Assembly: GCA_964242115.1 (NCBI GenBank)
Contig: CAXSZX010000001.1
Location: 634,020 to 698,019 of the forward strand
Length of the DNA stretch: 64,000 nucleotides
Direction: 5' to 3'
Source of the DNA: an uncultured Acetobacteraceae bacterium
GTDB lineage: Bacteria > Pseudomonadota > Alphaproteobacteria > Acetobacterales > Acetobacteraceae
Shown here: positions 1 through 64,000 of the stretch, piece by piece
Layout: each line of letters opens with the position of its first letter
How positions within the stretch are numbered: the stretch's first letter is position 1
The notes under the pieces: generated by a model
What the model saw: the letters and a program-made list of their open reading frames with translations, nothing else
Database searches by the model: none
What the model was told of the DNA's origin: nothing
Made by a program: the position numbers and the translations under genes

Positions 1-1
1 C

Positions 2-940
2 GGGCTGCAGCAGGCCGACGCCAAGATCGTCTCGCGCGCCGAATGGCCGCAGGCGCCGTCGTTCCCGAAAAAAAGTGTGATCCTGCCCGCGGTGTTCGTC
101 GCCAGCTGCCTGGTCGCCGCCCTGCTCGTGCTGGCGGTGGAAAGCCTGGACCAGGGCTTCAGCACGCTCGAACAGCTCGAAGCCGCGCTGGGCTTTCCGG
201 CACTCGGCCTCATCCCGCTGCTCAAGCGCCGCGAGGCCCGTCGGCGCGCGCCGGAACGCCACGTGCTGGACCGCCCGACATCGCCGTTCGGCGAGGCGAT
301 CCGCAACCTGCACACCGGCCTGATGCTGACCGGGCTGGAGCGGGCGCCAAAGGTGATCCTGATGACCTCGGCGCTGCCAAACGAGGGCAAGACGGCCGTC
401 TCGCTGTCCATGGCGCGCATGATGGCGAGCTGCGGCAAGCGGGTGGTCATCGTGGACTGCGACCTGCGGCGCCCCTCGCTGCACAAGGCGCTGAACACGC
501 CGCGCGGCCCGGGCCTGACCGACTGCCTGAAAAAAAGCGCCGAGCTCGAAGACGTGCTGGTCGTCGACCCGCTTTCCGGCGCGCACGTGCTGCCGGCCGG
601 AACCCTCGGCAACACCGCGCCGGACCTGTTCGCCTCGGCGGCCATGCGGCGTCTGGTGGGCCAGCTGTCGGACCTCTACGACCTCGTCGTGCTGGACTGC
701 GCGCCGGTGCTCGCCTTGTCCGACACGCGCCACCTGTGCAGGCTCGCCGACCAGACCGTGTTCATCGTGCGCTGGCAGGAGACGCGCTGCCAGGCCGCCG
801 CGGCCGCCCTGCGCCAGGTGGTCAGCGCCGGCGGGCGCGTGGGCGGCCTGCTGCTGTCGATGGTCGACCTGGACCAGTATAGCCGCTACTCGACGCTGGG
901 CGTCACCCAGCGCCGCATCGGCCTGTATCTGACCCAATGA
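2..940 (+). CDS. Polysaccharide co-polymerase / tyrosine autokinase (Wzc/ExoP-type), C-terminal part; 5-prime truncated by the window start
   Basis: Frame is open from position 2. Transmembrane segment (VILPAVFVASCLVAALLVLAV) is followed by a ParA/MinD-like kinase domain with Walker A (SALPNEGKT) and DCD(L)RRP. Confidence 0.75.
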   Translation, partial: GLQQADAKIVSRAEWPQAPSFPKKSVILPAVFVASCLVAALLVLAVESLDQGFSTLEQLEAALGFPALGLIPLLKRREARRRAPERHVLDRPTSPFGEAIRNLHTGLMLTGLERAPKVILMTSALPNEGKTAVSLSMARMMASCGKRVVIVDCDLRRPSLHKALNTPRGPGLTDCLKKSAELEDVLVVDPLSGAHVLPAGTLGNTAPDLFASAAMRRLVGQLSDLYDLVVLDCAPVLALSDTRHLCRLADQTVFIVRWQETRCQAAAAALRQVVSAGGRVGGLLLSMVDLDQYSRYSTLGVTQRRIGLYLTQ

Positions 941-970
941 TACCAGCGGCCTCGGCCCTTTCGGAGTTTG

Positions 971-1112
971 GCAAGGAAGCAAGGCCTTCTTTTCTGAAGA
1001 AAAGAAGCAAAAGACTTTTGGTCCGGCTGTCGCGGAGTTTCCTTCAGCCAGTACTCCAGGGAACAAAAGTTTTTTGGTTCTTTTTTTCAAAAAAGAACCG
1101 CTTGCTTTGCCT
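971..1112. repeat. MITE/REP-like palindromic element, copy R1
   Basis: Left hairpin arm CTTCTTTTC-TGAA-GAAAAGAAG, core GCTGTCGCGG, right arm GGTTCTTTTTTT-C-AAAAAAGAACC. Lies 30 bp after the stop of the Wzc-like gene. Confidence 0.85.
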
Positions 1113-1141
1113 GTCACCGGCCAAAACCTGAGACGGATGGT

Positions 1142-2287
1142 ATGAGAGGCACGATGCGCGTCGCGTTGCTGCAGAACTTCGTAGCGCCCTACAGGGTCCT
1201 CTTCTACGAGCGGCTCGCCGCCAAGGTCGGCGCGTTCCGCGTGTTCGTCTCCACGCCGATGGAGAGCGACCGCAACTGGGCGGTTGAATGGGGCACGCTG
1301 GACGTGGCCGTGCAACGCAACCTGACGCTGCACCGGCCGTACCGCGACAGCCTCGGCTTCTCGCGCGTGCTGCAGCTCCACGTGCCGTACGACACCATCC
1401 CGCGCCTGCTGCGATTCCGCCCGGACGCGGTCATCTCGGTGGAGCTCGGCGCGCGCAGCCTACAGGCGGTGCTCTATAAAAAGCTGCGGCCGCGCGTGCG
1501 CCTGCTGATCTGGTGCAAGCTGTCCGAACACAGCGAGCGCAACTGGGGACGCGCGCGCACCGCGCTCCGGCGCTACATCCTCGGCCATGCCGACGCCGTG
1601 CTGGTCAACGGCGAGAGCGGCGCGCGCTACGTGGCCCGCTTTGGCGTGCCGGACCACGCCATCCACCGCATCAACCAGCCGGTCGATGTCAGCCGTTTTG
1701 CCGCGGTGCCCCGCACCCGCGACGAGGGCCTGGCCTGCCGCCTGCTGTGTGCCGGCACGCTGACCGCGCGCAAGGGACTGGTGCCGTTCGTCCAAGCCGT
1801 CATCGCCTGGGCGCGGGCCAACCCGGACCGCCAGGTCGAGATCTGGTGGCTGGGCGACGGCGAGCTTGCCGGCGAGCTCGCCGCCCAGGTTCTGCCGCCC
1901 AACCTCACGCAGCGTTTCTGCGGCGCCGTGCCCTACGACGACATGCCGGCCTACTACGCCCAGTGCGACCTGCTCGCCTTTCCGAGCCTACTCGACGAAT
2001 GGGGCCTGGTGGTCAACGAGGCGATGGCGGCCGGCCTGCCGGTGCTGGGCAGCGTGCTGGCCCAGGCGGTCACCGAACTGGTGGAGGATGGCCAGACCGG
2101 CTGGACGTTCGACCCTTCCGACCCGGCCGCCATGCGACAGGCCATCGAGCGCACACTCGATACGCCGCCGGACAGGATGGCGGCGATGCGCGCGCTGGCG
2201 CGCCGGCGTATCGCGAGGCTGACGCCGGAGAGCGCTGCGGCTCGGATTGCAGATGCGCTTGAAGCGAAGCAAGCAGTTCTTTTTTGA
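1142..2287 (+). CDS. Glycosyltransferase family 4 (EPS biosynthesis)
   Basis: 381-aa ORF with GT4-like C-terminal domain (E..GLVVNEAMAAGLPVLGS). The stop codon TGA lies inside repeat copy R2. Confidence 0.75.
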   Translation: MRGTMRVALLQNFVAPYRVLFYERLAAKVGAFRVFVSTPMESDRNWAVEWGTLDVAVQRNLTLHRPYRDSLGFSRVLQLHVPYDTIPRLLRFRPDAVISVELGARSLQAVLYKKLRPRVRLLIWCKLSEHSERNWGRARTALRRYILGHADAVLVNGESGARYVARFGVPDHAIHRINQPVDVSRFAAVPRTRDEGLACRLLCAGTLTARKGLVPFVQAVIAWARANPDRQVEIWWLGDGELAGELAAQVLPPNLTQRFCGAVPYDDMPAYYAQCDLLAFPSLLDEWGLVVNEAMAAGLPVLGSVLAQAVTELVEDGQTGWTFDPSDPAAMRQAIERTLDTPPDRMAAMRALARRRIARLTPESAAARIADALEAKQAVLF

Positions 2288-2408
2288 AAAAAAGAACCAA
2301 AAAACTTTTGACTCCGCTGTCGCGCGCTCGCCGGGGAAAACCGCGACAGCCGCAGTGAAAGCTTTTTGCTTCTTTTCTCGAAAAAGAAGGCCTTCGCTTC
2401 CTTCCGTC
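2266..2408. repeat. MITE/REP-like element, copy R2
   Basis: Both hairpin arms are present. The core forms a palindrome (CTGTCGCG...CGCGACAG). Supplies the TGA stop of the glycosyltransferase. Confidence 0.85.
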
Positions 2409-2428
2409 GACTGCAGCAGGACACGCAG

Positions 2429-3637
2429 ATGCAAAATGAACTGCAACGTTTCTACGAGTTCGACTGGTCCACTGCGGAACCCCTCGGCCAGTTCCAGACG
2501 AAATCGCGCGCCGGCCTGATCGAGCGCGTGGCCAGCGAGGTGTTCGCCGGCTGCAACGTGCTGACCATCAGGGGATGCCGCGGCGTCGGCAAGACCCATG
2601 TCGGCCGCCATCTGGTGTCGCTGTTGCGAACGCATGGCTATGCCGTCGTCTGCGCCAGCGGGGCCGTGCACGGTGTCGCACAGATGCAAAGCCTCCTCGC
2701 GCAGGCTGCGGCCAGCGCCGAGCGCGGCTCGCATCGGCTGGTCCTGGTCGTGGACGACGCGAAGGCGTGCCCGGAAGCGGTATTTTCATACGTCTGGTCG
2801 CTCGTCGCCCGGCGTCCCGGAGCGCCGCCGATACAGCTCGTCCTGCTGGGCGAGGTCGGGCCCTGGCCGGGCCTTAACGAGCCCGGCCTGGAGGACCTGC
2901 GGGAGGCCACCACGTCGTGCTACATCCTTACCCCCTTCGAGGAGGACGAGGCCGCCGCCTACGTGCGTGACAAGCTCGGGCGCCACAAGCTCGGGCAGGC
3001 GGGGCGGCGAGGGCGGATCAGCCGTGTCGCGTTGCGCACCCTGATCGGCCAGTCACACGGCGTGCCGGCGTTGTTGGACGCGCTGGTCTTCGACGCGCTG
3101 GTGCAGACCGAGAAACTGCGCAAGCTCAGCGCCGCACCTGCAAGGCGGCCGAGCGGCGCCGCACCGGCAAAGTTACCGAGCGCCGAGCCCGCCCGCCCGC
3201 GTTGGACGCCACGGCTTCCATCCATGGCCCTGGCCGCCACCGTCAGCGTCGCGCTGATCGCCACGCTGGCCGCCACCGCTCTCGCCCCACCGCGGGCGAA
3301 CCCCCTTGTGGTGCGGCTGCCAAGCGCCGTCCGGTTGCTGGCGTCCACGCGCATGCTGCCTGTTCAAGCGGCGGTCTACACGTCGCTCGCGCCGCTGCCG
3401 GCACGGACCGTCGAGGCAAACGCCGCCGACCCTGTGAATCAGGATGCCGGACGGGTCGGGCCCGGCCTCGTTCTCGTCGCCGCCGCGGGGGACGACATGA
3501 GGATGCTCTACGACAAGGTGTATCGAGGCGTGACACCGCCGCCCTACCGCGCCGTGCTGGCCGTCAACCGGTCGCCGTTAAAAGCAGGTGGGCTGGTCGC
3601 GTTTCCTGAGCCACCGCACGGCTGGTCGTCGCGCTGA
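2429..3637 (+). CDS. ExeA-like AAA ATPase, as found in EPS/exosortase-type loci
   Basis: P-loop GCRGVGKTH plus a Walker B-like LVLVVDDA. The N-terminal 21 aa of the track ORF are repeat-derived, so the start is placed at MQNELQRF. Confidence 0.65.
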   Translation: MQNELQRFYEFDWSTAEPLGQFQTKSRAGLIERVASEVFAGCNVLTIRGCRGVGKTHVGRHLVSLLRTHGYAVVCASGAVHGVAQMQSLLAQAAASAERGSHRLVLVVDDAKACPEAVFSYVWSLVARRPGAPPIQLVLLGEVGPWPGLNEPGLEDLREATTSCYILTPFEEDEAAAYVRDKLGRHKLGQAGRRGRISRVALRTLIGQSHGVPALLDALVFDALVQTEKLRKLSAAPARRPSGAAPAKLPSAEPARPRWTPRLPSMALAATVSVALIATLAATALAPPRANPLVVRLPSAVRLLASTRMLPVQAAVYTSLAPLPARTVEANAADPVNQDAGRVGPGLVLVAAAGDDMRMLYDKVYRGVTPPPYRAVLAVNRSPLKAGGLVAFPEPPHGWSSR

Positions 3638-3651
3638 CGACTAGAAAGCGG

Positions 3652-3790
3652 GCAAGGAAGGCAAGGCCTTCTTTTCTGAAGAAAAGAAGCAAAAGACTTC
3701 TTTCCCTGCTGTCGCGAAGGTTCTGCAGCACGTACCCAAGTGAGCAAAAGTTTTTTGGTTCTTTTTTCAAAAAAGAACCGCTTGCCTTTC
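3652..3790. repeat. MITE/REP-like element, copy R3 (canonical)
   Basis: Nearly identical to R1; 15 bp after the ATPase stop. Confidence 0.9.
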
Positions 3791-3825
3791 TGTTACAGCT
3801 CAACTGCCGCCGCACGCGTCGTCGG

Positions 3826-4272
3826 TCAGTCTGCTGCCAGGCCGTGCTGCTTCAGCCAGGCAGCCCGCGCTGCGGGCTCGTTCGGAGAAAAGTGCAGACG
3901 CACCTGCACGCCTCGCACATCGCGCGTCAGCACCTTCAGGAAAGAAAGGTTCGGCACCGTGACGTCCAGGACCGCAGGGGCCGACCACGCCAGAAGCGGC
4001 CGACTCTCCGCGTATCCTCCCGTATCGACACCGAGCACGGCCACCCCATCAGGCGCCGTGCCCGGTCCGACCAGCCTGACCGTTGCGGTCACGTCCGAAC
4101 CGGAGTCGCCGCCGCACACCGCTTCGTCCACCAAGGCCTGAAACGGGCCGGACGGTTCTGCAAGGCGGGCGACGATCGCGTGCGTGCAACCCTCGCCGGT
4201 CTGCGCTGCGCAGCACGGCATCCCGAATGCGCAAATCACTCCGGCAGCCAGGAGGATTTGCAAAAACGGCAT
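3826..4272 (-). CDS. Hypothetical secreted protein (N-terminal signal peptide)
   Basis: 148-aa ORF beginning MPFLQILLAAGVICAFG. Its start overlaps the stop of the upstream ORF at 4272. Confidence 0.4.
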   Translation of the reverse strand: MPFLQILLAAGVICAFGMPCCAAQTGEGCTHAIVARLAEPSGPFQALVDEAVCGGDSGSDVTATVRLVGPGTAPDGVAVLGVDTGGYAESRPLLAWSAPAVLDVTVPNLSFLKVLTRDVRGVQVRLHFSPNEPAARAAWLKQHGLAAD

Positions 4273-4790
4273 TACGATGTTGTGGGCTTGATCCGCCCTG
4301 TTTCGATCAGCTTGAAGCCGGTTTCGGTGTTGGCGACGTTACGCGCCGGCAGATGGGTGTACGTCTGATCCATCAGCGTGCCGGCAGTATATCGGCTGTG
4401 TCTAGCGGCATAGCTGTTCTGGATGCCAAGGATTTCGGCACGCTTTATCCCTGAAGATGCCGCGTAGAGCCCGATCGCCACGGTCGCGTAGTCGACGAAC
4501 TCGGCATGAAAATGTCCGCCGATACGCTGTGCGTCCCAATCGCCACCTTGCCTGAACCTGGCGAGTTCGAAGGCTGCGTGTTCGAGGATCGTCAGGCCGC
4601 CGCCGCTGCTGTCCAGGTAGCTGTACCGCAGCAGCATCTCGTAATAGCGCCTATCCAGCGCGCCCTGATTGACAAAGACGTGCGGGTCCAGACCTGCAGG
4701 CCTCAGCATGGGCCTGCCTTGTGCGTCTTGGACTGCCTGGTTCGCGTCGTCCAGGAACGCGACGGACGCCTCTTTCGGGCTGGGCGGCAT
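4272..4790 (-). CDS. Hypothetical protein
   Basis: ORF 4272..4910 trimmed to MPPSPKEAS because the upstream codons derive from repeat R4. No family recognised. Confidence 0.4.
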   Translation of the reverse strand: MPPSPKEASVAFLDDANQAVQDAQGRPMLRPAGLDPHVFVNQGALDRRYYEMLLRYSYLDSSGGGLTILEHAAFELARFRQGGDWDAQRIGGHFHAEFVDYATVAIGLYAASSGIKRAEILGIQNSYAARHSRYTAGTLMDQTYTHLPARNVANTETGFKLIETGRIKPTTS

Positions 4791-4822
4791 TCTGTTCCTC
4801 GCGTCATGGACAGTGCAGTCAG

Positions 4823-4951
4823 GCAAGCAGTTCTTTTTTGAAAAAAAGAACCAAAAAACTTTTGTTCCCTTGGGCGCGTGCTGCAGAAACCTCCGCGACA
4901 GCGGGGACAAAAGCTTTTTGCTTCTTTTTCTCGAAAAAGAAGCGCTTGCCT
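4823..4951. repeat. MITE/REP-like element, copy R4
   Basis: Arms plus a CGCGACAG core (inverted orientation). Confidence 0.85.
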
Positions 4952-6566
4952 AAACCTTGCTAGCCTCCTCGGCCACCAGCTCCTTCTTCGACAGCTTGCC
5001 GATCATCGTCTTAGGCAGCTCGTCACGTATTTCCACCTCGCGCGGCAGCTCGATCTTGCTGACGTAATCACCGAGAAAAGCGCGCAGCTCTTCGGCCGTC
5101 GCCGTGGTCCCGTCCTTCAACGTCACGAACGCTTTCGGCGCCTGGCCACGATACGCATCCGGCACGCCGATCACCGTCGCCTCGCGCACCGAGGGGTGCT
5201 GGTACAGCGCTTCCTCCAGCACGCGTGGATACACGTTGTAGCCGCCGCAGATGATCAGGTCCTTGATGCGGTCGACGATGAACAGGTAGCCGTCCTCGTC
5301 GAGGTAGCCGACGTCGCCGGTGCGCAGGCTCCCGTCGATCATCACACGCGCCGTCTCGTCGGGGCGGTTCCAGTAGCCGCGCATCACCTGCGGACCGCGG
5401 ATGCAGATCTCGCCGCGCTCGCCCTGCGGCATCAGGCGGGAGGGGTCGTCCAGCCCGCGTATCTCGATGGTGGTCTCCGCCATCGGCAGGCCGGCCGAGC
5501 CGTCCTTGTAGGTGCGGCCAGGTGGCGTGACACTGACCGAGGGCGAGGTCTCCGACAGGCCGTAGCCCTCCATCAGCCAGCAGCCGGTCATCGCCATGAA
5601 GCGGCTGCGCAGCTCCATTGGCAACGGCGCGCCGCCCGAGCAGCACACCTGCACGCAGCTGAGGTCCAGGTTCGCCTTGTGAGCGGCCTCGGTCAGCGCG
5701 CCGAAGATGGTGGGCACGGCGGGCAGGATAGTGGGCCGGCAGCGCGCGATGGTGGCCAGCACCTGGGCCAGTTCGAAGCGCGGCAGCAGCACCAGGGCGG
5801 CCGCACTCTGCACGCCGGCGAGCATCACCGAGGTCAGCGCGAAGACGTGGAACAGCGGCAGCACGCCGAGGATGCTGTCGGCCCCGCGCGGCCGGCTGCC
5901 GATCGCCATCCAGTTCTGCATGGCGTTGGCGGTGAGGTTGGCGTGTGTCAGCTCGGCGCCCTTCGGCACGCCGGTGGTGCCGCCGGTGTACTGCAGCACC
6001 GCGACGCTGGCCGGGTCGATCGTCACGGCGTCGGGCACCGCGGTGCCGCGCATGACGGCGGTCGCGCGCAGCGAGACGCCGTCGTCCGGCACGGACGCGA
6101 TCTCCGCCCGTTTGGCGATGCGGAACGCCTGGCCCTTCAGCCAGGGCAGCGCGTCGGCGAGGGAGCAGACGACGATCCGGCGCAGACCGGTGCGCGACGC
6201 CACCGCCGCCACCTTCGGGTAGACCGCTTTGAGGTCGATGGTGACCATCACCTCGGTGCCCGAATCGGTAATCTGGTGGGCCAGCTCGCGCTCGACGTAG
6301 AGCGGGTTGAAGTTGACCACGATGCCGCCGGCGCGCAGCACGGCGAAGAAGAACACCACCGAGTGCGGCGTGTTGGGCAGGCACAGCCCCACGCGGGTGC
6401 CGGGTGCGACGCCGATGTCCTGCAGGCCGCGCGTCGCCCGCGTCACTGCTTCGTCCAGCTGCCGGTAGGTCCAGCGCCTGCCCATGAAGTCGATGGCGGG
6501 CCGGTCCGGGAAATCGCGCACCGCGTCCTCGAGCAGGGCGGGCACTGGGCGGGCGGCGATCGGCAT
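4950..6566 (-). CDS. AMP-dependent synthetase/ligase (long-chain fatty acid-CoA ligase-like)
   Basis: 538 aa with AMP-binding motifs YTGGTTGVPKGAELTH, GYGLSE and TGDVGYLDEDGYLFIVDRIKDLI. Confidence 0.85.
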   Translation of the reverse strand: MPIAARPVPALLEDAVRDFPDRPAIDFMGRRWTYRQLDEAVTRATRGLQDIGVAPGTRVGLCLPNTPHSVVFFFAVLRAGGIVVNFNPLYVERELAHQITDSGTEVMVTIDLKAVYPKVAAVASRTGLRRIVVCSLADALPWLKGQAFRIAKRAEIASVPDDGVSLRATAVMRGTAVPDAVTIDPASVAVLQYTGGTTGVPKGAELTHANLTANAMQNWMAIGSRPRGADSILGVLPLFHVFALTSVMLAGVQSAAALVLLPRFELAQVLATIARCRPTILPAVPTIFGALTEAAHKANLDLSCVQVCCSGGAPLPMELRSRFMAMTGCWLMEGYGLSETSPSVSVTPPGRTYKDGSAGLPMAETTIEIRGLDDPSRLMPQGERGEICIRGPQVMRGYWNRPDETARVMIDGSLRTGDVGYLDEDGYLFIVDRIKDLIICGGYNVYPRVLEEALYQHPSVREATVIGVPDAYRGQAPKAFVTLKDGTTATAEELRAFLGDYVSKIELPREVEIRDELPKTMIGKLSKKELVAEEASKV

Positions 6567-6568
6567 GG

Positions 6569-6898
6569 CTATTTCTGCATGTTGCGGGTGCCGGCGGGCA
6601 GGCGGACGGTCAGCCCGTCCAGCTCCGGCGTCATCACGATCTGGCAGCCGAGCCGGCTGGTCGATTGCAGGCCGAAGGCGAGGTCGAGCATGTCCTCCTC
6701 GTCCTCCGTCGCCTTGGCCAGCTTGCCGTACCAGGCCGGGTCCACCACCACGTGGCAGGTGGAGCAGGCCAGCGAGCCCTCGCAGGCGCCCTCGATGTCC
6801 ACGCCGTATTTGTGCGCCACCTCCAGCACCGACAGGCCGAGCGGCGCGTCCACTTCGCGTGCGGTGCCGTCGCGCTCGACGAAGGTCATCTTGGGCAT
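6569..6898 (-). CDS. fdx: 2Fe-2S ferredoxin (adrenodoxin/Fdx type)
   Basis: 109 aa, [11 protein letters not shown]..., with cysteine motif [12 protein letters not shown]...C. The remainder of track ORF 6569..7771 is spurious. Confidence 0.8.
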
Positions 6899-6903
6899 GT
6901 GCG

Positions 6904-8073
6904 TCAGGCCTCTGCGTGTTCCGGGGTGTGGACCGGACGGGACAGGCGCGCGTGTGCGCCGGCCAGCGCGTCCGCGGCTGCGTCGATGTCGGCGGCCGAG
7001 GTAAATCGTCCGATACCTATGCGCAAGCTGCGCGCGGCCTCCTCGCGGGTCAGCCCCATGGCGGTCAACACGGTGCTCGGCGCCACCTCTGCCGAGCTGC
7101 AGGCCGAACCGGTGGAGACGCAGACCGACGGCACCGCCGCGATCAGGTCCAGCGAGCGCAGGCCGGGCAGGCGCAGGCTGAGGTTGCCGGCCACGCGCGG
7201 CGCGCCGGCGTTGTTGTGCACCAGGCCTGGGATCCCCGCCTGCAGCCTGGCCGCCAACCGGTCGCGCAGCGCGCCGATGCGGGCGGCTTCCTCGGCCAGC
7301 CCCGCCTGCGCCAGCCGGCACGCGAGCCCGAACCCCACCACCAGCGGCGTGGGCAGGGTGCCGGAGCGCAAGCCGCGTTCCTGGCCGCCGCCGGAGAACA
7401 GCGGCGCCAGGCGCACCCGCGGGCGGCGGCGGACGTAGAGCGCGCCCACCCCCTTGGGCCCGTACACCTTGTGTGCGCTCAGCGAGGCTAAATGCAGGCC
7501 GAGCCCGCCCATATCCAGCGGGATTTTGCCGGCGGCCTGCGCCAGGTCGGCATGCACCAGAGCGCCGGCTGCCCGGGCGAGGGCAGCGATGGCTGCGAGG
7601 TCCTGGATCACGCCCGTCTCGTTGTTCACCGCCATCACGCTGACCAGCAGCGTGGGCGTGCGCAGCGCGTGGGCCAGCCGCTCCAGGTCCAGCAGGCCGC
7701 TGCGCTCCACTGGCAGCACCACCGGCTCGAAACCCTCCGCGGCCAGGTCGCGCACGCTTTCCAGGACGCATTTATGCTCGGTCGCCAGGGTGACAACGCG
7801 GCGCGGGCCGGCGACGCCGGCGTGCCTGGCGGCGCCCTTGATGGCCAGGTTGTTGGCCTCAGTGGCGCCGGAGGTCAGCACCACCTCGCGCGGTTCGGCG
7901 CCGAGCAGGGCGGCCACCTGCGCGCGGGCTGCTTCCACGGCGCCGGCGGCACGCTGGCCGGCCGCGTGCTCGGCGCTGTGCGGGTTGCCGAAATCCTCGC
8001 TGAACCAGGGCAGCATGGCGGCCACCACGGCCGGGTCGCACTGCGTGGTGGCCTGGTTGTCGAGGTAGATCAT
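6904..8073 (-). CDS. Cysteine desulfurase (NifS/IscS family), paralog 1
   Basis: [11 protein letters not shown]..., PLP-lysine motif [10 protein letters not shown] and active-site GSACSS. The start is taken at the internal ATG 8071-8073. Confidence 0.8.
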
Positions 8074-9152
8074 GCGGCCACCATGGCACGCCCGGCGGGC
8101 AGTGCGGCGTAGGCCTCGGCGAAGCGGTCGATGTCGGCCTCGGTCGCGTCCCACGGCAGCGAGACGCGGATGGCACAGCCGGCGAGCTCGCCCAGCCCCA
8201 TCGCGTCGAGCACGTGGCTGCGCGCCACCTTGCCCGAGCTGCAGGCGGCCCCTGCCGAGACCGCGATCCCGGCGAGGTCGAGCGCCATCACCTGCAGGTC
8301 CGCGCGCAGGCCGGGCCGCGCGAGGCAGGTGGTGTTGGGCAGGCGCGCGCCGCCGCCGCACACCACCGCGCCGCAGGAAACGGCTGCCGCCTCCGCCCGG
8401 TCGCGCAGCTTGCGGAGGTGCTCGGCGCCTTCAACGGCGGCAGCGGCGGCGGCGGCGGCGAAACCGGCGATCGCCGGCAGCGCCTGCGTACCGCCGCGCC
8501 GGCCGCGTTCCTGCCCGCCGCCGGCAACCTGCGGTGCCACGTGGCTGCCCGGCGCCAGCACGAGGGCACCGGCGCCTTTCGGGCCGCCCAGCTTGTGGCC
8601 GGACAGTGCGAGGCTGTCGGCACCCAGGGCGGCCAACGACACGCCGATGCGCCCGGCCGCCTGCACCGCGTCCACGTGCAGCAGGGCCCCATGCGCACGG
8701 CAGACGGCCGCCGCTTCGGCGACGGGGTGGATCACCCCGGTCTCGTTGTTGGCCAGCATCAGGCACACCAGAGCCGGCCCGTGAGACAGCAATTCGGCTA
8801 GGCAAGCCAGGTCGGCCTGCCCGTCCGCGTGCACCAGCAGCGTTTCAGCACCCGGCGCAGCCGACCTCACAGCATCGTGTTCCGTGGCGCAAACGATGAT
8901 TCTCCGGCCTGCAGACAGCCCTACGATGGCCAGCGCGTTGGCTTCCGTGCCGCCGGAGGTGAACACGATGTCGGCTGGACCGGCGCCCACCAACGTCCCG
9001 ATCACGCTGCGCGCGTCTTCCAGAACCCGCCGTGCAGCACGTCCGGCGCTGTGTACGGAGGACGGATTGCCCACCAGGTTGAGCGCGCGCAGCACCGCAT
9101 CGCGTGCCTGCGGGCGCAGCCTCTCGGTGGCGTTGGCGTCGAGGTAAATCAT
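8070..9152 (-). CDS. Cysteine desulfurase (NifS/IscS family), paralog 2
   Basis: MIYLDANATE..., SGHKLGGPKG, GAACSSG. Overlaps paralog 1 by 4 bp (ATGA). Confidence 0.8.
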   Translation of the reverse strand: MIYLDANATERLRPQARDAVLRALNLVGNPSSVHSAGRAARRVLEDARSVIGTLVGAGPADIVFTSGGTEANALAIVGLSAGRRIIVCATEHDAVRSAAPGAETLLVHADGQADLACLAELLSHGPALVCLMLANNETGVIHPVAEAAAVCRAHGALLHVDAVQAAGRIGVSLAALGADSLALSGHKLGGPKGAGALVLAPGSHVAPQVAGGGQERGRRGGTQALPAIAGFAAAAAAAAVEGAEHLRKLRDRAEAAAVSCGAVVCGGGARLPNTTCLARPGLRADLQVMALDLAGIAVSAGAACSSGKVARSHVLDAMGLGELAGCAIRVSLPWDATEADIDRFAEAYAALPAGRAMVAA

Positions 9153-9424
9153 CGCAGGACTGCATATCGCATGGCCCGAAGATGTGGACCCATGCGTCCT
9201 CAACATGAAGGGTGCCGCCGATTTCAGTGTTAACCTGTGCCGTCGTCTGCCTATATTTAGGGCTGGCCGTGACCGGCCCGGCTAGGCGCCAGGCAGGATA
9301 GTATGGCGTCCGTTTTCATCGACAAGCGTCCGCATTGGGCAAGGCAGTGCCCGGGCGGAAATGTCCGTTACCACCTGAGGTATCCGCCCTGCTCTGGCGA
9401 GGCCTGTGGAAGAACGAAGAAACT

Positions 9425-10090
9425 ATGCCCGAGGTGATGTTCGCCGGCCCCGATGGGCGCCTGGAGGGTCGCTACCACCACAGCAAGGAGAATGCTGCCC
9501 CGCTCGCGCTGATCATGCACCCGCACCCGTTGCACGGTGGCACGATGAACAACCGGATCACCTACACGATGTATCAGAGCTTCCAGAAGCTCGGCTTCAG
9601 CGTGATGCGGTTCAACTTTCGTGGTGTGGGCCGCAGCCAGGGCCGCTACGACGGCGGCATCGGCGAGATCGGTGATGCGGCCGCTGCACTCGACTGGATG
9701 CAGATGGTGAACCCTAGCCATGGTGGGCTTTGGATCGCTGGCTACTCGTTCGGCGCGTTCGTCGGCATGCAGCTGCTGATGCGCCGGCCGGAAGTGTCCG
9801 GCTGGATTTCGGTGGCGCCGCCGGCCAGCCACTACGATTTCGGGTTCCTCGCGCCTTGCCCCTGCGGCGGGCTGCTGGTGCACGGAGATTCCGACGAGCT
9901 GGTGCCGGAGCCTACGGTGCGGAAGCTCGTGGACAAGTTGAACACGCAGAAGAACGTGACAGTCGATTATCGCATCTTTGCTGGTGCCGACCACGTGTTT
10001 GCCAACCACGCCGAGCAGGTGGGCGAGGCGACCGAGGATTACGTGAAGAAGGTGCAGGCGCGTAAGACGATGGCGTTGGCGGCCGACTAG
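9425..10090 (+). CDS. Alpha/beta hydrolase fold protein
   Basis: MPEVMFAGPDG... with G.S.G nucleophile elbow (IAGYSFGA) and HGDSDELV. Confidence 0.7.
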   Translation: MPEVMFAGPDGRLEGRYHHSKENAAPLALIMHPHPLHGGTMNNRITYTMYQSFQKLGFSVMRFNFRGVGRSQGRYDGGIGEIGDAAAALDWMQMVNPSHGGLWIAGYSFGAFVGMQLLMRRPEVSGWISVAPPASHYDFGFLAPCPCGGLLVHGDSDELVPEPTVRKLVDKLNTQKNVTVDYRIFAGADHVFANHAEQVGEATEDYVKKVQARKTMALAAD

Positions 10091-10184
10091 GCATGGCCAG
10101 GGGGCGCTGCCCCCTGGACCCTCGCTAAGGACAGTCGTCCGTAGAACCTGTTGTTTAAGGGTTTTCAGAGAGGGGCCGCACGCG
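10091..10184 (+). repeat. Family-2 conserved element, copy 1
   Basis: About 85% identical to 20479..20572. Contains a perfect GC hairpin CCAGGGGGC-GCT-GCCCCCTGG. Lies directly after the stop of the hydrolase gene. Confidence 0.6.
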
Positions 10185-10259
10185 TCGTGGCCTCGGCCCT
10201 TACCTTGACTCCGCCGCCCACCTCCGTCCCCATGCCGCCTCCACCTGAGGGCAACATGC

Positions 10260-12296
10260 ATGAACAGACGCATCCTGGCGGCCGGCGCCGCTTTCAGTCT
10301 GCTGAGCGTCGCCGCATCCGCGGCCGAGACCACGCAGACCTTCCCCACCGGCCCCTGGGGTTTCGACACCTCCGGCATGAACCGCAAGGTCACTCCCGGC
10401 AACAACTTCTTCGAATTCGCCAACGGCGCCGCGGTCGCCAGCATCGTCATCCCGCCGGACCGCACGAATTTCGGCGCATTCATCGCACTTGCCGACCTGT
10501 CCGAGCAGCGCGTCCACGCGATCCTGGACGAAGCCTCCGCCCACGTAGCCGACCAGCCGACGGACGCAATCGGCAAAGCTGGCGCCATGTTCAAGGCTTT
10601 CATGGACGAGGCCGCGATCGAGAAACTTGGCGCCGCACCGCTGAAGCCCGAGCTGGCCGAGATTACCGCGCTGAAAACGCCGGCGGATTTCGCGGCGCTG
10701 CAAGGACGCGCGCAGACGACGTTCCAGGGTTCGCTGTTCTCGATGGACATCGAGCCGGACGCGAAGGACCCGACCAAGTATTCGATCAACCTGGGTCAGG
10801 CCGGGCTCGGCATGCCGGACCGTGATTATTACATCTCCGCCCAGTTCGCCGACAAGAAAGCCAAATACGCGGCCTTCGTAACCAAGATGCTGACGCTGGC
10901 CGGCTGGGCCGATCCGTCCGGCAGTGCCGCAAAGGTCGTGGCCTTCGAGCAGAAGATTGCCGAAGCCAGCTGGGCGCGTGCGGACGAGCGCGACCCTGAC
11001 AAAGTGTACAACCCGATGACGCCGGCGGAGTTGGCACACAACGCGCCCGGTTTCGACTGGCCGGTGTTCTTCAAGGCGGCGCAGCTCGGCATGCCGGATC
11101 GGGTGGTCATCGCGGAGAACACCGCGGTGGAGAAGATTGCGGCGATCGCCGGCGCCGCACCGATGGACACGTTGCAGGCCTGGTCTGCCTTCCACCTGGC
11201 GACCAACGCCGCACCGGTGCTTTCCAAAGACTTCGTGACCACAGCTTTCGACTTCGACAATCGTGAGCTGCAAGGCCAGCCGCAGCAACGCCCGCGCTGG
11301 AAGCGCGGCGTGCATGCGACCGAGGCCGCACTGGGCGAAGCCGTCGGCGAGACCTACGTGCAACGTTACTACCCGCCGGAAGCGCAGACGAAGATGGAGG
11401 CGCTGACGCACGACCTGCGCGCCGCCTTTCGCGTCCGCCTGCAGCACAACTCCTGGATGCAGCCGCAAACGCGCGAGTTGGCGGTGGCCAAGCTGGATGC
11501 GTTCGACTTCCAGATCGGCAAGCCGAAGAAGTGGCGCGACTACACGTCGCTGCAGATCAACGCGCACGACCTGTACGGCGACGTGGAGCGCGGCACCGCG
11601 TTCGAATGGGCGTTCTGGCTGCAGCACCTTGGCCATCCGGTGGACAAGGACCAATGGGACATGACGCCGCAGACGGTGAACGCCTACAACAACCCTGTCT
11701 TTAATGAGGTCGTGTTTCCGGCCGCCATCCTGCAGCCGCCGTTCTTCGACGAGAAGGCGGACCCGGCGATCAACTACGGTGCGATCGGCGGCGTGATCGG
11801 CCACGAGATGACGCACGGCTTTGACGACGAGGGCCGCAAGTTCGACGCGATGGGCCGCCTGCACGATTGGTGGACCGCGGAGGACGCCAAGCACTTCGAC
11901 GCGCTGGGTAAACGGTTCGGCGCGGAATACGCGGCGATCGACGTGATGCCCGGCGCGCACATCAACCCGGCGCTGACGATGGGCGAGAACATCGCCGACC
12001 TCGGCGGGCTGACGCTGGCGCTGGACGCCTACCACGCGTCCCTGCACGGCCAGCCGGCGCCGGTGGTGGACGGCATGACCGGCGACCAGCGCGTGTTCCT
12101 CGGCTGGGCGCAGGTGTGGCGCGCCAAGGTGCGGCCGGACGCGGCGCGGCAGCGTCTGGTGACCGATCCGCACTCACCGCCGGTGGCGCGGGTGAACGGG
12201 CCGGTGCAGAACATCGACGCCTGGTACACGGCTTTCGATGTGAAACCGGGTGAGGCGCAGTTCTTGAAGCCTGAGGATCGTGTGAAGATCTGGTAG
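10260..12296 (+). CDS. M13 family zinc metallopeptidase (neprilysin/PepO-like), secreted
   Basis: 678 aa with signal peptide, HEMTHGFDDEGRKFD (HExxH) and a C-terminal ...W motif. Confidence 0.85.
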   Translation: MNRRILAAGAAFSLLSVAASAAETTQTFPTGPWGFDTSGMNRKVTPGNNFFEFANGAAVASIVIPPDRTNFGAFIALADLSEQRVHAILDEASAHVADQPTDAIGKAGAMFKAFMDEAAIEKLGAAPLKPELAEITALKTPADFAALQGRAQTTFQGSLFSMDIEPDAKDPTKYSINLGQAGLGMPDRDYYISAQFADKKAKYAAFVTKMLTLAGWADPSGSAAKVVAFEQKIAEASWARADERDPDKVYNPMTPAELAHNAPGFDWPVFFKAAQLGMPDRVVIAENTAVEKIAAIAGAAPMDTLQAWSAFHLATNAAPVLSKDFVTTAFDFDNRELQGQPQQRPRWKRGVHATEAALGEAVGETYVQRYYPPEAQTKMEALTHDLRAAFRVRLQHNSWMQPQTRELAVAKLDAFDFQIGKPKKWRDYTSLQINAHDLYGDVERGTAFEWAFWLQHLGHPVDKDQWDMTPQTVNAYNNPVFNEVVFPAAILQPPFFDEKADPAINYGAIGGVIGHEMTHGFDDEGRKFDAMGRLHDWWTAEDAKHFDALGKRFGAEYAAIDVMPGAHINPALTMGENIADLGGLTLALDAYHASLHGQPAPVVDGMTGDQRVFLGWAQVWRAKVRPDAARQRLVTDPHSPPVARVNGPVQNIDAWYTAFDVKPGEAQFLKPEDRVKIW

Positions 12297-12607
12297 GCAA
12301 GGAAGCAGTTCTTTTTAAGTGTCCGTTTGCAAAATCGCTTGGCGGCCATCTGTCGCGATGTCTCTGCTTCGGTGCTTACAGCCATAAAGGCTCGGCCTGC
12401 CCGCTCAAGCAGGTGGCGCAGGCAAGCAGATCCGCTCCGACGCCCTAAAACCACAGCAGTTGACACACCAAGCTAATTTTGCAGACCGACACTGAAAGAA
12501 GAAACAAACGACTTTCGTTCTCCGAGTACGCGCTGGCCAAGAAGTCCGCGACAGCAGAGAAAAAAGTTTTGCTTCTTTTTTTCAAAAAAGAAGGCCTTGC
12601 TTACTTT
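12296..12607. repeat. Long/composite MITE-like element R5: truncated arm+core and core+arm separated by ~190 bp
   Basis: A GGCAAGGAAGCAGTTCTTTTT arm follows the M13 peptidase stop. ...CGCGACAGCAGAGAAAAAAGTTTTGCTTCTTTTTTTCAAAAAAGAAGGCCTTGC lies at the far end. Confidence 0.6.
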
Positions 12608-13452
12608 CCTATGAGCGCGTTTAGGATCTCCCCCGAGCGCGTCAACGCCAGCGAGTAGTGCCCCTCGCCCTCAAGCAGCCGGATTTTCGCCGGCAAATCT
12701 GCATACGCGCTCAAAGTCGCAGGCGGCACCACGATGTCCGCCGAGCCGTGCCAGATGCCGACCGGAGCACGCATGCTGGCCAGGTTGAAGCCCCAGTCGC
12801 TCGCGTAGATGCGTGCGTCCGAAGCAGCGCCGGCCACGCCATGCCGCAGGCCTTCCGCCCAGGCGGCAATCAGGCCAGCTCGGCGTGCTTGTGACAGGCA
12901 CGCGGCGTCGGCTGGGGTGCTCGCACCCTCCAGCACGCGATGCGGGTCGAACAGGCCGACGCGGATGCCTTGCCGGATGCAAGTCATCAAAGCGTAGGCC
13001 GATGTCGGGTGCAGCCCGAGCCACTGCAGGCGGCGCAGGCCTTGCCCGAGGGCAGCGTCGGGCGGGGCCGCGCCAGGTGTCAGCGGCGGCAGCGGGCTGA
13101 TCAGCGCGGTGCCCGCCACCCGGTTCAGCAGGTGTGCGCAGGCGACGGCGTAGGGCGCGCCGCCGGAGACGCCGACGACGTAGAAGCGCTCCACGCCGAG
13201 GTGGTCGGCCAGGGCAGTGACATCCGCCGGCCAGTCGAGCAGGCGGCGGCGCGGCTGGGGTGAGGAGTACCCGTAACCGGGGCGGTCGATCGCGATCAGC
13301 CGCAGCTTGATGCCGTCCACCACGGCGGCTTCCAGGCGGGAGGCGGGCCAGCCGTGGAAGTAGAAGGCTGGCGGGGCCGAGGGATCGCCGGTGATGGCGT
13401 AGCTGAGGGTGCGGCCATCGGGCAGCAGGAGTTGGTCGTCGGGTGGGGGCAC
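12601..13452 (-). CDS. Alpha/beta hydrolase (proline iminopeptidase-like)
   Basis: HGWPASRLE and GVSGGAPY motifs. A GTG start is assumed at 13452. The track ORF continues upstream only through repeat R6. Confidence 0.6.
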   Translation of the reverse strand: MPPPDDQLLLPDGRTLSYAITGDPSAPPAFYFHGWPASRLEAAVVDGIKLRLIAIDRPGYGYSSPQPRRRLLDWPADVTALADHLGVERFYVVGVSGGAPYAVACAHLLNRVAGTALISPLPPLTPGAAPPDAALGQGLRRLQWLGLHPTSAYALMTCIRQGIRVGLFDPHRVLEGASTPADAACLSQARRAGLIAAWAEGLRHGVAGAASDARIYASDWGFNLASMRAPVGIWHGSADIVVPPATLSAYADLPAKIRLLEGEGHYSLALTRSGEILNALIGK

Positions 13453-13461
13453 GGCGAGGAA

Positions 13462-13630
13462 GTAAGCGGTTCTTTTTCGAAAAAAAGAACCAAAAACTTT
13501 CGTCGCCTGAGTGCGAGGCCCAGCAGAAGCGCACGGCCGCCGAAAGCCGAACGCAAGCTTCATCACGGCATGTCGAGAGACACCAAGTGTTTTTTGGTTC
13601 TTTTTTTCCAAGAAAGAACCGCTTGTGCTG
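13462..13630. repeat. MITE/REP-like element, copy R6 (longer central region)
   Basis: Both arms are recognisable. Confidence 0.75.
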
Positions 13631-13778
13631 CCTCTACTAAGAATCGCCGAAACGACTTCCGGCGCTGCGTGACCTGCTCGGAGTGAGGTCGTTTCAGCCG
13701 AACGGGTGCACGGACCGGCAGTCAACCGGTCCGTGCGCCAAACTCGTTCCTGAGTGCGTCAGCAGGCTGGCTGACGCA

Positions 13779-15002
13779 TTAGTGCGCGACCAACGGCCCC
13801 AAGTAGAGGTTCCAGTTGTGTCGGGTATTCGGCTTGCCGTTCGACGTATAGGAGAACTGGTAGTTTCCGTCGTCATTGGTGTCCCAGATGCTGACGAACG
13901 ACATGTTCAGGCCTCTGTTCTGTCCGCTGACGATCGTGTGGCCAAGCCAGTTGGCGAACGTAGCGTCGTCGGACACGTCGGCACCGGAGTCCGACGAACC
14001 GGAGCCGCACTCGGGGACTGCGAACGGCTTCTTGTGTTGTATGGCGAAGTTCATGACGCTGTCGAAGCTTTGGCTGTGGCCGTTGCTGCCGTCGAGCGAC
14101 CATCTCGTGGCGGCCGGGTACGTCCAGTAGTGCCACCGATTGGTTGGTTGGGCCATGAAGGCTGCGAGCGAGTAGTCTTCGCCCCCGGTCACCCAGTCGT
14201 GGATCTGCACGCCGCTGCCGTCGTAGAACGGATACATGCCGGCGTAGATGTCGATCCCGATGATGTCGACGACGTCGTCGCCTGCGTAAAGGTTGTTGGT
14301 GGCTTCGGCGTTGCTGTAGTTGGTTGCACTTGGGTTCCAGACCACCTTTAGCGACACGCCGGCGGCGCTGGCCGTCTGGTGCATGACGGTTGCGATGCGC
14401 CGGAACGCAGCCACCCAGTCAGACTGCGTGTTGGAATCATCGCCGGCATAGTTCGGCTGATAGCTCAGGTTCATTTCCCAGCCGATGCGAAAGATCAGCG
14501 TCTTGAATCCCTGGGCGATCCAGGCGTTGACAACCTGCTGCACCACCCAGTCATACTGGCCGCTGGCGAACAGCTGGTATTGCTGGTCCGTGCTCGGCGA
14601 GCCTCCGGCGAGGGACTGCATCGGAAACCCCACCACGGGCACCATGTGTTTCGCCGAAGTCGAGACGCTGTTCGAATACGCCTGCCACGAGGCGTTGGAC
14701 TGCCAGTCGCCGACCGGCTGCGTAAAGTCGGTGTAGACGTCGATCAGTGTAGGCGCCGCCCCGAGTGCGTTCTTGAAGCTGTTGAAATTGGCATCGACCG
14801 TGGCTTCAGCCGCGGCGTTCGAGCTGTTCGGGCCGCCAATGTACACGCCGAGTGCAAACGGTGCTGCAGCCACCGCCGACACCGGCGTGAGAGCCAAACA
14901 TGTCAGAAATGTTGCACTCGCCGCGAAGCCGCGCACTGCGCCCGTTCTGGCCGAGTTCGAAAATCGACAGTTCTCATCAAGGGAATTTGTGTCAAATCGC
15001 AT
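13779..15002 (-). CDS. Secreted glycoside hydrolase, GH26-like
   Basis: Signal peptide, IGWEMN acid/base-like motif, VPECG. The start is uncertain (MRFDTNSL). Confidence 0.6.
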   Translation of the reverse strand: MRFDTNSLDENCRFSNSARTGAVRGFAASATFLTCLALTPVSAVAAAPFALGVYIGGPNSSNAAAEATVDANFNSFKNALGAAPTLIDVYTDFTQPVGDWQSNASWQAYSNSVSTSAKHMVPVVGFPMQSLAGGSPSTDQQYQLFASGQYDWVVQQVVNAWIAQGFKTLIFRIGWEMNLSYQPNYAGDDSNTQSDWVAAFRRIATVMHQTASAAGVSLKVVWNPSATNYSNAEATNNLYAGDDVVDIIGIDIYAGMYPFYDGSGVQIHDWVTGGEDYSLAAFMAQPTNRWHYWTYPAATRWSLDGSNGHSQSFDSVMNFAIQHKKPFAVPECGSGSSDSGADVSDDATFANWLGHTIVSGQNRGLNMSFVSIWDTNDDGNYQFSYTSNGKPNTRHNWNLYLGPLVAH

Positions 15003-15526
15003 ATAAAATAAACCTCTCGCGAGAAACCGGCCAAAAAAACCGGCTGCGTTGCCGCGATGTCTGTCTACACAGACGCGTGAGGCGATGCAACCACAGATCA
15101 CGATTTAATACAGATTTCTGTGGATGTTCGTTCGGCGTTGTAAAACCTGAATCAAAACGAACACTGTTCAGTTGAGTGCCGAACTTGTTTTGTTTCCTGC
15201 TTGTGCTCACTATGCAATACGCCGAACGGCGCTGCCTTTACGCCGTCATCCATCGAGCTGGATGCGCGGCGAGATCCCCGATAACGGGCAGTCCCCGAAG
15301 ATGTCAGCCGTATGGAGATGGGCGATGGGCGTCCGCGCGTCAGCCGGACGCTACTCACCTAGCGTCGGTCTGTCGCCAACCATGAACCGTTTCCATCAGC
15401 ACGGGACTGGCGAAACATGCTGCTGGTCCGGCAATGGCGAGCCGCTCTGATGCAAACACCTTCGCCGCTACCTGTCCGACTGTGTAACAACGGCGGCCCT
15501 AGGTCCTGACCCTGTCGACGTTCGGC

Positions 15527-15662
15527 AAGGAAAGCAAGACCTGCTTTTTTGAAAACCAGCAAAAAACTTTTGGTCCTGCTGTCGCGGAGTTTCCGCCAGC
15601 GTGCACTCAAGGAAGCAAAAGTTTTTGGTTCTCTTTTTCAAAACGAACTGCTTGCCTTGCCT
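15527..15662. repeat. MITE/REP-like element, copy R7 (diverged arms)
   Basis: GCTGTCGCGGAGTTTCC core. Confidence 0.75.
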
Positions 15663-15906
15663 TTCTCCATGCGACGTTTCGAGCCGTAGCCATCAGGGCA
15701 AAACATCGTTGCGGGAACAATGCAAAACGCATCGCTGCCGGCGTTTGAACGTCAAGCTCCGGCATCGATCAGGTTGCCCACGCGATTGGAAGCGCAGGCT
15801 TGCTGTCTCCTTTCCGCAGGCTTCATGCGACCTTAGGAGATGCCTCGCGTTCTTACCCGCTCACAGGCCACGCCGTGGGCGCGCGCTGTGGCATCAGGGA
15901 GAGCGC

Positions 15907-16448
15907 AGTGGCGAGAACGACGCGAGACTGGATCATCGGCGCAGCAGCTTTGGCCACGCTGGCGACAGGGCCATCCCTGGCGAGCGCACAGATGCCGGCC
16001 ACCAGCTTAAGCCCTGTCGACTACACGTTCATCGGCCTGACCTATCTGGGCAACCAGTTTCAGGTCGACAGCGGCAAGCTCGGCGAGACCCGCGCAGCGA
16101 ATGCGGCGCTGAGGAGCTACGCCGCGCTGATGGACACTAGCCACGTCGCAGTCGAGAACCGCCTGGTTGCCCTGCTTCACAAACTGGGGGCAGTGCAGCC
16201 GCCGGCCAGCCTGCTGTCAGGCGCTTACAAAAGCCTCACCACCATGCTGGCGGCGGAGCACGGCGCAGAGTTCGATCGCGATTACGTTCGCGGCCAGATC
16301 GACTATCAGAACGCAAAACGATGCGCTGTATCGATGGGAAATCGCGAACGGCGCTAACCCGGAACTCAAGGCTTACGCGCGCGAGACGCTGCCGAAGATC
16401 GACGACCACAAGGACAGGATCATGGCGATGTCGTCGCTTGGTGACTAG
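15907..16448 (+). pseudogene. DUF4142 family periplasmic protein carrying a +1 frameshift (or sequencing error) in an A4 run
   Basis: Track ORFs 15800..16357 and 16167..16448 together form one DUF4142 protein. The frames join at the AAAA run at 16315-16318. Confidence 0.55.
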
Positions 16449-16482
16449 GACCGGCGTCTAGCACGCGCGTCTGCCGCAGCAG

Positions 16483-16628
16483 AAGCAAGGCCTTCTTTTT
16501 CGAGAAAAAGAAGCAAAAAGCTTTTGCTGCGGCTGTCGCGGACGGCTGAAACGACACGTCTCAGCAGCACGCACCTGCAGAGAGCAAAGATTTGGTTTTT
16601 TTTTCGAAAAAGAACCGCTTGCTTGCTT
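16483..16628. repeat. MITE/REP-like element, copy R8
   Basis: CGAG-loop arm variant with a GCTGAAACGACAC central subfamily. Lies between the convergent DUF4142 and ltaE genes. Confidence 0.85.
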
Positions 16629-17682
16629 ACGCCGCCTGCCGCGCCGCCTGCGTCTCGCACAGGCCCAAAAACCGGCCCACCTCCGCCTCGGTGGTGGCAA
16701 AGCTGGTTACCAGGCGCACCACCGGCCGGCTCTCCCCCGCAACGTCGATCCACCGGTAGAACACCGCGCCGGCCGCCTGCAACGCGTCGATCAGCTCGTC
16801 CGGCATCGCCACGAACAGCTCGTTGGCCTGCACCGGCGCCACCAGCCTCACGCCCGGCAGGCGCGAGAGGCCCGACGAGAGCGCCTGCGCCATGGCGTTG
16901 GCATGGCGCGCGTTGCGCATCCACAAATCCCCCTCCAGGTAGGCGACCATCTGGGCGGAGAGGAACCGCATCTTCGACCAGAGCTGGCCGGCGCGCTTGC
17001 GGCGCCGCTCGAAGCCCGCGGCCAGCGCAGGGTTGAAGAACACCACCGCTTCGGCCGCCAGCGCGCCGTTCTTGGTGGCGCCGAACGAGAGCACGTCCAC
17101 CCCCGCCTTCCACGTCATCTCCGCCGGCGTGCAGCCGAGATGCGCCAGCGCGTTGCCGAAGCGGGCGCCGTCCATGTGCAGGTGCAGTCCGCGGCGCCGG
17201 CAGGCGCTGGCGATCTCGGCCACCTCCGCCTGGTCGTACACAGTGCCCCACTCGGTGGCCTGGGTGATGCTGACCGCCTCGGGCACCACGTGGTGCACGC
17301 CGCCGTCCACCGCGCGCGCCATTGCTCGCTCCACCTGCATGGCGGAGATGCGGCCGTCCGGCGCCGGCACGGTGATCAGCTTCGCGCCGCCCATGTAGAA
17401 CTCCGGCGCGCCGCACTCGTCGGTGGCGATGTGCGCCTCGTCGTGGCAGATCACCGCCCCATAGGGACGCACCAGGGTGGCCAAGGCCAGCGCGTTGGCC
17501 GCCGTGCCGGTTGCCACCGGATAGACGGCCAGGTCGGTGTCGAAGACGTCGCGCATCATCGCGGACAGGCGCGTGGTGGTCGGGTCGGCGCCGTAGGAGG
17601 GCACCGCGCCGGTGTTGGCAGTGGTGAGCGCTGCCAGGATTTCCGGCGAGAGCGGGGCGGTGTTGTCGCTGGCAAAGTTCAT
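16627..17682 (-). CDS. ltaE: Low-specificity L-threonine aldolase
   Basis: 351 aa, MNFASDNTAPLSPEIL..., SFGATKNG PLP-lysine motif. Confidence 0.85.
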   Translation of the reverse strand: MNFASDNTAPLSPEILAALTTANTGAVPSYGADPTTTRLSAMMRDVFDTDLAVYPVATGTAANALALATLVRPYGAVICHDEAHIATDECGAPEFYMGGAKLITVPAPDGRISAMQVERAMARAVDGGVHHVVPEAVSITQATEWGTVYDQAEVAEIASACRRRGLHLHMDGARFGNALAHLGCTPAEMTWKAGVDVLSFGATKNGALAAEAVVFFNPALAAGFERRRKRAGQLWSKMRFLSAQMVAYLEGDLWMRNARHANAMAQALSSGLSRLPGVRLVAPVQANELFVAMPDELIDALQAAGAVFYRWIDVAGESRPVVRLVTSFATTEAEVGRFLGLCETQAARQAA

Positions 17683-17716
17683 CGGGGAGCCTGCTTTCGA
17701 AAATGTCGGCCCAAGG

Positions 17717-18444
17717 TCAAAGGCCGAGGACGTCCTTCATGCCGTATAGCCCTGGCGCGCGGCCGGCCGTCCACAGCGCCGCGCGCACGGCGCCCTGGGC
17801 GAACACGCGCCGGTCCAGCGCCGCGTGGCCGATAGAGATATGCTCCGCCGCGCCGGCGAAAAGCAGGGTGTGCTCGCCAACCACCTGGCCGCCGCGCAGG
17901 GCGGCAAACCCGATGGCGCCTGGCGGGCGCGGGCCGGTGTCGCCGTCGCGCGCGCGCACCGCGTGGCCGGCAAGGCTGACGCCGCGGCCGGCGGCCACCG
18001 CTTCGCCCAGCGCCAGCGCCGTGCCGGACGGGGCGTCGCGCTTGCCGCGGTGGTGCATCTCCAGGATCTCGGCGTCGTATTCCTCGGCGGGCAGGGCGGC
18101 GGCCAGGCGTTCGGCCAGCGCCAGCATCAGGGTCACGCCGGTGGAGAAGTTGGCCGCCCAGACGACGGGGATGTGGTGCGACGCAGCGTGGATGGCCGCG
18201 TGTGCGTCCGGTGACAGGCCGGTGGTGCCCAGCACCCAGGCAGTCCCGGCGCCGGCCATTGCCCCGGCGTGGGCCAGCACGGTTTCGGGCGAGGTAAAGT
18301 CGACCATCACGTCGCTGACCCGGGCGAGCGCGGCGGCGTCTTCGCCACGTGTCAGGCCGCCGGACAGCGTGGCGCCGGCACCGGGGATCTCGTCGGCAAC
18401 CAGGCGGCCCATCCGGCCGGCGATGCCTGCTACACCTATCCGCA
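17717..18444 (-). CDS. dapB: 4-hydroxy-tetrahydrodipicolinate reductase
   Basis: MRIGVAGIAGRMGRLV... and EMHHRGKRDAPSGTA. ATG at 18442-18444. The rest of the 533-aa track ORF is spurious. Confidence 0.85.
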
Positions 18445-18501
18445 TCAGGGATTGATAACGGAAGGCTCTGTCTTTTGGAAAAGGTGGCCGTCCGCAGGAC
18501 A

Positions 18502-18636
18502 AGGCAAGCGGTTCTTTTTCGAGAAAAAGAACCGGAAAACTTTTGTTTCCCAGGGGGCGTGCTGCAGAAAACTCCGCGACAGCAGGACCAACGTTTTTTG
18601 CTGCTTTTTTGAAAAAGCCGGCCTTGCTTCCTGGCC
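18502..18636. repeat. MITE/REP-like element, copy R9
   Basis: Arms plus CGCGACAG core; between dapB and marR. Confidence 0.8.
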
Positions 18637-18845
18637 GGCCTGGATCATCGAGCGCGGGCTCCCGTGCTCGGCCCGCTCCGCGAGTGCCGGCGTGCTGCAT
18701 ACGCGCGTCAGAGGCGCCCGCCAGCCGTGCACGCCGTGTCGTAACAACAACGAAGTGCCTGTATCGCGTCCGCATCTCCCGCCAGGAAGGTTGATGCGTC
18801 ACTTCTTGATAAAGCCGCGTGCACTTTCCTAATCTATCGGCAACA

Positions 18846-19391
18846 ATGAAACGCACGCGCGACCTGCTGACCAACATCGTCATTCTCGCCCGGCTGATCC
18901 GGACGGAGGCGGACCGTCGTGCGCGCGCCCACGGCATGACGCGCGCACAGTGGACGCTGCTGATCCGCCTGGAGTCCCACCCCGGGCTGCTGCAAAAGGA
19001 GCTCGCCGAGATCCTCGAGGTGGAGCCGATCACGGTGGCCCGCCTGGTGGACCGCCTCGCGGCCCGCGGCATGGTCGAACGCCGCGCCGACCCCGGCGAC
19101 CGCCGCTGCTGGCGGCTGCACCTGACGGAGGCCGCGCGCCCCTTGCTGGGTGAAATCGACGTCCAGCTGAGCGACATGGCGCAGTCGCTTTGCGCGGACA
19201 TGGGCGCTGACAATTTCGCCACCACGGCCGCCTGCCTGGCGCGCATGCGCCTGCGTGCCCAGGAGCAGCGCGCCGCCTCCGGCGACCCGGTCCCCAACGA
19301 CGCGCCTCCTTGCGACACGCCCCCTGTTGATGCGCCCCCTGTTGATGCGCCCCCTGTTGATGCGCCGGTCTGCGAGGAGGCCTCAGCCTGA
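18846..19391 (+). CDS. MarR family transcriptional regulator with C-terminal PPVDA tandem repeat
   Basis: wHTH core (LLQKELAEILEVEPITVARLVDRLAARGMVER) followed by (PPVDA)x3 at the C-terminus. Confidence 0.8.
   Translation: MKRTRDLLTNIVILARLIRTEADRRARAHGMTRAQWTLLIRLESHPGLLQKELAEILEVEPITVARLVDRLAARGMVERRADPGDRRCWRLHLTEAARPLLGEIDVQLSDMAQSLCADMGADNFATTAACLARMRLRAQEQRAASGDPVPNDAPPCDTPPVDAPPVDAPPVDAPVCEEASA
19316..19368 (+). repeat. 15-bp perfect tandem repeat (GCGCCCCCTGTTGAT, ~3.5 copies) encoding (PPVDA)n at the MarR C-terminus
   Basis: Seen directly in sequence. Confidence 0.85.
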
Positions 19392-19449
19392 TCCGCTCGA
19401 CGCGCATGGCAAGCCAGGACAACGCCTCCCCAGCGGGTGCGCAGACATC

Positions 19450-19734
19450 ATGACGGACATCATACGCCTGCCCGCCACGCGCGAGGACACGCTCTGGGCG
19501 GTCGTCGCCTCGCTGGGCAAGACCGAGCGCATCGCCGACATCTATCCTAACCGCACCGCCGCCCTGGCCGATCGGACGTGGCGAGAGCAGCAGGTGAGTG
19601 CCTACGCCGCTTTTCTGCGCGGCAGCCGCCAGCCAGTGCCGCGCTACAGCGTGGCGCCGATCCGCCGGGCAGACCTTCCCAAGGCTTGGCAGCCGCTGCC
19701 GGCTTTGGGGTTCTTGCGTGGGCAGTTCATCTAG
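19450..19734 (+). CDS. Hypothetical small protein (94 aa)
   Basis: ORF from ATG 19450. No family recognised. Confidence 0.4.
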   Translation: MTDIIRLPATREDTLWAVVASLGKTERIADIYPNRTAALADRTWREQQVSAYAAFLRGSRQPVPRYSVAPIRRADLPKAWQPLPALGFLRGQFI

Positions 19735-19751
19735 CGGCGGGGGCGCTTTTA

Positions 19752-19908
19752 GGCAGGAAGCAAGGCCTGCTTTGTTCAAAAAAGAGCAGCAAAAAACTTT
19801 TGGCCCGGCTGTCGTGGAATTTCCTGCAGCGCCCGGAGCGTAGGAACGCGCGTCGGAGGACCGCCGGGGCGACCTTTTCGATCGGACACGCGACATAACC
19901 GCTTGCCT
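19752..19908. repeat. MITE/REP-like element, copy R10 (CTGC/GCAG stem variant, degenerate right arm)
   Basis: Seen directly in sequence. Confidence 0.65.
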
Positions 19909-19987
19909 TCTACCCCGGCCGGTCAAGATCTTGGGCAAACAGACCGCGCCCTGTTCGGCGCCCACGCGGCACAGAAGGACGCGCGAC

Positions 19988-20530
19988 ATGGCGTATCTTG
20001 GCGAAGCTCCCCTTGCTGACCCGTCCGTCGCCCAGAGCCCGGCCAGGCAGCGTGCAACGCTCGCTCCGGCGCCGGGCCGGCTATTGCTGCTTGCAGTCGT
20101 GATGGTCGGTGCGGTGACCGGCCTGGTGATCACCAACGAGGCGGCTGCGCACCTGGCGATCGGGCAGGCCGGCCCGGACCTCACCCGCCTTCTACGCGCG
20201 ATGGCCGGCATGAAGGCGCTCGCAGCCGCCGGCCTGGTGGCTGCGGTGCTTTGGCGCTTGGCTGCGCCGGTGAGTTGGACGTGGCTGACAGGGTATGCGT
20301 TGGCATGCGGCGCCATCGCAGCCGGCCCCGGCCTGATCTGGGACATGGTGCACCTGAGGCTGGGCGCGCTGCTGCTGCATGGCGGGCTACTGGCGACGGT
20401 GTTGCTGCTGTGGCGCGATAGGGCCATGCACGTGCGGCTGGAACAGGCTGTCGCACGCCGACGGGCGGTGTTGAAGGCCCGGCCAGGGGGCTCTGCCTCC
20501 TGGACCCCCGCAAAGGAAAGTCGTCCTTAG
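19988..20530 (+). CDS. Hypothetical membrane protein
   Basis: Several hydrophobic segments. The C-terminal ~15 aa are encoded by family-2 element copy 2. Confidence 0.45.
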   Translation: MAYLGEAPLADPSVAQSPARQRATLAPAPGRLLLLAVVMVGAVTGLVITNEAAAHLAIGQAGPDLTRLLRAMAGMKALAAAGLVAAVLWRLAAPVSWTWLTGYALACGAIAAGPGLIWDMVHLRLGALLLHGGLLATVLLLWRDRAMHVRLEQAVARRRAVLKARPGGSASWTPAKESRP

Positions 20531-20572
20531 AACCTGTTTGTTTAAGCGGTCTTCAGAGAGGAGCGCACGCGC
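20479..20572 (+). repeat. Family-2 conserved element, copy 2
   Basis: Aligns to 10091..10184. Sits about 75 bp upstream of ffs. Confidence 0.6.
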
Positions 20573-20644
20573 TAGCGTGCTTCGCACGACGCCCCTGGCC
20601 TTGCCTTCCCCTTGCACCCGCGCCCGCGTCGGCTGATATTCCCG

Positions 20645-20748
20645 CCGGGAGGTCAGCGGCGGACGGGCGCCCTGCCAACCCGGTCAGGTCCGGAAGGAAG
20701 CAGCCGCAGTGGGTCAACGCACGGGTCGTTTGTTGGCCTCCCACCCAA
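20645..20748 (+). ncRNA. ffs: Signal recognition particle RNA (4.5S/SRP RNA)
   Basis: Contains the domain IV consensus GGTCAGGTCCGGAAGGAAGCAGCC. Terminal helix GGGAGG/CCTCCC. Positioned immediately upstream of dnaX as in many bacteria. Ends are approximate. Confidence 0.75.
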
Positions 20749-20789
20749 GACCAAGCCGCGTTGGCGGAGAGAGGGGCCTGCCAGCGCTC

Positions 20790-22946
20790 ATGTCTGACGA
20801 CCTGGACCAGGACCTGTTGCCGCCGCCGGTGCCCGAAGGGCCTGGCCTGTTCGGCGACCCGGCCCCGGCCAGCCCACTCCCGGCACCCGCCTCCGCCTCG
20901 CCCGCCGCACCCGTCGAGGCCGCGCCCTACCGCGTGCTGGCCCGCAAGTATCGCCCCACCACGTTCGACGACCTGATCGGCCAGGACGCGATGGTGCGCA
21001 TCCTGCGCAACGCCTTCGCGCTGAACCGCATCGCCCACGCTTTCATGCTCACCGGCGTGCGCGGCGTGGGCAAGACCACCACCGCCCGCATCATCGCCCG
21101 CGCGCTGAACTGCGTGGGGCCGGACGGAAAAGGCGGTCCCACGCCGGACCCGTGCGGCGTCTGCGACAATTGCCGCGGCATCCTCGCCGACCGCCACCCT
21201 GACGTGGTGGAGATGGACGCCGCCTCGCGCACCGGCGTGGACGATGTTCGCGAGATCATCGACGCCACCCGCTTCCGCCCCATGCAGGCGCGCACCAAGG
21301 TGTTCATCGTGGACGAGGTCCACATGCTCTCGCGCAACGCCTTTAACGCGTTGCTAAAGACGCTGGAGGAACCGCCGCCGCACGTGAAATTCGTCTTCGC
21401 GACCACTGAGATACGCAAGGTGCCAGTGACCGTGCTGTCGCGCTGCCAGCGCTTCGACCTGCGCCGCATCCCGCTCGCCATGCTGGCCACGCACTACGCC
21501 AGGATTGCCGTCGCCGAGCAGGTTTCCATCGAGCCGGAAGCGCTGGCCGCCATCGCGCGCGCTGCCGACGGTTCGGTGCGCGACGGGCTGAGCCTGCTGG
21601 ACCAGGCGATCGCGCAAGGCGCGGGTTCGCAAAGCGTGGCTGCGCAGGGTGCCGGCGTGGACGGCGGAGGCTTGCAGGACGGGGCCGCGCAGGGCGCGGG
21701 TGCCGGCGGCACAATCTCCGTCGCTGCGGTGGCCGACATGCTGGGCATCGCCGACCGCGGCGTGGTGTTCAACCTGATGGAGGCCGCCATGGCCGGCCGT
21801 GCCGCGGACGTGCTGGCGATCACCGACCGCGCCTACGCGCTGGGTGCCGATTTGGGCGTGCTGCTGGGCGACCTGCTGGAGCTGACCCACACGCTCTCCC
21901 GCCTGAAGACCGTGCCGGAGCTGCGCCGGTCGCAGGACCTGCCCGAGGTCGAGCGGGTGCGCGGCGGCGCGCTGGCGGACAAGCTGTCCGTCCCGGTGCT
22001 GGCGCGTGCCTGGCAGATGCTGCTGAAGGGTGCGGCCGAGGTGGAGCAGTCGCCGGACCGCCGCGCGGCGGCCGAGATGGTGCTGATCCGGCTGTGTCAC
22101 GTGGCCGACCTGCCCACGCCAGGCGAGCTGGTGCGCAAGCTGCAAGCCCAGCCGCAGGGCGGGGCGGGCTCCGCCGCGTTGGCTGCCGCCGGCAGCGACG
22201 GCACGCCGGCGATGGCGGGCGGCGGTGGATCGCGCGCGGCGGCGGGCGGTCACGGCATGATGACCGCCGGGCCGGCTTCACAGGATAGGCAAGCCGGCAC
22301 TTCGGCGCCGAACGGGCCGGTCCTGCAGGCGCGGCAGGCGATGCAGCCGGGCTACGCGGCGCAGGCGGCCCTGGCAGCCCAGCCGGGATTTGCGGTGCAG
22401 GCGGATACGGTGACGGACCCCGCCCCGGCGCCGCGCCTGGCCACGTTCCGCGACGTGCTGAGCATCGCCGCCGCCGAGCGCGAGGTGGTGCTGCACGGCC
22501 ACCTCCTGCACTCGGTCCACCTGGTCCGCTGGGCGCCGCCGGTGATCGAGCTCCGGCCGCACGCCGACGCGCCGCGCGACCTGGCGCCCAAGCTGGGCGC
22601 CCTGCTGCAGCGCACGACCGGCACCCGCTGGACGATCGCCATCAGCACGCAAGCCGGCGAGCCCACGCTGGCCGAGCAGGGCAGCGCCGCCGACCAGGCG
22701 CGCCACGCCAGCGCCGCCGATCACCCGCTGGTGCGCGCCATCATGGACGCCTTTCCCGGCGCCAGGATCGAGGCGGTGCGCGATCCGGACTCCGACGCCT
22801 ACGGCCTGCCGATGCAGGCGCCATCCCCCCTGGGCGAGACCGCCACCCAGGGCTACACCGACGACGACGAGCTGGTCGAACCGCCAGAGCTGATGGATGC
22901 ACCGATCGAGATGGAGCCGCGTTTCCTCGTAGAGACGCAGCGGTGA
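20790..22946 (+). CDS. dnaX: DNA polymerase III subunit tau/gamma
   Basis: [33 protein letters not shown], and an alpha-type zinc module CGVCDNC. The start is taken at MSDDLDQ because the track ORF start at 20709 overlaps ffs. Confidence 0.9.
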
Positions 22947-22959
22947 GGGAGCCCACACG

Positions 22960-23283
22960 ATGAAGAACATGGCCGACATGATGAAGAAGGCCTCGCAGAT
23001 GCAGGCCCGCATGGCCGAGATGCAGGCCAAGGTGGAGGCGATGGAGGTCTCCGGCGAGGCGGGCGCCGGCATGGTGAAGGTCACGCTGGCCGGCAAGGGC
23101 GAGATGCGCCGGGTGCAGATCGACCCCAAGCTGATCGACCCCGCGGAAGCTGAGATGCTGGAGGACCTGATCGTCTCCGCCCATACCGACGCGCGCCGCA
23201 AGCTCGAAGCGATGATGTCCGAGGAGATGGCCAAGGTGACGGGCGGCCTGGAACTACCGGCTGGACTGAAGCTGCCGTTCTGA
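22960..23283 (+). CDS. ybaB: Nucleoid-associated protein YbaB/EbfC
   Basis: 107 aa ([15 protein letters not shown]...) located after dnaX. Confidence 0.85.
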
Positions 23284-23416
23284 ACGTTGAAGAAACTTCA
23301 GCGCGCTGAACGTCAGTAGGTAACCAAGAAGGAGACGGAGAGACCTACAAATCTGGCAGCCAGCGGTTCTGGCGCTATCTTACTACGGGCGCCCCGGACG
23401 CTGGAGTAAGACAAGC

Positions 23417-23737
23417 AAAGCAAGCAGTTCTTTTTTGAAAAAAAGAACCAAAAAACTTTTGTCTCTTAAAGAGTCGTCGACGGAGAGGCCGCGACAGCAT
23501 CAACGAATTCTGTTTGCGACCACTTCAAAAGAGAGAAGCCGTTTCCACAGAGTCCAACGTATTAGGACCTGTACCGCGAACTGTTCTTCGTGCTTTCGTG
23601 GTTTCCTTTCCTCTAATGCCAGACCAAGCTCAACCACGACACGCCGCAGGCTGAAGCACCAAGCCGCCCCACCCCGCGACAGCCTCCCGAAATTTTTCTG
23701 CTTCTTCTTAAAAAGAAGAGTCCTTGCTTACGTCAGG
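23417..23737. repeat. Long/composite MITE-like element R11: arm+core, ~180 bp lower-GC interior, core+arm
   Basis: Canonical left arm at 23417-23460. CGCGACAG cores at ~23490 and ~23683. Lies between ybaB and recR. Confidence 0.6.
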
Positions 23738-23751
23738 AACGTTCCCCACCC

Positions 23752-24339
23752 ATGGGCGGCCCAGAGCTAGACGCTCTCATCCAGATGTTCGCCCGTATGC
23801 CAGGCCTCGGCCAGCGCAGCGCCCGCCGTCTCGTGCTGAAACTCCTGCAATCCCCCGAAGCCCGCATGCTCCCGCTCGCCCGCGCGCTGGACGCAGCCGC
23901 GCGCGCGGTGCGCAACTGCAGCCAGTGCGGCAACCTCGATAGCACCGACCCTTGCAGCATCTGTGCGGACCCCGAGCGCGACCGCAGCATGGTGTGCGTG
24001 GTCGAAACGGTCGGCGACCTCTGGGCGCTGGAACGCTCCCGCGTGTACCAGGGCCTCTACCACGTGCTCGGCGGCACGCTGTCCGCGCTGTCCGGCACCG
24101 GACCGGATGACCTCAACCTGGCCCCGCTGCTGGCACGTCTGGCGGAGAGCAACGTGGGCGAGGTGATCCTGGCACTGAGCGCCACGGTGGACGGCGCGGC
24201 CACCTCGCACTGGCTCACCGATCGCCTGGCCGCCAGCCGCGTGCGCGTCACCCGCGTGGCCCAAGGCGTGCCGATCGGCGGCGCGCTGGACGTGCTGGAC
24301 GACGGCACGCTGGCAACCGCGCTGCGCGCCCGGCGCTGA
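23752..24339 (+). CDS. recR: Recombination protein RecR
   Basis: C4 zinc finger CSQCGN...CSIC and a Toprim region. Confidence 0.85.
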   Translation: MGGPELDALIQMFARMPGLGQRSARRLVLKLLQSPEARMLPLARALDAAARAVRNCSQCGNLDSTDPCSICADPERDRSMVCVVETVGDLWALERSRVYQGLYHVLGGTLSALSGTGPDDLNLAPLLARLAESNVGEVILALSATVDGAATSHWLTDRLAASRVRVTRVAQGVPIGGALDVLDDGTLATALRARR

Positions 24340-24346
24340 ACCCGGC

Positions 24347-25231
24347 ATGACCATCGAGCTCGCTTCCGGCGACCTGCGCCTGGTGCTGGATCCGGACACC
24401 GGCGGCGCCATCGCCGCCTTCACGCACGGGCGCACAGTGTTGCTGCGCCCAGTCAGCGACGCCCGCCTGCGCGCCCAGCACGGACGCGCGGTGGCCGGCT
24501 ACCCGCTGATCCCGTTCGCCAACCGGCTGGGCTTCGGGCGGTTCAGCTTCGGCGGCCAGTCCTTCCAGTTGGCGCCCAACTTCGGCGACGAGCCGCACAC
24601 CATACACGGCAACGCCTGGATGCACGCCTGGACGGTCACGCATTCCGGCCCGCAAAGCGCGTCGCTGGCGCTCGAATTTTCGCCGCAAGGCGGGCTGGCG
24701 ACAGAATGGCCGTTCGCCTACCGCGCCGAGCAGGTTTTCGAACTTGCCTCGAACGCACTGCAGATCACGTTACGCCTGCACAACACCGACACGCGTCCGG
24801 CACCGGTTGGCCTTGGCCTGCACCCCTACGTTGCGCGCGAGGACGGCAGCACGCTGCGCTTCGAGGCCGACAGTTTCTGGACTACCGACAAGAACGGCCT
24901 GCCGGCAGACCGCGAGGCCGCCTACGGACGCTGGGAGTTCGACGACGGCCACGTCCTCACTCAGGAGGTGATCGACACCTGTTACGCCGGCTGGGGCGGC
25001 ACCGCGGCGCTGAGCCTGCCGCAGAGCGGGCTGACCCTGACGCTGGAGTCCGGGCCGCCTATGGACCACCTGCAACTCTATACGCCGGCGGGCAAAGACT
25101 ACGTCGGGCTGGAACCGGTCAGCAACATGCCCGACGCGGTGAACCGGATGGACGACGTGTCGGACAACGGCCTGGTGGTCTTGCAACCTGGGGGTTCACT
25201 GGTGTCTGCGTTGCGCATCGTGGTCGACTGA
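24347..25231 (+). CDS. Aldose 1-epimerase family protein
   Basis: 294 aa with conserved HGNAW and GLHPY motifs. Confidence 0.7.
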   Translation: MTIELASGDLRLVLDPDTGGAIAAFTHGRTVLLRPVSDARLRAQHGRAVAGYPLIPFANRLGFGRFSFGGQSFQLAPNFGDEPHTIHGNAWMHAWTVTHSGPQSASLALEFSPQGGLATEWPFAYRAEQVFELASNALQITLRLHNTDTRPAPVGLGLHPYVAREDGSTLRFEADSFWTTDKNGLPADREAAYGRWEFDDGHVLTQEVIDTCYAGWGGTAALSLPQSGLTLTLESGPPMDHLQLYTPAGKDYVGLEPVSNMPDAVNRMDDVSDNGLVVLQPGGSLVSALRIVVD

Positions 25232-25235
25232 GACG

Positions 25236-25372
25236 GCAAGGAAGCAAGGCTTCTGTTCGAGAAAAGGAAGCAAAAAGCTTTTGTCTCGGCTGTCGCGGGA
25301 CACTCCGGCAGCGCGGACTCAAGTGACAAAAGTTTTTTGGTTCTTTTTTTCAACAAAGAACTGCTTGCCTTT
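25236..25372. repeat. MITE/REP-like element, copy R12
   Basis: Lies between the epimerase stop and the pyrF 3-prime end. Confidence 0.85.
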
Positions 25373-26062
25373 CTCCATCTCCGCCAAAATCGCCTCAACC
25401 ATCAACGCCCTATGTTCCGCCTGCAGGATGGGCCGTCCCACCACCAGATAGTCCGCCCCGTTGCCGATCGCCGTCGCCGGATCCGCGCTGCGCCGATGGT
25501 CGTCCAGGCGTCCGTCCGTCATGCGCACGCCTGGCGTCACCACCAGCAACTCGCCTGCGCCGGACGCCGCGCGCAGTCTGTCCGGGTTGTCGTGCGCGGA
25601 GGCAACGATGCCGTCGCAACCGCACTCCATGGCCGTGCGCACGCGCTGCGCGATCAGTTCGTCCACACCGAGCCGGTAGCCCATCTCCGCGAGCGCCTGG
25701 TCGTCGAGGCTGGTGAGCACGGTGATGGCCAGCAGCTTCAGCGTGCCGTTGCCGCGGCCCTGCACGGCGGCGCGGATGATGGCGGCGTCGCCGTGCACGG
25801 TGGCGAACGTGATGCCGCGGTTGGCGGCGGACTGGATGCCGCGTTTCACCGTCTCGCCGATGTCGTACATCTTGTAATCGAGGAACACCTGCTTGCCGGC
25901 AGCTACCAAGTCGTCGATCAGCGTGTCGGTGCCGGGCTGAAACAGCAGCCACATGCCAATCTTGTAGAAGGTGACGACACCGTCGAGCTCGGCGACGAGC
26001 GCGCGCGCCTCGGCGACGGTGGGGACGTCGAGTGCCAGGATAAGGCGGTCGCGCATCTGGAG
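25319..26062 (-). CDS. pyrF: Orotidine 5-prime-phosphate decarboxylase
   Basis: ILALDV, FLDYKMYDIGETV and VGRPI motifs. The last ~17 codons (KQFFVEKKNQKTFVT) and the stop are encoded by repeat R12. Confidence 0.8.
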   Translation of the reverse strand, partial: LQMRDRLILALDVPTVAEARALVAELDGVVTFYKIGMWLLFQPGTDTLIDDLVAAGKQVFLDYKMYDIGETVKRGIQSAANRGITFATVHGDAAIIRAAVQGRGNGTLKLLAITVLTSLDDQALAEMGYRLGVDELIAQRVRTAMECGCDGIVASAHDNPDRLRAASGAGELLVVTPGVRMTDGRLDDHRRSADPATAIGNGADYLVVGRPILQAEHRALMVEAILAEMEKGKQFFVEKKNQKTFVT

Positions 26063-26138
26063 GTCGGGTGGCGACACGGGCTGTTCCGTCGCGGCAAGGG
26101 CTGGCTTGAATAGCGGAGCGCGTAGCTGGAGGCAACGT

Positions 26139-26265
26139 GAAGCAAGCAGTTCACTGCCTGAAAAAAAACCAAGAACTTTCCGATCCCTGAGTACACGCTG
26201 CAGGAAACTCCGCGACAGCCGTAGCAAAAGCTTTTTGCTGCTTCTCAAAAAAGCAGGCCTTCCTT
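26139..26265. repeat. MITE/REP-like element, copy R13 (degenerate left arm)
   Basis: Its terminal TTA gives the TAA stop of the methyltransferase. Confidence 0.7.
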
Positions 26266-28126
26266 ACGCCCCCAACCGCGCCCGCAAATCCTCCGGCATC
26301 CGCTCAAGCGGCGCCCCTCGCAACAGCTCAGTCGCATGCGCGTGCCGCGCAAGCCGGTCCGCCGCGACGCACTCCCCGCGCAAGGCGGCCCACCACAGCG
26401 GTGAAGGCGTAGCGCCCTCCCGTGCCGCAGCGAAACGGGCGATCGCCGTCTCCTCCGCGCCAGGCGTGTCCAGCGCCAGCATGCCAAGGCAGAACACCGT
26501 GTCGCGCGCCGCTCCCGAGGCGTCCGGTTGCTGAAGTGCCGCCTCGTTCAGGTCCCAGCGCGCCCGCAGCAGCGCCGCAGGCTGCATCGCTCCGGCGTTG
26601 ACAAGGCCGACGAAGCTGCGCCTGGCGAGTGCGGTGGCCGCGGCCGGGTCTGCGGCGATCGCGCGGGCCAGCGTGTCGAGCGCGTCAGGCGCGTCCTGGT
26701 CGGCGTGCAGGGCAGCCAGCGCAGCGGTCGCGGCACGCTCCACCTGCACGGCCGCCAGGTCGCCGGCGCCTAGCGGCAGCAGGCACGCCACCAGCACGGC
26801 GGCGGCGTCCGCGGCCTGGCGCAGCAGCGGCGCCACGTCAGTCAGGCTGTCCCCACCATGCAGACGATCCAGCGCCCGCGCGTAGAGCAGGCCCGGCAGC
26901 GCCAACGGCACCACCGCTGCGAGCGCCTGCAGGCCAGGCTGCTGCGAGACACCCGCCAGCAAGCCGGGCAGGTCAGCCGTGTCCTCCAGGTCGAAGCCAT
27001 ACCTGGCGCGGCAGGCCGGCTGCAGGGCGGCCAGCGTGGTGGCGGCCGCGGGCGCGTCGTCGTCGGCCACCGCCTCCTGATAGGCGCGGGACGCAAAACC
27101 CCACCAGAGCGAGTTGCCGGTCGATAGGCTCTCCTCCCGCCCTGCCACCGAAGCGCTCGCCCCCCGCGCTCCCGGCGAAGCGCTCTCCCCCCGCGCTCCC
27201 GGCGAAGCGCTCTCCTCCCGCGCTCCCGGCGCGAGGCCCTCGGCCCGCGCGCCCAGGTAGCCCCGGTAAGCGCGCCGTAGGGCCGCCTGGTCCTGCTCCA
27301 GGCTGAATGGCACCCGCGACGCGTAGGCCACCAGCTGCGCGCCGTCTGCGGTCACCTCCGCTTGGCCGAACCCGGCCGCTTCCAGTAGCCGGCGCAGGCT
27401 GTCCTGCGTCTGCAAGGTGAGGTGCGCGCCGGCCGAGACGATCGGCACCAGCTCGGCCAACGGCACGTCCGGCCGCAGCATCGCGCGGTCCGGCGTGGTC
27501 AGCACCAGCAGGCCGGCCGGCGCCAGGCCGCGCGCCAGGCCGGCGAGAAAGCCGCGCGGGTCGTCCACGTGCTCCAGCACCTCGCTGGCCATGATGCAGT
27601 CGGCACCGCCCTGCACCGAGGGGTCGTCCTGCGCGCCCTCCCCGAAGAAGCGGCTCTCGATCGGCAGGCCGAGCAGCGCGCGGCCGGACGCGGCCAGCGG
27701 CGAGGGGTCGATGCCCCGGCCGTGCCACCCACGCGCCCGGGTGGCGAAGTCGAGCCCGAAGCCGAAACCGCAGCCGATCTCAGTGTACGCCGCACCCTCC
27801 GGCAGCCTGACCCGCGCCAGGGTGCGCACGATCGGCCACAACCCGGCGCCCGCCTCCACGTAGAGCGCAGTACTGAGCGCGTCGCTGCCGCCCTGGCCCA
27901 GGCCGCCGGTCGTGTAGTCGTAGCCCGCAGCCGCCTCGGCAAAGGCGCAGCCGCAGGCGGGGCAGTCGAGCAGGCGCACCTGCATCGGCGCCTGGCCCGC
28001 CAGGCGTGCGTGCGCGGTCAGCAGCGCTGTCTTCGGGCCCGCCACACCGCAGCTGCGACACGCGAGGCTGGCGGCAGCCGCACCCGGCGGCGCCCACGCG
28101 ATCGTCACGCCGTGTGGCTCGTCCAT
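26264..28126 (-). CDS. Class I SAM-dependent methyltransferase with N-terminal Cys4 zinc ribbon and long C-terminal domain
   Basis: CRSC..CPAC, EIGCGFGFGLD and ASEVLEHVDDP motifs. Internal 9-aa tandem repeat ESASPGARG. Confidence 0.65.
   Translation of the reverse strand: MDEPHGVTIAWAPPGAAAASLACRSCGVAGPKTALLTAHARLAGQAPMQVRLLDCPACGCAFAEAAAGYDYTTGGLGQGGSDALSTALYVEAGAGLWPIVRTLARVRLPEGAAYTEIGCGFGFGLDFATRARGWHGRGIDPSPLAASGRALLGLPIESRFFGEGAQDDPSVQGGADCIMASEVLEHVDDPRGFLAGLARGLAPAGLLVLTTPDRAMLRPDVPLAELVPIVSAGAHLTLQTQDSLRRLLEAAGFGQAEVTADGAQLVAYASRVPFSLEQDQAALRRAYRGYLGARAEGLAPGAREESASPGARGESASPGARGASASVAGREESLSTGNSLWWGFASRAYQEAVADDDAPAAATTLAALQPACRARYGFDLEDTADLPGLLAGVSQQPGLQALAAVVPLALPGLLYARALDRLHGGDSLTDVAPLLRQAADAAAVLVACLLPLGAGDLAAVQVERAATAALAALHADQDAPDALDTLARAIAADPAAATALARRSFVGLVNAGAMQPAALLRARWDLNEAALQQPDASGAARDTVFCLGMLALDTPGAEETAIARFAAAREGATPSPLWWAALRGECVAADRLARHAHATELLRGAPLERMPEDLRARLGA
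27148..27230 (-). repeat. 27-bp tandem repeat x3 encoding ESASPGARG in the methyltransferase
   Basis: Seen directly in sequence; in-frame. Confidence 0.8.
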
Positions 28127-28181
28127 GCGGCGGGCTTCTCGCCAGCTGCGCCGGCCGTGTCAACGCGGGCAGCGAGGAGGC

Positions 28182-28333
28182 AGAAAGCAAGCGGTTCCTT
28201 TTTTGGAAAACGAACCAAAAACTTTCGCTTCCATCGGGTGCGCCGTGTGGAAGCGTGGTGTTTCAGCTTCCCGCACCAGTGAGAGCAAAAGCTTTTGCTT
28301 CTTTTTCTCGAAAAAGAAGGCCTTCGCTTGCTT
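28182..28333. repeat. MITE/REP-like element, copy R14 (GCTGAAAC subfamily)
   Basis: Seen directly in sequence. Confidence 0.75.
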
Positions 28334-28383
28334 TCCGCCCACGTGGACAACCCACACGCCCTGCGTTTAGTTCTGCCGCACGC

Positions 28384-29397
28384 ATGCGCCCCCACCGGAC
28401 AGCCCACCGCCGCGCGTTCCCGATCGGGCCGCGCTGGGTTCTGCGCCAGGCCTGGGCGTACGCCTCCTCGTGCCTCGTCCGCCTGGTTCCCCCGGTGCGC
28501 GCCGCCTTCGCCGGCGAGGACCCGCACGCCGGCAGCCCGCAGGCTGCAATCTACGTGTCCTACCACCGCTGGAGCCTGGTTGAGGACTACGTGGTGGCCC
28601 AGGTGGCCGCACTGGCCCAGGCCGGGCGCCGGGTCACCTTCATCTCCAACTCGCCCCAACTGCGCGCGGCCCACCTGGCCAGGCTGCGGCCCTACGTGCG
28701 CGAGGTGGTGCACCGGCACAATTTCGGCCACGATTTCGGCGCCTACAAGGACGGCATCACCCGGCTCGGCGACCTGGGCGGGCTCGCCAGCCTCGTTCTG
28801 ATGAACGATTCGTGTTACGGCCCGTTCGGCGGGCTCGCCCGGGTGGACGAAGCCGCCGCGGCCAGCGGTGTTGACGTGTTCGGCGTCACCGAGAGCTGGG
28901 ACATCCGCTACCACCTGCAGACCTACTACGTCTGGATCGGTGCGCAGGCGTTGCGCGCGCCTGCCTTTGCCGCGTTCTGGCGCCGGCTGCTGCCCAGCCA
29001 GCCGCGCAGCATGGTGATCGCCAACGGCGAGATCCGGCTGACCCAGGCGCTGCTGCGGGCGGGGCTGCGGGTAGGTGCGATGTGTCCCTACAGCGAGGCG
29101 GCGCAGCGGGCGCTTGCCGCCGCCCAAGCCCGCCTGGCCGACAGCGACGCCCTGCTGGCGGTGGAGCGTGACTACTTCGAGCGGCTGTCCGAGGCGATCA
29201 CCTCGGGCCAACCCCTCAACCCCACGCATTCGTTCTGGGACGTGCTGCTGGACGAGTGCGGCTCGCCCTTTCTCAAGCGCGAGCTGCTGCGGCGCAACCC
29301 GGTGCGCATCCCCGGCGTGGCGCAGTGGGAGAGGCGGCTGGCACCGCATCAGGGCGCCGACCTGGACGCCATACGCAACGACCTCAAGGTGAGCTGA
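28384..29397 (+). CDS. Rhamnan synthesis F (RgpF)-like polysaccharide glycosyltransferase
   Basis: LVLMNDSCYGPF motif. Start is uncertain; the ATG at 28384 is the first after repeat R14. Confidence 0.55.
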   Translation: MRPHRTAHRRAFPIGPRWVLRQAWAYASSCLVRLVPPVRAAFAGEDPHAGSPQAAIYVSYHRWSLVEDYVVAQVAALAQAGRRVTFISNSPQLRAAHLARLRPYVREVVHRHNFGHDFGAYKDGITRLGDLGGLASLVLMNDSCYGPFGGLARVDEAAAASGVDVFGVTESWDIRYHLQTYYVWIGAQALRAPAFAAFWRRLLPSQPRSMVIANGEIRLTQALLRAGLRVGAMCPYSEAAQRALAAAQARLADSDALLAVERDYFERLSEAITSGQPLNPTHSFWDVLLDECGSPFLKRELLRRNPVRIPGVAQWERRLAPHQGADLDAIRNDLKVS

Positions 29398-29492
29398 GCC
29401 GCAACTGACGCGGATTTGAGGCGCACGATGATTGTGAGCGCCTAATAGTTCCGGTAGTTCATCGACATCAACACGATGCGGGACCGGATGAC

Positions 29493-30860
29493 ATGGCCTA
29501 CTCTGCCTGGTTCAACCCTGGGTCCTGGTTCAGTTCCGCGGCGGGACGCGCCGCGCAGGACGCACCGTCGATTGCCGCCACCCGGCTGGCAACGGTGGCG
29601 GATGCTCCCAACGACATCGGCAATCCGGTTTCGGCAACCGCGCCGCCGAACGACGGCGTCGTCATCATCGAATTCGACCTCGGCAGCCAAGGTTACCAGG
29701 CCAGCGGCGTGCTGATCTCGCCCGACGAAGTGCTCACCGCCAGCCACGTCGCCTACGAAACCGGCGTGGGCGTCGCCACCAACATCGTGGTCAGCAGCGG
29801 CTACAACGGTTACGGCGGCTACGCCACGTCGCAGTCGACCGGCACCGTGACCCACTACAACCCGATCGACGACGCCAACGGCATGGAGACGCTGGCGACC
29901 TCGCAGAACGACTACGCGATCATCCACCTCGCCCACCCGTTCACCGGCGTGACCAAGTTCTCCCTGATCTCCGATTACGGCGACACCGCGCCGCAGCAGA
30001 CTGTCACCGCCACCACCTCCGGCTATCCGGGTGAGCGGGACGGCGTGCAGATCGGCTACACCGGCTACGACAGCGTCGACCCCGGCCTGACGCTGTATGG
30101 CGGCGCATCGATCGGGGAGGGGTCGAGCGGCGGCCCGGTCTGGATCACCAACACGGACGGCCAGCCCACGGTGATCGGCCTGGTTTCCAGCTACGACCCG
30201 GACGTGTCCGACGACACCGTAAACGGCAACGACGTGCAGATCACCACCGGGGTTCTGCAGCAGATCGAAGCCTGGGTGGCCCAAGACGACGGAACCGGCC
30301 CGGCGCTGACGGTGTCCGACACCTCCAACGGCGAGCAGGTGGACCCGCAGGCCACCCCCTACAGCGGCCCGGTTGCCGGGCTGAGCGACCAATACCTCAA
30401 CATCAGCGCGGACAACCTCAACGTCACCGCCAACACCAGCAGTTGGTTCATCCACACCGGCAGCGGCGAGGACGCCATCGCCGCGTCGGGCGGCACCAAC
30501 GTGCTGGACGGCGGCACCGGCTCGAACTTCCTGGTGGGCGGCTCGGGCACCGACACGTTCTTCACCGACGACCGCAACGCCACGGCCTCGATCTGGGACA
30601 CCATCGCGAACTTCCACGCCGGCGACGCAGCCACCATCTTCGGCGTGACGCAGGCCGGCTTCTCGCTCGACTGGGTGGATGGCGAAGGGGCCGCCGGCTA
30701 CACCGGGCTGACGCTACACGCGATGGACGCCGGCAAGCCGGAAGCGTCGATCACCCTGTCGGGGTTCACCAGCGCTGCGCTGACAAACGGGCAGCTTTCG
30801 TTGAGCTACGGGTCGGATGGGCCGGGATCGCCGTATTTGTATATCTACGACAAAGGGTAA
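29493..30860 (+). CDS. Secreted trypsin-like serine protease with C-terminal RTX-like Gly-rich region
   Basis: LTASHV (His), NDYAII (Asp) and GSSGGPV (Ser) catalytic motifs. C-terminus has GGTGSNFLVGGSGTDTF. Confidence 0.65.
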   Translation: MAYSAWFNPGSWFSSAAGRAAQDAPSIAATRLATVADAPNDIGNPVSATAPPNDGVVIIEFDLGSQGYQASGVLISPDEVLTASHVAYETGVGVATNIVVSSGYNGYGGYATSQSTGTVTHYNPIDDANGMETLATSQNDYAIIHLAHPFTGVTKFSLISDYGDTAPQQTVTATTSGYPGERDGVQIGYTGYDSVDPGLTLYGGASIGEGSSGGPVWITNTDGQPTVIGLVSSYDPDVSDDTVNGNDVQITTGVLQQIEAWVAQDDGTGPALTVSDTSNGEQVDPQATPYSGPVAGLSDQYLNISADNLNVTANTSSWFIHTGSGEDAIAASGGTNVLDGGTGSNFLVGGSGTDTFFTDDRNATASIWDTIANFHAGDAATIFGVTQAGFSLDWVDGEGAAGYTGLTLHAMDAGKPEASITLSGFTSAALTNGQLSLSYGSDGPGSPYLYIYDKG

Positions 30861-30861
30861 G

Positions 30862-30994
30862 TAAGAAAGCGGTTCTTTTTTGAAAAAAAGAACCAAAAAA
30901 CTTTTGCTCGCTGTCGGGGACTCTCCCGCGAGCGCGCGACAGCTTCGAGAAAAGTGTTTTGCTTCTTTTTTTCAAAAAAGAAGGCCTTGCTTAC
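30862..30994. repeat. MITE/REP-like element, copy R15
   Basis: Starts 2 bp after the TAA stop of the protease. Confidence 0.85.
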
Positions 30995-31100
30995 CCATGC
31001 CGGCCGCATAGCCCTGCAATGCAACAACTCGATTGCAATCCGCAACAACCAGGCGCTTGATCCGCCCGAGCCCCATCCCGGGGCGATCCGGACCACTCCC

Positions 31101-33014
31101 ATGCTGTCCCCCGCCGAGCTGAACTGGGCCATCGCCGCCCTGCTCCTGCTTGGTCTGCTGCTCCTGCTGATCGCCGGCCGCACCTTCGTCTTCATCGCCA
31201 ACGACAGCTACGGCGTCGTCGAACGCCGCTGGTCGGTGGGCGGCACACCCGGCTCCGGCTTCATGGCCGCGCACGGCGGCCCAGGCTTCCTGCCCGCCAC
31301 CATCAAGGGCGGCTGGCACCGCTTCGCGCCGTTCCAATACCGCGTGCACCGGCAGAAGCTGATCACCGTGCGCAGCATCGGCTACCTGTTCGCCCGCACC
31401 GGCGCGCCGCTGGCCGAAGGTCAGGCCCTGGCTGCCTGGCCCGCCGACGTGGACCCAGGCGACGCCGCCGCCTTCCTGGCCCAGGGCGGCCAGGGCGGCC
31501 CGCAGCGCCGCATCCTGCGCGCCGGCACCTACGCCATCAACACCGCGCTGTTCGTGGTGCTGACCGACGACGGCGTCCACCAGATCCCGCTGGGCGACAC
31601 CGACCGCGCCAGCCAGATGCACGAACTGATCACCCACCGCGAGGGCTACACCCCGGTGGTGATCGACAGCGACCGCGTGGCCATCGTCACCGTGCAGGAC
31701 GGCCCCGCGCTGGACCACGACGAGATCATCGCCCCCACCGTCGGCACGGACGCGAAACTGCCCGCCGCCTTCCACAACTCGTTCCAGGACATCCCGCGCT
31801 TCCTGGCCGCAGGCGGGCGGCGCGGCCGGCAGGAACAGGTGCTGGTCGAAGGCACCTACTACATCAATCGCCTGTTCGCGACGGTGGAGATGACGACCAA
31901 GACGCAGATCGGCATCGGCAACGTCGGCGTGGTGATCAGCTTCACCGGCCCGCGCGGCGACGACCTCTCCGGCGAGGATTACCGCCACGGCAAGCTGGTG
32001 GCGCAAGGCCAGCGCGGCGTGTGGCAGACGCCGCTGCAGCCGGGCAAATACGCCATCAACCCGTTCGCGCAGGACGTGAAGCTGGTGCCGACGACGAACT
32101 TCCAGCTCCGCTGGATAGAGAACTCGACCACGGACATGCACAATTTCGACCAGAACCTGTCCGAGATACGCCTGATCACACGGGACGCGTTCGAGCCGAT
32201 CCTGCCGCTCTCGATCGTGGTGCACATCGCCCAGGACGACGCGCCCTACGTGGTCCAGCAGTTCGCCGAGATCGGCAAGCTGGTGGACCAGACTCTGGAC
32301 CCGATGGTGAGCGCCTGGTTCAAGGACGCCGCCCAGGAGATGACGCTGATCGAGCTTGTCAGCCGCCGCGCCGAACTGCAGTCCAAGGCGCTGGGCGAGA
32401 TGAAGCTGCGGTTTCAGAAATACCGCCTGCAGGTGATGGAGGTGATGATCGGCACGCCGCGCGCGATGGCCACCGACCGTCACATCGACACGGTGTTCGA
32501 GCAGTTGCGCATCCGCCAGGTGGCGCGCGAGCAGGCCGCCACCTACGCCAGCCAGGAGGAAGCGGCGCTGAAGGAGCGCGAGCTGAACGAGGCGCGAGCC
32601 ATCGCCCAGCAGCAGACCGCGCTGACCGCGTCGAAGGTCGCCATCGCGGTGGCGCAGAACGAGAGCGAGGCGCAACTGCAGCGCCGCGGCCGCGAGGCGG
32701 AGGGCATCAAGATCACCGCCGCCGCCGAAGCCGAGCGCACCCGCGTCAGCGGCCAGGCCGAAGCCGACCGCATCCGCGCGGTGGGCGAGGCGGAAGCCTC
32801 GGCCACCAAGGCGCAGTCCGACGCGCTGGGCGGGCCGGAGGTGGCGCTGCGCAAGATGGTGGCGCAGATCGCCGCCGACGCGATGCAGCACGCCAGCCAG
32901 CCGCTGGTGCCGCAGGTGGTGATCGGCGGGGAGGGAGGGACGTCGGGGATCGTCGACATGCTGATGGCGATGTCGCTGGCGGATGGGAAGCTGGGGCGGG
33001 CGTTAGGGAAGTGA
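31101..33014 (+). CDS. Flotillin-like SPFH/band-7 family membrane protein (YqiK-like)
   Basis: N-terminal transmembrane segment, SPFH region, and a long Ala/Glu-rich coiled coil (EAEGIKITAAAEAERTRVSGQAEADRIRAVGEAEA). Confidence 0.75.
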   Translation: MLSPAELNWAIAALLLLGLLLLLIAGRTFVFIANDSYGVVERRWSVGGTPGSGFMAAHGGPGFLPATIKGGWHRFAPFQYRVHRQKLITVRSIGYLFARTGAPLAEGQALAAWPADVDPGDAAAFLAQGGQGGPQRRILRAGTYAINTALFVVLTDDGVHQIPLGDTDRASQMHELITHREGYTPVVIDSDRVAIVTVQDGPALDHDEIIAPTVGTDAKLPAAFHNSFQDIPRFLAAGGRRGRQEQVLVEGTYYINRLFATVEMTTKTQIGIGNVGVVISFTGPRGDDLSGEDYRHGKLVAQGQRGVWQTPLQPGKYAINPFAQDVKLVPTTNFQLRWIENSTTDMHNFDQNLSEIRLITRDAFEPILPLSIVVHIAQDDAPYVVQQFAEIGKLVDQTLDPMVSAWFKDAAQEMTLIELVSRRAELQSKALGEMKLRFQKYRLQVMEVMIGTPRAMATDRHIDTVFEQLRIRQVAREQAATYASQEEAALKERELNEARAIAQQQTALTASKVAIAVAQNESEAQLQRRGREAEGIKITAAAEAERTRVSGQAEADRIRAVGEAEASATKAQSDALGGPEVALRKMVAQIAADAMQHASQPLVPQVVIGGEGGTSGIVDMLMAMSLADGKLGRALGK

Positions 33015-33032
33015 TGCCTCAACACTTGGCAG

Positions 33033-33112
33033 GGAAGGCAAGGCCTTCTTTTCTGAAGAAAAGAAGCAAAAGACTTTTGGTCCTGCTGTCGCGATGGTTC
33101 TGCAGCGCCCGC
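33033..33112. repeat. MITE/REP-like half element R16 (left arm + core)
   Basis: Starts 19 bp after the flotillin stop and is followed by the terminator hairpin. Confidence 0.75.
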
Positions 33113-33139
33113 GCCAGGCACAGGATGTTTTGCTGGTGA

Positions 33140-33172
33140 CCGCCTCAAGATCTTGAGGCGGCTTTCTTTCAA
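33140..33172 (+). terminator. Rho-independent terminator-like hairpin downstream of the flotillin gene
   Basis: Perfect palindrome CCGCCTCAAGA/TCTTGAGGCGG followed by CTTTCTTTC. Confidence 0.45.
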
Positions 33173-33283
33173 GAAGAAGCAAAAAGCTTTGTAAGGCTGT
33201 CGCGGACTCTTCCGTAGCGCGCGCCTAAGGAAACAAAAGTTTTTTGCTTCTTTTTTTCAAAAAAGAAGCGCTTGCCTAAACCT
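33163..33283. repeat. MITE/REP-like element, copy R17
   Basis: Degenerate left arm, core and canonical right arm. Confidence 0.75.
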
Positions 33284-34280
33284 CAGCCGCCCGCATCACC
33301 CTCAGAAAATTCCCGCCCCACAGCGCCGCGATCTCCGCGTGTCCATACCCGCGCCGTACTAGCTCAGCCGTGATGTTCGGCGACTCGCTCGCGTCCGCCC
33401 AGCCGGTGATCGCGCCGCCGCCGTCGAAGTCCGAGCTGATGCCGCAATGTGCCAGCCCGATGCGTTTGACGACGTAGTCGACGTGGTTGCAGAAATCGCC
33501 AACGCCGGTGGTGTCGGAACGACCCTTGGCACGCAGGAACGGCGGCATGGCGGTGATCTGCACCAGCCCCTCGGTGTCGCGCAGCGCGTCGAGCTGCATG
33601 TCGTCGAGGTTGCGCGGGTGGTCGCACAAAGCGGTGGCGCAGGAATGCGTGGCCACCACCGGCCTGGTGGAGAGCTGCAGCGCCTGCAGCATCGATTGGC
33701 GCGAAAGGTGGGAGACGTCCACCAGTATGCCCAGCCGGTTCATCTCGGTGACCGCCTCGCGGCCGAGCGGGGAGAGGCCGCCATGCAGCGTCTCCGCGTC
33801 GCCCAGGTCGCGCCGCGGGTTGGCGCTGTCCGCCAGCAGGTTGTGGCCGTTATGCGAGACGGTGATGTAGACCACGCCCAGCTCGCGCAGCCTGGCCAGG
33901 CGGGAGAGGTCCTCGCCGATGGCGTGGCCGTTCTCCACCGCGGGAATGATGGCCAGCGCGCCGTCCGCGTGCGCCTGCTCGATCTCGGCGGCGGTGGTGC
34001 ACACCCGCGCGGTGATGCCGAGCCTGGTCGCACCCATCGCGCGGATAGTCTCCAGCATGGCGGTAGCGCGCGCCCACGCCTCGTCGCACAAAGCCGCCGT
34101 GCGGGCGGTCTGCGGCACGAAGGCGGCGAAGCAGCCGGCGTCCAGCCCGCCGGCGCGCATCTTGGGCAAGTCGACGTGGCGCTGGGTGGGGCCGAACGGG
34201 TCGGGGGAGTGCGGCCAGGGGATGTCGATGTGGCTGTCCAGAGTCAGGATGGCGCGATGCAGCGCCGCGGCGTCGGTCAT
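33276..34280 (-). CDS. Membrane dipeptidase (M19, renal dipeptidase family)
   Basis: ILTLDSHIDIPW..., HNGHNLLADSA, HSCATALCDHPRN. Confidence 0.8.
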   Translation of the reverse strand: MTDAAALHRAILTLDSHIDIPWPHSPDPFGPTQRHVDLPKMRAGGLDAGCFAAFVPQTARTAALCDEAWARATAMLETIRAMGATRLGITARVCTTAAEIEQAHADGALAIIPAVENGHAIGEDLSRLARLRELGVVYITVSHNGHNLLADSANPRRDLGDAETLHGGLSPLGREAVTEMNRLGILVDVSHLSRQSMLQALQLSTRPVVATHSCATALCDHPRNLDDMQLDALRDTEGLVQITAMPPFLRAKGRSDTTGVGDFCNHVDYVVKRIGLAHCGISSDFDGGGAITGWADASESPNITAELVRRGYGHAEIAALWGGNFLRVMRAAEV

Positions 34281-34363
34281 TCTTGGCCCTAGAGTGGGGG
34301 TTGATGTTGCTACATAGGTGGGGCTGGCCGTGCTTGATGCACCGGGACGCGCAGCCTGGGAAG

Positions 34364-34519
34364 CAGAAGCAAGCGCCTTCTTTTTCGAGAAAAAGAAGCA
34401 AAAAGCTTTTGCGAGCGCTGTCGCGGACGGCTGAAACGACACCTTTCGACCCGGCGCACCTGACGTGCGCAAAAGTTTTTTGGTTCTTTTTTTCAAAAAA
34501 GAACTGCTTGCCTTGCCTC
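34364..34519. repeat. MITE/REP-like element, copy R18 (GCTGAAACGACAC subfamily)
   Basis: Seen directly in sequence. Confidence 0.85.
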
Positions 34520-34576
34520 CACTTGTTCTGCGCCTGGGCGCGTCCCTGATTAGCCCCAACCCCGCCGGAGACCACT

Positions 34577-35689
34577 GTGGACACCAACGTCACCGCCAGC
34601 ACCGACCTGTTCTCCCCCATCCAACTCGGCCCGATCGAGCTCGCCAACCGCATCGTCATGGCGCCGCTCACCCGCAGCCGCGCCCAGGCCGGCGGCGTGC
34701 AGGGCGAGCTGAACGCGACCTACTACGCGCAGCGCGCCAGCGCCGGGCTGATCGTCAGCGAGGCGACCAACATCTCGCCGCAGGGCCGCGGCTACGCGTT
34801 CACCCCGGGCATCTTCAGCCAGGCGCAGGTGGCTGGCTGGCGCATCGTGACCGACGCGGTGCACCAGGCCGGCGGCCGCATCTTCTGCCAGCTCTGGCAT
34901 GTCGGCCGCATCAGCCACCCGGACCTGCAGATCGACCAGGCGCTGCCGGTGGCGCCGTCCGCCATCCGCCCGACTGGCGTCAAGGCGTTCACCGAGGCCG
35001 GGCTGCAGCCGATCCCCACGCCGCGCGCGCTGCGCACGGACGAGATGCCCGGCATCGTCGCGGACTACGCGCACGCAGCCGAGTGCGCCAAGCGCGCCGG
35101 TTTCGACGGCGTGGAGATCCACGCCGCCAATGGCTACCTGATCGACCAGTTCCTGCGCAGCTCCACCAATTACCGCACCGACGGATACGGCGGCACGGTC
35201 GAGAACCGCGCCCGCCTGCTGGCCGAGGTCACCGAAGCGGTGCTGAAAGTGTGGGAGTCGGGCCGCGTCGGCGTGCGCTTCGGCCCGTCCAGCGCCGCCA
35301 ACGACATCTCCGACGACCACCCCCAGGCCACCTTCGGCTACGCCGTGGGCCTGATGGACCGCGCGAAGCTCGGCTACATCCACGTCATCGAGGGGCAGAC
35401 GCAGGGCCCGCGCGACGCCATCCCCGGCTTCGACTTCATGGCGCTGCGCCGGGCCTTTAGCGGCCTCTACATGGCCAACAACGCGCTGACGCTGGAGCTG
35501 GCGGAGGAGCTGCGCCGCAAGGACGCCGCAGACCTGCTGTGCTTCGGCCGCCCCTACCTCTCCAACCCGGACTTGGTCGAGCGTCTGCGCGACGGCGTGG
35601 CACTGGCCCCCGAGGCGCCGAAGGAGACCTGGTACGGCGGCCGCGAGAAAGGCTACACCGACTTCCCCCGACGCGACGGCACGGTCTAG
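34577..35689 (+). CDS. Alkene reductase / NADH:flavin oxidoreductase (Old Yellow Enzyme family)
   Basis: LANRIVMAPLTRSRA, QLWHVGR, HAANGYLIDQFL. Confidence 0.85.
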   Translation: MDTNVTASTDLFSPIQLGPIELANRIVMAPLTRSRAQAGGVQGELNATYYAQRASAGLIVSEATNISPQGRGYAFTPGIFSQAQVAGWRIVTDAVHQAGGRIFCQLWHVGRISHPDLQIDQALPVAPSAIRPTGVKAFTEAGLQPIPTPRALRTDEMPGIVADYAHAAECAKRAGFDGVEIHAANGYLIDQFLRSSTNYRTDGYGGTVENRARLLAEVTEAVLKVWESGRVGVRFGPSSAANDISDDHPQATFGYAVGLMDRAKLGYIHVIEGQTQGPRDAIPGFDFMALRRAFSGLYMANNALTLELAEELRRKDAADLLCFGRPYLSNPDLVERLRDGVALAPEAPKETWYGGREKGYTDFPRRDGTV

Positions 35690-35741
35690 ACCGGTGACGC
35701 AGGCGGGTCTGTCCTGCCTGCGTCAACACCGGGGCTGACCG

Positions 35742-36596
35742 ATGACCTACCTGCACGCCTTGCTGATCGCCGTCCTGCAGGGGGCGACGGAGCTGTTCCC
35801 GGTCAGCTCGCTGGGCCACGCGGTGCTGGTGCCGGCGATCCTCGGCTGGCACTTCGACCAGCACGCGCCGGTGTTCCTGCCATTTCTGGTGCTGCTGCAC
35901 TTCGGCACCGCGGCGGCGCTGCTGGGCTACTTCTGGCGAGACTGGTGGGCGCTGGGCATCGGCGTGATCGGCGCCTCAGGCCCCGTGCTGGCGCAGGAGA
36001 GCCGCCACATCCTGTTGCTTCTGGTGGTGGCCACCATCCCCGCCGTGCTGGTAGGCGCGGCACTGGAGCACAAGCTGCGCACGCTGTTCGGGGCACCGAT
36101 ACCGGTCGCCGCGTTCCTCGCCGCCAACGGCGTGCTGCTCATCGCCGGCGAACACCTGCGCCGCCGCGCCGCCGGACCCGGCGAGGCGCCCGTGCGGCCG
36201 CTGGCCACGCTCACCGTGGTGGACGCGCTGGTAATCGGCATCTGGCAGTGCCTGGCGCTGCTGCCGGGGCTTTCGCGTTCGGGGGCCACGATCACCGGGG
36301 GCCTGCTGCGCGGCATCGACCACGCGGCCTCGGCACATTTCTCGTTCCTGATCGCGCTGCCGATCATCCTGGCGGCGACGGTGCGCGAGGTGCCCAGCCT
36401 GCTGCACGCCAACGTGCCGGCGGGCACGTTCCAGGTGGCCAGCGTGGCCGCGGTGGTGGCGGGGCTGACCGCGCTGGCGAGCACCGCGTTCCTGATGCGC
36501 TACTTCCGCAGCAACGATAAGTGGGCGCTGGACCCGTTCGGGTATTATTGCATCCTGGCTGGTGGGGCCTGCTTGGTTTTCTTTTACGTTGGATAA
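35742..36596 (+). CDS. uppP: Undecaprenyl-diphosphate phosphatase
   Basis: LLIAVLQGATELFPVSSLGH, SRSGATITGG. Confidence 0.85.
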   Translation: MTYLHALLIAVLQGATELFPVSSLGHAVLVPAILGWHFDQHAPVFLPFLVLLHFGTAAALLGYFWRDWWALGIGVIGASGPVLAQESRHILLLLVVATIPAVLVGAALEHKLRTLFGAPIPVAAFLAANGVLLIAGEHLRRRAAGPGEAPVRPLATLTVVDALVIGIWQCLALLPGLSRSGATITGGLLRGIDHAASAHFSFLIALPIILAATVREVPSLLHANVPAGTFQVASVAAVVAGLTALASTAFLMRYFRSNDKWALDPFGYYCILAGGACLVFFYVG

Positions 36597-36747
36597 GCAA
36601 GCAGTTCTTTTTTGAAGAAAAGAATCGAAAAACTTTTGTCCCCGGGGTTTTGGTGATGTTGAGACTCGTCGTTTCACGCGTCCGCGACAGCGCGCGCAAG
36701 AGTTTTTTGCTTCTTTTTTTCAAAAAAGAAGGCCTTGCTTGCCTTGC
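36596..36747. repeat. MITE/REP-like element, copy R19
   Basis: Begins at the uppP stop codon. Confidence 0.8.
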
Positions 36748-36802
36748 CTTGTCTACGATCGCCGCCGCCGCGCTCCCCCCCGCAGCACTCCCCTACTCGC
36801 GC

Positions 36803-37459
36803 ATGGACCTCCCCTGGTGGCACCAGCGCTTCGCCGAAAAGCAGGTCGAACTGCACCACGGCCCGGTGGACCTCATCTGGCTCGGCGACAGCATCACCCA
36901 GGACTTCGAGCAGGCCGGCTCCGAACCCTGGCGCAACTTCAAGCCGGTTTGGGACCGCTTCTACGCGCCGCGCCACGCGGTCAACCTCGGCTTCAAGGGC
37001 GACGCCACCGCGCATCTGCTGTGGCGTATCGAGCAGGGCGAGACTACGGGCATCCATCCAAAGCTCGCGATCATTTTGATCGGGGCGAACAACTTCGGGC
37101 ACCTGCACTGGGCCGCGCAGCCGACGTTGGTCGGCATCGAGACCATCGTGGCCCGGCTGCACCAGCGCCTGCCCGAGACGAAAATCCTGTTGCTTGGCGT
37201 GTTGCCCAGCATTCGCAACGCGTGGGTTGACCGCAACACCGCCGAGCTGAACGAGGCTTTGGCGAAACGCTATGGCGACGGGCGCGAGTTGGTGTTTCGG
37301 GACCTGACAGCGCTGTTCATGAAAGATGGGCGGGTGGATGCGGGCGCGTTCCTGGACCCGCATCTTTCGCCGCCGGATCCGCCGTTGCATCCGAGCGCGC
37401 AGACGCAGGAGCGGATGGCGGAGGCTATCGAGCCGGATGTGCGGCGGTTAATGCAGTAG
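36803..37459 (+). CDS. SGNH/GDSL hydrolase (PAF-acetylhydrolase-like)
   Basis: LGDSIT, IGANN, DPHLS..H. Start is uncertain because the upstream sequence is repeat R19. Confidence 0.6.
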   Translation: MDLPWWHQRFAEKQVELHHGPVDLIWLGDSITQDFEQAGSEPWRNFKPVWDRFYAPRHAVNLGFKGDATAHLLWRIEQGETTGIHPKLAIILIGANNFGHLHWAAQPTLVGIETIVARLHQRLPETKILLLGVLPSIRNAWVDRNTAELNEALAKRYGDGRELVFRDLTALFMKDGRVDAGAFLDPHLSPPDPPLHPSAQTQERMAEAIEPDVRRLMQ

Positions 37460-37461
37460 GT

Positions 37462-37603
37462 AGCAAGGCCTTCTTTTTTGAAAAAAAGAAGCAAAAAATT
37501 TTTGTCCTCGCTGTCGCGGGAAGCTGAAACACCGCGCTTCATCAGCACCCACGCCAAGGAGACAAAAGTTTTTTGGCGTTTTTTCAAAAAAGAACCGCTT
37601 GCT
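37462..37603. repeat. MITE/REP-like element, copy R20
   Basis: Starts 3 bp after the SGNH hydrolase stop. Confidence 0.85.
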
Positions 37604-37607
37604 AGCT

Positions 37608-38084
37608 TTATGCCGCCAGCAGCTTCTCAGCCAGCGCAGTGTGCTTCTGGTCGGCTTCCTTTGCCTCGTCGGCCGACACTTTCATGTTCTGCGCCGTCTG
37701 CGTCAGGTTCAGGTTCGCCGCGTAATTCGCCATCGTGCCGAACGCGGCGATCCAGTAGTGCAGCGCCATCTGCCCGGCCGCGACGATGCCGAGGTCGCGC
37801 GTTGTGGCGTCAGGTGCTTTCTGGCGTATCTTCTTGCTGACGTCGAAGTGCGCTTCGAGCACCTCGTTGGGGATAGCCTGGCTGTTGCCGGCTTCGGCGA
37901 TGGCCTGGTCGATGCGTTGCGCCCACTGAGCTGCGGTCTTGTTGCCGGTCTCCAGCGCGGATTTCAGCTCCGGGTGGCTTGCGTCTTTCGCGATGTCGGC
38001 AGTGGCCATCTTGGCCACGTCGCTGCCTGACTTCATCGCCTGGAGACCTTGCGTCACCAGTGTCTTCAGTTCCTGATCTGCCAT
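37608..38084 (-). CDS. DUF892 (YciE/YciF-like) ferritin-like protein
   Basis: 158 aa; helical MADQELKTLVTQGLQAMKSGS... Confidence 0.7.
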   Translation of the reverse strand: MADQELKTLVTQGLQAMKSGSDVAKMATADIAKDASHPELKSALETGNKTAAQWAQRIDQAIAEAGNSQAIPNEVLEAHFDVSKKIRQKAPDATTRDLGIVAAGQMALHYWIAAFGTMANYAANLNLTQTAQNMKVSADEAKEADQKHTALAEKLLAA

Positions 38085-38176
38085 GTGGTTTCCTTTGTTG
38101 GCGCTCTACGCTGCGCCGGTGCGGAACGGGGCGCTGCGCGGCGTGGTTGCCATGGCGGTCAACACTTCGGCGCGAA

Positions 38177-38330
38177 GGCAAGCAAGGACTTCTTTTTCGA
38201 GAAAAAGAAGCAAAAAGCTTTTGCGTCCGCTGTCGCCGAGAACTGAAACACCAAGACTCCAAACGACGCGCCCAACAGAGACAAAAGTTTTTTGGTTCTT
38301 TTTTTCAAAAAAGAACTGCTTGCCTTGCTG
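38177..38330. repeat. MITE/REP-like element, copy R21
   Basis: Lies between the DUF892 gene and the permease 3-prime end. Confidence 0.85.
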
Positions 38331-39650
38331 TCAGACCCGCCGCCCCTGCATCACCAGCACAGCAAACCCCAGCACCAGGCAGGCTACAGCGGACACCCAC
38401 GCCGTGCGGTCGGATTGCGTCATCAGCCAGACGCACAGAGCGGTCGACGCCACCGCAATCCACATTCCGCCCGGCAGCGCCAGCGGGTGCGGCTGCTGGG
38501 TGATGCCGCGCCGGCGCAGCACCACGAGCGAGCCGGTGGTGAGCGCGTAGAGCATCAGCCGCGTCAGCGTGCTGGCGGTGACCGCGCCGAGGAACGTGCT
38601 GCCTACCGTCAGCGCCCAGGCGAGCAGTGTGTGGGCGAGCACCGCGGCCACCGGGGTTTCGAACCGTGGGTGCACGCGCGCCAGGACGGCGGGAAGCTGG
38701 CCGCCCTCGGCCATGGCGAAGACCAGCCGCGGGCCCATGAACAGGATGGTGAACAGCGTGCCGGACATCGAGACCACCGCGCCCACCGCCACCGCCGTGC
38801 CCGCGCGGCCGCCCAGCATGGCGACCGCACCGTCGAACAGCGGGCGGGTGGAGGCGGCGAGGTTAGGCACCACGCCGGCGCAGACCAGCAGGATGGCGGA
38901 GTAGAGCGCCACCACGGCGAGCATGCCGACAGCCAGGCCGAAGGGGACGTCGCGCCGCGGGTTGCGCATTTCCGCGCCGTTGACGACCGTGCTGTCCATG
39001 CCGATCAGCCCAAACAGCAGCAGCACCACGGCCGGCGCCCAGTGCGCCACGGGCGGGGCCGGCGGCAGGGCGCCTGGTTGCAGCGGCCAGAGAAACGCCA
39101 CACCTACGGCCACGAAGCCGCCGAGCAGCGCCAGCTTGGCCAGGGTGAAGGCGCCGTTAGCCCACGCGGAGAGTGCCACGCCGGAGGCGATGATGCCGCC
39201 CAGTCCCCAGGTGAGCGCGGTGATTGCCACGATGCGCCAGGCCGGGTGGGCCAGCGCTGGCAGCACACCGGACGCGTATCCCACGGCCAGGTTGGTGATG
39301 CTGGCGTAGGCGAGCAGCCGGGTGACCACGGCCAGCCATCCGGTGATGAAGGCGGTGCGCGGCCCGAACGCCGCGTTGGTGTAGAGGTAGGAGCCGCCGG
39401 TATCGGGCAGCCGGCTCGCCGCCTCCGCGTAGCAGGCGGCGACCAGGCCCATCAGGACGCCGCCGGCCAGGCAGGCCAGCACGCTGTAAGGGCCCACTAG
39501 CGCGTAGACCCGGCCGGGCAGGCCGAGTATGCCGGCGCCGATGGTGCTGTTGATGGTGATGGCGGTGAGGTCCCAGCGGCCGAGCGCTTTGGTGAGCTGG
39601 GGAGTTGCGTTGTCCAGTGGTCTGCCCTCGCGTCCGGTGTCGTGGTGCGA
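38331..39650 (-). CDS. APC family amino acid permease with an ambiguous 5-prime end
   Basis: Frame is open upstream of the track start 39497 and encodes the expected first transmembrane segment (LGRWDLTAITINSTIGAGILGLPG). There is no ATG/GTG/TTG upstream before the stop TGA at ~39665. Repeat R22 abuts. Confidence 0.6.
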   Translation of the reverse strand, partial: SHHDTGREGRPLDNATPQLTKALGRWDLTAITINSTIGAGILGLPGRVYALVGPYSVLACLAGGVLMGLVAACYAEAASRLPDTGGSYLYTNAAFGPRTAFITGWLAVVTRLLAYASITNLAVGYASGVLPALAHPAWRIVAITALTWGLGGIIASGVALSAWANGAFTLAKLALLGGFVAVGVAFLWPLQPGALPPAPPVAHWAPAVVLLLFGLIGMDSTVVNGAEMRNPRRDVPFGLAVGMLAVVALYSAILLVCAGVVPNLAASTRPLFDGAVAMLGGRAGTAVAVGAVVSMSGTLFTILFMGPRLVFAMAEGGQLPAVLARVHPRFETPVAAVLAHTLLAWALTVGSTFLGAVTASTLTRLMLYALTTGSLVVLRRRGITQQPHPLALPGGMWIAVASTALCVWLMTQSDRTAWVSAVACLVLGFAVLVMQGRRV

Positions 39651-39685
39651 GATGAGCGGCTTGGGTGCGGGCTGGCAAATTCAGG

Positions 39686-39838
39686 AGGAAGCAAAGCCTC
39701 CTTTTTCGAGAAAAAGAAGCAAAAAGCTTTTGCGCCGGCTGTCGCGGACAGCTGAAACGACACGCCTCACCAACGCACACCTACGAGCACAAAAGTTTTT
39801 TGGTTCTTTTTTTCAAAAAAGAACCGCTTGCCTTGCCT
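39686..39838. repeat. MITE/REP-like element, copy R22
   Basis: Abuts the 5-prime end of the permease gene. Confidence 0.85.
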
Positions 39839-39861
39839 CGTCCAGCTCTAACGCCTGATCC

Positions 39862-40821
39862 ATGGCCGTCTACACCGACGTCTCTGACGAGGCGCTGACC
39901 GCCTTCCTGAGCGACTACGACATCGGCGCGCTGGTGGCGTTCCGCGGCATCGCCGAGGGCGTGGAGAACAGCAACTTCTCGCTGCGCACCACGCAGGGCG
40001 ATTTCATCCTGACGCTGTACGAACGGCGGGTGGACCCGGCCGACCTGCCCTGGTTCCTCGGCCTGATGCAGCACCTCTCGGCGAACGGCATCACCTGTCC
40101 GCTGCCGGTCGGCGGGCAGGACGGCGCGGCGCTGCGCATGCTGTGTGGACGCCACGCGGCCATCACCACGTTCCTGCCCGGCGTGTGGCCGCGCCGGGTG
40201 CAGGTGGCACATTGCGCGGCGCTGGGGCGCGCGTTGGCGCAATTGCATCTGGCCGGCGCGGGGTTCGCACCCACACGCCCCAACGCGCTGGGGCCGCATG
40301 CCTGGGCGCCGCTGCTCGAGCGCTGCCAGGCGCGCGCCGGCGAGGTGCAGCCGGGGCTTGCGGCCGAGCTGACGGCGGCGTCCGCGCGCGTCCTGGGCGC
40401 CTGGCCGCAGGGCCTGCCGGCAGGGCACATCCACGCCGACCTGTTCCCGGACAACGTGTTCTTCCTCGGCGGCGAGATCTCCGGGCTGATCGACTTCTAC
40501 TTCGCCTGCACCGACGTGCTCGCCTACGATTTGGCGGTGTGCCTGAACGCGTGGTGCTTCGAGCCGGATTTCAGCTTCAACGTGACGCGCGCGCGGGCGC
40601 TGCTGCGCGGCTACGGCGCGGTGCGCACCCTGACGGACGACGAAGCGGTAGCGCTGCCGGTGTTGGCGCAGGGTGCTGCGCTGCGCTTCTTGCTGACCCG
40701 GTTGTTCGACTGGCTGAACACGCCAGCGGGCGCGCTGGTGGTGCGCAAGGACCCGCTGGACTACTTGCGGCGGCTGCGCTTTCACCTGGCCGCACGGGGG
40801 TGCCATGACTACGGACTCTGA
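39862..40821 (+). CDS. thrB: Homoserine kinase (type II, APH-like)
   Basis: 319 aa with HADLFPDNV and GLIDFYFAC motifs. Confidence 0.85.
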
Positions 40822-41275
40822 GGCGGCGGGCGAGGCGGACTCGGTGCAGATCTGGACTGACGGCGGCTGCAAGCCCAACCCGGGGCCCGGCGGCTGGGGC
40901 GCGGTGCTGGTGTTCCGCGGCCGCGAGCGCGAGCTGTCCGGTGCGGACCCTGCCACCACCAACAACCGCATGGAGCTGACCGCGGCGGCCAGCGCGCTGG
41001 AGGCGCTGACACGGCCAAGCCGCGTGGTGGTGCGCACGGACAGCGAGTACGTGCGCAACGGCATCACCCGCTGGCACACCGGCTGGGTGCGCAAGAACTG
41101 GCGCACCGCCAACGGCGATCCGGTGGCCAACATGGATCTGTGGCGGCGGCTGCTGGACGCCGCCAAACCGCATCAGGTGGAGTGGCTGTGGGTGCGCGGG
41201 CACGCCGGCGACGTGATGAACGAGCGGGTGGACGCGCTGGCGACGGCCGCGCGGGTGGCGGCGGCGCGCTCGTAA
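40805..41275 (+). CDS. rnhA: Ribonuclease HI
   Basis: [38 protein letters not shown]. Overlaps thrB by 17 bp. Confidence 0.85.
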
Positions 41276-41311
41276 TGTGTGATAGAAGACGTAAGACTTT
41301 CGGCGCCCGGA

Positions 41312-41448
41312 AAGCAAGCAAGTCCTGCCCTTTTGAAAAAAGCAGCAAAAACTTCGTTCCCTGGAGCGCGTGCTGCAGCAACCTCCGCGACAGCGGGACC
41401 AAAAGTTTTTTGCTGTTTCCAAAAAAGCAGGCCTTGCCTTCCTTGCCG
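41312..41448. repeat. MITE/REP-like element, copy R23 (CTGC/GCAG variant)
   Basis: Seen directly in sequence. Confidence 0.75.
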
Positions 41449-41706
41449 GACGTCAAAGTCCAGAGCCGCTAGTGGAAAGGCTGAAATGTCGCCCAGACGT
41501 AAGCTGAGCAGACGTGCTTCTGAGTGAAGCCACGGGCGAGGGTGGCTCCTCGCCGCACGGTGAATGACGGGCACAGGCTCAGACGGAGCAGCGCGCCGCG
41601 GCCTTCTCCATCGCCGCGTCGCTATGCAGGACCACCGGCCAAGCAGAAGCAAGGCTGGCCGACATGGAATGCTTCGGGCGCCTTGATGCTGACCGCAGGT
41701 GTCGGT

Positions 41707-42894
41707 TTACCTCGCACTGGCCACGTCTTTTTCCGTGACCTGGCCGGGCTGCCCGCCAAACGTTCCGACGACGTAGTTGGCCACGGCAGCCAACTCCGGA
41801 TCGGTATAGGCGCCGAAGAAACTGTGCATGAACATCCAGCCCTCCCCGGTCTTCACCTCGGACCCATGCGCCAAGACCTGCAACATGTTGCGTGCCTTTG
41901 GATCCGCGGTTGAATGGTCGCCGGCCAGCGCCGCCCATCCTGATTGCCGGCCGGCGCCACTCGGCAGGTGGCAGCCCGCGCAGGCGTCTGCGAATATCTT
42001 GGTGCCAAGCGGCGGAGAAGGCTCGGCCGGCTTAGGTTGTGGCGGCGCCACCGGCGGGCCGTCCGGCTGGGCATCCACCGTTCGAAGATACGTCACCATC
42101 GCACGCACATCCTCCTGCGTCAGGAAGCGCAGGCTGTTGGTAACGGCTTCCGCCATCGGGCCGCTGGCTGGGCCGTGATGCGGCGCCGTGCCGGAGGACA
42201 GGTACTGCGCCAGGTCGTCGTCCGACCAGCCGCCGACGCCGTGTTCACGGTCACTGGTGATGTTGTATGCGAGCCAGCCCACCTGCACGGCGCCCGCAAG
42301 GCTGTGCCCGCTCAACCCCTGCATCCAGTTGCGCGGTGTGTGGCACTGGCCGCAATGCGCAACCGCGTTTACCAGGTAGGCGCCGCGGTTCCACGCCGGC
42401 GGCTTGGTGATATCGGTCTCGTAGCGATGTGCCGGGTTGTTCACCTGGTTCCAGAACCATAACGTCCAGCGCTGGTTGAAAGGAAAGCGCAGCGCGTTCT
42501 CCGGCGCGGTCGCATGCACCGCGGGCAGAGAGAACAGGTATTGCTTGATGGAGAGCGCGTCCGCGCGTGTCATCAGCGTGTAGGAATTGTACGGCATCAC
42601 CGGGTACAGGTGCTTGCCGCCGTGGCCCACGCCGCGTTGCAGGGCGCCAACCCACTCGTCGTCCGTGTAGTTGCCGATGCCGGTGTCTTTGTCCGGCGTG
42701 ATGTTGGGTGAGTACAGCACGCCGAACGGCGTCTTGAAGGCGCGGCCGCCAGTGTAAGGCTGACCGCCCTCGGCAGTGTGGCAGGCAACGCAATCTGCCG
42801 CGCGCGTCAGGTATTCACCGCCGGAAGGCGTGTCCGCCCACGCCGTGCCGCCCAGCGATGCGGCCAGGACGAGGCTCGCAGGTATGATTTTCAT
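41707..42894 (-). CDS. Membrane-bound aldehyde dehydrogenase, triheme cytochrome c subunit
   Basis: Signal peptide and three CxxCH motifs (CVACH, CGQCH, CAGCH). Confidence 0.8.
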   Translation of the reverse strand: MKIIPASLVLAASLGGTAWADTPSGGEYLTRAADCVACHTAEGGQPYTGGRAFKTPFGVLYSPNITPDKDTGIGNYTDDEWVGALQRGVGHGGKHLYPVMPYNSYTLMTRADALSIKQYLFSLPAVHATAPENALRFPFNQRWTLWFWNQVNNPAHRYETDITKPPAWNRGAYLVNAVAHCGQCHTPRNWMQGLSGHSLAGAVQVGWLAYNITSDREHGVGGWSDDDLAQYLSSGTAPHHGPASGPMAEAVTNSLRFLTQEDVRAMVTYLRTVDAQPDGPPVAPPQPKPAEPSPPLGTKIFADACAGCHLPSGAGRQSGWAALAGDHSTADPKARNMLQVLAHGSEVKTGEGWMFMHSFFGAYTDPELAAVANYVVGTFGGQPGQVTEKDVASAR

Positions 42895-45102
42895 GCTGCG
42901 CTCAACTGTCCGGTGGCGAAGGGTATCCGGCGCAGCCGGCGGCCGCTGGCGGCGAAGATGGCGTTGGCCAGAGCCGGCGCTGCAGACGCGGTCCCTGCTT
43001 CGCCGATGCCGCCGATCGGCGCGCCAGGCGTCGGCACGATGTAGACGTGCACGGGCGGCGTCTCATTCATGCGCAGCATGCGGTAATCGTGGAAGTTGCT
43101 CTGGTCTACCCGTCCGTGACTGTGCGTGATCTCGCTGTACATCGCCATCGACAGGCCGAACAGCAGGCCGCCCTGCAGCTGCGCCTCGACCGTGTCCGGG
43201 TTCACCACCTGCCCGCAGTCCACCGCTGTGTGGATCTGCCGCAGGTGAATCTCTCCCTTGTCGGACACGCCGGCTTCGATCACGGTTGCAACGTAGGAGT
43301 TGAACGCGAACTGCACCGCGACGCCGCGCCCGACGCCGTGCGGCAGAGGCTGGCCCCAGCCGGATTTCTCCGCCACGGTGTTCAGCACGTGCAATGCGCG
43401 CGGATGATGCTGCGACATGTGTTGCCGCCGGAACTCCAGGGCGTCGATGCTCTTCGTAGCAGCCAGCTCGTCGATAAAGCCTTCGACCACGAAGATGTTG
43501 TGCGTTGGTCCCACACCGCGCCACCAGGCAGTGATCACCCCGGGCGTTTCGTGGCGGACGTATTCGTTAAGCTGGGCGGGGATGTCGTAGGGTGTATCGG
43601 TCGCGCCTTCCACCGTGTCAGGGTCGAGTTTGCCGTCCTGTTTCATGCCGACCGGAGCCCAGCGCGCCATCACCGAGCTTGCCGTGGTTCGATGCTGCCA
43701 GCCGGCAATCTTGCCGTTCGCGTCCAGCCCGGCGGAGATGCGGTCGTAGTAGTACGGGCGGTAGAGGTCGTGCTGGATGTCTTCTTCGCGTGTCCAGGTG
43801 ATCTTCACCGGATAGCCGAGATCCTTCGCTATTCGTGCTGCCTGCTCCACGCCGTCCACGTCCAGCCGGCGGCCGAAAGCCCCGCCCATATACTGGTTGT
43901 GCATCACCACCTGTTCCGGCTTCAGCCCGGCGACTTTTGCCACCACGGCCTGTGCGCGACCCGGCACCTGTGTGCCGGTCCAAACATCCGCGCCGTCCGG
44001 CCGTATGTGGATCGTGCAGTTGATCGGCTCCATCGGCGCGTGGCTGAGGAATGGCAGCTGGTACACCGCGTCGAGACGTTGCGCGGCAGCGCCTATCGCC
44101 GCCGCGGCGTCGCCTTGCCGGTTTGCAATCACCGGCTCGCCGGTTTGCGAAGCCTGCGACAGCGCCACAATGATGCCCGGCGTGGACAAGCCGGCATTCG
44201 CGCCGTCATGCCAACGCGCCGCGGCTTCGCGCAGGCCGCTGATGGCGGCCCAGGTATGATCGCCGACCACCGCCACCGCGTCGTCCAGCTTGACCACGTC
44301 CCGCACGCCAGGGACTGCGCGCGCTGCCGCCTCGTCGATGCCGAGCAGCTTGCCGCCGATCACCGGACAGGCCGCGACGGTGGCGAACTTCATGCCGGGC
44401 ACGGTCACGTCGATGCCGAACCGCATCGCGCCGTTCACCTTGTCAGGCGTGTCGAGGCGGTGCACCGGCTTGCCGATGAGACGCCACTGGGCCGGGTCTT
44501 TCAGCTTGACATCCACCGGGGCGTGTTCGGCTGCCGCGGCGGACGCTAGCTGCCCATAGGACAAGCTGCGTCGCGTGGCAGCGTGCGAGACCATGCCCTG
44601 GGCGGCCTGGCAGGATGCCGGGTCCACACGCCATTTGCGGGCCGCGGCGGCGACCAGCATCGTGCGCGCCGTGGCTCCGGCTTTGCGCAACGGGTCGAAG
44701 CTGCTCATGGTCGACGTGCTGCCGCCCGTCGCCTGCTCTCCCAACAGCGGGTTGAGGTAGAGCCTGCCGTCGGGCTCCGCGGCCTCCGGCAGGATCTGGT
44801 CCATGTCCACCTCAAGTTCCTCGGCGAGCAGCATGCAGGAACTGGTGTAGATGCCCTGACCGCATTCCGTGTTGGACATGATGAAGGTGATAGGCCCGCT
44901 CGGCGGTATCCGGATGTATGCGTTCGGCGCAAACACGCCGGGCGCCGCTGGCTGCGGCTGCTGGGCGGCGTCCGCGTCGCCGCCCGGCGGCGTCTCTCCG
45001 CGGGCCCGTATCGGCAGGTAAAGTTCCACGAGCAGCCCGCCACCAACGGCGAAGCCGGTTCGGATGAGGTTGCGCCGAGAGGTTTCCATCATGGGTAATT
45101 TC

Positions 45103-45122
<20 letters not shown>
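42891..45122 (-). CDS. Aldehyde dehydrogenase / xanthine dehydrogenase-family molybdopterin-binding large subunit
   Basis: 743 aa with a Tat signal ([15 protein letters not shown]). 4-bp overlap with the cytochrome c gene. Confidence 0.85.
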
Positions 45123-45555
<433 letters not shown>

Positions 45556-46265
45556 TGCAATCTCCGATCGAGGAAAGCGGTCGAGCGACCTGGGTTGATT
45601 GGGTTTTCTGGAAGCCAGAACAATCGCGCAGAGCGAAATTCATGCCGAGCAGGCATTGTCTGGCCGCGGGAGCAACTGCTGGCCGCCGCAACAGGTGCCG
45701 GTCTGATGGCGCCAAATCGTCACGAACATACTCGTCAGTGATAGTTACTTTGTCAAGAAATTCTATCGGGCGCTCATAGGATCGCTGCCAAACTGACGCA
45801 GAACCCAAAGCTGAACGTGCAAGCATTTACTTAGCTCCAGGAAGAGGGTTGCGTGAATTGCAAACACTCGGGATGTTGACGATGAAGCGATGGTTGACGT
45901 CAGGATGAATGACTGACTGTGCGTTCGGTAGACCCTGCTGCAGCCTGCAGCTGTTGCAAGTGGGCAAGATCACGTCATTGCTGCCCTGACTAATCAGAGT
46001 CGCTTACGAATGTCCGTCGAACCGAAAACACAATCATCGTGTTCGATGAGACGCAACACCTGATCGAGACCGGCCCGAGACGCATCCGTCGAACTGGGCG
46101 TTTCATCAAGAAGCTATCCAAAGCGAGCCTGCGTTCGGCTCGCCGCCGCTGCAGAGCCTGACCGGTGAACGTTCAATCCATGCGCTGGATGCCCGAGGCT
46201 TCCACGTTTACGCGTCCGATAACGACCACCCTTGGGTCTTCCAGAGCTGCCGGCCTCGCCACGCC

Positions 46266-46316
46266 GCGACAGCCGCACCGGAAGTTTTGCTGCTTTGAAA
46301 AAAGCCGGCCTTGCTG
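46266..46316. repeat. MITE/REP-like half element R24 (core + arm)
   Basis: Seen directly in sequence. Confidence 0.6.
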
Positions 46317-46383
46317 TCTTCGCCGAGCCGTCAGGAAACCAAAGGCTCGACGTTGCACTGGTCATGCCCCGTCGCCTCCCAAC

Positions 46384-47619
46384 ATGACGCCGATGCAATC
46401 CCTAGCCCTCCTTCGTCCGCACTGGCGTCTCGTGTTCGCCTGCTTCCTCGGCTGGTTCCTCGACGCGTTCGACCAGGTGATCCTGATCCTGCTGCTGCCG
46501 GAGATCGGGCATCATTTCGGTGTCGGCCTGACTGCAATGGGCCTCGTCATCACCGCGCAGAGCGTGGGACGCATTTTCGGCAACATCGGCTGGGGGTGGC
46601 TGGCGGATCGTTACGGACGCAAGCTCACTTTCATGGCGGGCGTCATTTGGTTCGCCGCCTTCTCCGGCCTCTCCGGCCTTGCCTGGAGCTACACCGCGCT
46701 GGTGGTCATCCAGCTGATGTTCGGCGTCGGTTTCGGTGGCGAATGGACCGCCTCTGCCGCGTTGCTGATGGAGAGCGTCCCCGAACGCGCGAAGTCGGTC
46801 GCGTCGTCGTTGATGATGGCCGGCTACGAGTTCGGCTTCTTTGCCGCGGCCGGCGCACAGGCCGTCCTGCTGCCCCGCTTTGGCTGGCGCGCGCTGTTCC
46901 TCGTCGGCCTGTTGCCGGCTTTGCTCGCCATCTTCATCCGCGTCGGCATCAAGGAAAGCCCGGTCTGGCTGAGGATACAGCAGGAGCGCGGCCGCTCCGC
47001 CGAAGCCGGACGGCGCCCTGTCAAGGACTCCATTCCCTGGAGCCTGCCCACCATCCAGGCCTGCGCGTTCATGCTGGCACTGCAGTTCCAGACCGCGTCG
47101 CTCTACGCTTTCTACCCCACGCTGCTGAAGACCGTGCACCATTACAGTCCCTCGGGCGTGTTCGCCGCCATCGCGCTGTATTCGACCGGTTCCATCCTCG
47201 GCAAGCTGGCCACCGGCGCGCTCGCCACCCGCTTCGGCGACCGACTGGTCATCCTCGGCTGCCTTGCCGCCACGCTCGCACTGCTTGGCCCCTTCGTCGC
47301 CGGCGGCAGCGCACCCGTGCTGCTCGCTGCCGCCTTCGCCATCGGCGGGTCCAGCAGCGGCGTTTTCGCGATGGTCCCGCATTATTTGTCGATGCGCTTC
47401 GCCAACGCGGTCCGTTCGTTGGGCATGGGCGTCGCCTACGCGATCGCCGCCGGCGCCCAGGGTGTGGCTACCTACGTCGTGCCTGCGACCGGCCGCGCCG
47501 TGGGTCTTGCCCACGCGATCGAGTTGTTCGTCGTCGCGTCCACCCTCGCCGTGGCGGCGGTGGCTGCACGGGAACCCCGCACCATGCCAGGAGAGGACAT
47601 GACCGCCGTGTCGCCGTGA
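46384..47619 (+). CDS. MFS transporter
   Basis: 12 predicted transmembrane segments; GRIFGNIGWGWLADRYGRK. Confidence 0.8.
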   Translation: MTPMQSLALLRPHWRLVFACFLGWFLDAFDQVILILLLPEIGHHFGVGLTAMGLVITAQSVGRIFGNIGWGWLADRYGRKLTFMAGVIWFAAFSGLSGLAWSYTALVVIQLMFGVGFGGEWTASAALLMESVPERAKSVASSLMMAGYEFGFFAAAGAQAVLLPRFGWRALFLVGLLPALLAIFIRVGIKESPVWLRIQQERGRSAEAGRRPVKDSIPWSLPTIQACAFMLALQFQTASLYAFYPTLLKTVHHYSPSGVFAAIALYSTGSILGKLATGALATRFGDRLVILGCLAATLALLGPFVAGGSAPVLLAAAFAIGGSSSGVFAMVPHYLSMRFANAVRSLGMGVAYAIAAGAQGVATYVVPATGRAVGLAHAIELFVVASTLAVAAVAAREPRTMPGEDMTAVSP

Positions 47620-47621
47620 AG

Positions 47622-47757
47622 GCAAGAAAGCAAGGCCTGCTGTTTTGAAAAAAGCAGCAAGAAACTTTTACTCCCGGGTGCACGCTGCAAGAAACTCCGA
47701 GACAGCAGAACCAAAAGTTTTTTGCTGCTTTTTTTCAAAAAAGCAGGCCTTGCTTTC
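47622..47757. repeat. MITE/REP-like element, copy R25 (CTGC/GCAG variant)
   Basis: Starts 3 bp after the MFS transporter stop. Confidence 0.85.
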
Positions 47758-47799
47758 TTTCTTTGGGCCCAAGCCGAACAGTTGCGAGGAGGCACGGCC

Positions 47800-48582
47800 A
47801 TGATCCTGTACGACCACCCGCTTTCGTCTTACGCCCAGAAGGTGAAGATCGCGCTCCGCGAAAAAGGCGTCGCGTTCGAGCGCATGTTGCCGGAGGATTT
47901 CGGCACCGGCCGGCGCGACACGGCGTTCGCCGCCGCTAACCCGCGCGGCGAAGTGCCCGTGCTGCTACCGGACGGCAAGACGCCGATCTTCGACTCCACC
48001 GTCATCCTGGAATACATCGAGGAACGCTGGCCCGAGCCGCCGCTGCTGCCTGCTGACAAGCTGGCGCGCGCGCAAGCGCGAATGACCGAAGACGTGTGCG
48101 ACACACAATACGAAGCCGTCAACTGGGGTTTTGGCGAGCTGCTGTGGTTCCGGCGCGCCGATGGAGCGCTCGCGGAGACGCTGAAGGCAGCCGCGGCGCG
48201 CGACACGCAGGCACTGCAGCGGTGGCTCACCGAGCGGCTGGGAAATGCGGACTGGTTCGGCGGCGAACGCTTCGGTTGGGCGGACGCGGCGGCCGCACCG
48301 ATGGTCAACCGGTCCGTACATTACGGACTCGGCCCGGATCGGGGCTCGCCGCTGACGCGGTGGCACGCGCGGTTGCGGGAGCGCCCGGCGGTGGCGGAGA
48401 CGTTCGCCGAGTTCGACGCCGCCGCCGCCCGGATGGCAGCCGCGGCCGACTTCTATCGCACGGGCGGCCGCCGGCGGGAGTATCGCGATCACCGCTTGGA
48501 GTGGATGATCCGTGCTGGGGGGATCGACGTGGTGCTTATTGGGCTTCGCGAGAAAACGATTCGGTTTTCCTGGCCCGGATAA
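47800..48582 (+). CDS. Glutathione S-transferase
   Basis: MILYDHPLSSYAQKVKIAL, GEVPVL, and the SD sequence AGGAGG 7 nt upstream. Confidence 0.85.
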   Translation: MILYDHPLSSYAQKVKIALREKGVAFERMLPEDFGTGRRDTAFAAANPRGEVPVLLPDGKTPIFDSTVILEYIEERWPEPPLLPADKLARAQARMTEDVCDTQYEAVNWGFGELLWFRRADGALAETLKAAAARDTQALQRWLTERLGNADWFGGERFGWADAAAAPMVNRSVHYGLGPDRGSPLTRWHARLRERPAVAETFAEFDAAAARMAAAADFYRTGGRRREYRDHRLEWMIRAGGIDVVLIGLREKTIRFSWPG

Positions 48583-48716
48583 GGAAGCAAGCAGTTCTTT
48601 TTTGAAAAAAAGAACCAAAAAACTTTTGTTCCCTTGGGCGCGCGTTGCAGGAAATGACGGCGACAGCAGGACCAAAAATCTTTTGCTTCCTTTTTTCAGA
48701 AAAGAGCGCCTTGCTT
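48582..48716. repeat. MITE/REP-like element, copy R26
   Basis: Lies between the GST stop and the giant protein stop. Confidence 0.85.
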
Positions 48717-48718
48717 TC

Positions 48719-51700
48719 TTACCCGTGATGCACCAGCACAAACCAATCCTGATGCGCCGTCTCTGTCGGTAGGCTGCGCGACGTTGCAGGTTCTGCCGAC
48801 CCACTCTGTGCCACGATGTCGATCGTCAGACCGGCCACGTTGGCGAAGTCGCTCGTCAGGTGGATCGCTTCGTTGCTGATCGCGCCGCCCTTATAATCGA
48901 TCACGTAGGTGCCGCTGGCGCTGCCCGCGGCGATCGGCCCGAAATTGCCGGCGGTGACGCCGCTGCCGGACAGGTCGCGCCCGTTGATGGTGCCGCCGTT
49001 CACCGTACTCTGCAGCGCGCCGCGCAGTGCGGCCGAGCCTGCAGCGCCGGTGTTTTCGACCTCGAAGTAGGCGGCGTGGCCTGCCGCCACCGCGATGGTG
49101 AGCGTGCCGTTCAGGTCCTGGATGGTGGTGCCGTTGACGCCCACGACGCTGAGCTGCGTGCCCTGACCGTCGATGGTGCCGGTGACGCCGGCGAACGCGT
49201 TGTAGGTGTTGCCGGTGCCGGCGGCAGTGTTGACGTAGTCGCCGGCCACCGTGAGCGTGGTGGAGCTGGTGTTCAGCGTGCCGCCGCCGATGGTCAGCGT
49301 GGAGACCGTGCTGTTGGCCGCGCCGTTGGCGCTGGCCAGCACGGCGGAGCTGCCCCTCGCACCGATGCTGAGCGCGCCGCCGGTGAGCGCAGCGGTGTCG
49401 GTGAAGCCGCCGTTGTCCAGCACCAGACCGGTGTTGTCCAGGCCGCCGGTAAAGGCGAGCGTGCCGCCGCTGACGGTGGCGATGGTGCCGCTGTTGGCGA
49501 ACGGGTCGGCGATGGTGGCTGTACCCCGGCCGGTCTGTTCGAACAGCCCGGTGCTGGTGAACGTGCCGGTGCCGGTGAGCGAGGACACGCCGGCGATGTC
49601 GAACACCCCGGCGTAGGTGAGCGAATCCGAGATGGCCAGCGACGCCCGGTTGATCAACGCGATCTCGCTGACGGTGATGGGCGCGGTGTCGGCCAGGGTG
49701 AAGCGGTTGTCGTCAAGGCAGAGCGTGCCGGTGCCGGTGACGGTCCCGGTGATGGTGTCGCGGCCGGTCAGGTCCAGCGTGCCGCCAGTGGCACTCAGCG
49801 TGCCGGCGCTGGCCAACCCGCCGGCGAGCGTGCCGAAGCCGGAGAGCAGCGAGGTCGCCCTGTCGTTGAGCAGCTTGGAGGTGAGGTCGCCGCCACCGAG
49901 CAGGATGGTGCCGGCGTTGGAGATGCCCAGCGTGGTGGTGTAGGAGCGATCGCCCAGGACCTGCAGCTGCGCGCGTGCTGCGATGGTGGTCAGGCTCGCC
50001 TCGATTGCGGTGCCGCCGAAGCTGACCGACGCGCCGGCGCCGGAGAGGATCAGGTCGGCGGAAAGGGTTTTCACCGCGGCGCCGGTGATGCTCAGCGTGG
50101 CACCGTCGCCGCTGGCGACCGCCGCGTAGGTGCCGCCGGTGAGCACGCCCGCGGCGCTGTCGTTGGTCAGCGTGGCGCCGTTAGAAAAGGTGACGTTGCT
50201 GCCGTCATCGGCCTGGATCAGGCCGGCGTTGGTGTAGGTGCCATTCTGGATGGCCAGCCCGCCAGTGCCCACGCCGAGCAGCTTGCCGGTGGCGGTGTTT
50301 GCCCCGGTGCTGCCCAGGCTGATGGTCAGCCCGCTGGTGCCGGTCGACGAGATGGTGCCGGCGTTGACCAGCGTGAGCTGGCCGGCGCCGATTTGGCCGG
50401 AACCCTCGATGGTGTTGTTGACGTTGTCGAGCACGTCGGCGGTGGCGACGCCGTAGATGCGGTCGGCGGTGTTGGCATCCGAAAATGCGAGGATGCCGCC
50501 GCCGTTCAACGTCAGGGTCGGGCTGTTGATGACCAGGTCGCTGTCGTAGCCGGTGGAGTTCAGCCCGATGGTGCCCTCGTTGGTGATCGTGCCGAGCACA
50601 GTCATGGTGCTGCCGGTCGCCACTTCCAGCGCGCCCTTCAGCACCACGGCGTGCGCGGAGCCGTCGATCGTCGTCTGCCCGTTTGCGCTGAAGTCGCCGG
50701 TGCCGGTGCTCAGCAACAGGCCGCCCTGCACGTCGCCGCCGTTGAGGTAGATGGTGCTGCTTGCGGCCAGGATGGTGCCGGTGGCGTTGCTGACGGTGCT
50801 CTGCAGTGCCAGGCCGGCGGCACCGGTCGACTCGATCAGGCCGTCGTTGGTCACCACCGAACCGGTGCTGATGACGAGCTGGTTGCTGGCCCCTGTCGCG
50901 TCGATCACGCCGGCTGTGCCGTTGACGAGCGTGAGCTGGCCGGCGCCGATCTGGCCGGAGCCCTCAATAAGGTTGTTGAGGTTGTCGAGCACGTTGGTGC
51001 CGGACGCGCCGTATATGCGGTCTGCAGAGTTGTTGTCGGTGAGCTGGATCGTGCCGCCGCCGGTCAGCGTCACCGTTGGGCTGCCGACGATCAGGTCGCT
51101 GTCGTAGCCGGTGGAGTTCAGCCCGATGGTGCCCTCGTTGGTGATCGTGCCGAGCACAGTCATGGTGCTGCCGGTCGCCACTTCCAGCGCGCCCTTCAGC
51201 ACCACGGCGTGCGCGGAGCCGTCGATCGTCGTCTGCCCGTTTGCGCTGAAGTCGCCGGTGCCGGTGCTCAGCAACAGGCCGCCCTGCACGTCGCCGCCGT
51301 TGAGGTAGATGGTGCTGCTTGCGGCCAGGATGGTGCCGGTGGCGTTGCTGACGGTGCTCTGCAGTGCCAGGCCGGCGGCACCGGTCGACTCGATCAGGCC
51401 GTCGTTGGTCACCACTGAACCGGTGCTGATGACGAGCTGGTTGTTGGCCCCCGTCGCGTCGATCACGCCGGCCGCGCCGTTGACGAGCATGAGCTGGCCG
51501 GCGCCGATCTGGCCGGAGCCCTCGATGAGGTTGTTGACGTTGTCGAGCACGTTGGTGCCGGACGCGCCGTATATGCGGTCTGCGGTGTTGTTGTCGGTGA
51601 GCTGGATGGTGCCGCCGCCGGTCAGCGTCACCGTGGGGCTGCCGACGACCAGGTCGCTGTCGTAGCCGCTGGAGTTCAGCCCGATGGTGCCGTCGTTGGT

Positions 51701-53062
51701 GATGGTGCCGAGCAGGGTCAGCGTCTCGCCGGTGTTCACCTCGACGGTGCCGAAATTGCTCAGGTTCTGCAGCGTGCTCTGGCTGGTGACCGCGAACGAA
51801 CCGCCGCCGCTGCTCTCCAGCATGCCGCCGACGATTGTGGCGCCGTTCAGCTGTACCGTGCCGCCGGCAGAGAGGATGGTGGCGGTGCCGGCGTCGTCGA
51901 TCACCGATTGCAGGATCAGCCCCTGGGGGCCCGCCGCTTCCAGCAGCCCGTTGTTCTGCAGCGAGCTGGTCTGAATGTAGAGCGCGTTGGCGGTGCCGGT
52001 GGCGCTGATGGTGCCGTCGTTGACCAGGTTGAGCTGGCCGGCGCCGATGGTGCCGCTGCCGGAGATGGTGTTGTTGAGGTTGACCAGGGTGTCGCCGGCG
52101 TTGCCGCCGTAGAGACGGTTGGCGGCATCCGCGTCGCCCAGCACGACGGACCCGCCGCCGGTCAGCGTGACCGTGCTGGTCAGCGTGCCGGTGGCGCCGA
52201 ACACCACGTCGCTGTTGTAACCGGTGGATTGCACCGACAGCACGCCGGTGTTGTTCAGCGTGCCCAGCACGCTCAGCGTCTCGCCGGTAGCCACCACGAG
52301 GCTGCCGGCGTTGGTCACCTGGTGGGCGGTGCCGTCCAGTGTGGAGTGCGACTCCACCTGGACCGAGGACCCGGCAGTGCTGCTGAGCGTGCCGCCCAGG
52401 ATGGTGGCGCCGTTGAGGAAGACGTTGCCGCCGTTGGCCTGTATTCTGCCGGTGGTGCCGTCGTTGATGGCGGTCTGCAGCACCAGCCCGCCGCTGCCCT
52501 TCGTCGCCTCGAAGATGCCGGCGTTGCTGGCGGTCAGGGACCCGGTGTTGATGATCAGCTGGTTGCTCGCGCTTGCGTCCACCAGGCCGCCTGCGTCGTT
52601 GGTGAAGGCGAGCGCCGTGCCGGCACCGATCTGCCCGGCGCCGACGATCTTGTCGTTCACGTTGACGAACTGGTCGCCTGCGGTGCCAGCCACGATGATG
52701 TTGTTGTCGTTGCCGTTACCCAACAGGATGGTGCCGGCGCCGTTCAGCGTGACTGTCGGGGCACCGATGACCAGCGCGCTGTTGTAGCCTGTGGAGTTCA
52801 GCGACAGCGTGCCGGCGACGGACAACGTGCTGGCAGCCGACGAGCCGACGGTGAGCGTCTCGCCGGTGCTGACGGCCAGCGTGTCAAGCTTGCCCAGGGT
52901 GAGCGCCTGCACCGCGTCGTTGGTAGACACCGCGATGGAGGCGGCCGAACTCGTGTTGATGGTCACAGTGTCGGACCCACCGGGAACGCCGTTGGGCGAC
53001 CAGTTCGCAGCCGTGTTGAAGTTGCCGTCGCCGGCTGCGCCGGTCCAGGTATATGCGGTCAT
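48719..53062 (-). CDS. Giant (1447 aa) Gly/Thr/Asn-rich beta-helix repeat protein (adhesin-like / autotransporter-associated beta-strand repeat type), probably secreted
   Basis: Long ORF with ~186-aa internal repeats, including two ~97%-identical 558-bp units. N-terminus is MTAYTWTGAAGDGNFNTAANWSPNGVPGG. Confidence 0.75.
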   Translation of the reverse strand: MTAYTWTGAAGDGNFNTAANWSPNGVPGGSDTVTINTSSAASIAVSTNDAVQALTLGKLDTLAVSTGETLTVGSSAASTLSVAGTLSLNSTGYNSALVIGAPTVTLNGAGTILLGNGNDNNIIVAGTAGDQFVNVNDKIVGAGQIGAGTALAFTNDAGGLVDASASNQLIINTGSLTASNAGIFEATKGSGGLVLQTAINDGTTGRIQANGGNVFLNGATILGGTLSSTAGSSVQVESHSTLDGTAHQVTNAGSLVVATGETLSVLGTLNNTGVLSVQSTGYNSDVVFGATGTLTSTVTLTGGGSVVLGDADAANRLYGGNAGDTLVNLNNTISGSGTIGAGQLNLVNDGTISATGTANALYIQTSSLQNNGLLEAAGPQGLILQSVIDDAGTATILSAGGTVQLNGATIVGGMLESSGGGSFAVTSQSTLQNLSNFGTVEVNTGETLTLLGTITNDGTIGLNSSGYDSDLVVGSPTVTLTGGGTIQLTDNNTADRIYGASGTNVLDNVNNLIEGSGQIGAGQLMLVNGAAGVIDATGANNQLVISTGSVVTNDGLIESTGAAGLALQSTVSNATGTILAASSTIYLNGGDVQGGLLLSTGTGDFSANGQTTIDGSAHAVVLKGALEVATGSTMTVLGTITNEGTIGLNSTGYDSDLIVGSPTVTLTGGGTIQLTDNNSADRIYGASGTNVLDNLNNLIEGSGQIGAGQLTLVNGTAGVIDATGASNQLVISTGSVVTNDGLIESTGAAGLALQSTVSNATGTILAASSTIYLNGGDVQGGLLLSTGTGDFSANGQTTIDGSAHAVVLKGALEVATGSTMTVLGTITNEGTIGLNSTGYDSDLVINSPTLTLNGGGILAFSDANTADRIYGVATADVLDNVNNTIEGSGQIGAGQLTLVNAGTISSTGTSGLTISLGSTGANTATGKLLGVGTGGLAIQNGTYTNAGLIQADDGSNVTFSNGATLTNDSAAGVLTGGTYAAVASGDGATLSITGAAVKTLSADLILSGAGASVSFGGTAIEASLTTIAARAQLQVLGDRSYTTTLGISNAGTILLGGGDLTSKLLNDRATSLLSGFGTLAGGLASAGTLSATGGTLDLTGRDTITGTVTGTGTLCLDDNRFTLADTAPITVSEIALINRASLAISDSLTYAGVFDIAGVSSLTGTGTFTSTGLFEQTGRGTATIADPFANSGTIATVSGGTLAFTGGLDNTGLVLDNGGFTDTAALTGGALSIGARGSSAVLASANGAANSTVSTLTIGGGTLNTSSTTLTVAGDYVNTAAGTGNTYNAFAGVTGTIDGQGTQLSVVGVNGTTIQDLNGTLTIAVAAGHAAYFEVENTGAAGSAALRGALQSTVNGGTINGRDLSGSGVTAGNFGPIAAGSASGTYVIDYKGGAISNEAIHLTSDFANVAGLTIDIVAQSGSAEPATSRSLPTETAHQDWFVLVHHG
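50553..51665 (-). repeat. Near-identical 558-bp tandem duplication inside the giant repeat protein gene
   Basis: Antisense track ORFs 50553..50750 and 51111..51308 are identical. 50751..51107 versus 51309..51665 differ at only a few residues. Confidence 0.8.
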
Positions 53063-53334
53063 TGTTGTTCCCTCCGAATGCCATCAGCGCGGCTCGTTTC
53101 GAAGGCTGGCTAACATCATGGCATAAGCGTTCCCCACCAATCAGCGGTTGTTATTTGGGTGGGCCGTTTCAGTCTGCACGGCGATTGTGCATCCAGAAAT
53201 CGGTGGTGGTTTTTATCACTGGCATCAAGCCTTCGTTGCAAGGTGTAGACTACTGCGTCCGGAGGGAGGCTGCCGGCGTCGGCTGATGCGAGGTGGGTTT
53301 GCAAGCGAAGCGAGAGGTCCCGGGACACGCCGCA

Positions 53335-53398
53335 GAAGATTCCGCGACAGCGATGCCAAAAGTTTTTTGTTTTTTTGCAAAAAGCAGGCCTTGCTTTC
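53335..53398. repeat. MITE/REP-like half element R27
   Basis: Seen directly in sequence. Confidence 0.6.
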
Positions 53399-53811
53399 TT
53401 ACTGAACCGTTAACATGCGACCACCACAACGAGAGCGGCCGACTTCACACTACCTGTCGGTCTAGTGGCATACTCATCGGTCGGCGTAACGTTTCTCCTC
53501 GCGGGCGTGATCAGGCCAGGCCTACCTGTTGCGGTTGAGGCCCTGACGTGTTGCGAGGCCGGCACGACGCGATGAGTCGTCGCACTTCTGCACGCACAAT
53601 CTTAATCATTACGCGGTAACGTGTCGTAATCATCTTGACGTCTCTAAAAAGAGACGGTAGAAAAGACCATCGCTTTGCAACCGCTGCCCCGCTCGTTTGT
53701 ATCCCAGCTTTTTCTTCCGGCGCCGATGGCGTGCGCGGCGTGGACACGTCGCGAAGAAATGCATGAGACCCACGAGAACGGGGTGCGGCTCACCTGTTAC
53801 GGGACCGGACC

Positions 53812-55508
53812 ATGATGACCAAGACCCTGTCGCTCGCGCTTTCCGCCGCTGTCTTGCTGGGCTTCTCGCCTGCTTCGGTCGCGTCCCCAACATTGGCTGC
53901 TAGCACGGTGGGAAAGCCTGCCGCCGCGTCCAGCTTCGCGGCCGGCCACCCTGCCGGTTCGGCTGACGTGCAAAGCTCCAAACAGGTCACGAGTTGGGTT
54001 GCCGCCAGCAACAGCTTCCCGCAATGGCTGGTGATCGACCTCGGTGCCATCTACAAGCTGAACAGCGTCAAGCAGGTCTTCGCCAACATTGACCTCTGGT
54101 CTTACAGGATCGAAGGCTCAAACGACGATTACGGGAACGACGCGTGGTGGACCACGCTGGCCGACAACAGTTCGGGCGTGCTCGGCCAGAGCTTCACCAG
54201 CACGGTCAGCGGCAGCTTCCGCTACCTGCGGCTCTACGTCACCGGATCAAAGAAAAACACAGCGAGCAGCATCGGACTGTCAGTCAACGGAACGCTGGTC
54301 ACGCAAAGCTCCGCGTCGGTGCCGACGCCGAAACCGGCTGCAACCGGGGCCTACATTGTGGGCGCGCAGGCGTGTGATCTGTGGGCCAACAAGATGGATT
54401 GGCAGACCCTGAATGGCTACCCGGCCCGTGCCTCGATCATGGGCACCTACAACGAAGCATACGACGTCGCGACCGACTGGCAGATCAAGATGGCGGTTGA
54501 ACACGGCATCTCCTTCCTGCAGCCATGCTGGTATCGCCTTGCCAACAACGAGGGTGCCAGCACCGTCATGGCGAGCTACGATCAGCTCCTGCAATCGATC
54601 GCCAACTCGGCGACGTATCGTAATTCGATCAAGTTCAGCATCGACTGGATCAACGTCGGCACCGGTTTGGGCGGCGCATCAGGGGTTGCCGACTTCGTCA
54701 ACAACCTGGTTCCGTACTGGATCAACACCTACTTTTCAAAATCGAACTACCTCAAGTTCGGCGGCAAGCCGGTGCTGGCGATCTATGACTTCGAAACGTT
54801 CATCAGCCAGATGGGCAGCCTGGCCAACGCCCAGTCGGCCATACAGTCGTTTCGCAAAGCCGTCTCCAAGGCCGGCTTCGCTGGCCTGATCCTTGAAACC
54901 CAGCAATCAGGTTCCACCACGCCGGCAGATCACTGGGTGGTCGGGACCCGCGTGGCGTGGACGTCAAGTTCGGCAACTACTACACCAAGGACTACGCGCA
55001 TACGAACGCGGATGCGGCCGCTGCCGGCTTCGACTTCGCCTTTGCCTACCACCTCCCAAGCTTCACCGACCTGATGGTGTCGCAAACACCGACCGACGCG
55101 CAGGCTACCAGCGAACAAGAGCAGGCATGGAGCAATTGGCTGCAGTACTCCGCGGTGCCGACAATCGTGACGGCGTCGATGGGCTGGAACGCCGCCCCCT
55201 GGGCGGAGAACAACATCAGCTGGAAGCTGACGACGGCTGACTATGAATCCTTACTGGTGTCGGCCAAGTCGGCGATGTCGGCGCGCCGCAGCGGCATGCC
55301 CACAAACATGATGCTGCTTGATAACTGGAACGAGTATGGCGAAGGCCACTACATCGCGCCGACACAGGGTGACTCCTACGGCTACCTGGATGCGGTGGGT
55401 GCGGTGTTCTCGCCGAACTGGCCGTCGGTCGTGCCCTCCAGCATAGACACGATGCCGAACGTGACGGCCATTCCGCAGATGCTGGCCCCGAGCGGCAGCG
55501 CAAACTAG
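53812..55508 (+). pseudogene. Secreted glycoside-hydrolase-like protein with N-terminal discoidin (F5/8 type C) domain, frameshifted near 54950
   Basis: Track ORF 53812..55074 turns to Thr/Arg-rich nonsense after ~54950. ORF 54957..55508 is the in-family continuation. A direct 5-bp duplication CGTGGCGTGG sits at the junction. Confidence 0.6.
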
Positions 55509-55580
55509 TCGCTTCGGGGATTATGGGACAGGTAAGATCGTCCTGCGCCAAGTGTCCTGGTTTTGTCTTTCAACTTCCGG

Positions 55581-55722
55581 GGAGCAAGCAAGGCCTTCTT
55601 TTCTGAAGAAAAGAAGCAAAAGACGTTTGTCCCTGCTGTCGCGGAGTTTTCTGCAGCGTCCGCCCTAGAGTACAAAAGTTTTTTGGTCCTTTTTTCGAAA
55701 AAGAATTGCTTGCTTTCTTGTT
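55581..55722. repeat. MITE/REP-like element, copy R28 (canonical)
   Basis: Seen directly in sequence. Confidence 0.9.
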
Positions 55723-55733
55723 GCCGGTTGAGA

Positions 55734-56696
55734 CTACACGCTGTTGGCTTCACGCCGAGCATCCTCGTCCAGCAAAGCTTCGATCGACACCCTGAGCCAC
55801 CTCAGACTACCACCCAGAGCCACCTGCACGTTTGACGCACCTGGCGTAAGGATGGTGCGTCCCCGGTGCTGAGGCGTGCTGTCCACCGACACTGTTCCTT
55901 TGACAAGGTAGGTCCGCTCGGGGGCTTGTGCCACGAGCACCGTGATCGCATCGTGAGGCAAGCAGCCGTCGATGCCTTCGGCCTCCCGGTAGTGGTCCAT
56001 GTAGGCCGCGTGTGACCGAGCGATCAGCATTCCATGCTCGGTTCTGCTGTTTTGCTGATAGGCAGCCATTGTAGAGCGTGGAAGTTGCACCTTGCGGCAG
56101 AGGTCGAGTGGCACGATGGTGACAGGCAGGCCAAGGCCAAGCGTTATTCGCAACGCATCCGGATCGCAATAGGCGTTGAACTCCGCCGACGGCGTGATGT
56201 TGCCGACGTCGAAATACACCCCGGACATCAGCACGATACGTTCGACGGCGGACCCGTACCAGGCAACCAGACCGGGAATGTTCGTGGCCGGCCCTAGGCC
56301 GATCAAAACCACCGAGGAGACGGAACGCGGCGGCGTGCTGCCCAGCATGACGACCGGCGCGCCGGTCAGGCTCGCAACCAGGGCCTGGTCCATATGACCG
56401 GTGGCGCCTCCCAGTCCGTCCGAGCCGTGCACGTGGCGGGCGTCCCTGGTAAAGCCGTCTTGCGCACACGACGCACCGGTCAGCACCGTCCAGCACGCCG
56501 AGCGGCCGAGCAGCCCGCGGAACAGCAGCGCGTTGCGCGTCGCGATATCCACCGGAACGTTGCCAAAAACTGTCGAGATGGTCAGGTCGGTGCCGAACAG
56601 GCGGCTGGCGAGGAGGAGTGCGAGGCCGTCATCGACTCCCATGTCGGTATCGATGTGGACGTGCGTCAGAGGCTCACTCCCATACACTAGCTGCAT
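55734..56696 (-). CDS. Nucleoside hydrolase (inosine-uridine preferring type)
   Basis: DTDMGVDD aspartate cluster. Confidence 0.8.
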   Translation of the reverse strand: MQLVYGSEPLTHVHIDTDMGVDDGLALLLASRLFGTDLTISTVFGNVPVDIATRNALLFRGLLGRSACWTVLTGASCAQDGFTRDARHVHGSDGLGGATGHMDQALVASLTGAPVVMLGSTPPRSVSSVVLIGLGPATNIPGLVAWYGSAVERIVLMSGVYFDVGNITPSAEFNAYCDPDALRITLGLGLPVTIVPLDLCRKVQLPRSTMAAYQQNSRTEHGMLIARSHAAYMDHYREAEGIDGCLPHDAITVLVAQAPERTYLVKGTVSVDSTPQHRGRTILTPGASNVQVALGGSLRWLRVSIEALLDEDARREANSV

Positions 56697-56720
56697 TGCC
56701 TCGAACCCCGAGGCGTCGGG

Positions 56721-57640
56721 TCAGTCGATGCAGACCTCCCTGCGGTAAGGCAGGGCGGGTTGCGCGCCCGTCCGCGTCACACACACGCCGGACGCGGCGA
56801 TACCGAGCAGGGCAGCCTGATCCAGTCCCATGTCCTCGCAGAGCCCTGCTACGAGCCCGCCGATGAAGCAGTCGCCGGCCGCCGTGGTGTCCCGCACGGG
56901 CACCACGCGGGCAGGCAGTACGCGCTCGCCGGATATGTCAGAAAGCAGCACGCCTTTGGCGCCCAGCGTGACCACGACGTTGGCAACGCCGCGCTCACGC
57001 AACGCGCGGGCGGCGGCGACGGCGGAGTCGTGGTCGTGCACGCGAATGCCTGTCAGGCGTTCGGCCTCGCTCTCGTTGGGAATCAGGTAGTCGACCGCGG
57101 ACCACAGACCGGCCGGCAGAACCTCCGCGGGCGCCGGGTTGAGGACCACCCGGACGCCGCAGGATCGCGCCAACCGGGCTGCGCGGTCCACGGTAGCCAC
57201 CGGCACTTCCAACTGCAGCACGACGAAGGCGGAGCGGCCGATGAGCCCGGACGCGGCGTCGACGTCGGTGTCGGCGAGCGAGAGGTTGGCACCTTGCGCC
57301 ACCAGAATCCGGTTCTCGCCCGACGGTTCGACCATGATCATGGCGACGCCGGTGGGGCCCTCAGCGGTGCCGACATGTCCGACGTCGATGCCGTCGCGCC
57401 GCAAGGCTGCACGAAGCTGTGCGCCGAAACCGTCGTCGCCGACCTTGCCCACCATGGCAACGCGCGCGCCCATGCGGGCGAGCGCCACGGCCTGGTTGGC
57501 GCCCTTGCCGCCCTCGGCCACCGTGAAGCCGTCGGCGATGATCGTCTCGCCGGCGTCCGGCAGACGCGCCGCGCGCACCACCAGGTCCATGTTCAGGCTG
57601 CCGATCACGGTTGCGGAGCCGGCCAATGATTTCTCCAATT
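56721..57640 (-). CDS. rbsK: Ribokinase
   Basis: VIGSLNMDLV, GGKGANQAVA, TTAAGDCFIGG. Probable TTG/GTG start. Confidence 0.75.
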
Positions 57641-57647
57641 CAAAGTG

Positions 57648-57780
57648 AGCAAGGCCTGCTTGCTTGAAAAAAGCAGCAAAAAACATTCGGTAAGGCCGTG
57701 GTCGAGCTTCCCTCAGCGAATAGCCAAGAAAACACAAGTTTTTTGGTTCTATTTTTCAAAAAACAACTGCTTCCTTGCCT
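57648..57780. repeat. MITE/REP-like element, copy R29 (diverged)
   Basis: Lies between the ribokinase start and the TonB receptor stop. Confidence 0.75.
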
Positions 57781-60181
57781 AAAACTTGTAAGCCAGCTCC
57801 ACGCCCGCGGTCAGCGGCAGGTTCGTCGAAACACGCGTCAGCGACGGGATGATCCAGCTAAACGAGGTGGTGTTGATGCTGAGCTCGGCGTGCTTGTTCG
57901 TCGCGTTGTCCACGAACAGGAACGCCGACCAGCGTGGCCCGACGAGGCCGCCGCGAATGCTGATGAGGTCGTAGGGTTGCAGCTTTTGGTAGCGATAGGA
58001 GATGTCGGTGGAGGTGCCGACATAAGAGTTCGACAGCCTGCCGACGAACTCGTAGTCGTCGTTGATCGGCGTGCGATACGTCAGCACCGTGCTCTCGGTG
58101 TAGTCGGGGATGTTGAGGATCGGCGTGCCAACTACCAGCGCAGGGTCGGCAGCGGTGAGCGTCGGGTTCACGCTGGTCAGGGCTGCGTGGGTGTAGGTGC
58201 CGCTGAACGACAGCGTCAGGTCCGGCGTCAGGCGTGCGGAGATCTCCAACTCGGGCCCATAGGATTCTGCGTTGCCGGCGTTCTGCGTCAGCGGGTAGCC
58301 GCAGGTTTGGTTGACGAGCTGCTGCACATTCGACCAACGGATGTAATAAACGTCGGCGTTCACCGTCAGCCGGCCGTCGAACAGGCGAGCCTTTTCGCCC
58401 AGTTCGTAGTTCCAGATGGTGTCCGGCTTGTACACCTCGTTGGTCAGCGTGCAGCCGATCGAGGTGGGGATGGGAAGGTTCACGCCACCTGGACGAAAAC
58501 CCTTGGCAATCTCGGTGTAGATCGTCAGGTCCGGGTTCGGCTGGTAGGCGAGGTTGAACTTCGGCGTCACGCCGCTGGCGGACGTGCTGTACTTGGCGCT
58601 CGTCGGTGCGGCGTTGCCGGACGTGGTGCCGATCCCGCTCTCCTGCTCGTAGACGTTGGTGTCGTAGGAGAAGTAGCGCAGGCCGGCGGTGAAGGTCAGC
58701 GTTGGGAGTATCTTGTAGGAGCCCTCGCCAAACACCGCGTACTGGTCGACGTGATACGGGTTGTTGGCGTCGTAGATGATGCCGTCCGGGTTGGCCGCTG
58801 CACCGCCGACGGAGAGGTAGGCGTCGCCCGGCGCGTGGTTGGTGTCGCGAAAGATCGATTCCAGGCGGCTATAGAACACGCCCACCAGCCATTTCAGGCG
58901 CGTGTTGCCGGAGGAGGCAAGTCGCAGCTCCTCGCTGAACTGGTCGGAGATGTCCTCCTCGGTAAACGTCGTCGGCACGAAGCCGGCCGGCGACAGGCCG
59001 AAGGAGTTGAGCAGGCTGTAGATGGCTTCCGAGGCGTCCTGTGTCTGCCGCTCGTCGCGCTCCCAATAGGACGTGGCAGAGGTCAGCGTCGCGAAATCCA
59101 AATTGTAGTTCAGCGTCGTGCTGAACAGCTTGAAATCGTCCGAGAACGGCTCGGCCAGGTTGTAAGGCTGGTAGTGCGCGAGCGAGCTGGAACCGGGCGG
59201 CAGGTCGAATTCGTTGTAGCCGCCCATGTCGATGCGCTGGAACAGGAAGGTGGTGTCGATCGAGAGGTCCGGCGTGGGCGTCAGCAACAGGCTGGCGCGC
59301 GCTGCCTGCAGGTGCTCGTCGTTGACGTTCGGGATTGTGTGGGACGGCTCGCCGGTGACGTTGCCGCGCGTGCACGCGAGGTATGGCGCGCAGGACGGGC
59401 TGGGGTTGGTGGGGTAGGGGAACGGCGTGTCGACGATGCGGTCTGCCCAGCCGCTGATGTACTTTTCCTCGGCGACGATGCGCAGCGCCACCTTGTCGTT
59501 GACGATCGGAATGTTGACCGCGATCTTTCCCGTCGGGTTCACGCCGCCACCGGCGGTGCCGGACAGCGTGGTGTCGACCTGCCCGTAAATGCCCTTGTAG
59601 TCGGGCGGGTTGGTCAGCAGCTTGATGGTGCCGCCCATCGAGCCGGCGCCGTACAGCGTCCCCTGCGGCCCACGCAGCACTTCGACGCGGTTGAGGTCGA
59701 ACAGGTCGGGGTCGATGACCACCTTGCCGTTCAACGATGCGGCCGGCGGTGTCAGCGGAGTCTCGTCGAGATAGAAGCCGACGGTGGGAGAGGACCCGCC
59801 CGACGAGGACAGGCCGCGCGCCTCCAGCTCCGTCTGTCCCGGGCCGGAGCTGCGCAACGAGAGGCCGGGCGTGGTGTCGACGAGTTGGTTCACCGTCGTG
59901 ATGCCGGCCTGCTGCAATTGCCGCCCGGACACCGCGGTGATGCTCAGCGGCGTGTTCTGCACGGTGGAGGCGCGCTTCTCCGCGGTGACCACCACCTCCT
60001 CGATCGCCGTGGTGGCGGGCTTGGCCGCGACCTTGGCTTGGCTGGCGGGCGTGGTGGTGCCTGGCGGCGGAGACGAGGCGGGCGGCGTTGCCGTTTGGGC
60101 ATGTGACAGGCCGGCAGGCGCCGCGCACAGCAACGTCAAGACAAAGCCACGTCCCAGGATGGTCTCACCTCTGCTCGACAT
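57779..60181 (-). CDS. TonB-dependent outer membrane receptor
   Basis: 800 aa with signal peptide, plug domain and C-terminal aromatic residue (...ELAYKF). Confidence 0.85.
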   Translation of the reverse strand: MSSRGETILGRGFVLTLLCAAPAGLSHAQTATPPASSPPPGTTTPASQAKVAAKPATTAIEEVVVTAEKRASTVQNTPLSITAVSGRQLQQAGITTVNQLVDTTPGLSLRSSGPGQTELEARGLSSSGGSSPTVGFYLDETPLTPPAASLNGKVVIDPDLFDLNRVEVLRGPQGTLYGAGSMGGTIKLLTNPPDYKGIYGQVDTTLSGTAGGGVNPTGKIAVNIPIVNDKVALRIVAEEKYISGWADRIVDTPFPYPTNPSPSCAPYLACTRGNVTGEPSHTIPNVNDEHLQAARASLLLTPTPDLSIDTTFLFQRIDMGGYNEFDLPPGSSSLAHYQPYNLAEPFSDDFKLFSTTLNYNLDFATLTSATSYWERDERQTQDASEAIYSLLNSFGLSPAGFVPTTFTEEDISDQFSEELRLASSGNTRLKWLVGVFYSRLESIFRDTNHAPGDAYLSVGGAAANPDGIIYDANNPYHVDQYAVFGEGSYKILPTLTFTAGLRYFSYDTNVYEQESGIGTTSGNAAPTSAKYSTSASGVTPKFNLAYQPNPDLTIYTEIAKGFRPGGVNLPIPTSIGCTLTNEVYKPDTIWNYELGEKARLFDGRLTVNADVYYIRWSNVQQLVNQTCGYPLTQNAGNAESYGPELEISARLTPDLTLSFSGTYTHAALTSVNPTLTAADPALVVGTPILNIPDYTESTVLTYRTPINDDYEFVGRLSNSYVGTSTDISYRYQKLQPYDLISIRGGLVGPRWSAFLFVDNATNKHAELSINTTSFSWIIPSLTRVSTNLPLTAGVELAYKF

Positions 60182-60494
60182 TGCGGCTGCTCCGTTTCGC
60201 CCGCGGCGCGGGCATCAAAAGGTGTCAAACGACGCGGCCGATCCTGTAAAGCAGAAAGATCCGCTGCGACTTGTCGAAGCCACGACTTCTTGTCTCGCAC
60301 AAACCGGCACGAGCCGGTGTGTCGACTGCAAAACTTACCTGTTCCCCACTGGACCTATCGCGAGCCACCCGGCTGGCCTCCGCACGCGCGAAGGCTAGGC
60401 TGGTGCCGTTGTCTTGGTGTCTGCAGCTCGCCGACCCCCGCGAACAATCGATCCCCTCGAGCCCGGATCGTGACGGATCAGCTTTCCGGATGTC

Positions 60495-60516
60495 AAGAAT
60501 GAATTGGTTCATTCTT
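60495..60516. promoter_or_regulatory. Perfect 9-4-9 palindrome AAGAATGAA-TTGG-TTCATTCTT in the divergent intergenic region between the TonB receptor and nadV
   Basis: Seen directly in sequence; candidate operator. Confidence 0.35.
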
Positions 60517-60808
60517 GGCCGAAAAGCATGGTTTCTGTCTGACTGGATGCCGGGTTTGCACGCCGCCTGGTCAATACAGGGAGCAATAGACTACAATATA
60601 GGCAAACCCAGTAGGCGATGGCGGGCGGTATACTGGCCCAGCCGAGCCTGTTCGAACCGTTTCAACTTTGGGCTTGCGGGTGGCCCGTCTGGTATGCTGT
60701 TCTTCGGGCCTGACGCGATGCCGGCCAGCATGATGCGGCTTGCTGATCGTCAGGTCCGAGCCTGACCGCGACGGTTTCGTCCGCCGTGGCCGGTGCTTAG
60801 TCACCGCA

Positions 60809-62275
60809 ATGTCGAAGGAGCGTGTCTTGGCAAGCTCGGAAAACCTCATCCTCAACACCGACAACTACAAACACTGCCACTACGCGCTGTATCCCGAGGG
60901 CACGGAGTTCGTCTCGAGCTACGTCGAGTCGCGCGGCGGGCTCTACCCGGTGACGATGTTCGTGGGCTTGCAGGCGTTCCTGAGGGAGTACCTCATGAAT
61001 CCGATCACGCTTGAGCAGATCGACGAGGCGGAGTTCCACTGCCGCGAGATCGGCATGCCGTTCCGCAAGGAGAACTGGCTCGGCGTGCTCAACGACCACG
61101 GCGGCTACCTGCCGGTGGAGATCGAGGCGGTGGCCGAAGGCACCGTGCTGCCGCCGCGCAACGTGCTGGTGCAGGTGATCAACACGGATCCAAGATACTA
61201 CTGGGTCACCAGCTTCTTCGAAACGGCGCTGCTGCGCGCAGTCTGGTACCCCACCACCATCGGCACGATCAGCTGGATGGCCAAGGCGGTGATCAAGCAC
61301 GCGCTGGACCAGACGTCGGACAACCCGGGCATCCTGCGTCACATGCTGCATGATTACGGTGCGCGCGGCGTGAGCTCGCGCGAGTCGGCCGCCCTCGGCG
61401 GCCTCGCCCACCTCGTCAACTTCAACCAGAGCGACACTGTGCCGGGTGTCACCGCGTCCAAGCGTTACTACAACCACGTCGCACCGGCGTTGTCCGGCCC
61501 GAACTCCGAGCACGCCTCCTTCACCGCCTGGGGCGTGAACGGCGAGGCGGCTGCGATGCGCAACATGATCGAGCGTTACCGCAGCTACGGAGTCGTCATC
61601 CTGCTGACTGATTCCTACGACCACGAGAACGCGGTGAAGAACATCATCGGCGGCGAGCTGAAGGAGCTGATCCAGGCAGGTCCTGGCCTCATCGGCGTGC
61701 GGCCGGATTCGGGTGATCCCGTGCAGGTGACGGCGGACACCACCGGGTGGCTGATGGAGAGCTTCGGCTACACCGTCAACAAGAAGGGCTACAAGATATT
61801 GCCGGATTACGTACGCGTGGTGCAGGGCGACGGCATCACGCTGGAGAGCCTGCGCGACATCTACGTCGAGATGACCCGCCGCGGTTTTGCTGCCGACAAC
61901 GCGGTGTTCGGCATGGGCGGCGGGCTGCTGCAACACTGCAACCGCGACACGATGAACTTCGCGCAGAAGACCAGCGCTGTGAAGATAAAGGGGACCTGGG
62001 TGGACGTGTTCAAGCAGCCGTCCGGCGCCGCCTTCAAGGCGTCCAAGCGCGGCCGGCTCGGCCTGACGTTCGTCGATGGCGAGTACCGCACCGTCGCGCG
62101 CGATACGATCGCGTTGGGGGAGAACCTGCTGCAGCCGGTGTTCCGCAACGGCAAGCTGCTGAAGATGTGGAACTTCGCCGACCTGATCGAGCGCAGCGAG
62201 CGGCCGGTGCCTGACGCCTACACCGCTTCCTTCCTGGCGCCGATGGTGGCGGCAAAGGCTGCCGCCGCCGAGTAG
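60809..62275 (+). CDS. nadV: Nicotinamide phosphoribosyltransferase (NAMPT)
   Basis: LNTDNYKHCHYALYP N-terminus and ~490 aa. Confidence 0.75.
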   Translation: MSKERVLASSENLILNTDNYKHCHYALYPEGTEFVSSYVESRGGLYPVTMFVGLQAFLREYLMNPITLEQIDEAEFHCREIGMPFRKENWLGVLNDHGGYLPVEIEAVAEGTVLPPRNVLVQVINTDPRYYWVTSFFETALLRAVWYPTTIGTISWMAKAVIKHALDQTSDNPGILRHMLHDYGARGVSSRESAALGGLAHLVNFNQSDTVPGVTASKRYYNHVAPALSGPNSEHASFTAWGVNGEAAAMRNMIERYRSYGVVILLTDSYDHENAVKNIIGGELKELIQAGPGLIGVRPDSGDPVQVTADTTGWLMESFGYTVNKKGYKILPDYVRVVQGDGITLESLRDIYVEMTRRGFAADNAVFGMGGGLLQHCNRDTMNFAQKTSAVKIKGTWVDVFKQPSGAAFKASKRGRLGLTFVDGEYRTVARDTIALGENLLQPVFRNGKLLKMWNFADLIERSERPVPDAYTASFLAPMVAAKAAAAE

Positions 62276-62324
62276 TCGGAGCCTACCGCCGCCTGGATGG
62301 CGCCGCGCCAAAACACAAAAGAGG

Positions 62325-62801
62325 GTGCTGATGAAAGACTACGATCCGCAGGCGACAAACGCCCGGCGCTACCCGCGCGTGATCACCATGACGCAGATCG
62401 CCGCTCTGCCGCGGCTGCCGTTCAACACCGGCATCGGCACGTCGATCTTCCTCTCGCAGGAGCGTGACGACGCGCGCCACTTCCGCCAGGGCGTCTGCGT
62501 GCAGGAACCCGACCACCTGCCGTACAACTGGAAGCAGGCGGATTTCGACGAGACGCATTACTGCCTGAAGGGCAAGATCCGGTTGCACGTGAAAGACGCC
62601 GCCGGACGCGGGATCGTCCTCGAGGCCGGGCCGGGCGAGCACATCTACCTGCCGGGCGGCTACGAGTACACGCTGGAGGCGAGCGGCGTGGCCACCGAGT
62701 TCTTTTGGACCAGTGGCCCATCGCCGCGCTTCGGCTTGGCCGAACTGCCCGAGTTCAGCGCCGCGCTCACCAAATCGAGGGGAGACGACGCGCATGGCTG
62801 A
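62325..62801 (+). CDS. Cupin domain protein
   Basis: 158 aa with GEHIYLPGGYEY. Confidence 0.5.
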   Translation: MLMKDYDPQATNARRYPRVITMTQIAALPRLPFNTGIGTSIFLSQERDDARHFRQGVCVQEPDHLPYNWKQADFDETHYCLKGKIRLHVKDAAGRGIVLEAGPGEHIYLPGGYEYTLEASGVATEFFWTSGPSPRFGLAELPEFSAALTKSRGDDAHG

Positions 62802-63333
62802 CGCTGACACGATCGGCAGCCGGATGGACCCGATCCACGGCATGAAGGGCGCCAAGCGCTGGGCCTACATCACCCGGCAGAAGACCATCCGCGTCGCCAC
62901 CGTCAACGAAGATGGCAGCCTCTATTTGTCACCTTTGTGGTTCGTGGTGCACGACAAGCGCATTTTCCTGCCGCTGGACGCCGGCAGCAGGCACGCCACC
63001 AACAGCCAGGCCGGCCGAGCGCTGGCAGCGGTGATCGACAGCGGCGACGAGTACGCCACGGTGCACGGCATTCGCTTCACCGGCGCGCTGAAGCCGGTGG
63101 AGGATGCGGCCTTTTTCGACCAGGCGATGGCGATGATCTTCGAGAAGTACTTCTACGACGGACACCCGTATGCCGAGAGCTACTTCCAATTTGGAGCGGC
63201 TGCCGGCCGCCGAGTCGTCGAGCTGGTCACCCAGAAGGCGGTCGGCTGGGACATGCGCGAGACGTCGCTGCCGACCGTGCCGGAAGCGCGCGTTCTGCCC
63301 GACTTCGTCACCGACCGGCTGCTCGGCGGCTGA
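62795..63333 (+). CDS. Pyridoxamine 5-prime-phosphate oxidase-like (FMN-binding split barrel) protein
   Basis: 179 aa. ATGGCTGA start/stop overlap with the cupin gene. Confidence 0.6.
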
Positions 63334-63375
63334 TCTCAAACAAACCGCGGCACGGCAACTGCCATCGGGGAAGAC

Positions 63376-64000
63376 ATGACTGGCGAACGACTATTGTTTG
63401 TGGGTGAATCCTGGGTGAAGCACACGACCCACATCAAGGGGTTCGACCAGTTCACCTCCGTCGAGTACGAGGAGGGAGCGTCGGTCTTCCTCGGTTGCCT
63501 CGACGAAGGCGGTTTTGCCACCGACTACGTGCGCGCCCACGAGGTCTCCGCGCGGTTCCCAAGCACGCAGGCGGATCTTGCCGCCTACGACGCCGTCATC
63601 CTCAGCGACATTGGGTCGAACTCCTTCCTGCTCACCGACGAGACGTTCCTGCGTTCGGCAGTCGGCGCCAACCGGCTGCAACTGCTGGCCGACTTCGTGC
63701 GAAGCGGTGGCGGGCTGGTGATGGTCGGCGGCTACATGTCGTTCACCGGCATCGACGGCCGCGCGCGCTACGCGATGAGCCCGATTGCAGACGTCCTGCC
63801 GGTCGAGCTGCTGCCCTACGACGACCGGATCGAGGCGCCGCAGGGGCTGGCACCCGAGCTTTGCGCGCCGGGCCACGCGGCCATCGGCGAGACGCCTTCC
63901 GGCTGGCCGATCCTGCTCGGCTACAACCGCACCATCGCCAAGCCGGACAGCACCGTCATCGCGACGGTGGGCGGCGACCCGCTGCTGGTGGTGGGCGAGC
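63376..64000 (+). CDS. Class I glutamine amidotransferase-like (ThuA-like) protein, 3-prime truncated by the window end
   Basis: Open frame from ATG 63376 to the window end (MTGERLLFVGESWVKH...). Not in the ORF track because it has no stop within the window. Confidence 0.5.
   Translation, partial: MTGERLLFVGESWVKHTTHIKGFDQFTSVEYEEGASVFLGCLDEGGFATDYVRAHEVSARFPSTQADLAAYDAVILSDIGSNSFLLTDETFLRSAVGANRLQLLADFVRSGGGLVMVGGYMSFTGIDGRARYAMSPIADVLPVELLPYDDRIEAPQGLAPELCAPGHAAIGETPSGWPILLGYNRTIAKPDSTVIATVGGDPLLVVGE

Follow-up and report, generated by a model that had tools for sequence, protein, structure and literature searches.

Almost every intergenic gap of the GC-rich Acetobacteraceae DNA studied here, a stretch of 64,000 nt that we call the window, carries a copy of an AT-rich palindromic repeat of ~140 bases. 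The repeat family is genuine, and chance explains none of its named sequence features. Judged by Rfam and literature searches, it appears to be a new, exceptionally dense REPIN/MITE-like family; its appearance is that of a small mobile element that has spread with great success and has hairpin arms unusually well kept after insertion, and it may be partly domesticated.

A first HMM built from 10 seed copies gave 31 loci in the window by nhmmer profile search, the best at an E-value of 1e-47; of these, 24 are near-full-length and 7 partial. A larger HMM built from 209 copies recovered the identical set. The copies lie between positions 970 and 57780 and sum to 3,991 nt, or 6.2% of the window, in good agreement with the ~29 loci and ~6% put forward in an earlier sequence-only reading. 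That reading had also placed the GC content at ~68% for the background, which held (67.5% was measured outside the copies), and at ~40% for the element, which did not, as the copies measured 46%. The left-hairpin pattern, allowing up to 3 mismatches, matched 16 times in the window versus 0 times in 100 shuffles. Copies are 140-200 bp in size and have no coding capacity. The 31 loci are as follows.

970 to 1112 (+): full copy; tandem gap between a ParA-like gene (stop 940) and a GT4 gene (start 1142); E=1.8e-42
2261 to 2404 (-): full copy, entered for 27 nt by the GT4 gene (1142-2287), which ends at the hairpin-loop TGA of the copy
3652 to 3793 (+): full copy; convergent gap
4816 to 4951 (-): full copy adjoining the stop (4950) of an AMP-binding enzyme gene; orthologous copy in L022 (gene identity 78%)
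12294 to 12316 (-): right-end fragment at the stop of an M13 peptidase gene; weak, E=0.025
12495 to 12609 (-): copy without the last hairpin; convergent gap
13454 to 13626 (+): copy with an aberrant enlarged core; orientation ambiguous because the CTGTCGCGG box is missing
15525 to 15662 (+): full copy; divergent gap
16481 to 16630 (+): full copy, long variant; convergent gap
18498 to 18634 (-): full copy between the divergent dapB and MarR genes
19754 to 19836 (+): left half only; the orthologous site in relative L098 has a full copy
23413 to 23544 (-): copy, first of two in the ybaB-recR gap
23659 to 23733 (-): half copy, second of two in the ybaB-recR gap
25235 to 25375 (+): full copy holding the last ~19 codons of pyrF
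26137 to 26270 (-): full, partly degenerate copy; left border of a 4.6 kb segment missing from L098
28182 to 28335 (-): full copy, long variant; divergent gap
30858 to 30996 (-): full copy; right border of the 4.6 kb segment missing from L098
33030 to 33125 (+): copy without the right arm, first of two in a convergent gap
33162 to 33278 (+): copy with a degenerate left hairpin, second of two in the same convergent gap
34365 to 34518 (+): full copy, long variant; divergent gap
36592 to 36747 (-): full copy, long variant, exactly filling the gap between bacA and a GDSL lipase gene
37458 to 37609 (+): full copy, long variant, making up an entire convergent gap (stop 37459 to stop 37608)
38174 to 38331 (+): full copy, long variant, adjoining a permease stop at 38331
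39684 to 39839 (+): full copy, long variant; divergent gap
41310 to 41446 (-): full copy with CTGC-type hairpins; convergent gap
46263 to 46322 (-): left half only, upstream of or overlapping an MFS gene start
47622 to 47761 (-): full copy; tandem gap between MFS and GST genes
48580 to 48723 (-): full copy, making up an entire convergent gap (stop 48582 to stop 48719)
53322 to 53401 (-): left half only; divergent gap
55579 to 55721 (+): full copy; convergent gap
57642 to 57780 (+): full copy, filling the gap from the pfkB start (57638) to a TonB-receptor stop (57779)

A copy reads, in order, as an (AAGN)3 end, a 10-bp A/T hairpin, a CAAAA..TTTTG mini-hairpin, a variable core and a mirror-image arm. 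The arm (consensus AGCAAGGCCTTCTTTTTTGAAAAAAAGAAGCAAAAAACTTTTG) is a module of ~43 nt with an A/T-rich hairpin of 9-11 bp, and each element consists of two such modules in inverted orientation, with the (AAGN)3 ends forming inverted repeats (AAGnAAGCAAGG / CCTTGCTTnCTT). The spacer between the arms varies from 40 to 65 nt and contains a single conserved box, GCTGTCGCGGA, the core being much more variable than the arms; the long variant has an additional CGGCTGAAACGACAC. The hairpins CTTCTTTT..AAAAGAAG and GGTTCTTTTTT..AAAAAAGAACC, the CAAAAG/CTTTTG flanks and the CTGTCGCGG core described earlier were all found again. The closing pair differs systematically, being C-G in the left hairpin and G-C in the right; A/U pairs predominate in the stems, which include 3 G-C pairs, the tails (CTTGCTTTGC) have interruptions, and stop codons are located in the hairpin loops. 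Among 119 partial profile matches, 57 were left halves, 19 were right halves and 43 were otherwise truncated.

Compensatory pairs were seen at alignment columns 27-44 (UA 82, GC 11), 33-38 (UA 69, CG 19), 173-195 (GC 78, CG 11) and 175-193 (UA 71, CG 13), with 88 cells changed on both sides versus 22.7 in shuffles, all of these counts being of sequences and not of independent events. The local hairpins thus keep their complementarity via compensatory changes, symmetrically on both strands. When the same alignment columns were paired as one long rod, 13-31% of the cells were unpaired; covariation therefore supports two local hairpins and not the long rod. The earlier description of one large inverted repeat with nested hairpins was right in that the left arm, reverse-complemented, comes close to the right arm, but covariation favours the local hairpins over a single large one. 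The orthologous copies at 4816 to 4951 and in L022 differ by two compensatory changes, and their cores cannot be aligned. There was no excess of G-U pairs in the mRNA sense (G-U versus A-C, 38 versus 33, p=0.64), which points to a structure that would act at the level of DNA. The whole element folds on either strand into a stem of -55 to -73 kcal/mol, with z-scores of -4.5 to -8. Selection is not required for compensatory changes, which template-switch correction of quasi-palindromes can also produce.

With respect to genes, 339 of 345 copies fall outside called genes, and 160 of 326 adjacent stop codons are within 10 nt of an element end (median distance from profile boundary to stop codon, 5 nt). 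All 9 convergent gaps of the window are occupied; divergent gaps are occupied at 43% versus 77-78% for the other gap types. Copy orientation showed no bias relative to transcription (79 same, 89 opposite). Two proteins have tails encoded by the element, GT4 (EAKQAVLF-stop) and pyrF (EKGKQFFVEKKNQKTFVT-stop). Terminator-like sites were not enriched in the window (17 found versus 15.5 expected), and we rejected an intrinsic (Rho-independent) terminator as the identity of the element, given the A/U-rich stems, the interrupted tails and the lack of enrichment and of orientation bias.

A pattern scan of species-representative genomes matched at least 97 stretches; among the matches listed, all but one chance match came from 15 uncultured Acetobacteraceae/Rhodospirillales genomes. 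The matched stretches, 637 kb in all, held at least 310 profile matches; they represent 15 or more genomes of uncultured Acetobacteraceae from lichen and bog, and at least 22 of the stretches were scattered at 0.19 to 3.7 Mb along one 4.7 Mb chromosome, so that the family is not local, as had been predicted from the window. Density among relatives ranged from 0 to 0.8 per kb. At the syntenic dnaX-ybaB-recR locus, L098 has 16 copies in 20.6 kb, and the other relatives L099, L100, L101 and L102 have 1, 0, 4 and 1 copies, respectively. A level of about one copy per 2 kb is reached within a single clade of Acetobacteraceae, uncultured bacteria associated with lichens and bogs; in sister lineages the family is rare or absent at identical loci. 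Extrapolation from 0.3-0.8 per kb makes 1000 or more copies per genome plausible.

Comparison of the window with L098, a close relative, showed that the arms were 91.1% identical (741/813) and the box 96.7%, versus 76% for the rest of the core, 78% for other intergenic DNA and 83.5% for third codon positions (arms versus third codon positions, p=6e-9). We infer that the arms and box stay better conserved than synonymous sites after insertion, which would reflect either purifying selection or gene conversion between copies. Between more diverged genomes, 3 of 6 'orthologous' copies were in flipped orientation, so some of the apparent retention may stem from copies that were lost and then replaced by new insertions into saturated gaps.

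Dispersed copies that are nearly identical, together with copies located in a prophage, show that the family has been mobile in the recent past. Copies of a young 199-bp subfamily are 95–99% identical; dispersed copies in OZ240673.1 and CAXUIR are 95-98.6% identical and share additional, inverted outer ends ATACC..GGTAT, and 4 copies lie on an IMG/VR contig encoding a Baseplate_J protein (prophage). Tests of 192 common-form copies at k=2-8 revealed no target-site duplication at any offset; the apparent TA enrichment beside the ends arises because the element end has a fixed A. For the young form, the TA within ATA..TAT allows two readings, a duplication or a piece of the inverted repeat. The genomes compared yielded no empty site, their neighbouring intergenic DNA being too diverged. 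As to an enzyme, a Pfam scan of 50 translations, which took in all major ORFs as far as 62.8 kb but not a few short or unassigned ORFs, among them ybaB and the two final genes (62794-64000), matched housekeeping or metabolic families throughout and detected neither a transposase nor an integrase, which for the scanned ORFs agrees with the sequence-only reading that the window has no RAYT-type or IS transposase. A tblastn search of ~0.7 Mb of loci found no RAYT, with a weak query (an E. coli RayT sequence). Pairs of half copies enclose ordinary genes (Ada, PNGase A), with no transposases between them. The plasmid collection gave no significant match to the outer end, and neither it nor the ~0.7 Mb of loci contained an IS with matching ends (ATACCAAC...).

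The best explanation of the whole, and on balance a probable one, is that the repeat is a non-coding, non-autonomous mobile element of REPIN-like architecture, moved in trans, with by-products at gene ends. An enzyme encoded elsewhere in the genome would move it, and by analogy with RAYT/HUH transposases this enzyme probably binds single-stranded DNA and recognises its hairpins, which would account for the hairpins, the absent duplications and the absent orientation bias. As by-products, copies would end reading frames running into them, because of the stop codons in the hairpin loops, would place a double-stranded stem of ~65 bp in any transcript crossing them, and could provide the breakpoints at which genes are gained and lost.

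A classic MITE, that is, a deletion derivative of an IS with a DDE transposase (IS630/Tc1-like or IS5-like) inserting at TA, is a reading to which we give some weight but consider unlikely. The parent IS would act through the terminal inverted repeats, by cut-and-paste or copy-and-paste, and the hairpins would be mere long inverted repeats. The clear terminal inverted repeats, present in the common and young forms, the small size, the AT-richness, the non-coding nature and the intergenic sites all fit, as does the patchy, lineage-specific burst, and ATACC...GGTAT of the young form could be read as TA-CC...GG-TA, with a possible TA duplication at an ATAT target. However, the 192 common-form copies lack a duplication and no IS with matching ends was found in the DNA searched; moreover, a DDE transposase does not need the internal local hairpins in which the compensatory changes occur, and the arms stay conserved after insertion.

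We regard as similarly doubtful the proposal that the repeat is a host cis-element, domesticated or never selfish, that selection keeps in nearly every gap. It might be a transcript-end, RNA-processing or stability module, like REP, ERIC and Correia elements acting via RNase III and the blocking of exonucleases, or a site for DNA topology or nucleoid proteins, in effect a cruciform-prone A-tract island in GC-rich DNA. This proposal draws on the conservation of arms and box beyond synonymous sites between orthologous copies, the occupied convergent gaps and proximity to stop codons, the depletion in promoter-bearing divergent gaps, the stable fold on either strand, and the lack of enrichment of canonical terminators. 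Nevertheless, L099 and L100 have the same genes with 1 and 0 copies in 20 kb, and this near-absence at the same loci in close relatives indicates that the element is dispensable. There is neither orientation bias nor a G-U excess in the transcribed sense, and the A/U-rich hairpins with no clean U-tract would be poor intrinsic terminators. Promoter depletion and 3'-end accumulation are also the neutral expectation for any insertion, and gene conversion among ~2,000 similar copies could yield equal conservation.

A bolder version, which we think improbable, holds that in the lichen-associated clade the repeat would be a standard, selected gene spacer: a DNA-level hairpin/cruciform module with a putative protein-binding box (GCTGTCGCGGA), marking off transcription units and perhaps also serving as the site of cassette exchange, its ~2,000 copies per genome being kept by purifying selection and not by continued transposition. 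If this were true, the repeat would no longer be merely a parasite.

Finally, it is very improbable that the copies are attC-like sites at which an integron-like or some other site-specific recombination system moves gene cassettes in and out: an imperfect dyad of ~140 bp does follow stop codons directly, a 4.6 kb three-gene segment lies between two same-orientation copies where L098 has one copy, and the breakpoints of other differences between genomes lie in hairpins, but the ends misfit the RYYYAAC / GTTRRRY core sites, both orientations are found among housekeeping genes on both strands (dnaX, recR, dapB, pyrF), no integrase was detected among the scanned ORFs of the window, and homologous recombination of the ordinary kind between repeats accounts for the single indel equally well.

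Rfam at gathering threshold gave SRP RNA and no match to the element; sub-threshold matches (plastid psbA 3'UTR hairpins, miRNA precursors), at about half the threshold, were generic long A/U hairpins. Full-text literature searches, including literal element sequences, found no description, so the earlier judgement "apparently uncharacterised" is supported. Integron attC sites and Vibrio cholerae repeats share with our element an imperfect dyad (~60-140 bp) right after each gene's stop, structure more conserved than sequence, and recognition as folded single-stranded DNA; unlike them, it has no core-site motifs and no integrase, forms no co-oriented array and has housekeeping flanks and both orientations, and attC identity was rejected. 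ERIC/IRU and RIME-type mosaics of enterobacteria and rhizobia are likewise imperfect palindromes (~100-130 bp) in transcribed intergenic regions, with patchy copy number among related species and no known transposase, but they are unrelated in sequence, far less dense (tens to hundreds) and not A/T islands in GC-rich DNA. Correia elements (CREE) resemble it as very numerous intergenic inverted repeats of 100-155 bp near gene ends, with two length classes via an internal segment, frequent cotranscription and a stem cuttable by RNase III. Correia ends are 26 bp long, the elements show a TA duplication and contain an IHF site, and they are not known outside Neisseria; no duplication was seen in our common form, and its ends appear unrelated. 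At ~0.5 per kb and ~6% of the DNA, repeat density here is well above that of E. coli REPs and Neisseria Correia elements.

The earlier MITE/REP-like label is supported, with an architecture closer to a REPIN than to a classic MITE. Described REPs fall into two superfamilies with a conserved GTAG or CGTC tetranucleotide at one palindrome end, and according to a published survey of REPs its CGTC class is missing from Acetobacteraceae (PMC3733652). Our consensus arm has neither head. Its 43-nt units are rich in A/T although the genome is 67% GC, whereas classical REPs are 20-40 nt and usually GC-rich; it also differs in the extra conserved spacer box, in the systematically different left and right hairpins, and in that a RAYT was not found in the window or, with the weak query, in the ~0.7 Mb probed. 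On the other hand, like REPINs with their RAYT (Bertels and Rainey 2011; PMC5581495), the element is an inverted doublet of short hairpin units around a spacer that varies more, over-represented outside genes in hundreds to thousands of copies without coding capacity or target duplication, that leaves singlet remnants as half copies, forms a long hairpin as a whole unit and adjoins stop codons.

The left-hairpin pattern of the repeat, CTTCTTTTC-N4-GAAAAGAAG with up to three mismatches, matched 16 sites in the window and none in 100 dinucleotide-preserving shuffles. A repeat finder grouped each arm into families of 18-22 members and the whole 120-140 nt unit into families of 6-8. A profile built from ten copies located 31 non-overlapping loci, 24 near full length and 7 partial, the lowest E-value being 1e-47, and the identical 31 loci were recovered with a second profile based on 209 copies. 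Chance and low complexity were ruled out by the shuffles (0 expected) and the profile E-values. In keeping with the palindromic form of the element, nearly every locus scored on both strands; orientation was assigned from the asymmetric core. The copies cover 3,991 nt (6.2%) of the window and have a GC content of 46%, relative to 67.5% for the remainder. The sequence-only reading had estimated about 29 loci, about 6% coverage and a background of about 68% GC, all in agreement with these values; it was also right that the copies are AT-rich, its figure of about 40% GC being slightly low.

The consensus of 100 aligned copies was nAAGnAAGCAAGG-CC-TTCTTTTTT-G-AAAAAAAGAA-GCAAAAAACTTTTG-[core: nnnCnGCTGTCGCGGAnnTTTCnGCAGCGCGCnCnnnAGGGAn]-CAAAAGTTTTTTGG-TTCTTTTTTT-C-AAAAAAGAA-CTGCTTGCTTTn. 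Each arm consists of a terminal (AAGN)3 inverted repeat, an A/T-rich hairpin of 9-11 bp and a CAAAA-loop-TTTTG mini-hairpin, and the left arm, as read earlier from the sequence, approximates the reverse complement of the right. They differ systematically only in the pair closing the hairpin, C-G in the left and G-C in the right, so that an arm-to-arm duplex would contain C·C and G·G mismatches. Conservation per column was at least 90% in the arms, and the core was conserved only at the GCTGTCGCGGA box. The long variant, with an extra CGGCTGAAACGACAC after the box, comprised copies 16481, 28182, 34365, 36592, 37458, 38174 and 39684, named by start coordinate.

Folded as RNA or as single-stranded DNA, the whole unit formed one rod of about 65 bp from either strand, with free energies of -55 to -73 kcal/mol for RNA (z-scores -4.5 to -8) and -40 kcal/mol for DNA. 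Although this rod has the lowest free energy, we rejected it as the conserved structure, since the variable columns find their pairing partners nearby rather than in the opposite arm. Under the local hairpin model 93% of cells were paired, and 88 cells carried changes on both sides versus 22.7 ± 4 in shuffles; under the long-rod model the same variable columns were 13-31% unpaired and double changes were barely above shuffles. Thus, from the earlier description of one large inverted repeat with nested hairpins, the nested hairpins are supported by covariation and the rod is not the structure maintained. Compensatory pairs were as follows, the tallies here and above being of sequences and not of independent events.

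Compensatory pairs in the alignment
columns 27-44: UA 82, GC 11
columns 33-38: UA 69, CG 19
columns 173-195: GC 78, CG 11
columns 175-193: UA 71, CG 13

The orthologous copies at 4816-4951 of the window and 1898-2084 of L022, a locus fetched from a relative, differed by two compensatory hairpin changes, and their cores could not be aligned. Such changes can arise without selection, by template-switch correction of quasi-palindromes. In the mRNA sense, G-U pairs (38) were not in excess over A-C mismatches (33; p=0.64), and orientation relative to transcription was random (79 same, 89 opposite), which argues against a strand-specific RNA structure and favours hairpins at the DNA level, in single-stranded DNA or as cruciforms.

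The gene map of the window, drawn from third-position GC and Pfam, contained about 47 ordinary genes, including glycosyltransferases, aminotransferases, an M13 peptidase, dapB, a MarR regulator, SRP RNA-dnaX-ybaB-recR, pyrF, bacA, RNase H and a TonB receptor. As the sequence-only reading had stated for transposases, no transposase, integrase or HUH protein was found by Pfam among the scanned ORFs (50 translations, taking in the major ORFs up to 62.8 kb apart from ybaB). Copies occupied 9 of 9 convergent gaps, 12 tandem gaps and, as full copies, 5 of 9 divergent gaps, with partial copies in 2 more divergent gaps; in many cases the copy took up the gap from end to end (as at 36592-36747, 37458-37609, 48580-48723 and 57642-57780). 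Placement was similar over 345 copies from the window and fetched loci: 168 lay in tandem, 79 in convergent and 37 in divergent gaps, and copies were present in 77-78% of the tandem and convergent gaps and in 43% of the divergent ones. The neighbouring stop codon lay a median of 5 nt from the profile boundary, and 160 of 326 adjacent stops were within 10 nt of an element end. Some reading frames entered copies, where a stop codon within a hairpin loop ended them, as in the first two entries below. In the third, the frame extends upstream of dapB through copy 18498-18634, illustrating how a repeat can make an automated gene prediction too long.

Features of the window adjoining or outside the repeats
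2261-2287: tail of the GT4 glycosyltransferase gene (EAKQAVLF, then stop), last 9 codons repeat-encoded, stop inside the copy
25319-25377: tail of pyrF (EKGKQFFVEKKNQKTFVT, then stop), last ~19 codons repeat-encoded, stop inside the copy; same arrangement in the close relative L098
17717-19318, minus strand: mechanical ORF of dapB, 533 aa, matching DapB at residues 292-531 only
20647-20745: bacterial small SRP RNA (RF00169, 49.9 bits), directly upstream of dnaX-ybaB-recR, in one of the few intergenic gaps lacking a repeat
26264-28126: 620-aa methyltransferase-domain gene, with 4-5 tandem 27-nt repeats (9-aa units) at 27117-27251 in its N-terminal part
48719-53062, minus strand: 1,447-aa ORF of 555-558-bp tandem repeats 71-97% identical to each other, no significant Pfam domain; probably a large repetitive surface protein
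53812-55074 and 54957-55508: overlapping ORFs, both matching the WbsX glycosyltransferase family, likely one frameshifted gene
53-56 kb: stretch of 58-59% GC containing the WbsX ORFs, which may have been horizontally acquired

A pattern of left arm plus box, scanned over one genome per bacterial species, matched at least 97 stretches. Among the matches listed, all but one chance match came from at least 15 uncultured Acetobacteraceae/Rhodospirillales genomes, including lichen bins, one Lobaria lichen bin and one bog bin. At least 22 stretches were from the 4.7 Mb chromosome OZ240673.1, in blocks spread from 0.19 to 3.7 Mb. The profile scan beyond the window, proposed earlier as a check, found 310 copies in 637 kb of matched stretches, showing that the family is not restricted to this region. 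Density was 0.3-0.7 per kb per genome, or 0.15-0.46 per kb when the copy that triggered each block was subtracted; by extrapolation there are probably about 2,000 copies per genome. Relatives were compared at the dnaX-ybaB-recR region, obtained via RecR homologues. ENA ERZ22147080 contig ctg80244l carries a RecR that shares 98% identity with the window RecR.

Copies in the dnaX-ybaB-recR region of relatives, with RecR identity to the window
L098: 98%; 16 copies in 20.6 kb
L099: 90%; 1 copy
L100: 87%; 0 copies
L101: 83%; 4 copies, one filling the ybaB-recR gap
L102: 79%; 1 copy (partial)

All 11 comparable copies of L098 agreed with the window in position and orientation. A diverged copy on Pseudoroseomonas cervicalis plasmid pL11-A (NZ_CP115852.1 258700-258816; 4001-4118 of fetched locus L103) had both arms, lacked the CTGTCGCGG box and the AGCAAGG ends, and filled a 139-nt gap between two genes. 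Three IMG/VR contigs carried copies, one of them, the predicted viral contig IMGVR_UViG_3300009510_000288 (L110), having four (2326-2459, 4941-5072, 11166-11291 and 14825-14905). The genes of this contig include one for a glycine-rich tail-fibre-like protein and one for a Baseplate_J protein, the latter indicating a prophage or phage, a possible route of spread between hosts. We concluded that the distribution is that of a lineage-specific burst and not of an ancestral regulatory site.

Full copies had a mean pairwise identity of 60%. In a young subfamily, however, copies lying megabases from one another in OZ240673.1, and copies in the related genome CAXUIR, shared 95-98.6% identity.

Copies of the young subfamily
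OZ240673.1: L062 6776-6917, L085 5810-5951, L095 5734-5875, L009 5144-5285
CAXUIR: L067, L050, L038, L024, L041

These near-identical dispersed copies, together with the prophage copies, show that the family moved recently. When aligned with their flanks, the young copies defined a unit of about 199 bp with extra outer inverted ends, ATACCAACCGGCCTGAAGGTTGACCGTTCCG ... TGAGTCAGCATC..GCTGGTAT (ATACC...GGTAT), and a core that is a perfect 15-bp palindrome with the box on both sides, GACTCCGCTGTCGCG...CGCGACAGCGGAGTC. This form was absent from the window, whose copies hold traces of the outer parts (TTGAC...GTCA) but not the whole; it offers the best chance of defining the true element ends and target. 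Its ends (ATACCAAC...GGTAT) would suit a DDE-type MITE with TA target duplication, and the TA inside ATA..TAT can be read either as a duplication or as part of the repeat. In the common form no target duplication was detectable: TA seemed enriched at offsets -6/-2 and +2/+6 because of the fixed A in the AAG end, T preceded that A in 11% of cases, below background, and left and right TA occurrences were uncorrelated. We regard a DDE-type MITE as a less likely alternative. Clean empty sites were not found among L003/L052/L066, L002/L004 or window/L098/L099/L100, where the surrounding intergenic DNA was too diverged or rearranged, and the outer ends gave chance matches only (E=8) against a plasmid collection. 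Candidate autonomous copies, with left and right halves 0.3-3.7 kb apart, enclosed Ada and PNGase A genes and not transposases.

Copies also coincided with rearrangements. A 4.6 kb segment of the window (26266-30862) carries genes for a methyltransferase, an RgpF-like rhamnan synthesis protein and a trypsin-like protein, with a repeat copy at either end, both in the same orientation. The segment is absent from L098, where a single copy (12375-12533) stands at the site; the sequences on either side of that copy correspond to those lying outside the two window copies, which suggests that genes were gained or lost through recombination at the repeats. In two 93%-identical genomes, a full copy in one corresponded to a copy in the other truncated exactly at a hairpin, with unrelated sequence beyond (L002 3717-3829 versus L004 4089-4227; L002 6447-6517 versus L004 6313-6468), indicating that hairpins coincide with rearrangement breakpoints. 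From the segment and these breaks we conclude that the repeats act as recombination breakpoints between close genomes.

Conservation after insertion was assessed from orthologous positions of the window and L098.

Identity between the window and L098
arms: 91.1% (741/813)
box GCTGTCGCGGA: 96.7%
rest of core: 76%
other intergenic DNA: 78%
codon positions 1 / 2 / 3: 94.8% / 97.1% / 83.5%

The arms exceeded both codon position 3 (p=6e-9) and other intergenic DNA (p=3e-16). With window copies at 70-140 bits and detection possible down to about 20, neutral change at this divergence would not hide them, and we judged ascertainment bias to be small. The excess in arms and box thus reflects either constraint or gene conversion that keeps the many copies alike. 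At 74-82% gene identity, copies persisted at corresponding gaps with orientation flipped in 3 of 6, indicating that turnover or core inversion also occurs. Such conservation, and the placement of the copies, would fit a host cis-element, whether a transcript-end or processing module or a topological site; however, the repeat is dispensable in sister lineages, randomly oriented and poor in terminator features, and we consider this reading, too, less likely. An attC-like cassette site is unlikely: its motifs do not match, copies lie in either orientation between housekeeping genes, and no integrase was found among the scanned ORFs of the window.

If the density holds genome-wide (~2,000 copies, 6% of DNA), this would be among the densest single repeat families known in bacteria. 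The host clade is known only from metagenomes of lichen, moss and bog Acetobacteraceae, and many matching contigs terminate inside copies; a repeat so frequent breaks short-read assemblies, so that assembly and binning of these genomes are probably degraded. Annotation is altered too, as reading frames enter copies and spurious ORFs span them, and the copies mark breakpoints at which close relatives have gained or lost genes. Sister lineages with 0 to 0.8 copies per kb provide a natural experiment on the limits of intergenic filling, and on whether arm conservation above synonymous sites reflects domestication or concerted evolution. The diverged copy in the culturable P. cervicalis makes laboratory work possible, with that species as candidate experimental host. 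These results should be useful to specialists and to assemblers of lichen-associated genomes; they would describe a new kind of system only if domestication is true.

We propose, with somewhat more confidence than doubt, that the family is a non-autonomous mobile repeat of REPIN-like architecture moved in trans; the enzyme would be encoded elsewhere and would read DNA hairpins. An Rfam search ruled out a known RNA family, and neither Rfam nor 8 million full texts, searched with literal sequences included, contained a prior description, in keeping with the initial impression that this is not a named family. It stands out for a density of about one copy per 2 kb, for forming A/T islands within a GC-rich genome, and for arms conserved above synonymous sites. 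No RAYT or other transposase was detected in the scanned window ORFs or, by tblastn with a weak probe, in about 0.7 Mb of related DNA. Like REPINs, the element has two hairpin units in inverted order on either side of a variable spacer, leaves half-copy remnants, shows no duplication in its common form, and is extragenic, adjoining stop codons. Described REP superfamilies have GTAG or CGTC heads (PMC3733652), whereas these arms have neither; with neither such a head nor a detected RAYT, the family appears to work as REPINs do, yet is not assignable to the REP/RAYT families. It belongs to a kind already known, the bacterial intergenic palindromic repeats of REPIN/MITE type, and is newly described as a sequence family.

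Follow-up and report, generated by a model that had tools for sequence, protein, structure and literature searches.

Short palindromic arms recur in the gaps between genes across the window, the whole 64-kb stretch of DNA analysed here, and the two halves of their stems appear to change together. This raises the questions of whether the folded hairpin is under selection and, if so, in which molecule it folds and what reads it. The original prediction distinguished three stem classes (CTTC/GAAG, GGTTC/GAACC and CTGC/GCAG) over positions 971–57780, and all three are present across that span, the arms running from 971 (start of the first) to 57782 (end of the last).

An intergenic element with two inverted arms

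The arms belong to one intergenic element, represented in the window by 28 loci and 52 arms that make up 6.7% of the DNA (Table 1). At about one copy per 2.3 kb, or roughly one for each gene boundary, the family is unusually dense. Comparable densities were observed in related genomes, and extrapolation gives an expected total of about 1,900 copies in one genome. The element is 140–160 bases long and consists of a variable centre flanked by two inverted arms of ~50 nt each, which are imperfect inverted repeats. Each copy contains two short hairpins that are A/T-rich, against a window G+C content of 66%. Within an arm, (NAAG)3 is followed by a 10-bp palindrome, A/T-rich and centred on GA, and this in turn by CAAAAAACTTTTG. 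Read by position, the arm is G-N-A-A-G-C-A-A-G, 2–3 nt and the palindrome, each arm having its own palindrome 2–3 nt 3' of a conserved GCAAG. Inverted arm pairs, 120–160 nt apart, were present at 23 of the 28 loci. The arms sit in gaps between called genes, with several flanking ORFs entering an arm by a few codons or ending inside it.

The three stem classes had been read as parallel changes. The compensation of their pairs stands, but CTTC/GAAG and GTTC/GAAC are the non-identical ends A and B of a single element, and CTGC/GCAG is a subfamily of the A end. Because CTTC and GTTC are two ends of one element, the difference between A- and B-end stems is one fixed feature and not many events.

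Carriers of the element were lichen- and bog-associated Acetobacteraceae, mostly uncultured, and as far as sampled the family is restricted to Acetobacteraceae. In an Rfam scan of the window only SRP RNA passed the gathering threshold, with matches to the element far below it, and no paper on the element was found in the literature on Acetobacteraceae MITE or REP elements. With neither an Rfam match nor a paper found, the family is previously undescribed.

Table 1. Copies of the element in the window (window positions; ".", no strand assigned)
Positions	Strand	Copy	Context and remarks
971..1113	+	A end then B end	stems CTTCTTTTCT/AGAAAAGAAG and GGTTC../..GAACC, each 10/10 paired
2261..2405	.	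palindromic centre (GCTGTCGCG...CGCGACAGC)	TGA of upstream glycosyltransferase ORF inside left hairpin
3653..3793	+	A then B	
4815..4957	-	B then A	GCAAG adjoins TAG stop of AMP-binding gene (minus strand)
12496..12608	-	truncated, one intact A arm and centre remnant	GCAAG adjoins TAA stop of hydrolase gene
13454..13634	.	two GTTC-type arms, longer divergent centre	
15526..15663	+	decayed CTGC-class A arm	flanked by divergent genes
16477..16630	+	long-centre subfamily (GACGGCTGAAACGACAC), CGAG variant	flanked by convergent genes
18496..18635	-	B then A	CGAG variant in B arm; A arm of decayed CTGC class
19752..19925	+	decayed	CTGC-class A arm retained, B hairpin gone, CCGCTTGCC terminus left
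23412..23735	-	composite, 324 nt	between ybaB and recR; copy also in L025 and L023
25236..25376	+	A hairpin decayed here	perfect in orthologues L023–L025
26121..26271	-	CTGC-class A arm, degenerate B arm	
28179..28339	.	copy	flanked by divergent methyltransferase and RgpF genes
30857..30998	.	palindromic centre	terminal GTAAGTAAGAAAG contains TAA of upstream gene
33030..33283	+	composite/nested	A arm, inserted G+C hairpin 33140–33161, partial arm, right-hand CTTC arm
34361..34519	+	long centre	between divergent M19 peptidase and flavin oxidoreductase genes; orthologous in L023–L026
36589..36746	-	copy	bacA/GDSL lipase gene junction; empty site in L028, L029, L030; ORF open through element
37455..37610	+	long centre	flanked by convergent genes
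38174..38331	+	long centre	between tandem minus-strand genes
39683..39839	+	long centre	flanked by divergent genes
41310..41445	-	CTGC-class stems in both arms, partly decayed	
46256..46322	-	solitary decayed arm	
47622..47761	-	both arms with CTGC-class stems	
48579..48722	-	occupies entire gap between convergent genes	both TAA stops inside terminal NAAG repeats
53300..53402	-	truncated, one decayed CTGC-class arm	
55580..55721	+	A then B, decayed B arm	
57641..57782	+	CTGC-class A arm	right terminus adjoins TAG stop of TonB receptor gene

Base pairing within each arm is under selection

Covariation was assessed in a window-only alignment (A3, 51 arms) and an enlarged alignment (A1, 150 arms, being the window plus 99 arms from about 14 related genomes). 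In A3 the 10-bp stem was 93.2% paired, compared to 83.5±1.0 in shuffles, and there were 41 double-changed cells, compared to 14.2±2.7 in shuffles (0/500) and 2–5 when the 3' partners were slid. The covarying pairs were 1 (CG27/GC17), 3 (UA34/GC10), 9 (UA44/CG4) and 10 (UA33/CG9). The enlarged alignment gave 130 double-changed cells, compared to 47.7±4.5 in column shuffles (0/500) and 10–26 with slid partners; here pair 3 occurs as all four Watson–Crick pairs (UA98, GC17, CG12, AU1), and the innermost pair, beside the 2-nt centre, covaries as well (UA98/CG23). A tree-aware null, in which per-column parsimony change counts were kept and changes placed independently on an NJ tree, produced 11.1±5.7 double-changed cells with a maximum of 52, compared to 128 observed (0/500). 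The predicted joint change of the stem halves is therefore seen against all three nulls and, with 150 arms, goes beyond the phylogenetic expectation. Stem variants follow subfamilies, the events being few (at least 6–9) and the copies many.

At −7 to −10 kcal/mol the hairpins themselves are weak, and their stability does not exceed that of dinucleotide shuffles, so that the case rests on covariation. Since the matched double mutations preserve pairing, it is the folded hairpin that is under selection. The TGAA and CGAG variants, described earlier as loops changing independently, are actually the two innermost compensated pairs of the palindrome centred on GA, which occurs as TTTTTT GA AAAAAA, TTTTTC GA GAAAAA and TTTTCT GA AGAAAA.

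Only seven stem haplotypes in the 150-arm set are multi-copy (30, 13, 12, 8, 7, 7 and 2 copies), and these occur in multiple genomes. Every one of them is 10/10 paired, and what distinguishes one from another is limited to compensated swaps at pairs 1, 3, 9 and 10. The ~65 others are singletons, mostly mismatched. The probability by chance is estimated at ~1e-11, from at least 6 swap events at ~1/63 each for a complementary partner change.

Pairing is local to each arm and not between arms. The two arms of an element usually differ in haplotype, each being self-complementary, and in 27 of 32 elements the arms paired better locally than with each other, and in none did they pair worse. Whole elements have a long arm-to-arm hairpin as their minimum-free-energy fold, but this was rejected as the structure under selection, since it has 4.6 mismatches per 20 pairs compared to 1.7 in the local hairpins. 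The covariation, the perfectly paired haplotypes and the better local pairing together uphold the original proposal of selection on hairpin pairing, and make this a clean, statistically secure case of hairpin selection in a bacterial repeat family.

Position 3 occurs as T-A, G-C, C-G and A-T, a range that base pairing would tolerate but a dimeric DNA-binding protein reading both half-sites would not.

Occupancy and conservation among relatives

Presence of the element differs between relatives. At the bacA/GDSL junction a copy is present in the window and in L023, L024, L025 and L026, whereas the site is empty in L028, L029 and L030. No copy was found in 20 kb of L029, while at least three insertion sites were identified in L028, which is syntenic. 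Empty sites were found in more distant relatives; among relatives at 92% DNA identity, all copies in common occupy the same site and no recent insertion polymorphism was seen. No direct repeat was evident outside the termini as a target-site duplication, the filled and empty flanks being too diverged to fix the boundaries.

The arms are conserved in place. Between the window and L026, divergence was 0.146 in the centre and 0.052 in the arms, and pooled comparisons agree. As the control, A/T sites and G/C sites in adjacent non-coding DNA were used in place of 4-fold sites, which are confounded by base composition. Divergence at A/T sites was 0.044 in the arms, 0.175 in the centres of elements and 0.240 in the remaining intergenic DNA (odds ratio 0.18, p=1e-18), and at G/C sites arm divergence was 0.091 compared to 0.144 (p=0.01). 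Arms of orthologous copies are thus 4–5 times better conserved than neighbouring non-coding DNA at A/T sites, and more weakly so at G/C sites. About 20 hairpin differences between orthologous copies, in alignments judged by eye, were single changes, with no compensated double change and no haplotype switch; random gene conversion is therefore not the main cause of the pattern. The data separate two levels of evidence, namely which copies multiply and what persists at fixed sites.

Candidate readers of the hairpin

REPINs are mobilized by RAYT/TnpA-REP transposases and are known in Pseudomonas, Enterobacteria and Stenotrophomonas; a GTAG/CGTC head defines most REPs. REPINs are extragenic doublets of inverted palindromes with a less conserved spacer, in which compensatory changes are common (PMC3116915). 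The element shares these features together with very high copy number, more decayed solitary arms, long vertical persistence and a short conserved motif immediately 5' of the palindrome (PMC3116915, PMC8266576). It differs in its head, which is GCAAG after NAAG repeats with no GTAG or CGTC at the palindrome foot, in an A/T-rich palindrome within a G+C-rich genome, in systematically different arms (CTTC compared to GTTC), in covariation confined to local hairpins, in its density and in that no RAYT has been found so far.

Similarity was also seen to MITEs (Correia/NEMIS of Neisseria, ERIC, RUP and Nezha), which are non-coding, intergenic sequences of 100–160 nt with terminal inverted repeats whose copies frequently adjoin or run into the ends of genes and can supply signals to the genes beside them. 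Unlike these, the element has no detected target-site duplication or parent insertion sequence sharing its ends, and its inverted repeats are internally palindromic, which is unneeded for DDE-type transposition. IS200/IS605 elements have subterminal hairpins, imperfect or perfect, that are read on single-stranded DNA with a 4–5-nt guide motif 5' of the foot and without target duplication (PMC8266576). The hairpin with a short 5' motif is alike; however, tnpA or tnpB is present in IS200/IS605 elements, whose ends are asymmetric, whereas the element has no coding capacity and similar ends.

We consider it about evenly balanced whether this is a new REPIN/MITE-like family in which copying depends on a DNA hairpin that is preserved in place as well. 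On this reading each arm would act through its own local intrastrand hairpin, formed most probably in DNA, either single-stranded or as a cruciform. Spread to new sites would be limited to copies whose hairpin is fully paired, and because only these multiply, new subfamilies would always begin with compensated stems; after insertion, copies would accumulate single uncompensated changes. The most likely agent would be a transposase reading folded single-stranded DNA, like the RAYT and IS200/IS605 enzymes, of which the REP-associated transposases read a short conserved motif 5' of a perfect palindrome on single-stranded DNA (PMC8266576). The arms are, in addition, kept intact where they sit for long periods, and this suggests a further benefit, either to the host or to the system.

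A transposase recognition structure, one of the roles suggested at the outset, fits the family-level pattern best, but the enzyme itself was not located. Pfam detected no transposase of any kind in the window, and related loci (~0.37–0.4 Mb) contained none with matching ends. IS30-like and IS5-like genes in those loci were rejected as parents, since their ends are unrelated and their copies interrupt elements. A RAYT (Y1/HUH) gene was absent from the window and from the gene tables of L023–L030, and E. coli RayT had no match on Acetobacteraceae plasmids. With no transposase found, both this mechanism and the choice of DNA over RNA are inferred. Should a cognate transposase be found, the REP/RAYT type of system would gain a new head motif and A/T-rich hairpins; should there be none, a host function would be called for by the strong in-place conservation.

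DNA hairpins tolerate 2-nt loops closed by a pyrimidine–purine pair. Folding models leave the innermost covarying pair unpaired. G·T and A·C mismatches were equal (54:54), and no RNA wobble signature was seen in the transcribed sense (G·U compared to A·C, 9 to 13, with low power). Innermost-pair covariation and equal mismatches, small counts notwithstanding, would fit DNA better than RNA.

It is unlikely, in our judgement, that the arms are instead host RNA elements, acting as bidirectional terminators or 3'-end protectors at nearly all transcription-unit ends with pairing selected at each locus. Placement and conservation are suggestive of such a role, given that all 8–9 convergent gaps and most tandem gaps between operons in the window are occupied and tight operons have no internal element, that a stop codon lies −19 to +7 nt from GCAAG in 14 of the 27 arms facing a gene 3' end, and that centres drift while arms are conserved in place. 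As in intrinsic (Rho-independent) terminators, the hairpin may directly follow a stop codon, but the stems are A/U-rich rather than G+C-rich and weak, no U-tract follows them 3' and no terminator shape was seen in the elements, and copies also lie upstream of genes, six of the 28 being between divergent gene starts. A terminator scan was not enriched (15 sites compared to 16.1 expected), and a central G+C stem with flanking A-/T-tracts as a bidirectional terminator was rejected, RNAalifold giving only −6 kcal/mol and no covarying or conserved central stem. Furthermore, the orientation of A and B ends, read against the gene map, had no obvious bias relative to flanking genes (small numbers), G·U was not favoured, and orthologous copies changed singly without compensation. 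The terminator or mRNA 3' stabilizer role raised in the original prediction thus receives little support. No sigma-70-like sites indicating promoter function were found within 30–49 kb.

A role for the host in double-stranded DNA is quite unlikely. Here the arms would serve as A/T-rich sites of cruciform formation or bending in a G+C-rich chromosome, either binding gyrase or nucleoid proteins or relieving the supercoiling that arises between transcription units, and a comparable role has been proposed for some REP/BIME clusters. The strand-symmetric mismatch pattern, dyad symmetry that is perfect up to the centre, a single copy per gap irrespective of gene orientation and the strong in-place protection of A/T sites are consistent with this, but ten A/T pairs extrude poorly without high supercoiling, and the compensated G/C swaps of the successful subfamilies are left unexplained unless pairing itself is read.

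A similarly improbable reading goes beyond resident selfish DNA: the elements would be a punctuation system of this Acetobacteraceae clade, domesticated and genome-wide. The paired A/T-rich DNA hairpins would be retained at almost all gene boundaries to serve the host, for instance in topological insulation or as a non-canonical signal for the end of a gene, and the termini would supply in-register stops (the TAA-G of NAAG). Within this reading, the two loop-proximal pairs covary with a third position, a mirror-related purine (columns 50/51), a hint that the fold may be more elaborate than a simple hairpin, such as one with G·G-C and A·A-T base triples.

That the double changes are a mutational by-product and not selected is very improbable: quasipalindrome template switching is an established process (PMC7202029) and thousands of near-identical family members could act as donors for gene conversion, but 24 of 51 window arms retain at least one uncorrected mismatch, most singleton haplotypes are mismatched and the orthologous differences are single, so that neither correction nor conversion is frequent enough to account for the pattern.

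A point against the REPIN/MITE-like reading is that a purely selfish element would not be expected to be conserved in place. One copy was found on a plasmid of the cultured Pseudoroseomonas cervicalis, which makes experiments possible.

Anatomy and gene context of the repeat element

The window has a G+C content of 66 % and holds one abundant repeat family; its gene map was confirmed by Pfam. With an HMM based on sequence alone and trained on 21 exact copies, 52 arms were located in the window and grouped into 23 inverted pairs and 5 solitary or truncated copies (28 loci; ~4.3 kb in total, or 6.7 % of the window). From the outside inwards, an arm comprises up to three NAAG units (consensus G-R-A-R-G-N-A-A-G-C-A-A-G), two to three variable bases, a 22-nt palindrome formed by a 10-bp A/T-rich stem with the centre GA, the sequence CAAAAAACTTTTG and a few bases of inverted repeat. 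The A and B arms within one copy are not identical. The A end reads GCAAGGCC, then CTTC or CTGC ... GAAG or GCAG, then GGCTGTCGCGG; the B end reads GCAAGC(G/A)G, then GTTC ... GAAC, then TTCCCTTGGG. At least three kinds of centre occur: a short one, a long one containing CTGAAAC and a palindromic one.

The intergenic gaps occupied by elements were convergent in 8–9 cases, tandem in ~12 and divergent in 6, and no copies were found inside tight operons. A stop codon was located −19 to +7 nt from GCAAG in 14 of the 27 arms facing the 3′ end of a gene, at a distance of 0 in 5 arms and of 4 in 5. These two distances indicate that the stops are in register with the NAAG units, in which N=T reads TAA-G.

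Coordinates of features in the window, in loci of related genomes (L023–L025) and on a plasmid (L031)
Coordinates	Strand	Feature	Details
979-1025, 16485-16530		Mirror patterns (examples)	
1142-2287		Glycosyltransferase ORF	Runs into element 2261-2405; TGA inside hairpin; last 8 codons element-derived
4949, 12600, 26263, 33275, 36597; 16622, 30865, 48587, 48714, 57774		Arms with in-register stops (examples)	
20647-20745	+	Small SRP RNA (bacterial)	Rfam RF00169, 49.9 bits; upstream of dnaX-ybaB-recR
23412-23735		Composite element copy	324 nt; unrelated sequence separates the arms; kept in L023 and L025
27117-27251		27-nt tandem repeat, four overlapping copies	Within methyltransferase-domain gene 26264-28126 (−)
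33030-33283		Composite element copy	Inserted G+C hairpin CCGCCTCAAGATCTTGAGGCGG (33140-33161) and partial extra arm; kept in L023 and L025
36521-37459		GDSL lipase	Frame open through entire element 36589-36746; ATG in its centre would give a signal-peptide-like N-terminus
48719-53062	−	1447-aa ORF of 558-nt tandem repeats (up to 97 % identical)	Third-position G+C very high; no significant Pfam domain; product probably large, repetitive and surface-located or secreted
L024 4838-6059; L025 15056-15927		IS30-like and IS5-like insertion sequences	Inside or beside elements
L031 10001-10117 (NZ_CP115852.1 258700-258816)		One unannotated element copy	Plasmid of cultured Pseudoroseomonas cervicalis

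Covariation in the hairpin stems

The original prediction named three compensatory stem classes (CTTC/GAAG, GGTTC/GAACC and CTGC/GCAG) with independently varying loops (TGAA, CGAG, single G). All three classes were found in the window, confirming the observation, and two more, GTCC/GGAC and CTAC/GTAG, in an alignment of 150 arms from the window and related genomes. CTTC versus GTTC is the difference between A and B ends, and the CTGC class is a subfamily of the A end. Independence of the loops was refuted: the variants TGAA and CGAG belong to the palindrome itself, as its two innermost pairs.

For the window alone, 41 double-changed cells (both partners of a pair altered) were counted, compared to 14.2±2.7 in shuffles (0/500) and 2–5 with slid partners. 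The stem in the 150 arms was 93.7 % paired and contained 130 such cells, compared to 47.7±4.5 in shuffles (0/500) and 10–26 with slid partners. A tree-aware null preserving the number of changes per column gave 11.1±5.7 (maximum 52) against 128 observed, so covariation exceeds the phylogenetic expectation. The central claim of selection on the hairpin was therefore right, given the excess over shuffles, slid partners and the tree-aware null.

Only seven stem haplotypes (sequences of the 10-bp stem of one arm) occur in multiple copies and multiple genomes. All are fully paired, and neighbours are distinguished by a compensated swap alone, located at pair 1, 3, 9 or 10 counted from the outermost; the ~65 remaining haplotypes are singletons and mostly mismatched. 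At least 6–9 separate double changes are required, each with a chance of roughly 1/63 of being compensatory under independence. Founding of a subfamily by a copy would require pairing.

Alignment columns 50/51, the loop of a small second hairpin (CAAAA...TTTTG), show covariation with pairs 9 and 10 that is mirror-symmetric and non-Watson–Crick (column sets 25/34/50 and 26/33/51), with C-G-G in 21 arms versus C-G-A in 2, and with all 7 arms of the other variant conforming. The mirror patterns are G-A5-GAAGC-A5-G and AG-A4-GAAGC-A4-GA. This is most simply read as subfamily linkage. Base triples would also be consistent with the rule, but they conflict with the outer stem.

Local pairing and the form of the hairpin

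Whole elements fold as a long arm-to-arm hairpin, but the haplotypes of the two arms of one element mostly differ, each being complementary to itself. Local pairing left 1.7 mismatches per 20 pairs versus 4.6 for arm-to-arm pairing; of 32 elements, it was superior in 27 and inferior in none. Hairpin energies were weak (−7 to −10 kcal/mol), with no gain in stability over shuffles. The terminator role initially listed is unsupported, as the stems are weak, no central stem is conserved across elements and terminator-like sites are not enriched.

Four different pairs occur at position 3 of the stem, which favours base pairing over recognition by a dimeric double-strand-binding protein. Mismatches of the G·T and A·C types were equal in arm orientation (54:54) and 9:13 in the transcribed sense, and the innermost pair covaries beside the 2-nt centre, though left open by folding models. 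In DNA hairpins a 2-nt loop can be closed by a pyrimidine–purine pair; RNA hairpins are not known to allow this. The mismatch equality and the innermost covariation lean towards DNA rather than RNA as the form of the hairpin, short of proof.

Evolution in place, role and distribution

The same elements were present at the same sites in relatives with 95–96 % identical BacA. In pooled comparisons, divergence at A/T and G/C sites respectively was 0.044 and 0.091 for arms, 0.175 and 0.127 for centres and 0.240 and 0.161 for other intergenic DNA. Arms were less diverged than centres and other intergenic DNA combined at both A/T sites (odds ratio 0.18, p=1e-18) and G/C sites (0.091 vs 0.144, p=0.01); a comparison with 4-fold sites had the same direction but is composition-confounded. 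Read from alignments, the ~20 orthologue differences in hairpins were apparently single and uncompensated, and no arm was seen to switch haplotype between orthologues, which argues against both random gene conversion and quasipalindrome correction as the cause. After insertion, copies would decay slowly through single hits, with arms still protected relative to neighbouring non-coding DNA.

More distant relatives have empty sites: at three related loci (L028, L029 and L030) without an element at the junction, the stop codon of bacA and the start of the lipase gene overlap. L029 has zero copies in 20 kb and the syntenic L028 has several. The insertion sequences found at elements were rejected as their source, since the inverted repeats that they carry (e.g. 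CTAGAGAGTGTTATG) show no relation to the element termini.

Paired founders, slow decay and protected arms form the pattern described for REPINs, in which compensatory changes are reported as common (PMC3116915). REP-associated transposases recognise a folded single-stranded palindrome plus a short head motif (PMC8266576). The element lacks the GTAG/CGTC head. No RAYT was found in the window or related loci examined, and no transposase by Pfam in the window. Membership of REP/REPIN is thus not established. Among the roles originally proposed, a recognition structure is the most likely, for copying and with added maintenance in place. As a family the element is new, though of a kind already known; it has no match in Rfam, and searches of the literature turned up nothing on it.

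A pattern scan in which each species was represented by one genome yielded 22 stretches. Almost all of them bear the label Acetobacteraceae, Rhodospirillales or uncultured Alphaproteobacteria (lichen, bog and other MAGs), and one is from a record labelled Acidobacteria; together these stretches contained at least 100 further arms. The Pseudoroseomonas cervicalis plasmid copy, whose GTTC and CTTC hairpins are both perfect, is flanked by yciI and an oxidoreductase gene; it is a possible experimental system.

Follow-up and report, generated by a model that had tools for sequence, protein, structure and literature searches.

Why do so many genes of an uncultured Acetobacteraceae bacterium end inside, or directly against, a copy of one and the same palindromic repeat? 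The question is raised by a stretch of 64,000 nucleotides (the window, to which all coordinates refer), in which a GT4 gene stops within a repeat copy at 2262–2403. The original prediction was that such elements lie immediately downstream of stop codons and sometimes supply the stop codon and the last residues of the protein, by insertion targeted at stop codons or terminators or by recruitment of the element as a terminator. In about a quarter of the genes of this clade, the end lies within the repeat, which forms a hairpin of 60 bp, or is flush with it, and the clade offers a natural system for studying how REP-like elements reach and hold the 3' ends of genes.

Anatomy and relationships of the repeat family

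A total of 27 loci of one repeat family were identified in the window with nhmmer, accounting for 6.3% of the DNA at a density of about one per 2.3 kb. To our knowledge, a share of ~6% places the family among the densest bacterial repeat populations. Copies are palindromic and 135–157 bp long (typically ~140 bp), and each consists of two inverted AT-rich hairpin modules with a GC-rich core between them. Purines predominate in the outer tip, (S)AAG(S)AAGCAAG, whose conserved part, AAGCAAG, was used as the alignment anchor. Inward of the tip come an AT-rich hairpin of 9–11 bp, then CAAAAAACTTTTG, then a variable GC-rich core of 50–70 bp, and on the far side of the core the tip, hairpin, and CAAAAAACTTTTG are found again in mirror image. 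The pattern AAGCAAGNNNTTCTTTTTTGAAAAAAAGAA, which describes tip plus hairpin, matched 30 times in the window with ≤3 mismatches, compared with 0 matches expected from shuffled sequences, and 53 element ends were found in the 64 kb. The median distance between anchors was 130 nt (199 pairs).

The hairpins are AT-rich although the genome has a GC content of 66%. They reach at least 6 bp in 143 of 149 ends, and changes in the stem are compensatory (TTC/GAA, TCC/GGA, and TGC/GCA); 20 of 24 copies are heterotypic, with one CTTC..GAAG and one GTTC..GAAC hairpin. Folded as a whole, the element can form a single hairpin of ~60 bp on either strand (dG of −54 to −61 kcal/mol, z of −3.7 to −6.6). Terminal inverted repeats, small size, and lack of coding capacity characterize the family. 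SRP RNA was the sole match in Rfam at gathering thresholds, leaving the repeat itself unmatched, and a literature search with the arm sequences returned no relevant paper. The palindromic repeats thus make up a REPIN/BIME-like (MITE-like) family that is very abundant, has not been described before, and is limited to one clade of uncultured Acetobacteraceae.

In BIMEs, Y and Z REPs alternate within one element. The present family resembles REPs, BIMEs, and REPINs, above all the GTAG-tagged Stenotrophomonas SMAG and Pseudomonas repeats, in its high copy number, its extragenic position, its short palindromes inverted in pairs to give a larger hairpin, its alternation of two unit types, its bias toward convergent and unidirectional gaps, and its long vertical persistence. 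It differs from REPs in having AT-rich rather than GC-rich hairpins and a GC-rich core of 50–70 bp, in a density at the high end, and in the absence of a GTAG/CGTC tag: the tip consensus is AAGCAAG, and GTAG and CGTC (as GACG) each occur at 1 of 48 ends. CGTC repeats have been reported as missing from Acetobacteraceae (PMC3733652). REP/REPIN systems are mobilized by a cognate Y1 transposase (RAYT), whose single-copy gene lies between REPs of the same genome; no RAYT was found among the scanned genes of the window. With IS-derived MITEs (Correia/NEMIS of Neisseria, ERIC, Coxiella QMITE1/2, and RUP), the family shares a size of 100–160 bp, terminal inverted repeats, and a hairpin RNA spanning the whole element, but here both terminal repeats are palindromes in their own right.

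Position of the copies relative to stop codons

Genes in the window were mapped by our own codon-usage calls (48 genes), and 22 of them have a stop ≤30 nt from a copy or inside one, where the original prediction had counted at least 20. The stop/element pairs that it quoted hold as well (940/971, 3637/3653, 25231/25237, 30860/30858, 33014/33031, 36596/36591, 37459/37461, 47619/47622, and 48582/48580).

Many copies share bases with a stop. Four minus-strand genes, ending at 12601, 16627, 26264, and 48719, read their TAA stop from a terminal ...CTTA, as had been proposed. The right tip CTTGCTTA of the partial copy 12495–12608 is the TAA of gene 12601–13452; the right tip of 16481–16630 is that of a threonine-aldolase-like gene (16627–17682); and the right tip of 26137–26268 is that of gene 26264–28126, this copy also lying upstream of pyrF with the pyrF start 80 nt away. 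Copy 48580–48722 makes up an entire convergent gap, its tips TAAGGAAGCAAG and CTTGCTTTCTTA being the TAA stops of a GST gene (48582) and of a 1447-aa gene (48719, minus strand), respectively. On the left side, the tip TAAGTAAGAAAG of 30858–30997 contains the TAA (30858–30860) of gene 29493–30860, and the tip of 36591–36745 (GGA TAA GCAAG) shares the TAA of uppP (35742–36596). Elsewhere the right tip gives only the AG of a TAG stop: CTTGCCTA of copy 4816–4952 does so for a minus-strand acyl-CoA ligase gene (4950–6566), copy 57645–57780 for a minus-strand TonB-dependent receptor gene (57779–60139), and copy 33031–33279 for an M19 peptidase gene (stop at 33276). The last of these lies between convergent genes and is a composite, in which a GC-rich palindrome of 22 bp (33140–33161) accompanies ~1.5 elements, and a TGA at 33014 lies 16 nt before it.

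Other copies abut a stop or follow it after a short spacer. Copy 37461–37606 constitutes an entire convergent gap, 1 nt after the TAG of a lipase gene (37457–37459) and 1 nt before the TAA of a DUF892 gene (37608–37610, minus strand). Copy 38174–38330 lies 0 nt from the TGA of a minus-strand amino-acid permease gene (38331), 47622–47761 lies 2 nt past the TGA of an MFS transporter gene (47619), and 25237–25375 fills a convergent gap, 5 nt past the aldose-epimerase TGA (25231). Longer spacers precede 3653–3792 (15 nt from a TGA at 3637), the truncated copy 19755–19832 (20 nt past a TAG at 19734; full length in the orthologue of the related genome L001), 971–1112 (in a tandem gap, 30 nt after the TGA of the upstream gene at 940), and 41311–41444 (35 nt past the RNase H TAA at 41275). 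Copy 55581–55719 lies between convergent genes, one stop being 72 nt and the other 14 nt away.

The remaining copies lie in divergent gaps (18498–18632, with no adjoining stop; 28182–28333; 34365–34519; and 39685–39839), in a large gap that is divergent or unassigned (15526–15662), or between ybaB and recR (23413–23732, an interrupted copy of 320 bp); one at 53330–53401 is partial, with the right half only. Copies lie in some cases up to 150 nt from stops, and the long copy 13456–13625, whose two hairpins are of one type, is an exception to the pattern, its nearest stop being 153 nt away.

Stops were then counted against the tip anchor in the window and 12 related genomes. An inward-reading stop was present at −100 to −8 in 67 element ends, of which 50 had it in the 9-nt slot from −16 to −8 (binomial p = 1.2e-36); the units here are element ends rather than separate insertions, since orthologous loci are among them. 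In 120 metagenome contigs, taken as an independent set, 68 of 108 stops lay at −16 to −6 (p = 1.1e-36). Stop density at the tip is ~13–14 times that of the adjacent 15–30 nt. Placement is not random with respect to gene ends, and the claim that elements immediately follow stops is borne out. In the typical junction, the T of the stop codon is the last base of the gene and the following AA or AG belongs to the purine-rich (S)AAG tip; in an alternative junction, the tip begins with the A of TGA. TAA is enriched at junctions (27/50, compared with 26/137; p = 6.6e-6), since a T from the gene and AA or AG from the tip together compose the stop.

Repeat tips that supply stop codons are an already published phenomenon, here unusually sharp and dense. 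The termini of GTAG REPs provide the TAG stops of flanking ORFs (PMC3733652). The present family likewise supplies stops to flanking ORFs, but mostly TAA rather than TAG because its tip is a run of (S)AAG tetranucleotides. In E. coli, ribosomes terminating at a stop that has a REP no more than 15 nt away are stalled and translation is lowered, according to work cited as ref. 17 in PMC12306157. The two cases are alike in that a stable hairpin starts a few nucleotides from the stop in many genes, and they differ in that here, for about a quarter of all genes, the stop is part of the hairpin base.

Copies are present in nearly every non-operonic gap, mostly gaps at gene 3' ends. In the window, they occupy 9/9 convergent, 12/30 tandem, and 6/9 divergent gaps; across the genomes carrying the repeat, 36 of 49 convergent gaps (73%) are occupied, with a median residual of 2.5 nt, compared with 35% of divergent gaps. 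Divergent (promoter) gaps contain about one in five copies. In tandem gaps, the copy is closer to the stop than to the next start in 10 of 12 cases (p = 0.039). The stop-facing end shows no orientation bias, and both end types adjoin stops equally often (p = 0.84).

Could gap geometry alone produce this pattern, any tolerated insertion adjoining a stop simply because the gaps are so short, so that the pattern would be uninformative on mechanism and function? Gaps are indeed short in relatives that lack the repeat (convergent median 40 nt, lower quartile −12; tandem median 24 nt), and promoters and ribosome-binding sites shield the start-proximal side. Even when the view is narrowed to the 36 nt adjoining the tip, however, 9 positions account for 50 of 62 stops (p = 5.9e-20), the enrichment of TAA is not predicted, and occupancy is greatest where the target is smallest. 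This reading is disfavored, and we consider it very improbable.

Integron attC sites also are structured palindromes of similar size, imperfectly paired, that directly follow ORFs and often contain or overlap the stop of the cassette, and synteny at the present elements breaks at their edges. An origin from integron-like cassette sites is nonetheless hardly credible. The copies share no common orientation, their tips have no GTTRRRY/RYYYAAC core sites, housekeeping genes of either strand flank them (uppP, pyrF, dnaX, and recR), no integrase was found in the window, and collinear blocks are stable between strains.

Protein C-termini at the junctions

At most junctions, the copy abuts or overlaps the native stop and the protein has its native length. 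UppP aligns over residues 1–282 of 284 to model positions 1–279 of 281, the M19 domain extends to residue 330 of 334, and the TonB-dependent receptor has its native ...YKF end. The proposal that elements supply stop codons and C-terminal residues therefore stands for the stop bases, which are shared or supplied, whereas donation of a protein tail is confined to a minority of genes. Two genes in the window continue into the element, GT4 for 8 codons and pyrF for 15.

The GT4 gene (1154–2287, Pfam assignment) ends in ...ADALEAKQAVLF*, its TGA at 2285–2287 lying within the hairpin loop TTTTTTGAAAAAAA, as originally described. The left tip and hairpin of copy 2262–2403 thus provide the last eight codons (EAKQAVLF) and the TGA, and the next gene starts ~25 nt past the right tip. 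The pyrF gene (25319–26056, minus strand; OMPdecase by Pfam) ends in ...EMEKGKQFFVEKKNQKTFVT* with a TGA stop at 25319 inside copy 25237–25375, the end opposite the aldose-epimerase gene; the predicted read-in is confirmed, with 15 element codons in place of ~17. Where the tip offers no in-frame T, translation runs on into the element. A tail of the form K-[QE]-x-[VL]-L-F recurs where it stops at the TGA in the hairpin loop, and other read-ins stop in the core.

Orthologues of GT4 lacking the element have unrelated tails of 1–35 aa in place of identical C-termini, and those of pyrF end 0–12 aa beyond EMEKG. M19 peptidases of different lineages end in AEV*, AEVC*, ..AAKEALLF*, or ..VKEDVLF*. 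The GT4 and pyrF read-ins replace a dispensable, variable native tail. C-termini had been expected to vary between strains; they differ between species and genera, but strains that are 92–98.6% identical share both copies and junctions. Coxiella MITEs similarly overlap the 3' ends of genes and extend EnhC (PMC5896051), and the present family resembles IS-derived MITEs in its overlaps of 1–50 bp with gene 3' ends and its occasional encoded C-terminal extensions.

Age of the copies and routes to the stop codon

The same copies were found in L045 (98.6% identity), L046 (96%), L049 (92%), and collinear parts of L001 (~90%). Clean filled/empty site pairs were sought in these four genomes and none was found; copies differed between relatives only at rearrangement breakpoints, where one flank was comparable. 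Identity between copies reached at most 87% (median, 73%), leaving no pair recent enough to show mobility. Arms are 95–100% identical where 4-fold degenerate sites are 70% identical, and they are conserved above synonymous sites across genera. The copies are old and vertically retained, and their hairpin arms are under constraint.

Junctions differ between orthologues in spacer and stop type and thus evolve after insertion. The threonine aldolase gene has TAA in the window and TGA at the orthologous L001 junction, and a gene encoding an SPFH protein has TGA plus 16 nt in one genome and a flush TAA in another. (This conserved 637-aa protein had been considered as DnaK, an assignment rejected by its Pfam match to SPFH/Band-7.) For pyrF, whose synteny was compared in 44 genomes, the states are a 27-nt spacer, a flush junction, or a read-in; beyond L001, synteny is too poor for most junctions. 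The junction is defined to the nucleotide and replicated in many genomes and metagenomes, and the same gene can be seen in spacer, flush, overlap, and read-in states.

We consider it likely that the repeat is an old REPIN- or MITE-like family whose tip has come to lie at stop codons through retention at permissive sites and loss of spacer, and that it has a role at 3' ends. Insertion or retention would have been limited to the few permissive bases past stops in a compact, GC-rich genome. The rest of the spacer would have been lost, with slippage in the AAG tetranucleotide fringe, and the stop may have been rebuilt from a T plus AAG. The hairpins are probably recognized by a trans-acting enzyme as single-stranded or cruciform DNA. 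Transcribed as a 3' UTR, a long hairpin starting at the stop codon would probably act as a 3' end stabilizer, processing site, or roadblock.

Against this explanation, so hard an edge at the tip is no obvious consequence of a gradual loss of spacer. Rearrangement breakpoints between the window and L001 lie exactly at the stop/element edge, which an active joining mechanism fits better: homology at the M19 peptidase gene ends between T(−8) and A(−7), and the breakpoint at the lipase stop is located at the tip. An enzyme might join the tip beside a T followed by purines, a motif nearly confined to stops in a genome with ~90% GC at third codon positions, so new copies would land flush on stops from the outset. 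The 13–14-fold excess with its sharp edge at −16, the heavier occupancy of the smallest targets, and the equal use of both end types agree with such stop-directed insertion. The flanks speak against it. No direct repeats indicative of target-site duplication were seen at the −12/−13 boundary of 24 full copies (TA was symmetric at only 3), and no flanking base is conserved, T not being enriched overall at −8 or −12 (9/51 and 8/51). Recent insertions are lacking among the copies, orthologous junctions vary, and some copies occupy divergent gaps or lie as far as 150 nt from a stop. We regard stop-directed insertion as possible, though we lean against it. Insertion targeted at terminators, the other form of the proposal, was not upheld, no remnant terminator hairpins being found beside copies.

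Selection might instead hold the copies tight to stops because they have been recruited as bidirectional terminators, 3' end stabilizers, or topological or protein-binding sites where transcription units converge. The occupancy of convergent gaps, several of which consist of nothing but the copy, the conservation of the arms, and the double changes that preserve hairpin complementarity are in line with such a function, as is the effect on translation of stop-proximal E. coli REPs, as cited in PMC12306157. For a terminator role, the sequence offers no support. There is no canonical terminator layout, the U-runs lying 5–10 nt from the core stem and not directly after it, and no T-runs follow the AT-rich hairpins. 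A consensus terminator scan of 1–20000 gave 17 sites, compared with 15.5 +/- 4.7 in shuffled sequences, with only a few weak hits inside copies, and neither terminator nor promoter consensus matches were enriched. The copies in divergent gaps are unaccounted for, and function alone does not require bases to be shared with the stop. We consider recruitment less likely than not.

Two further proposals are unlikely in our view: that machinery recognizing gene ends placed the copies, joining the tip to the T of the stop, possibly together with flanking DNA, or that the copies act as essential modules where gene ends converge. The former, if true, would explain the synteny breakpoints at stop/element edges, and the latter would imply supercoil relief, roadblocks, or 3' end formation; either would make this a stop-codon-anchored repeat system and not a passive REP or MITE. 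The repeat remodels C-termini, giving them the recurrent tail K-[QE]-x-[VL]-L-F, and rearrangement breakpoints are marked by it; it will mislead gene callers, terminator predictors, and assemblers applied to these uncultured Acetobacteraceae.

As to a partner enzyme, no transposase was found among the scanned genes of the window. The family differs from IS-derived MITEs in lacking target-site duplications (24 copies) and young copies, and no autonomous IS with matching ends was seen in ~1 Mb of loci. Fifteen long inward-facing pairs of ends in these loci were considered as an autonomous parent and rejected, as they enclose ordinary genes. One of them encloses a nested IS30-like IS with unrelated 48-bp terminal inverted repeats, inserted in a copy in L001, and in serving as insertion targets for IS elements, the repeats again resemble REPs, GTAG-tagged ones above all.

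Anatomy and distribution of the repeat family

The interval 2266-2408 is a single copy of a repeat family that occupies 27 loci and 4,009 bp (6.3%) of the 64-kb window, as determined by repeat finding, alignment, and nhmmer searches with a profile built on 11 full copies. The outermost part at either end of the element, the tip, is rich in purines ((S)AAG(S)AAGCAAG). Three linker nucleotides separate it from an AT-rich hairpin (such as GGTTCTTTTTT-TC-AAAAAAGAACC or CTTCTTTTTC-GA-GAAAAAGAAG), which is followed inward by the sequence CAAAAAACTTTTG and a variable GC-rich core that often contains GCTGTCGCGG. The second half mirrors the order of tip, linker, hairpin, and CAAAAAACTTTTG. The tip-plus-hairpin pattern AAGCAAGNNNTTCTTTTTTGAAAAAAAGAA had 30 matches in the window at ≤3 mismatches and none in shuffles. 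Each copy is predicted to fold, on either strand, into one hairpin of ~60 bp (ΔG -54 to -61 kcal/mol, z -3.7 to -6.6). One copy (23413-23732, 320 bp) is interrupted by an internal insert, and a composite copy (33031-33279) comprises ~1.5 elements that surround a GC-rich, perfect palindrome of 22 bp, CCGCCTCAAGATCTTGAGGCGG (33140-33161), which may be a remnant of a native convergent terminator. At 46256-46317, near the 5' region of an MFS transporter gene, nhmmer detected a weak, partial match to an element end (E = 9e-5).

pyrF-anchored loci placed the window in uncultured Acetobacteraceae. The family was found in all 13 loci with a pyrF ≥68% identical to that of the window and was missing from the other 31; the exact 34-nt arm sequence occurred in at least 120 contigs of the metagenome collection. 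The nearest genome locus, L001 (OZ240673.1), shares 87-93% identity with the window and is rearranged relative to it; three related contigs, L045, L046, and L049 (98.6%, 96%, and 92% identity, respectively), are collinear with the window and carry the identical set of copies.

The copies form a hitherto undescribed family of REPIN/BIME-like, or MITE-like, type. An Rfam search gave no match to the repeat, and the arm sequences were absent from the papers in our literature search. No GTAG/CGTC tag was found at the element ends and no target-site duplication at the copies, so that one defining test failed for REPs and one for MITEs. In behavior, the family resembles Coxiella MITEs, which share 1-50 bp with gene 3' ends and have extended EnhC (PMC5896051), and stop-adjacent REPs; E. 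coli REPs ≤15 nt from a stop are reported to stall ribosomes, according to work cited in the RepRanger survey (PMC12306157). Among the genomes that the survey lists as very rich in REPs is that of Lichenicola cladoniae (Acetobacteraceae, 65.5% GC). The present family stands out for its density, its nucleotide-sharp junction with stop codons, the AT richness of its hairpins against a GC-rich genome, and the tail that it recurrently encodes.

Stop codons at element tips

Genes were mapped from codon usage, and key genes were backed by Pfam and NCBIfam. Every stop-element pair listed in the original prediction was reproduced by this map, and the prediction's figure of at least 20 genes near copies agrees with our count of 22 of 48 genes with a stop inside a copy or ≤30 nt from it. 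For the four minus-strand genes in the prediction, the TAA stop is indeed read from the terminal CTTA.

Element ends were then aligned on the conserved AAGCAAG of the tip, and the offset of the nearest inward-reading stop was scored, with negative values counting outward. The resulting counts are of element ends, partly orthologous and not independent events: stops fell at -16 to -6 at 13 of 29 ends in the window and 37 of 57 in 12 related genome loci. Placement relative to gene ends is non-random, since 50 of the 67 stops within -100 to -8 lay at -16 to -8 (p = 1.2e-36), as did 50 of 62 when the analysis was limited to the nearest 36 nt (p = 5.9e-20). The pattern was replicated in 120 metagenome contigs among the matches listed (68/108 stops at -16 to -6, p = 1.1e-36), and both end types adjoin stops at equal frequency. 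The association of stops with the element is real and sharp.

A stop codon consists of T and two purines and the tips are (S)AAG runs, so that tip bases can complete the stop of a gene ending exactly there; the shared bases force TAA or TAG at that point. TAA and TAG stops lay at -13 to -8, where a T precedes the tip's AAG or AGG, and TGA stops mostly at -15/-14, just outside the tip or with one base in common with it. TAA made up 27 of 50 junction stops versus 26 of 137 elsewhere (odds ratio 5.0, p = 6.6e-6). At the level of sequence, the immediate cause of the association is base sharing with the (S)AAG tip, which these junctions display directly.

Native and element-encoded C-termini

Junction genes fell into two classes, a majority with a native C-terminus and a minority whose reading frame enters the element (read-in). 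Native ends are retained by UppP (residues 1-282 of 284 match a 281-position equivalog model over positions 1-279), a TonB-dependent receptor (the usual aromatic ...YKF), and an M19 peptidase (domain reaching residue 330 of 334). In such genes, the stop codon's T occupies the native site, and the one or two bases after it come from the tip. The M19 peptidase junction was resolved to a single base: the window reads GAG GTT T/AG GCAAG and L001 reads GAG GTT T/GC TGA ACCGG, with proteins 98.8% identical and homology stopping between T(-8) and A(-7).

The claim that elements sometimes supply the stop and C-terminal residues held for both genes cited. GT4 (1154-2287) ends ...ADALEAKQAVLF* (asterisk, stop), with its TGA (2285-2287) in the hairpin loop, and pyrF (25319-26056, minus strand) ends ...EMEKG-KQFFVEKKNQKTFVT* inside the copy at 25237-25375. 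Orthologues lacking a copy have different C-termini. GT4 orthologues share ...RIAxAL followed by unrelated tails of 1-35 aa, and the downstream element was absent from both whose downstream DNA was examined; among pyrF orthologues, those that lack the element stop 0-12 residues past EMEKG. The C-termini of two M19 peptidase homologues are ..AAKEALLF* and ..VKEDVLF*; in L051, the element overlaps the gene end of the latter. Both are read in the frame used for the GT4 tail, and K-[QE]-x-[VL]-L-F* is therefore a tail that the element encodes repeatedly, in unrelated proteins (window 2262-2287; proteins P0124 and P0128; L051:1975-2000), arising where this frame runs to the TGA in the hairpin loop.

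Origin of the flush junctions

The flush state has two remaining explanations. One, insertion targeted to T-purine or stop contexts, is favored by the hard edge of the stop pile-up, by occupancy of the smallest gaps, and by synteny breakpoints at stop/tip edges. Copies filled 9/9 convergent, 12/30 tandem, and 6/9 divergent gaps in the window (36/49, 45/113, and 15/43 in all carriers), an occupancy inversely related to target size. The median convergent gap in non-carrier relatives is only 40 nt, and occupied convergent gaps leave a median remainder of 2.5 nt after subtraction of the copy. All three breakpoints between the window and L001 (37459, 33278, and ~26060-26137) fell at element edges, and two of the three were precisely at a stop codon.

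Spacer loss and fringe slippage over long residence, the second explanation, is favored by the age of the copies, by junctions polymorphic at orthologous sites, and by the lack of a conserved flanking base. Information content was high at -7 to -1 (AAGCAAG), weak at -12 to -8 (A-A-R-G-N), and at background beyond -13. Window copies are ≤87% identical pairwise (median 73%), and no copy gain or loss was seen in collinear blocks at 90-98.6% identity. The threonine aldolase junction is GCG TAA GCAAGCAAG in the window versus GCG TGA GGCAAGGCAAG in L001; that of an SPFH protein is TGA plus 16 nt in the window versus a flush GGGAAG TAAGCAAGG in L007 and L041; and that of pyrF has a 27-nt spacer in L008, is flush in L009, and is read-in in the window and L001. 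Solo-hairpin or decayed remnants lie directly after stops (L009:10703-10750; L004 downstream of the SPFH gene; L048:6563-6609), one filling a whole 41-nt convergent gap, which argues that copies decay in place and are not excised cleanly. Directed insertion and spacer loss may both be at work.

Between L007 and L041, element arms are 95% and 100% identical versus 70% for four-fold synonymous sites of the adjacent gene, and the core of the orthologous copy is not alignable. Hairpin stem variants are double changes (TTC/GAA, TCC/GGA, TGC/GCA), and 20 of 24 copies combine a CTTC..GAAG with a GTTC..GAAC hairpin. The local hairpins thus keep complementarity as cross-arm pairing gains a mismatch, an indication that it is the two local hairpins that are conserved. 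Putative roles could lie at the RNA level (3' end protection, processing, or translation braking) or at the DNA level (enzyme or protein binding to the hairpins).

A scan of positions 1-20000 found no enrichment of consensus terminators or promoters, and no autonomous parent was present among the long inward-facing end pairs examined, which enclosed ordinary genes. One such pair in L001 encloses a 1,084-bp IS30-like IS (6567-7650) nested in an element copy, at the base of its right hairpin; this IS has perfect 48-bp inverted repeats, a duplicated GGTTC, and an ORF (6652-7602) with HTH_38 and a weak rve domain. It was rejected as the parent; its 48-bp ends are unrelated to the element, and it is therefore a guest.

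Elsewhere in the window, a bacterial small SRP RNA (20647-20745; Rfam RF00169, 49.9 bits) precedes dnaX, ybaB, and recR, and a 27-bp tandem repeat of 4-5 units (27117-27251) lies within a methyltransferase-domain gene (26264-28126). Two segments of lower GC content (0.59), at 13700-15500 (with a 367-aa ORF lacking a Pfam match) and 53400-55100 (with an F5/8 type C domain protein at 53812-55074), may be horizontally acquired. A 1,447-aa minus-strand gene (48719-53062) carries 558-bp tandem repeats (repeat families D8-D13), which suggests that its product is a large repetitive surface protein.
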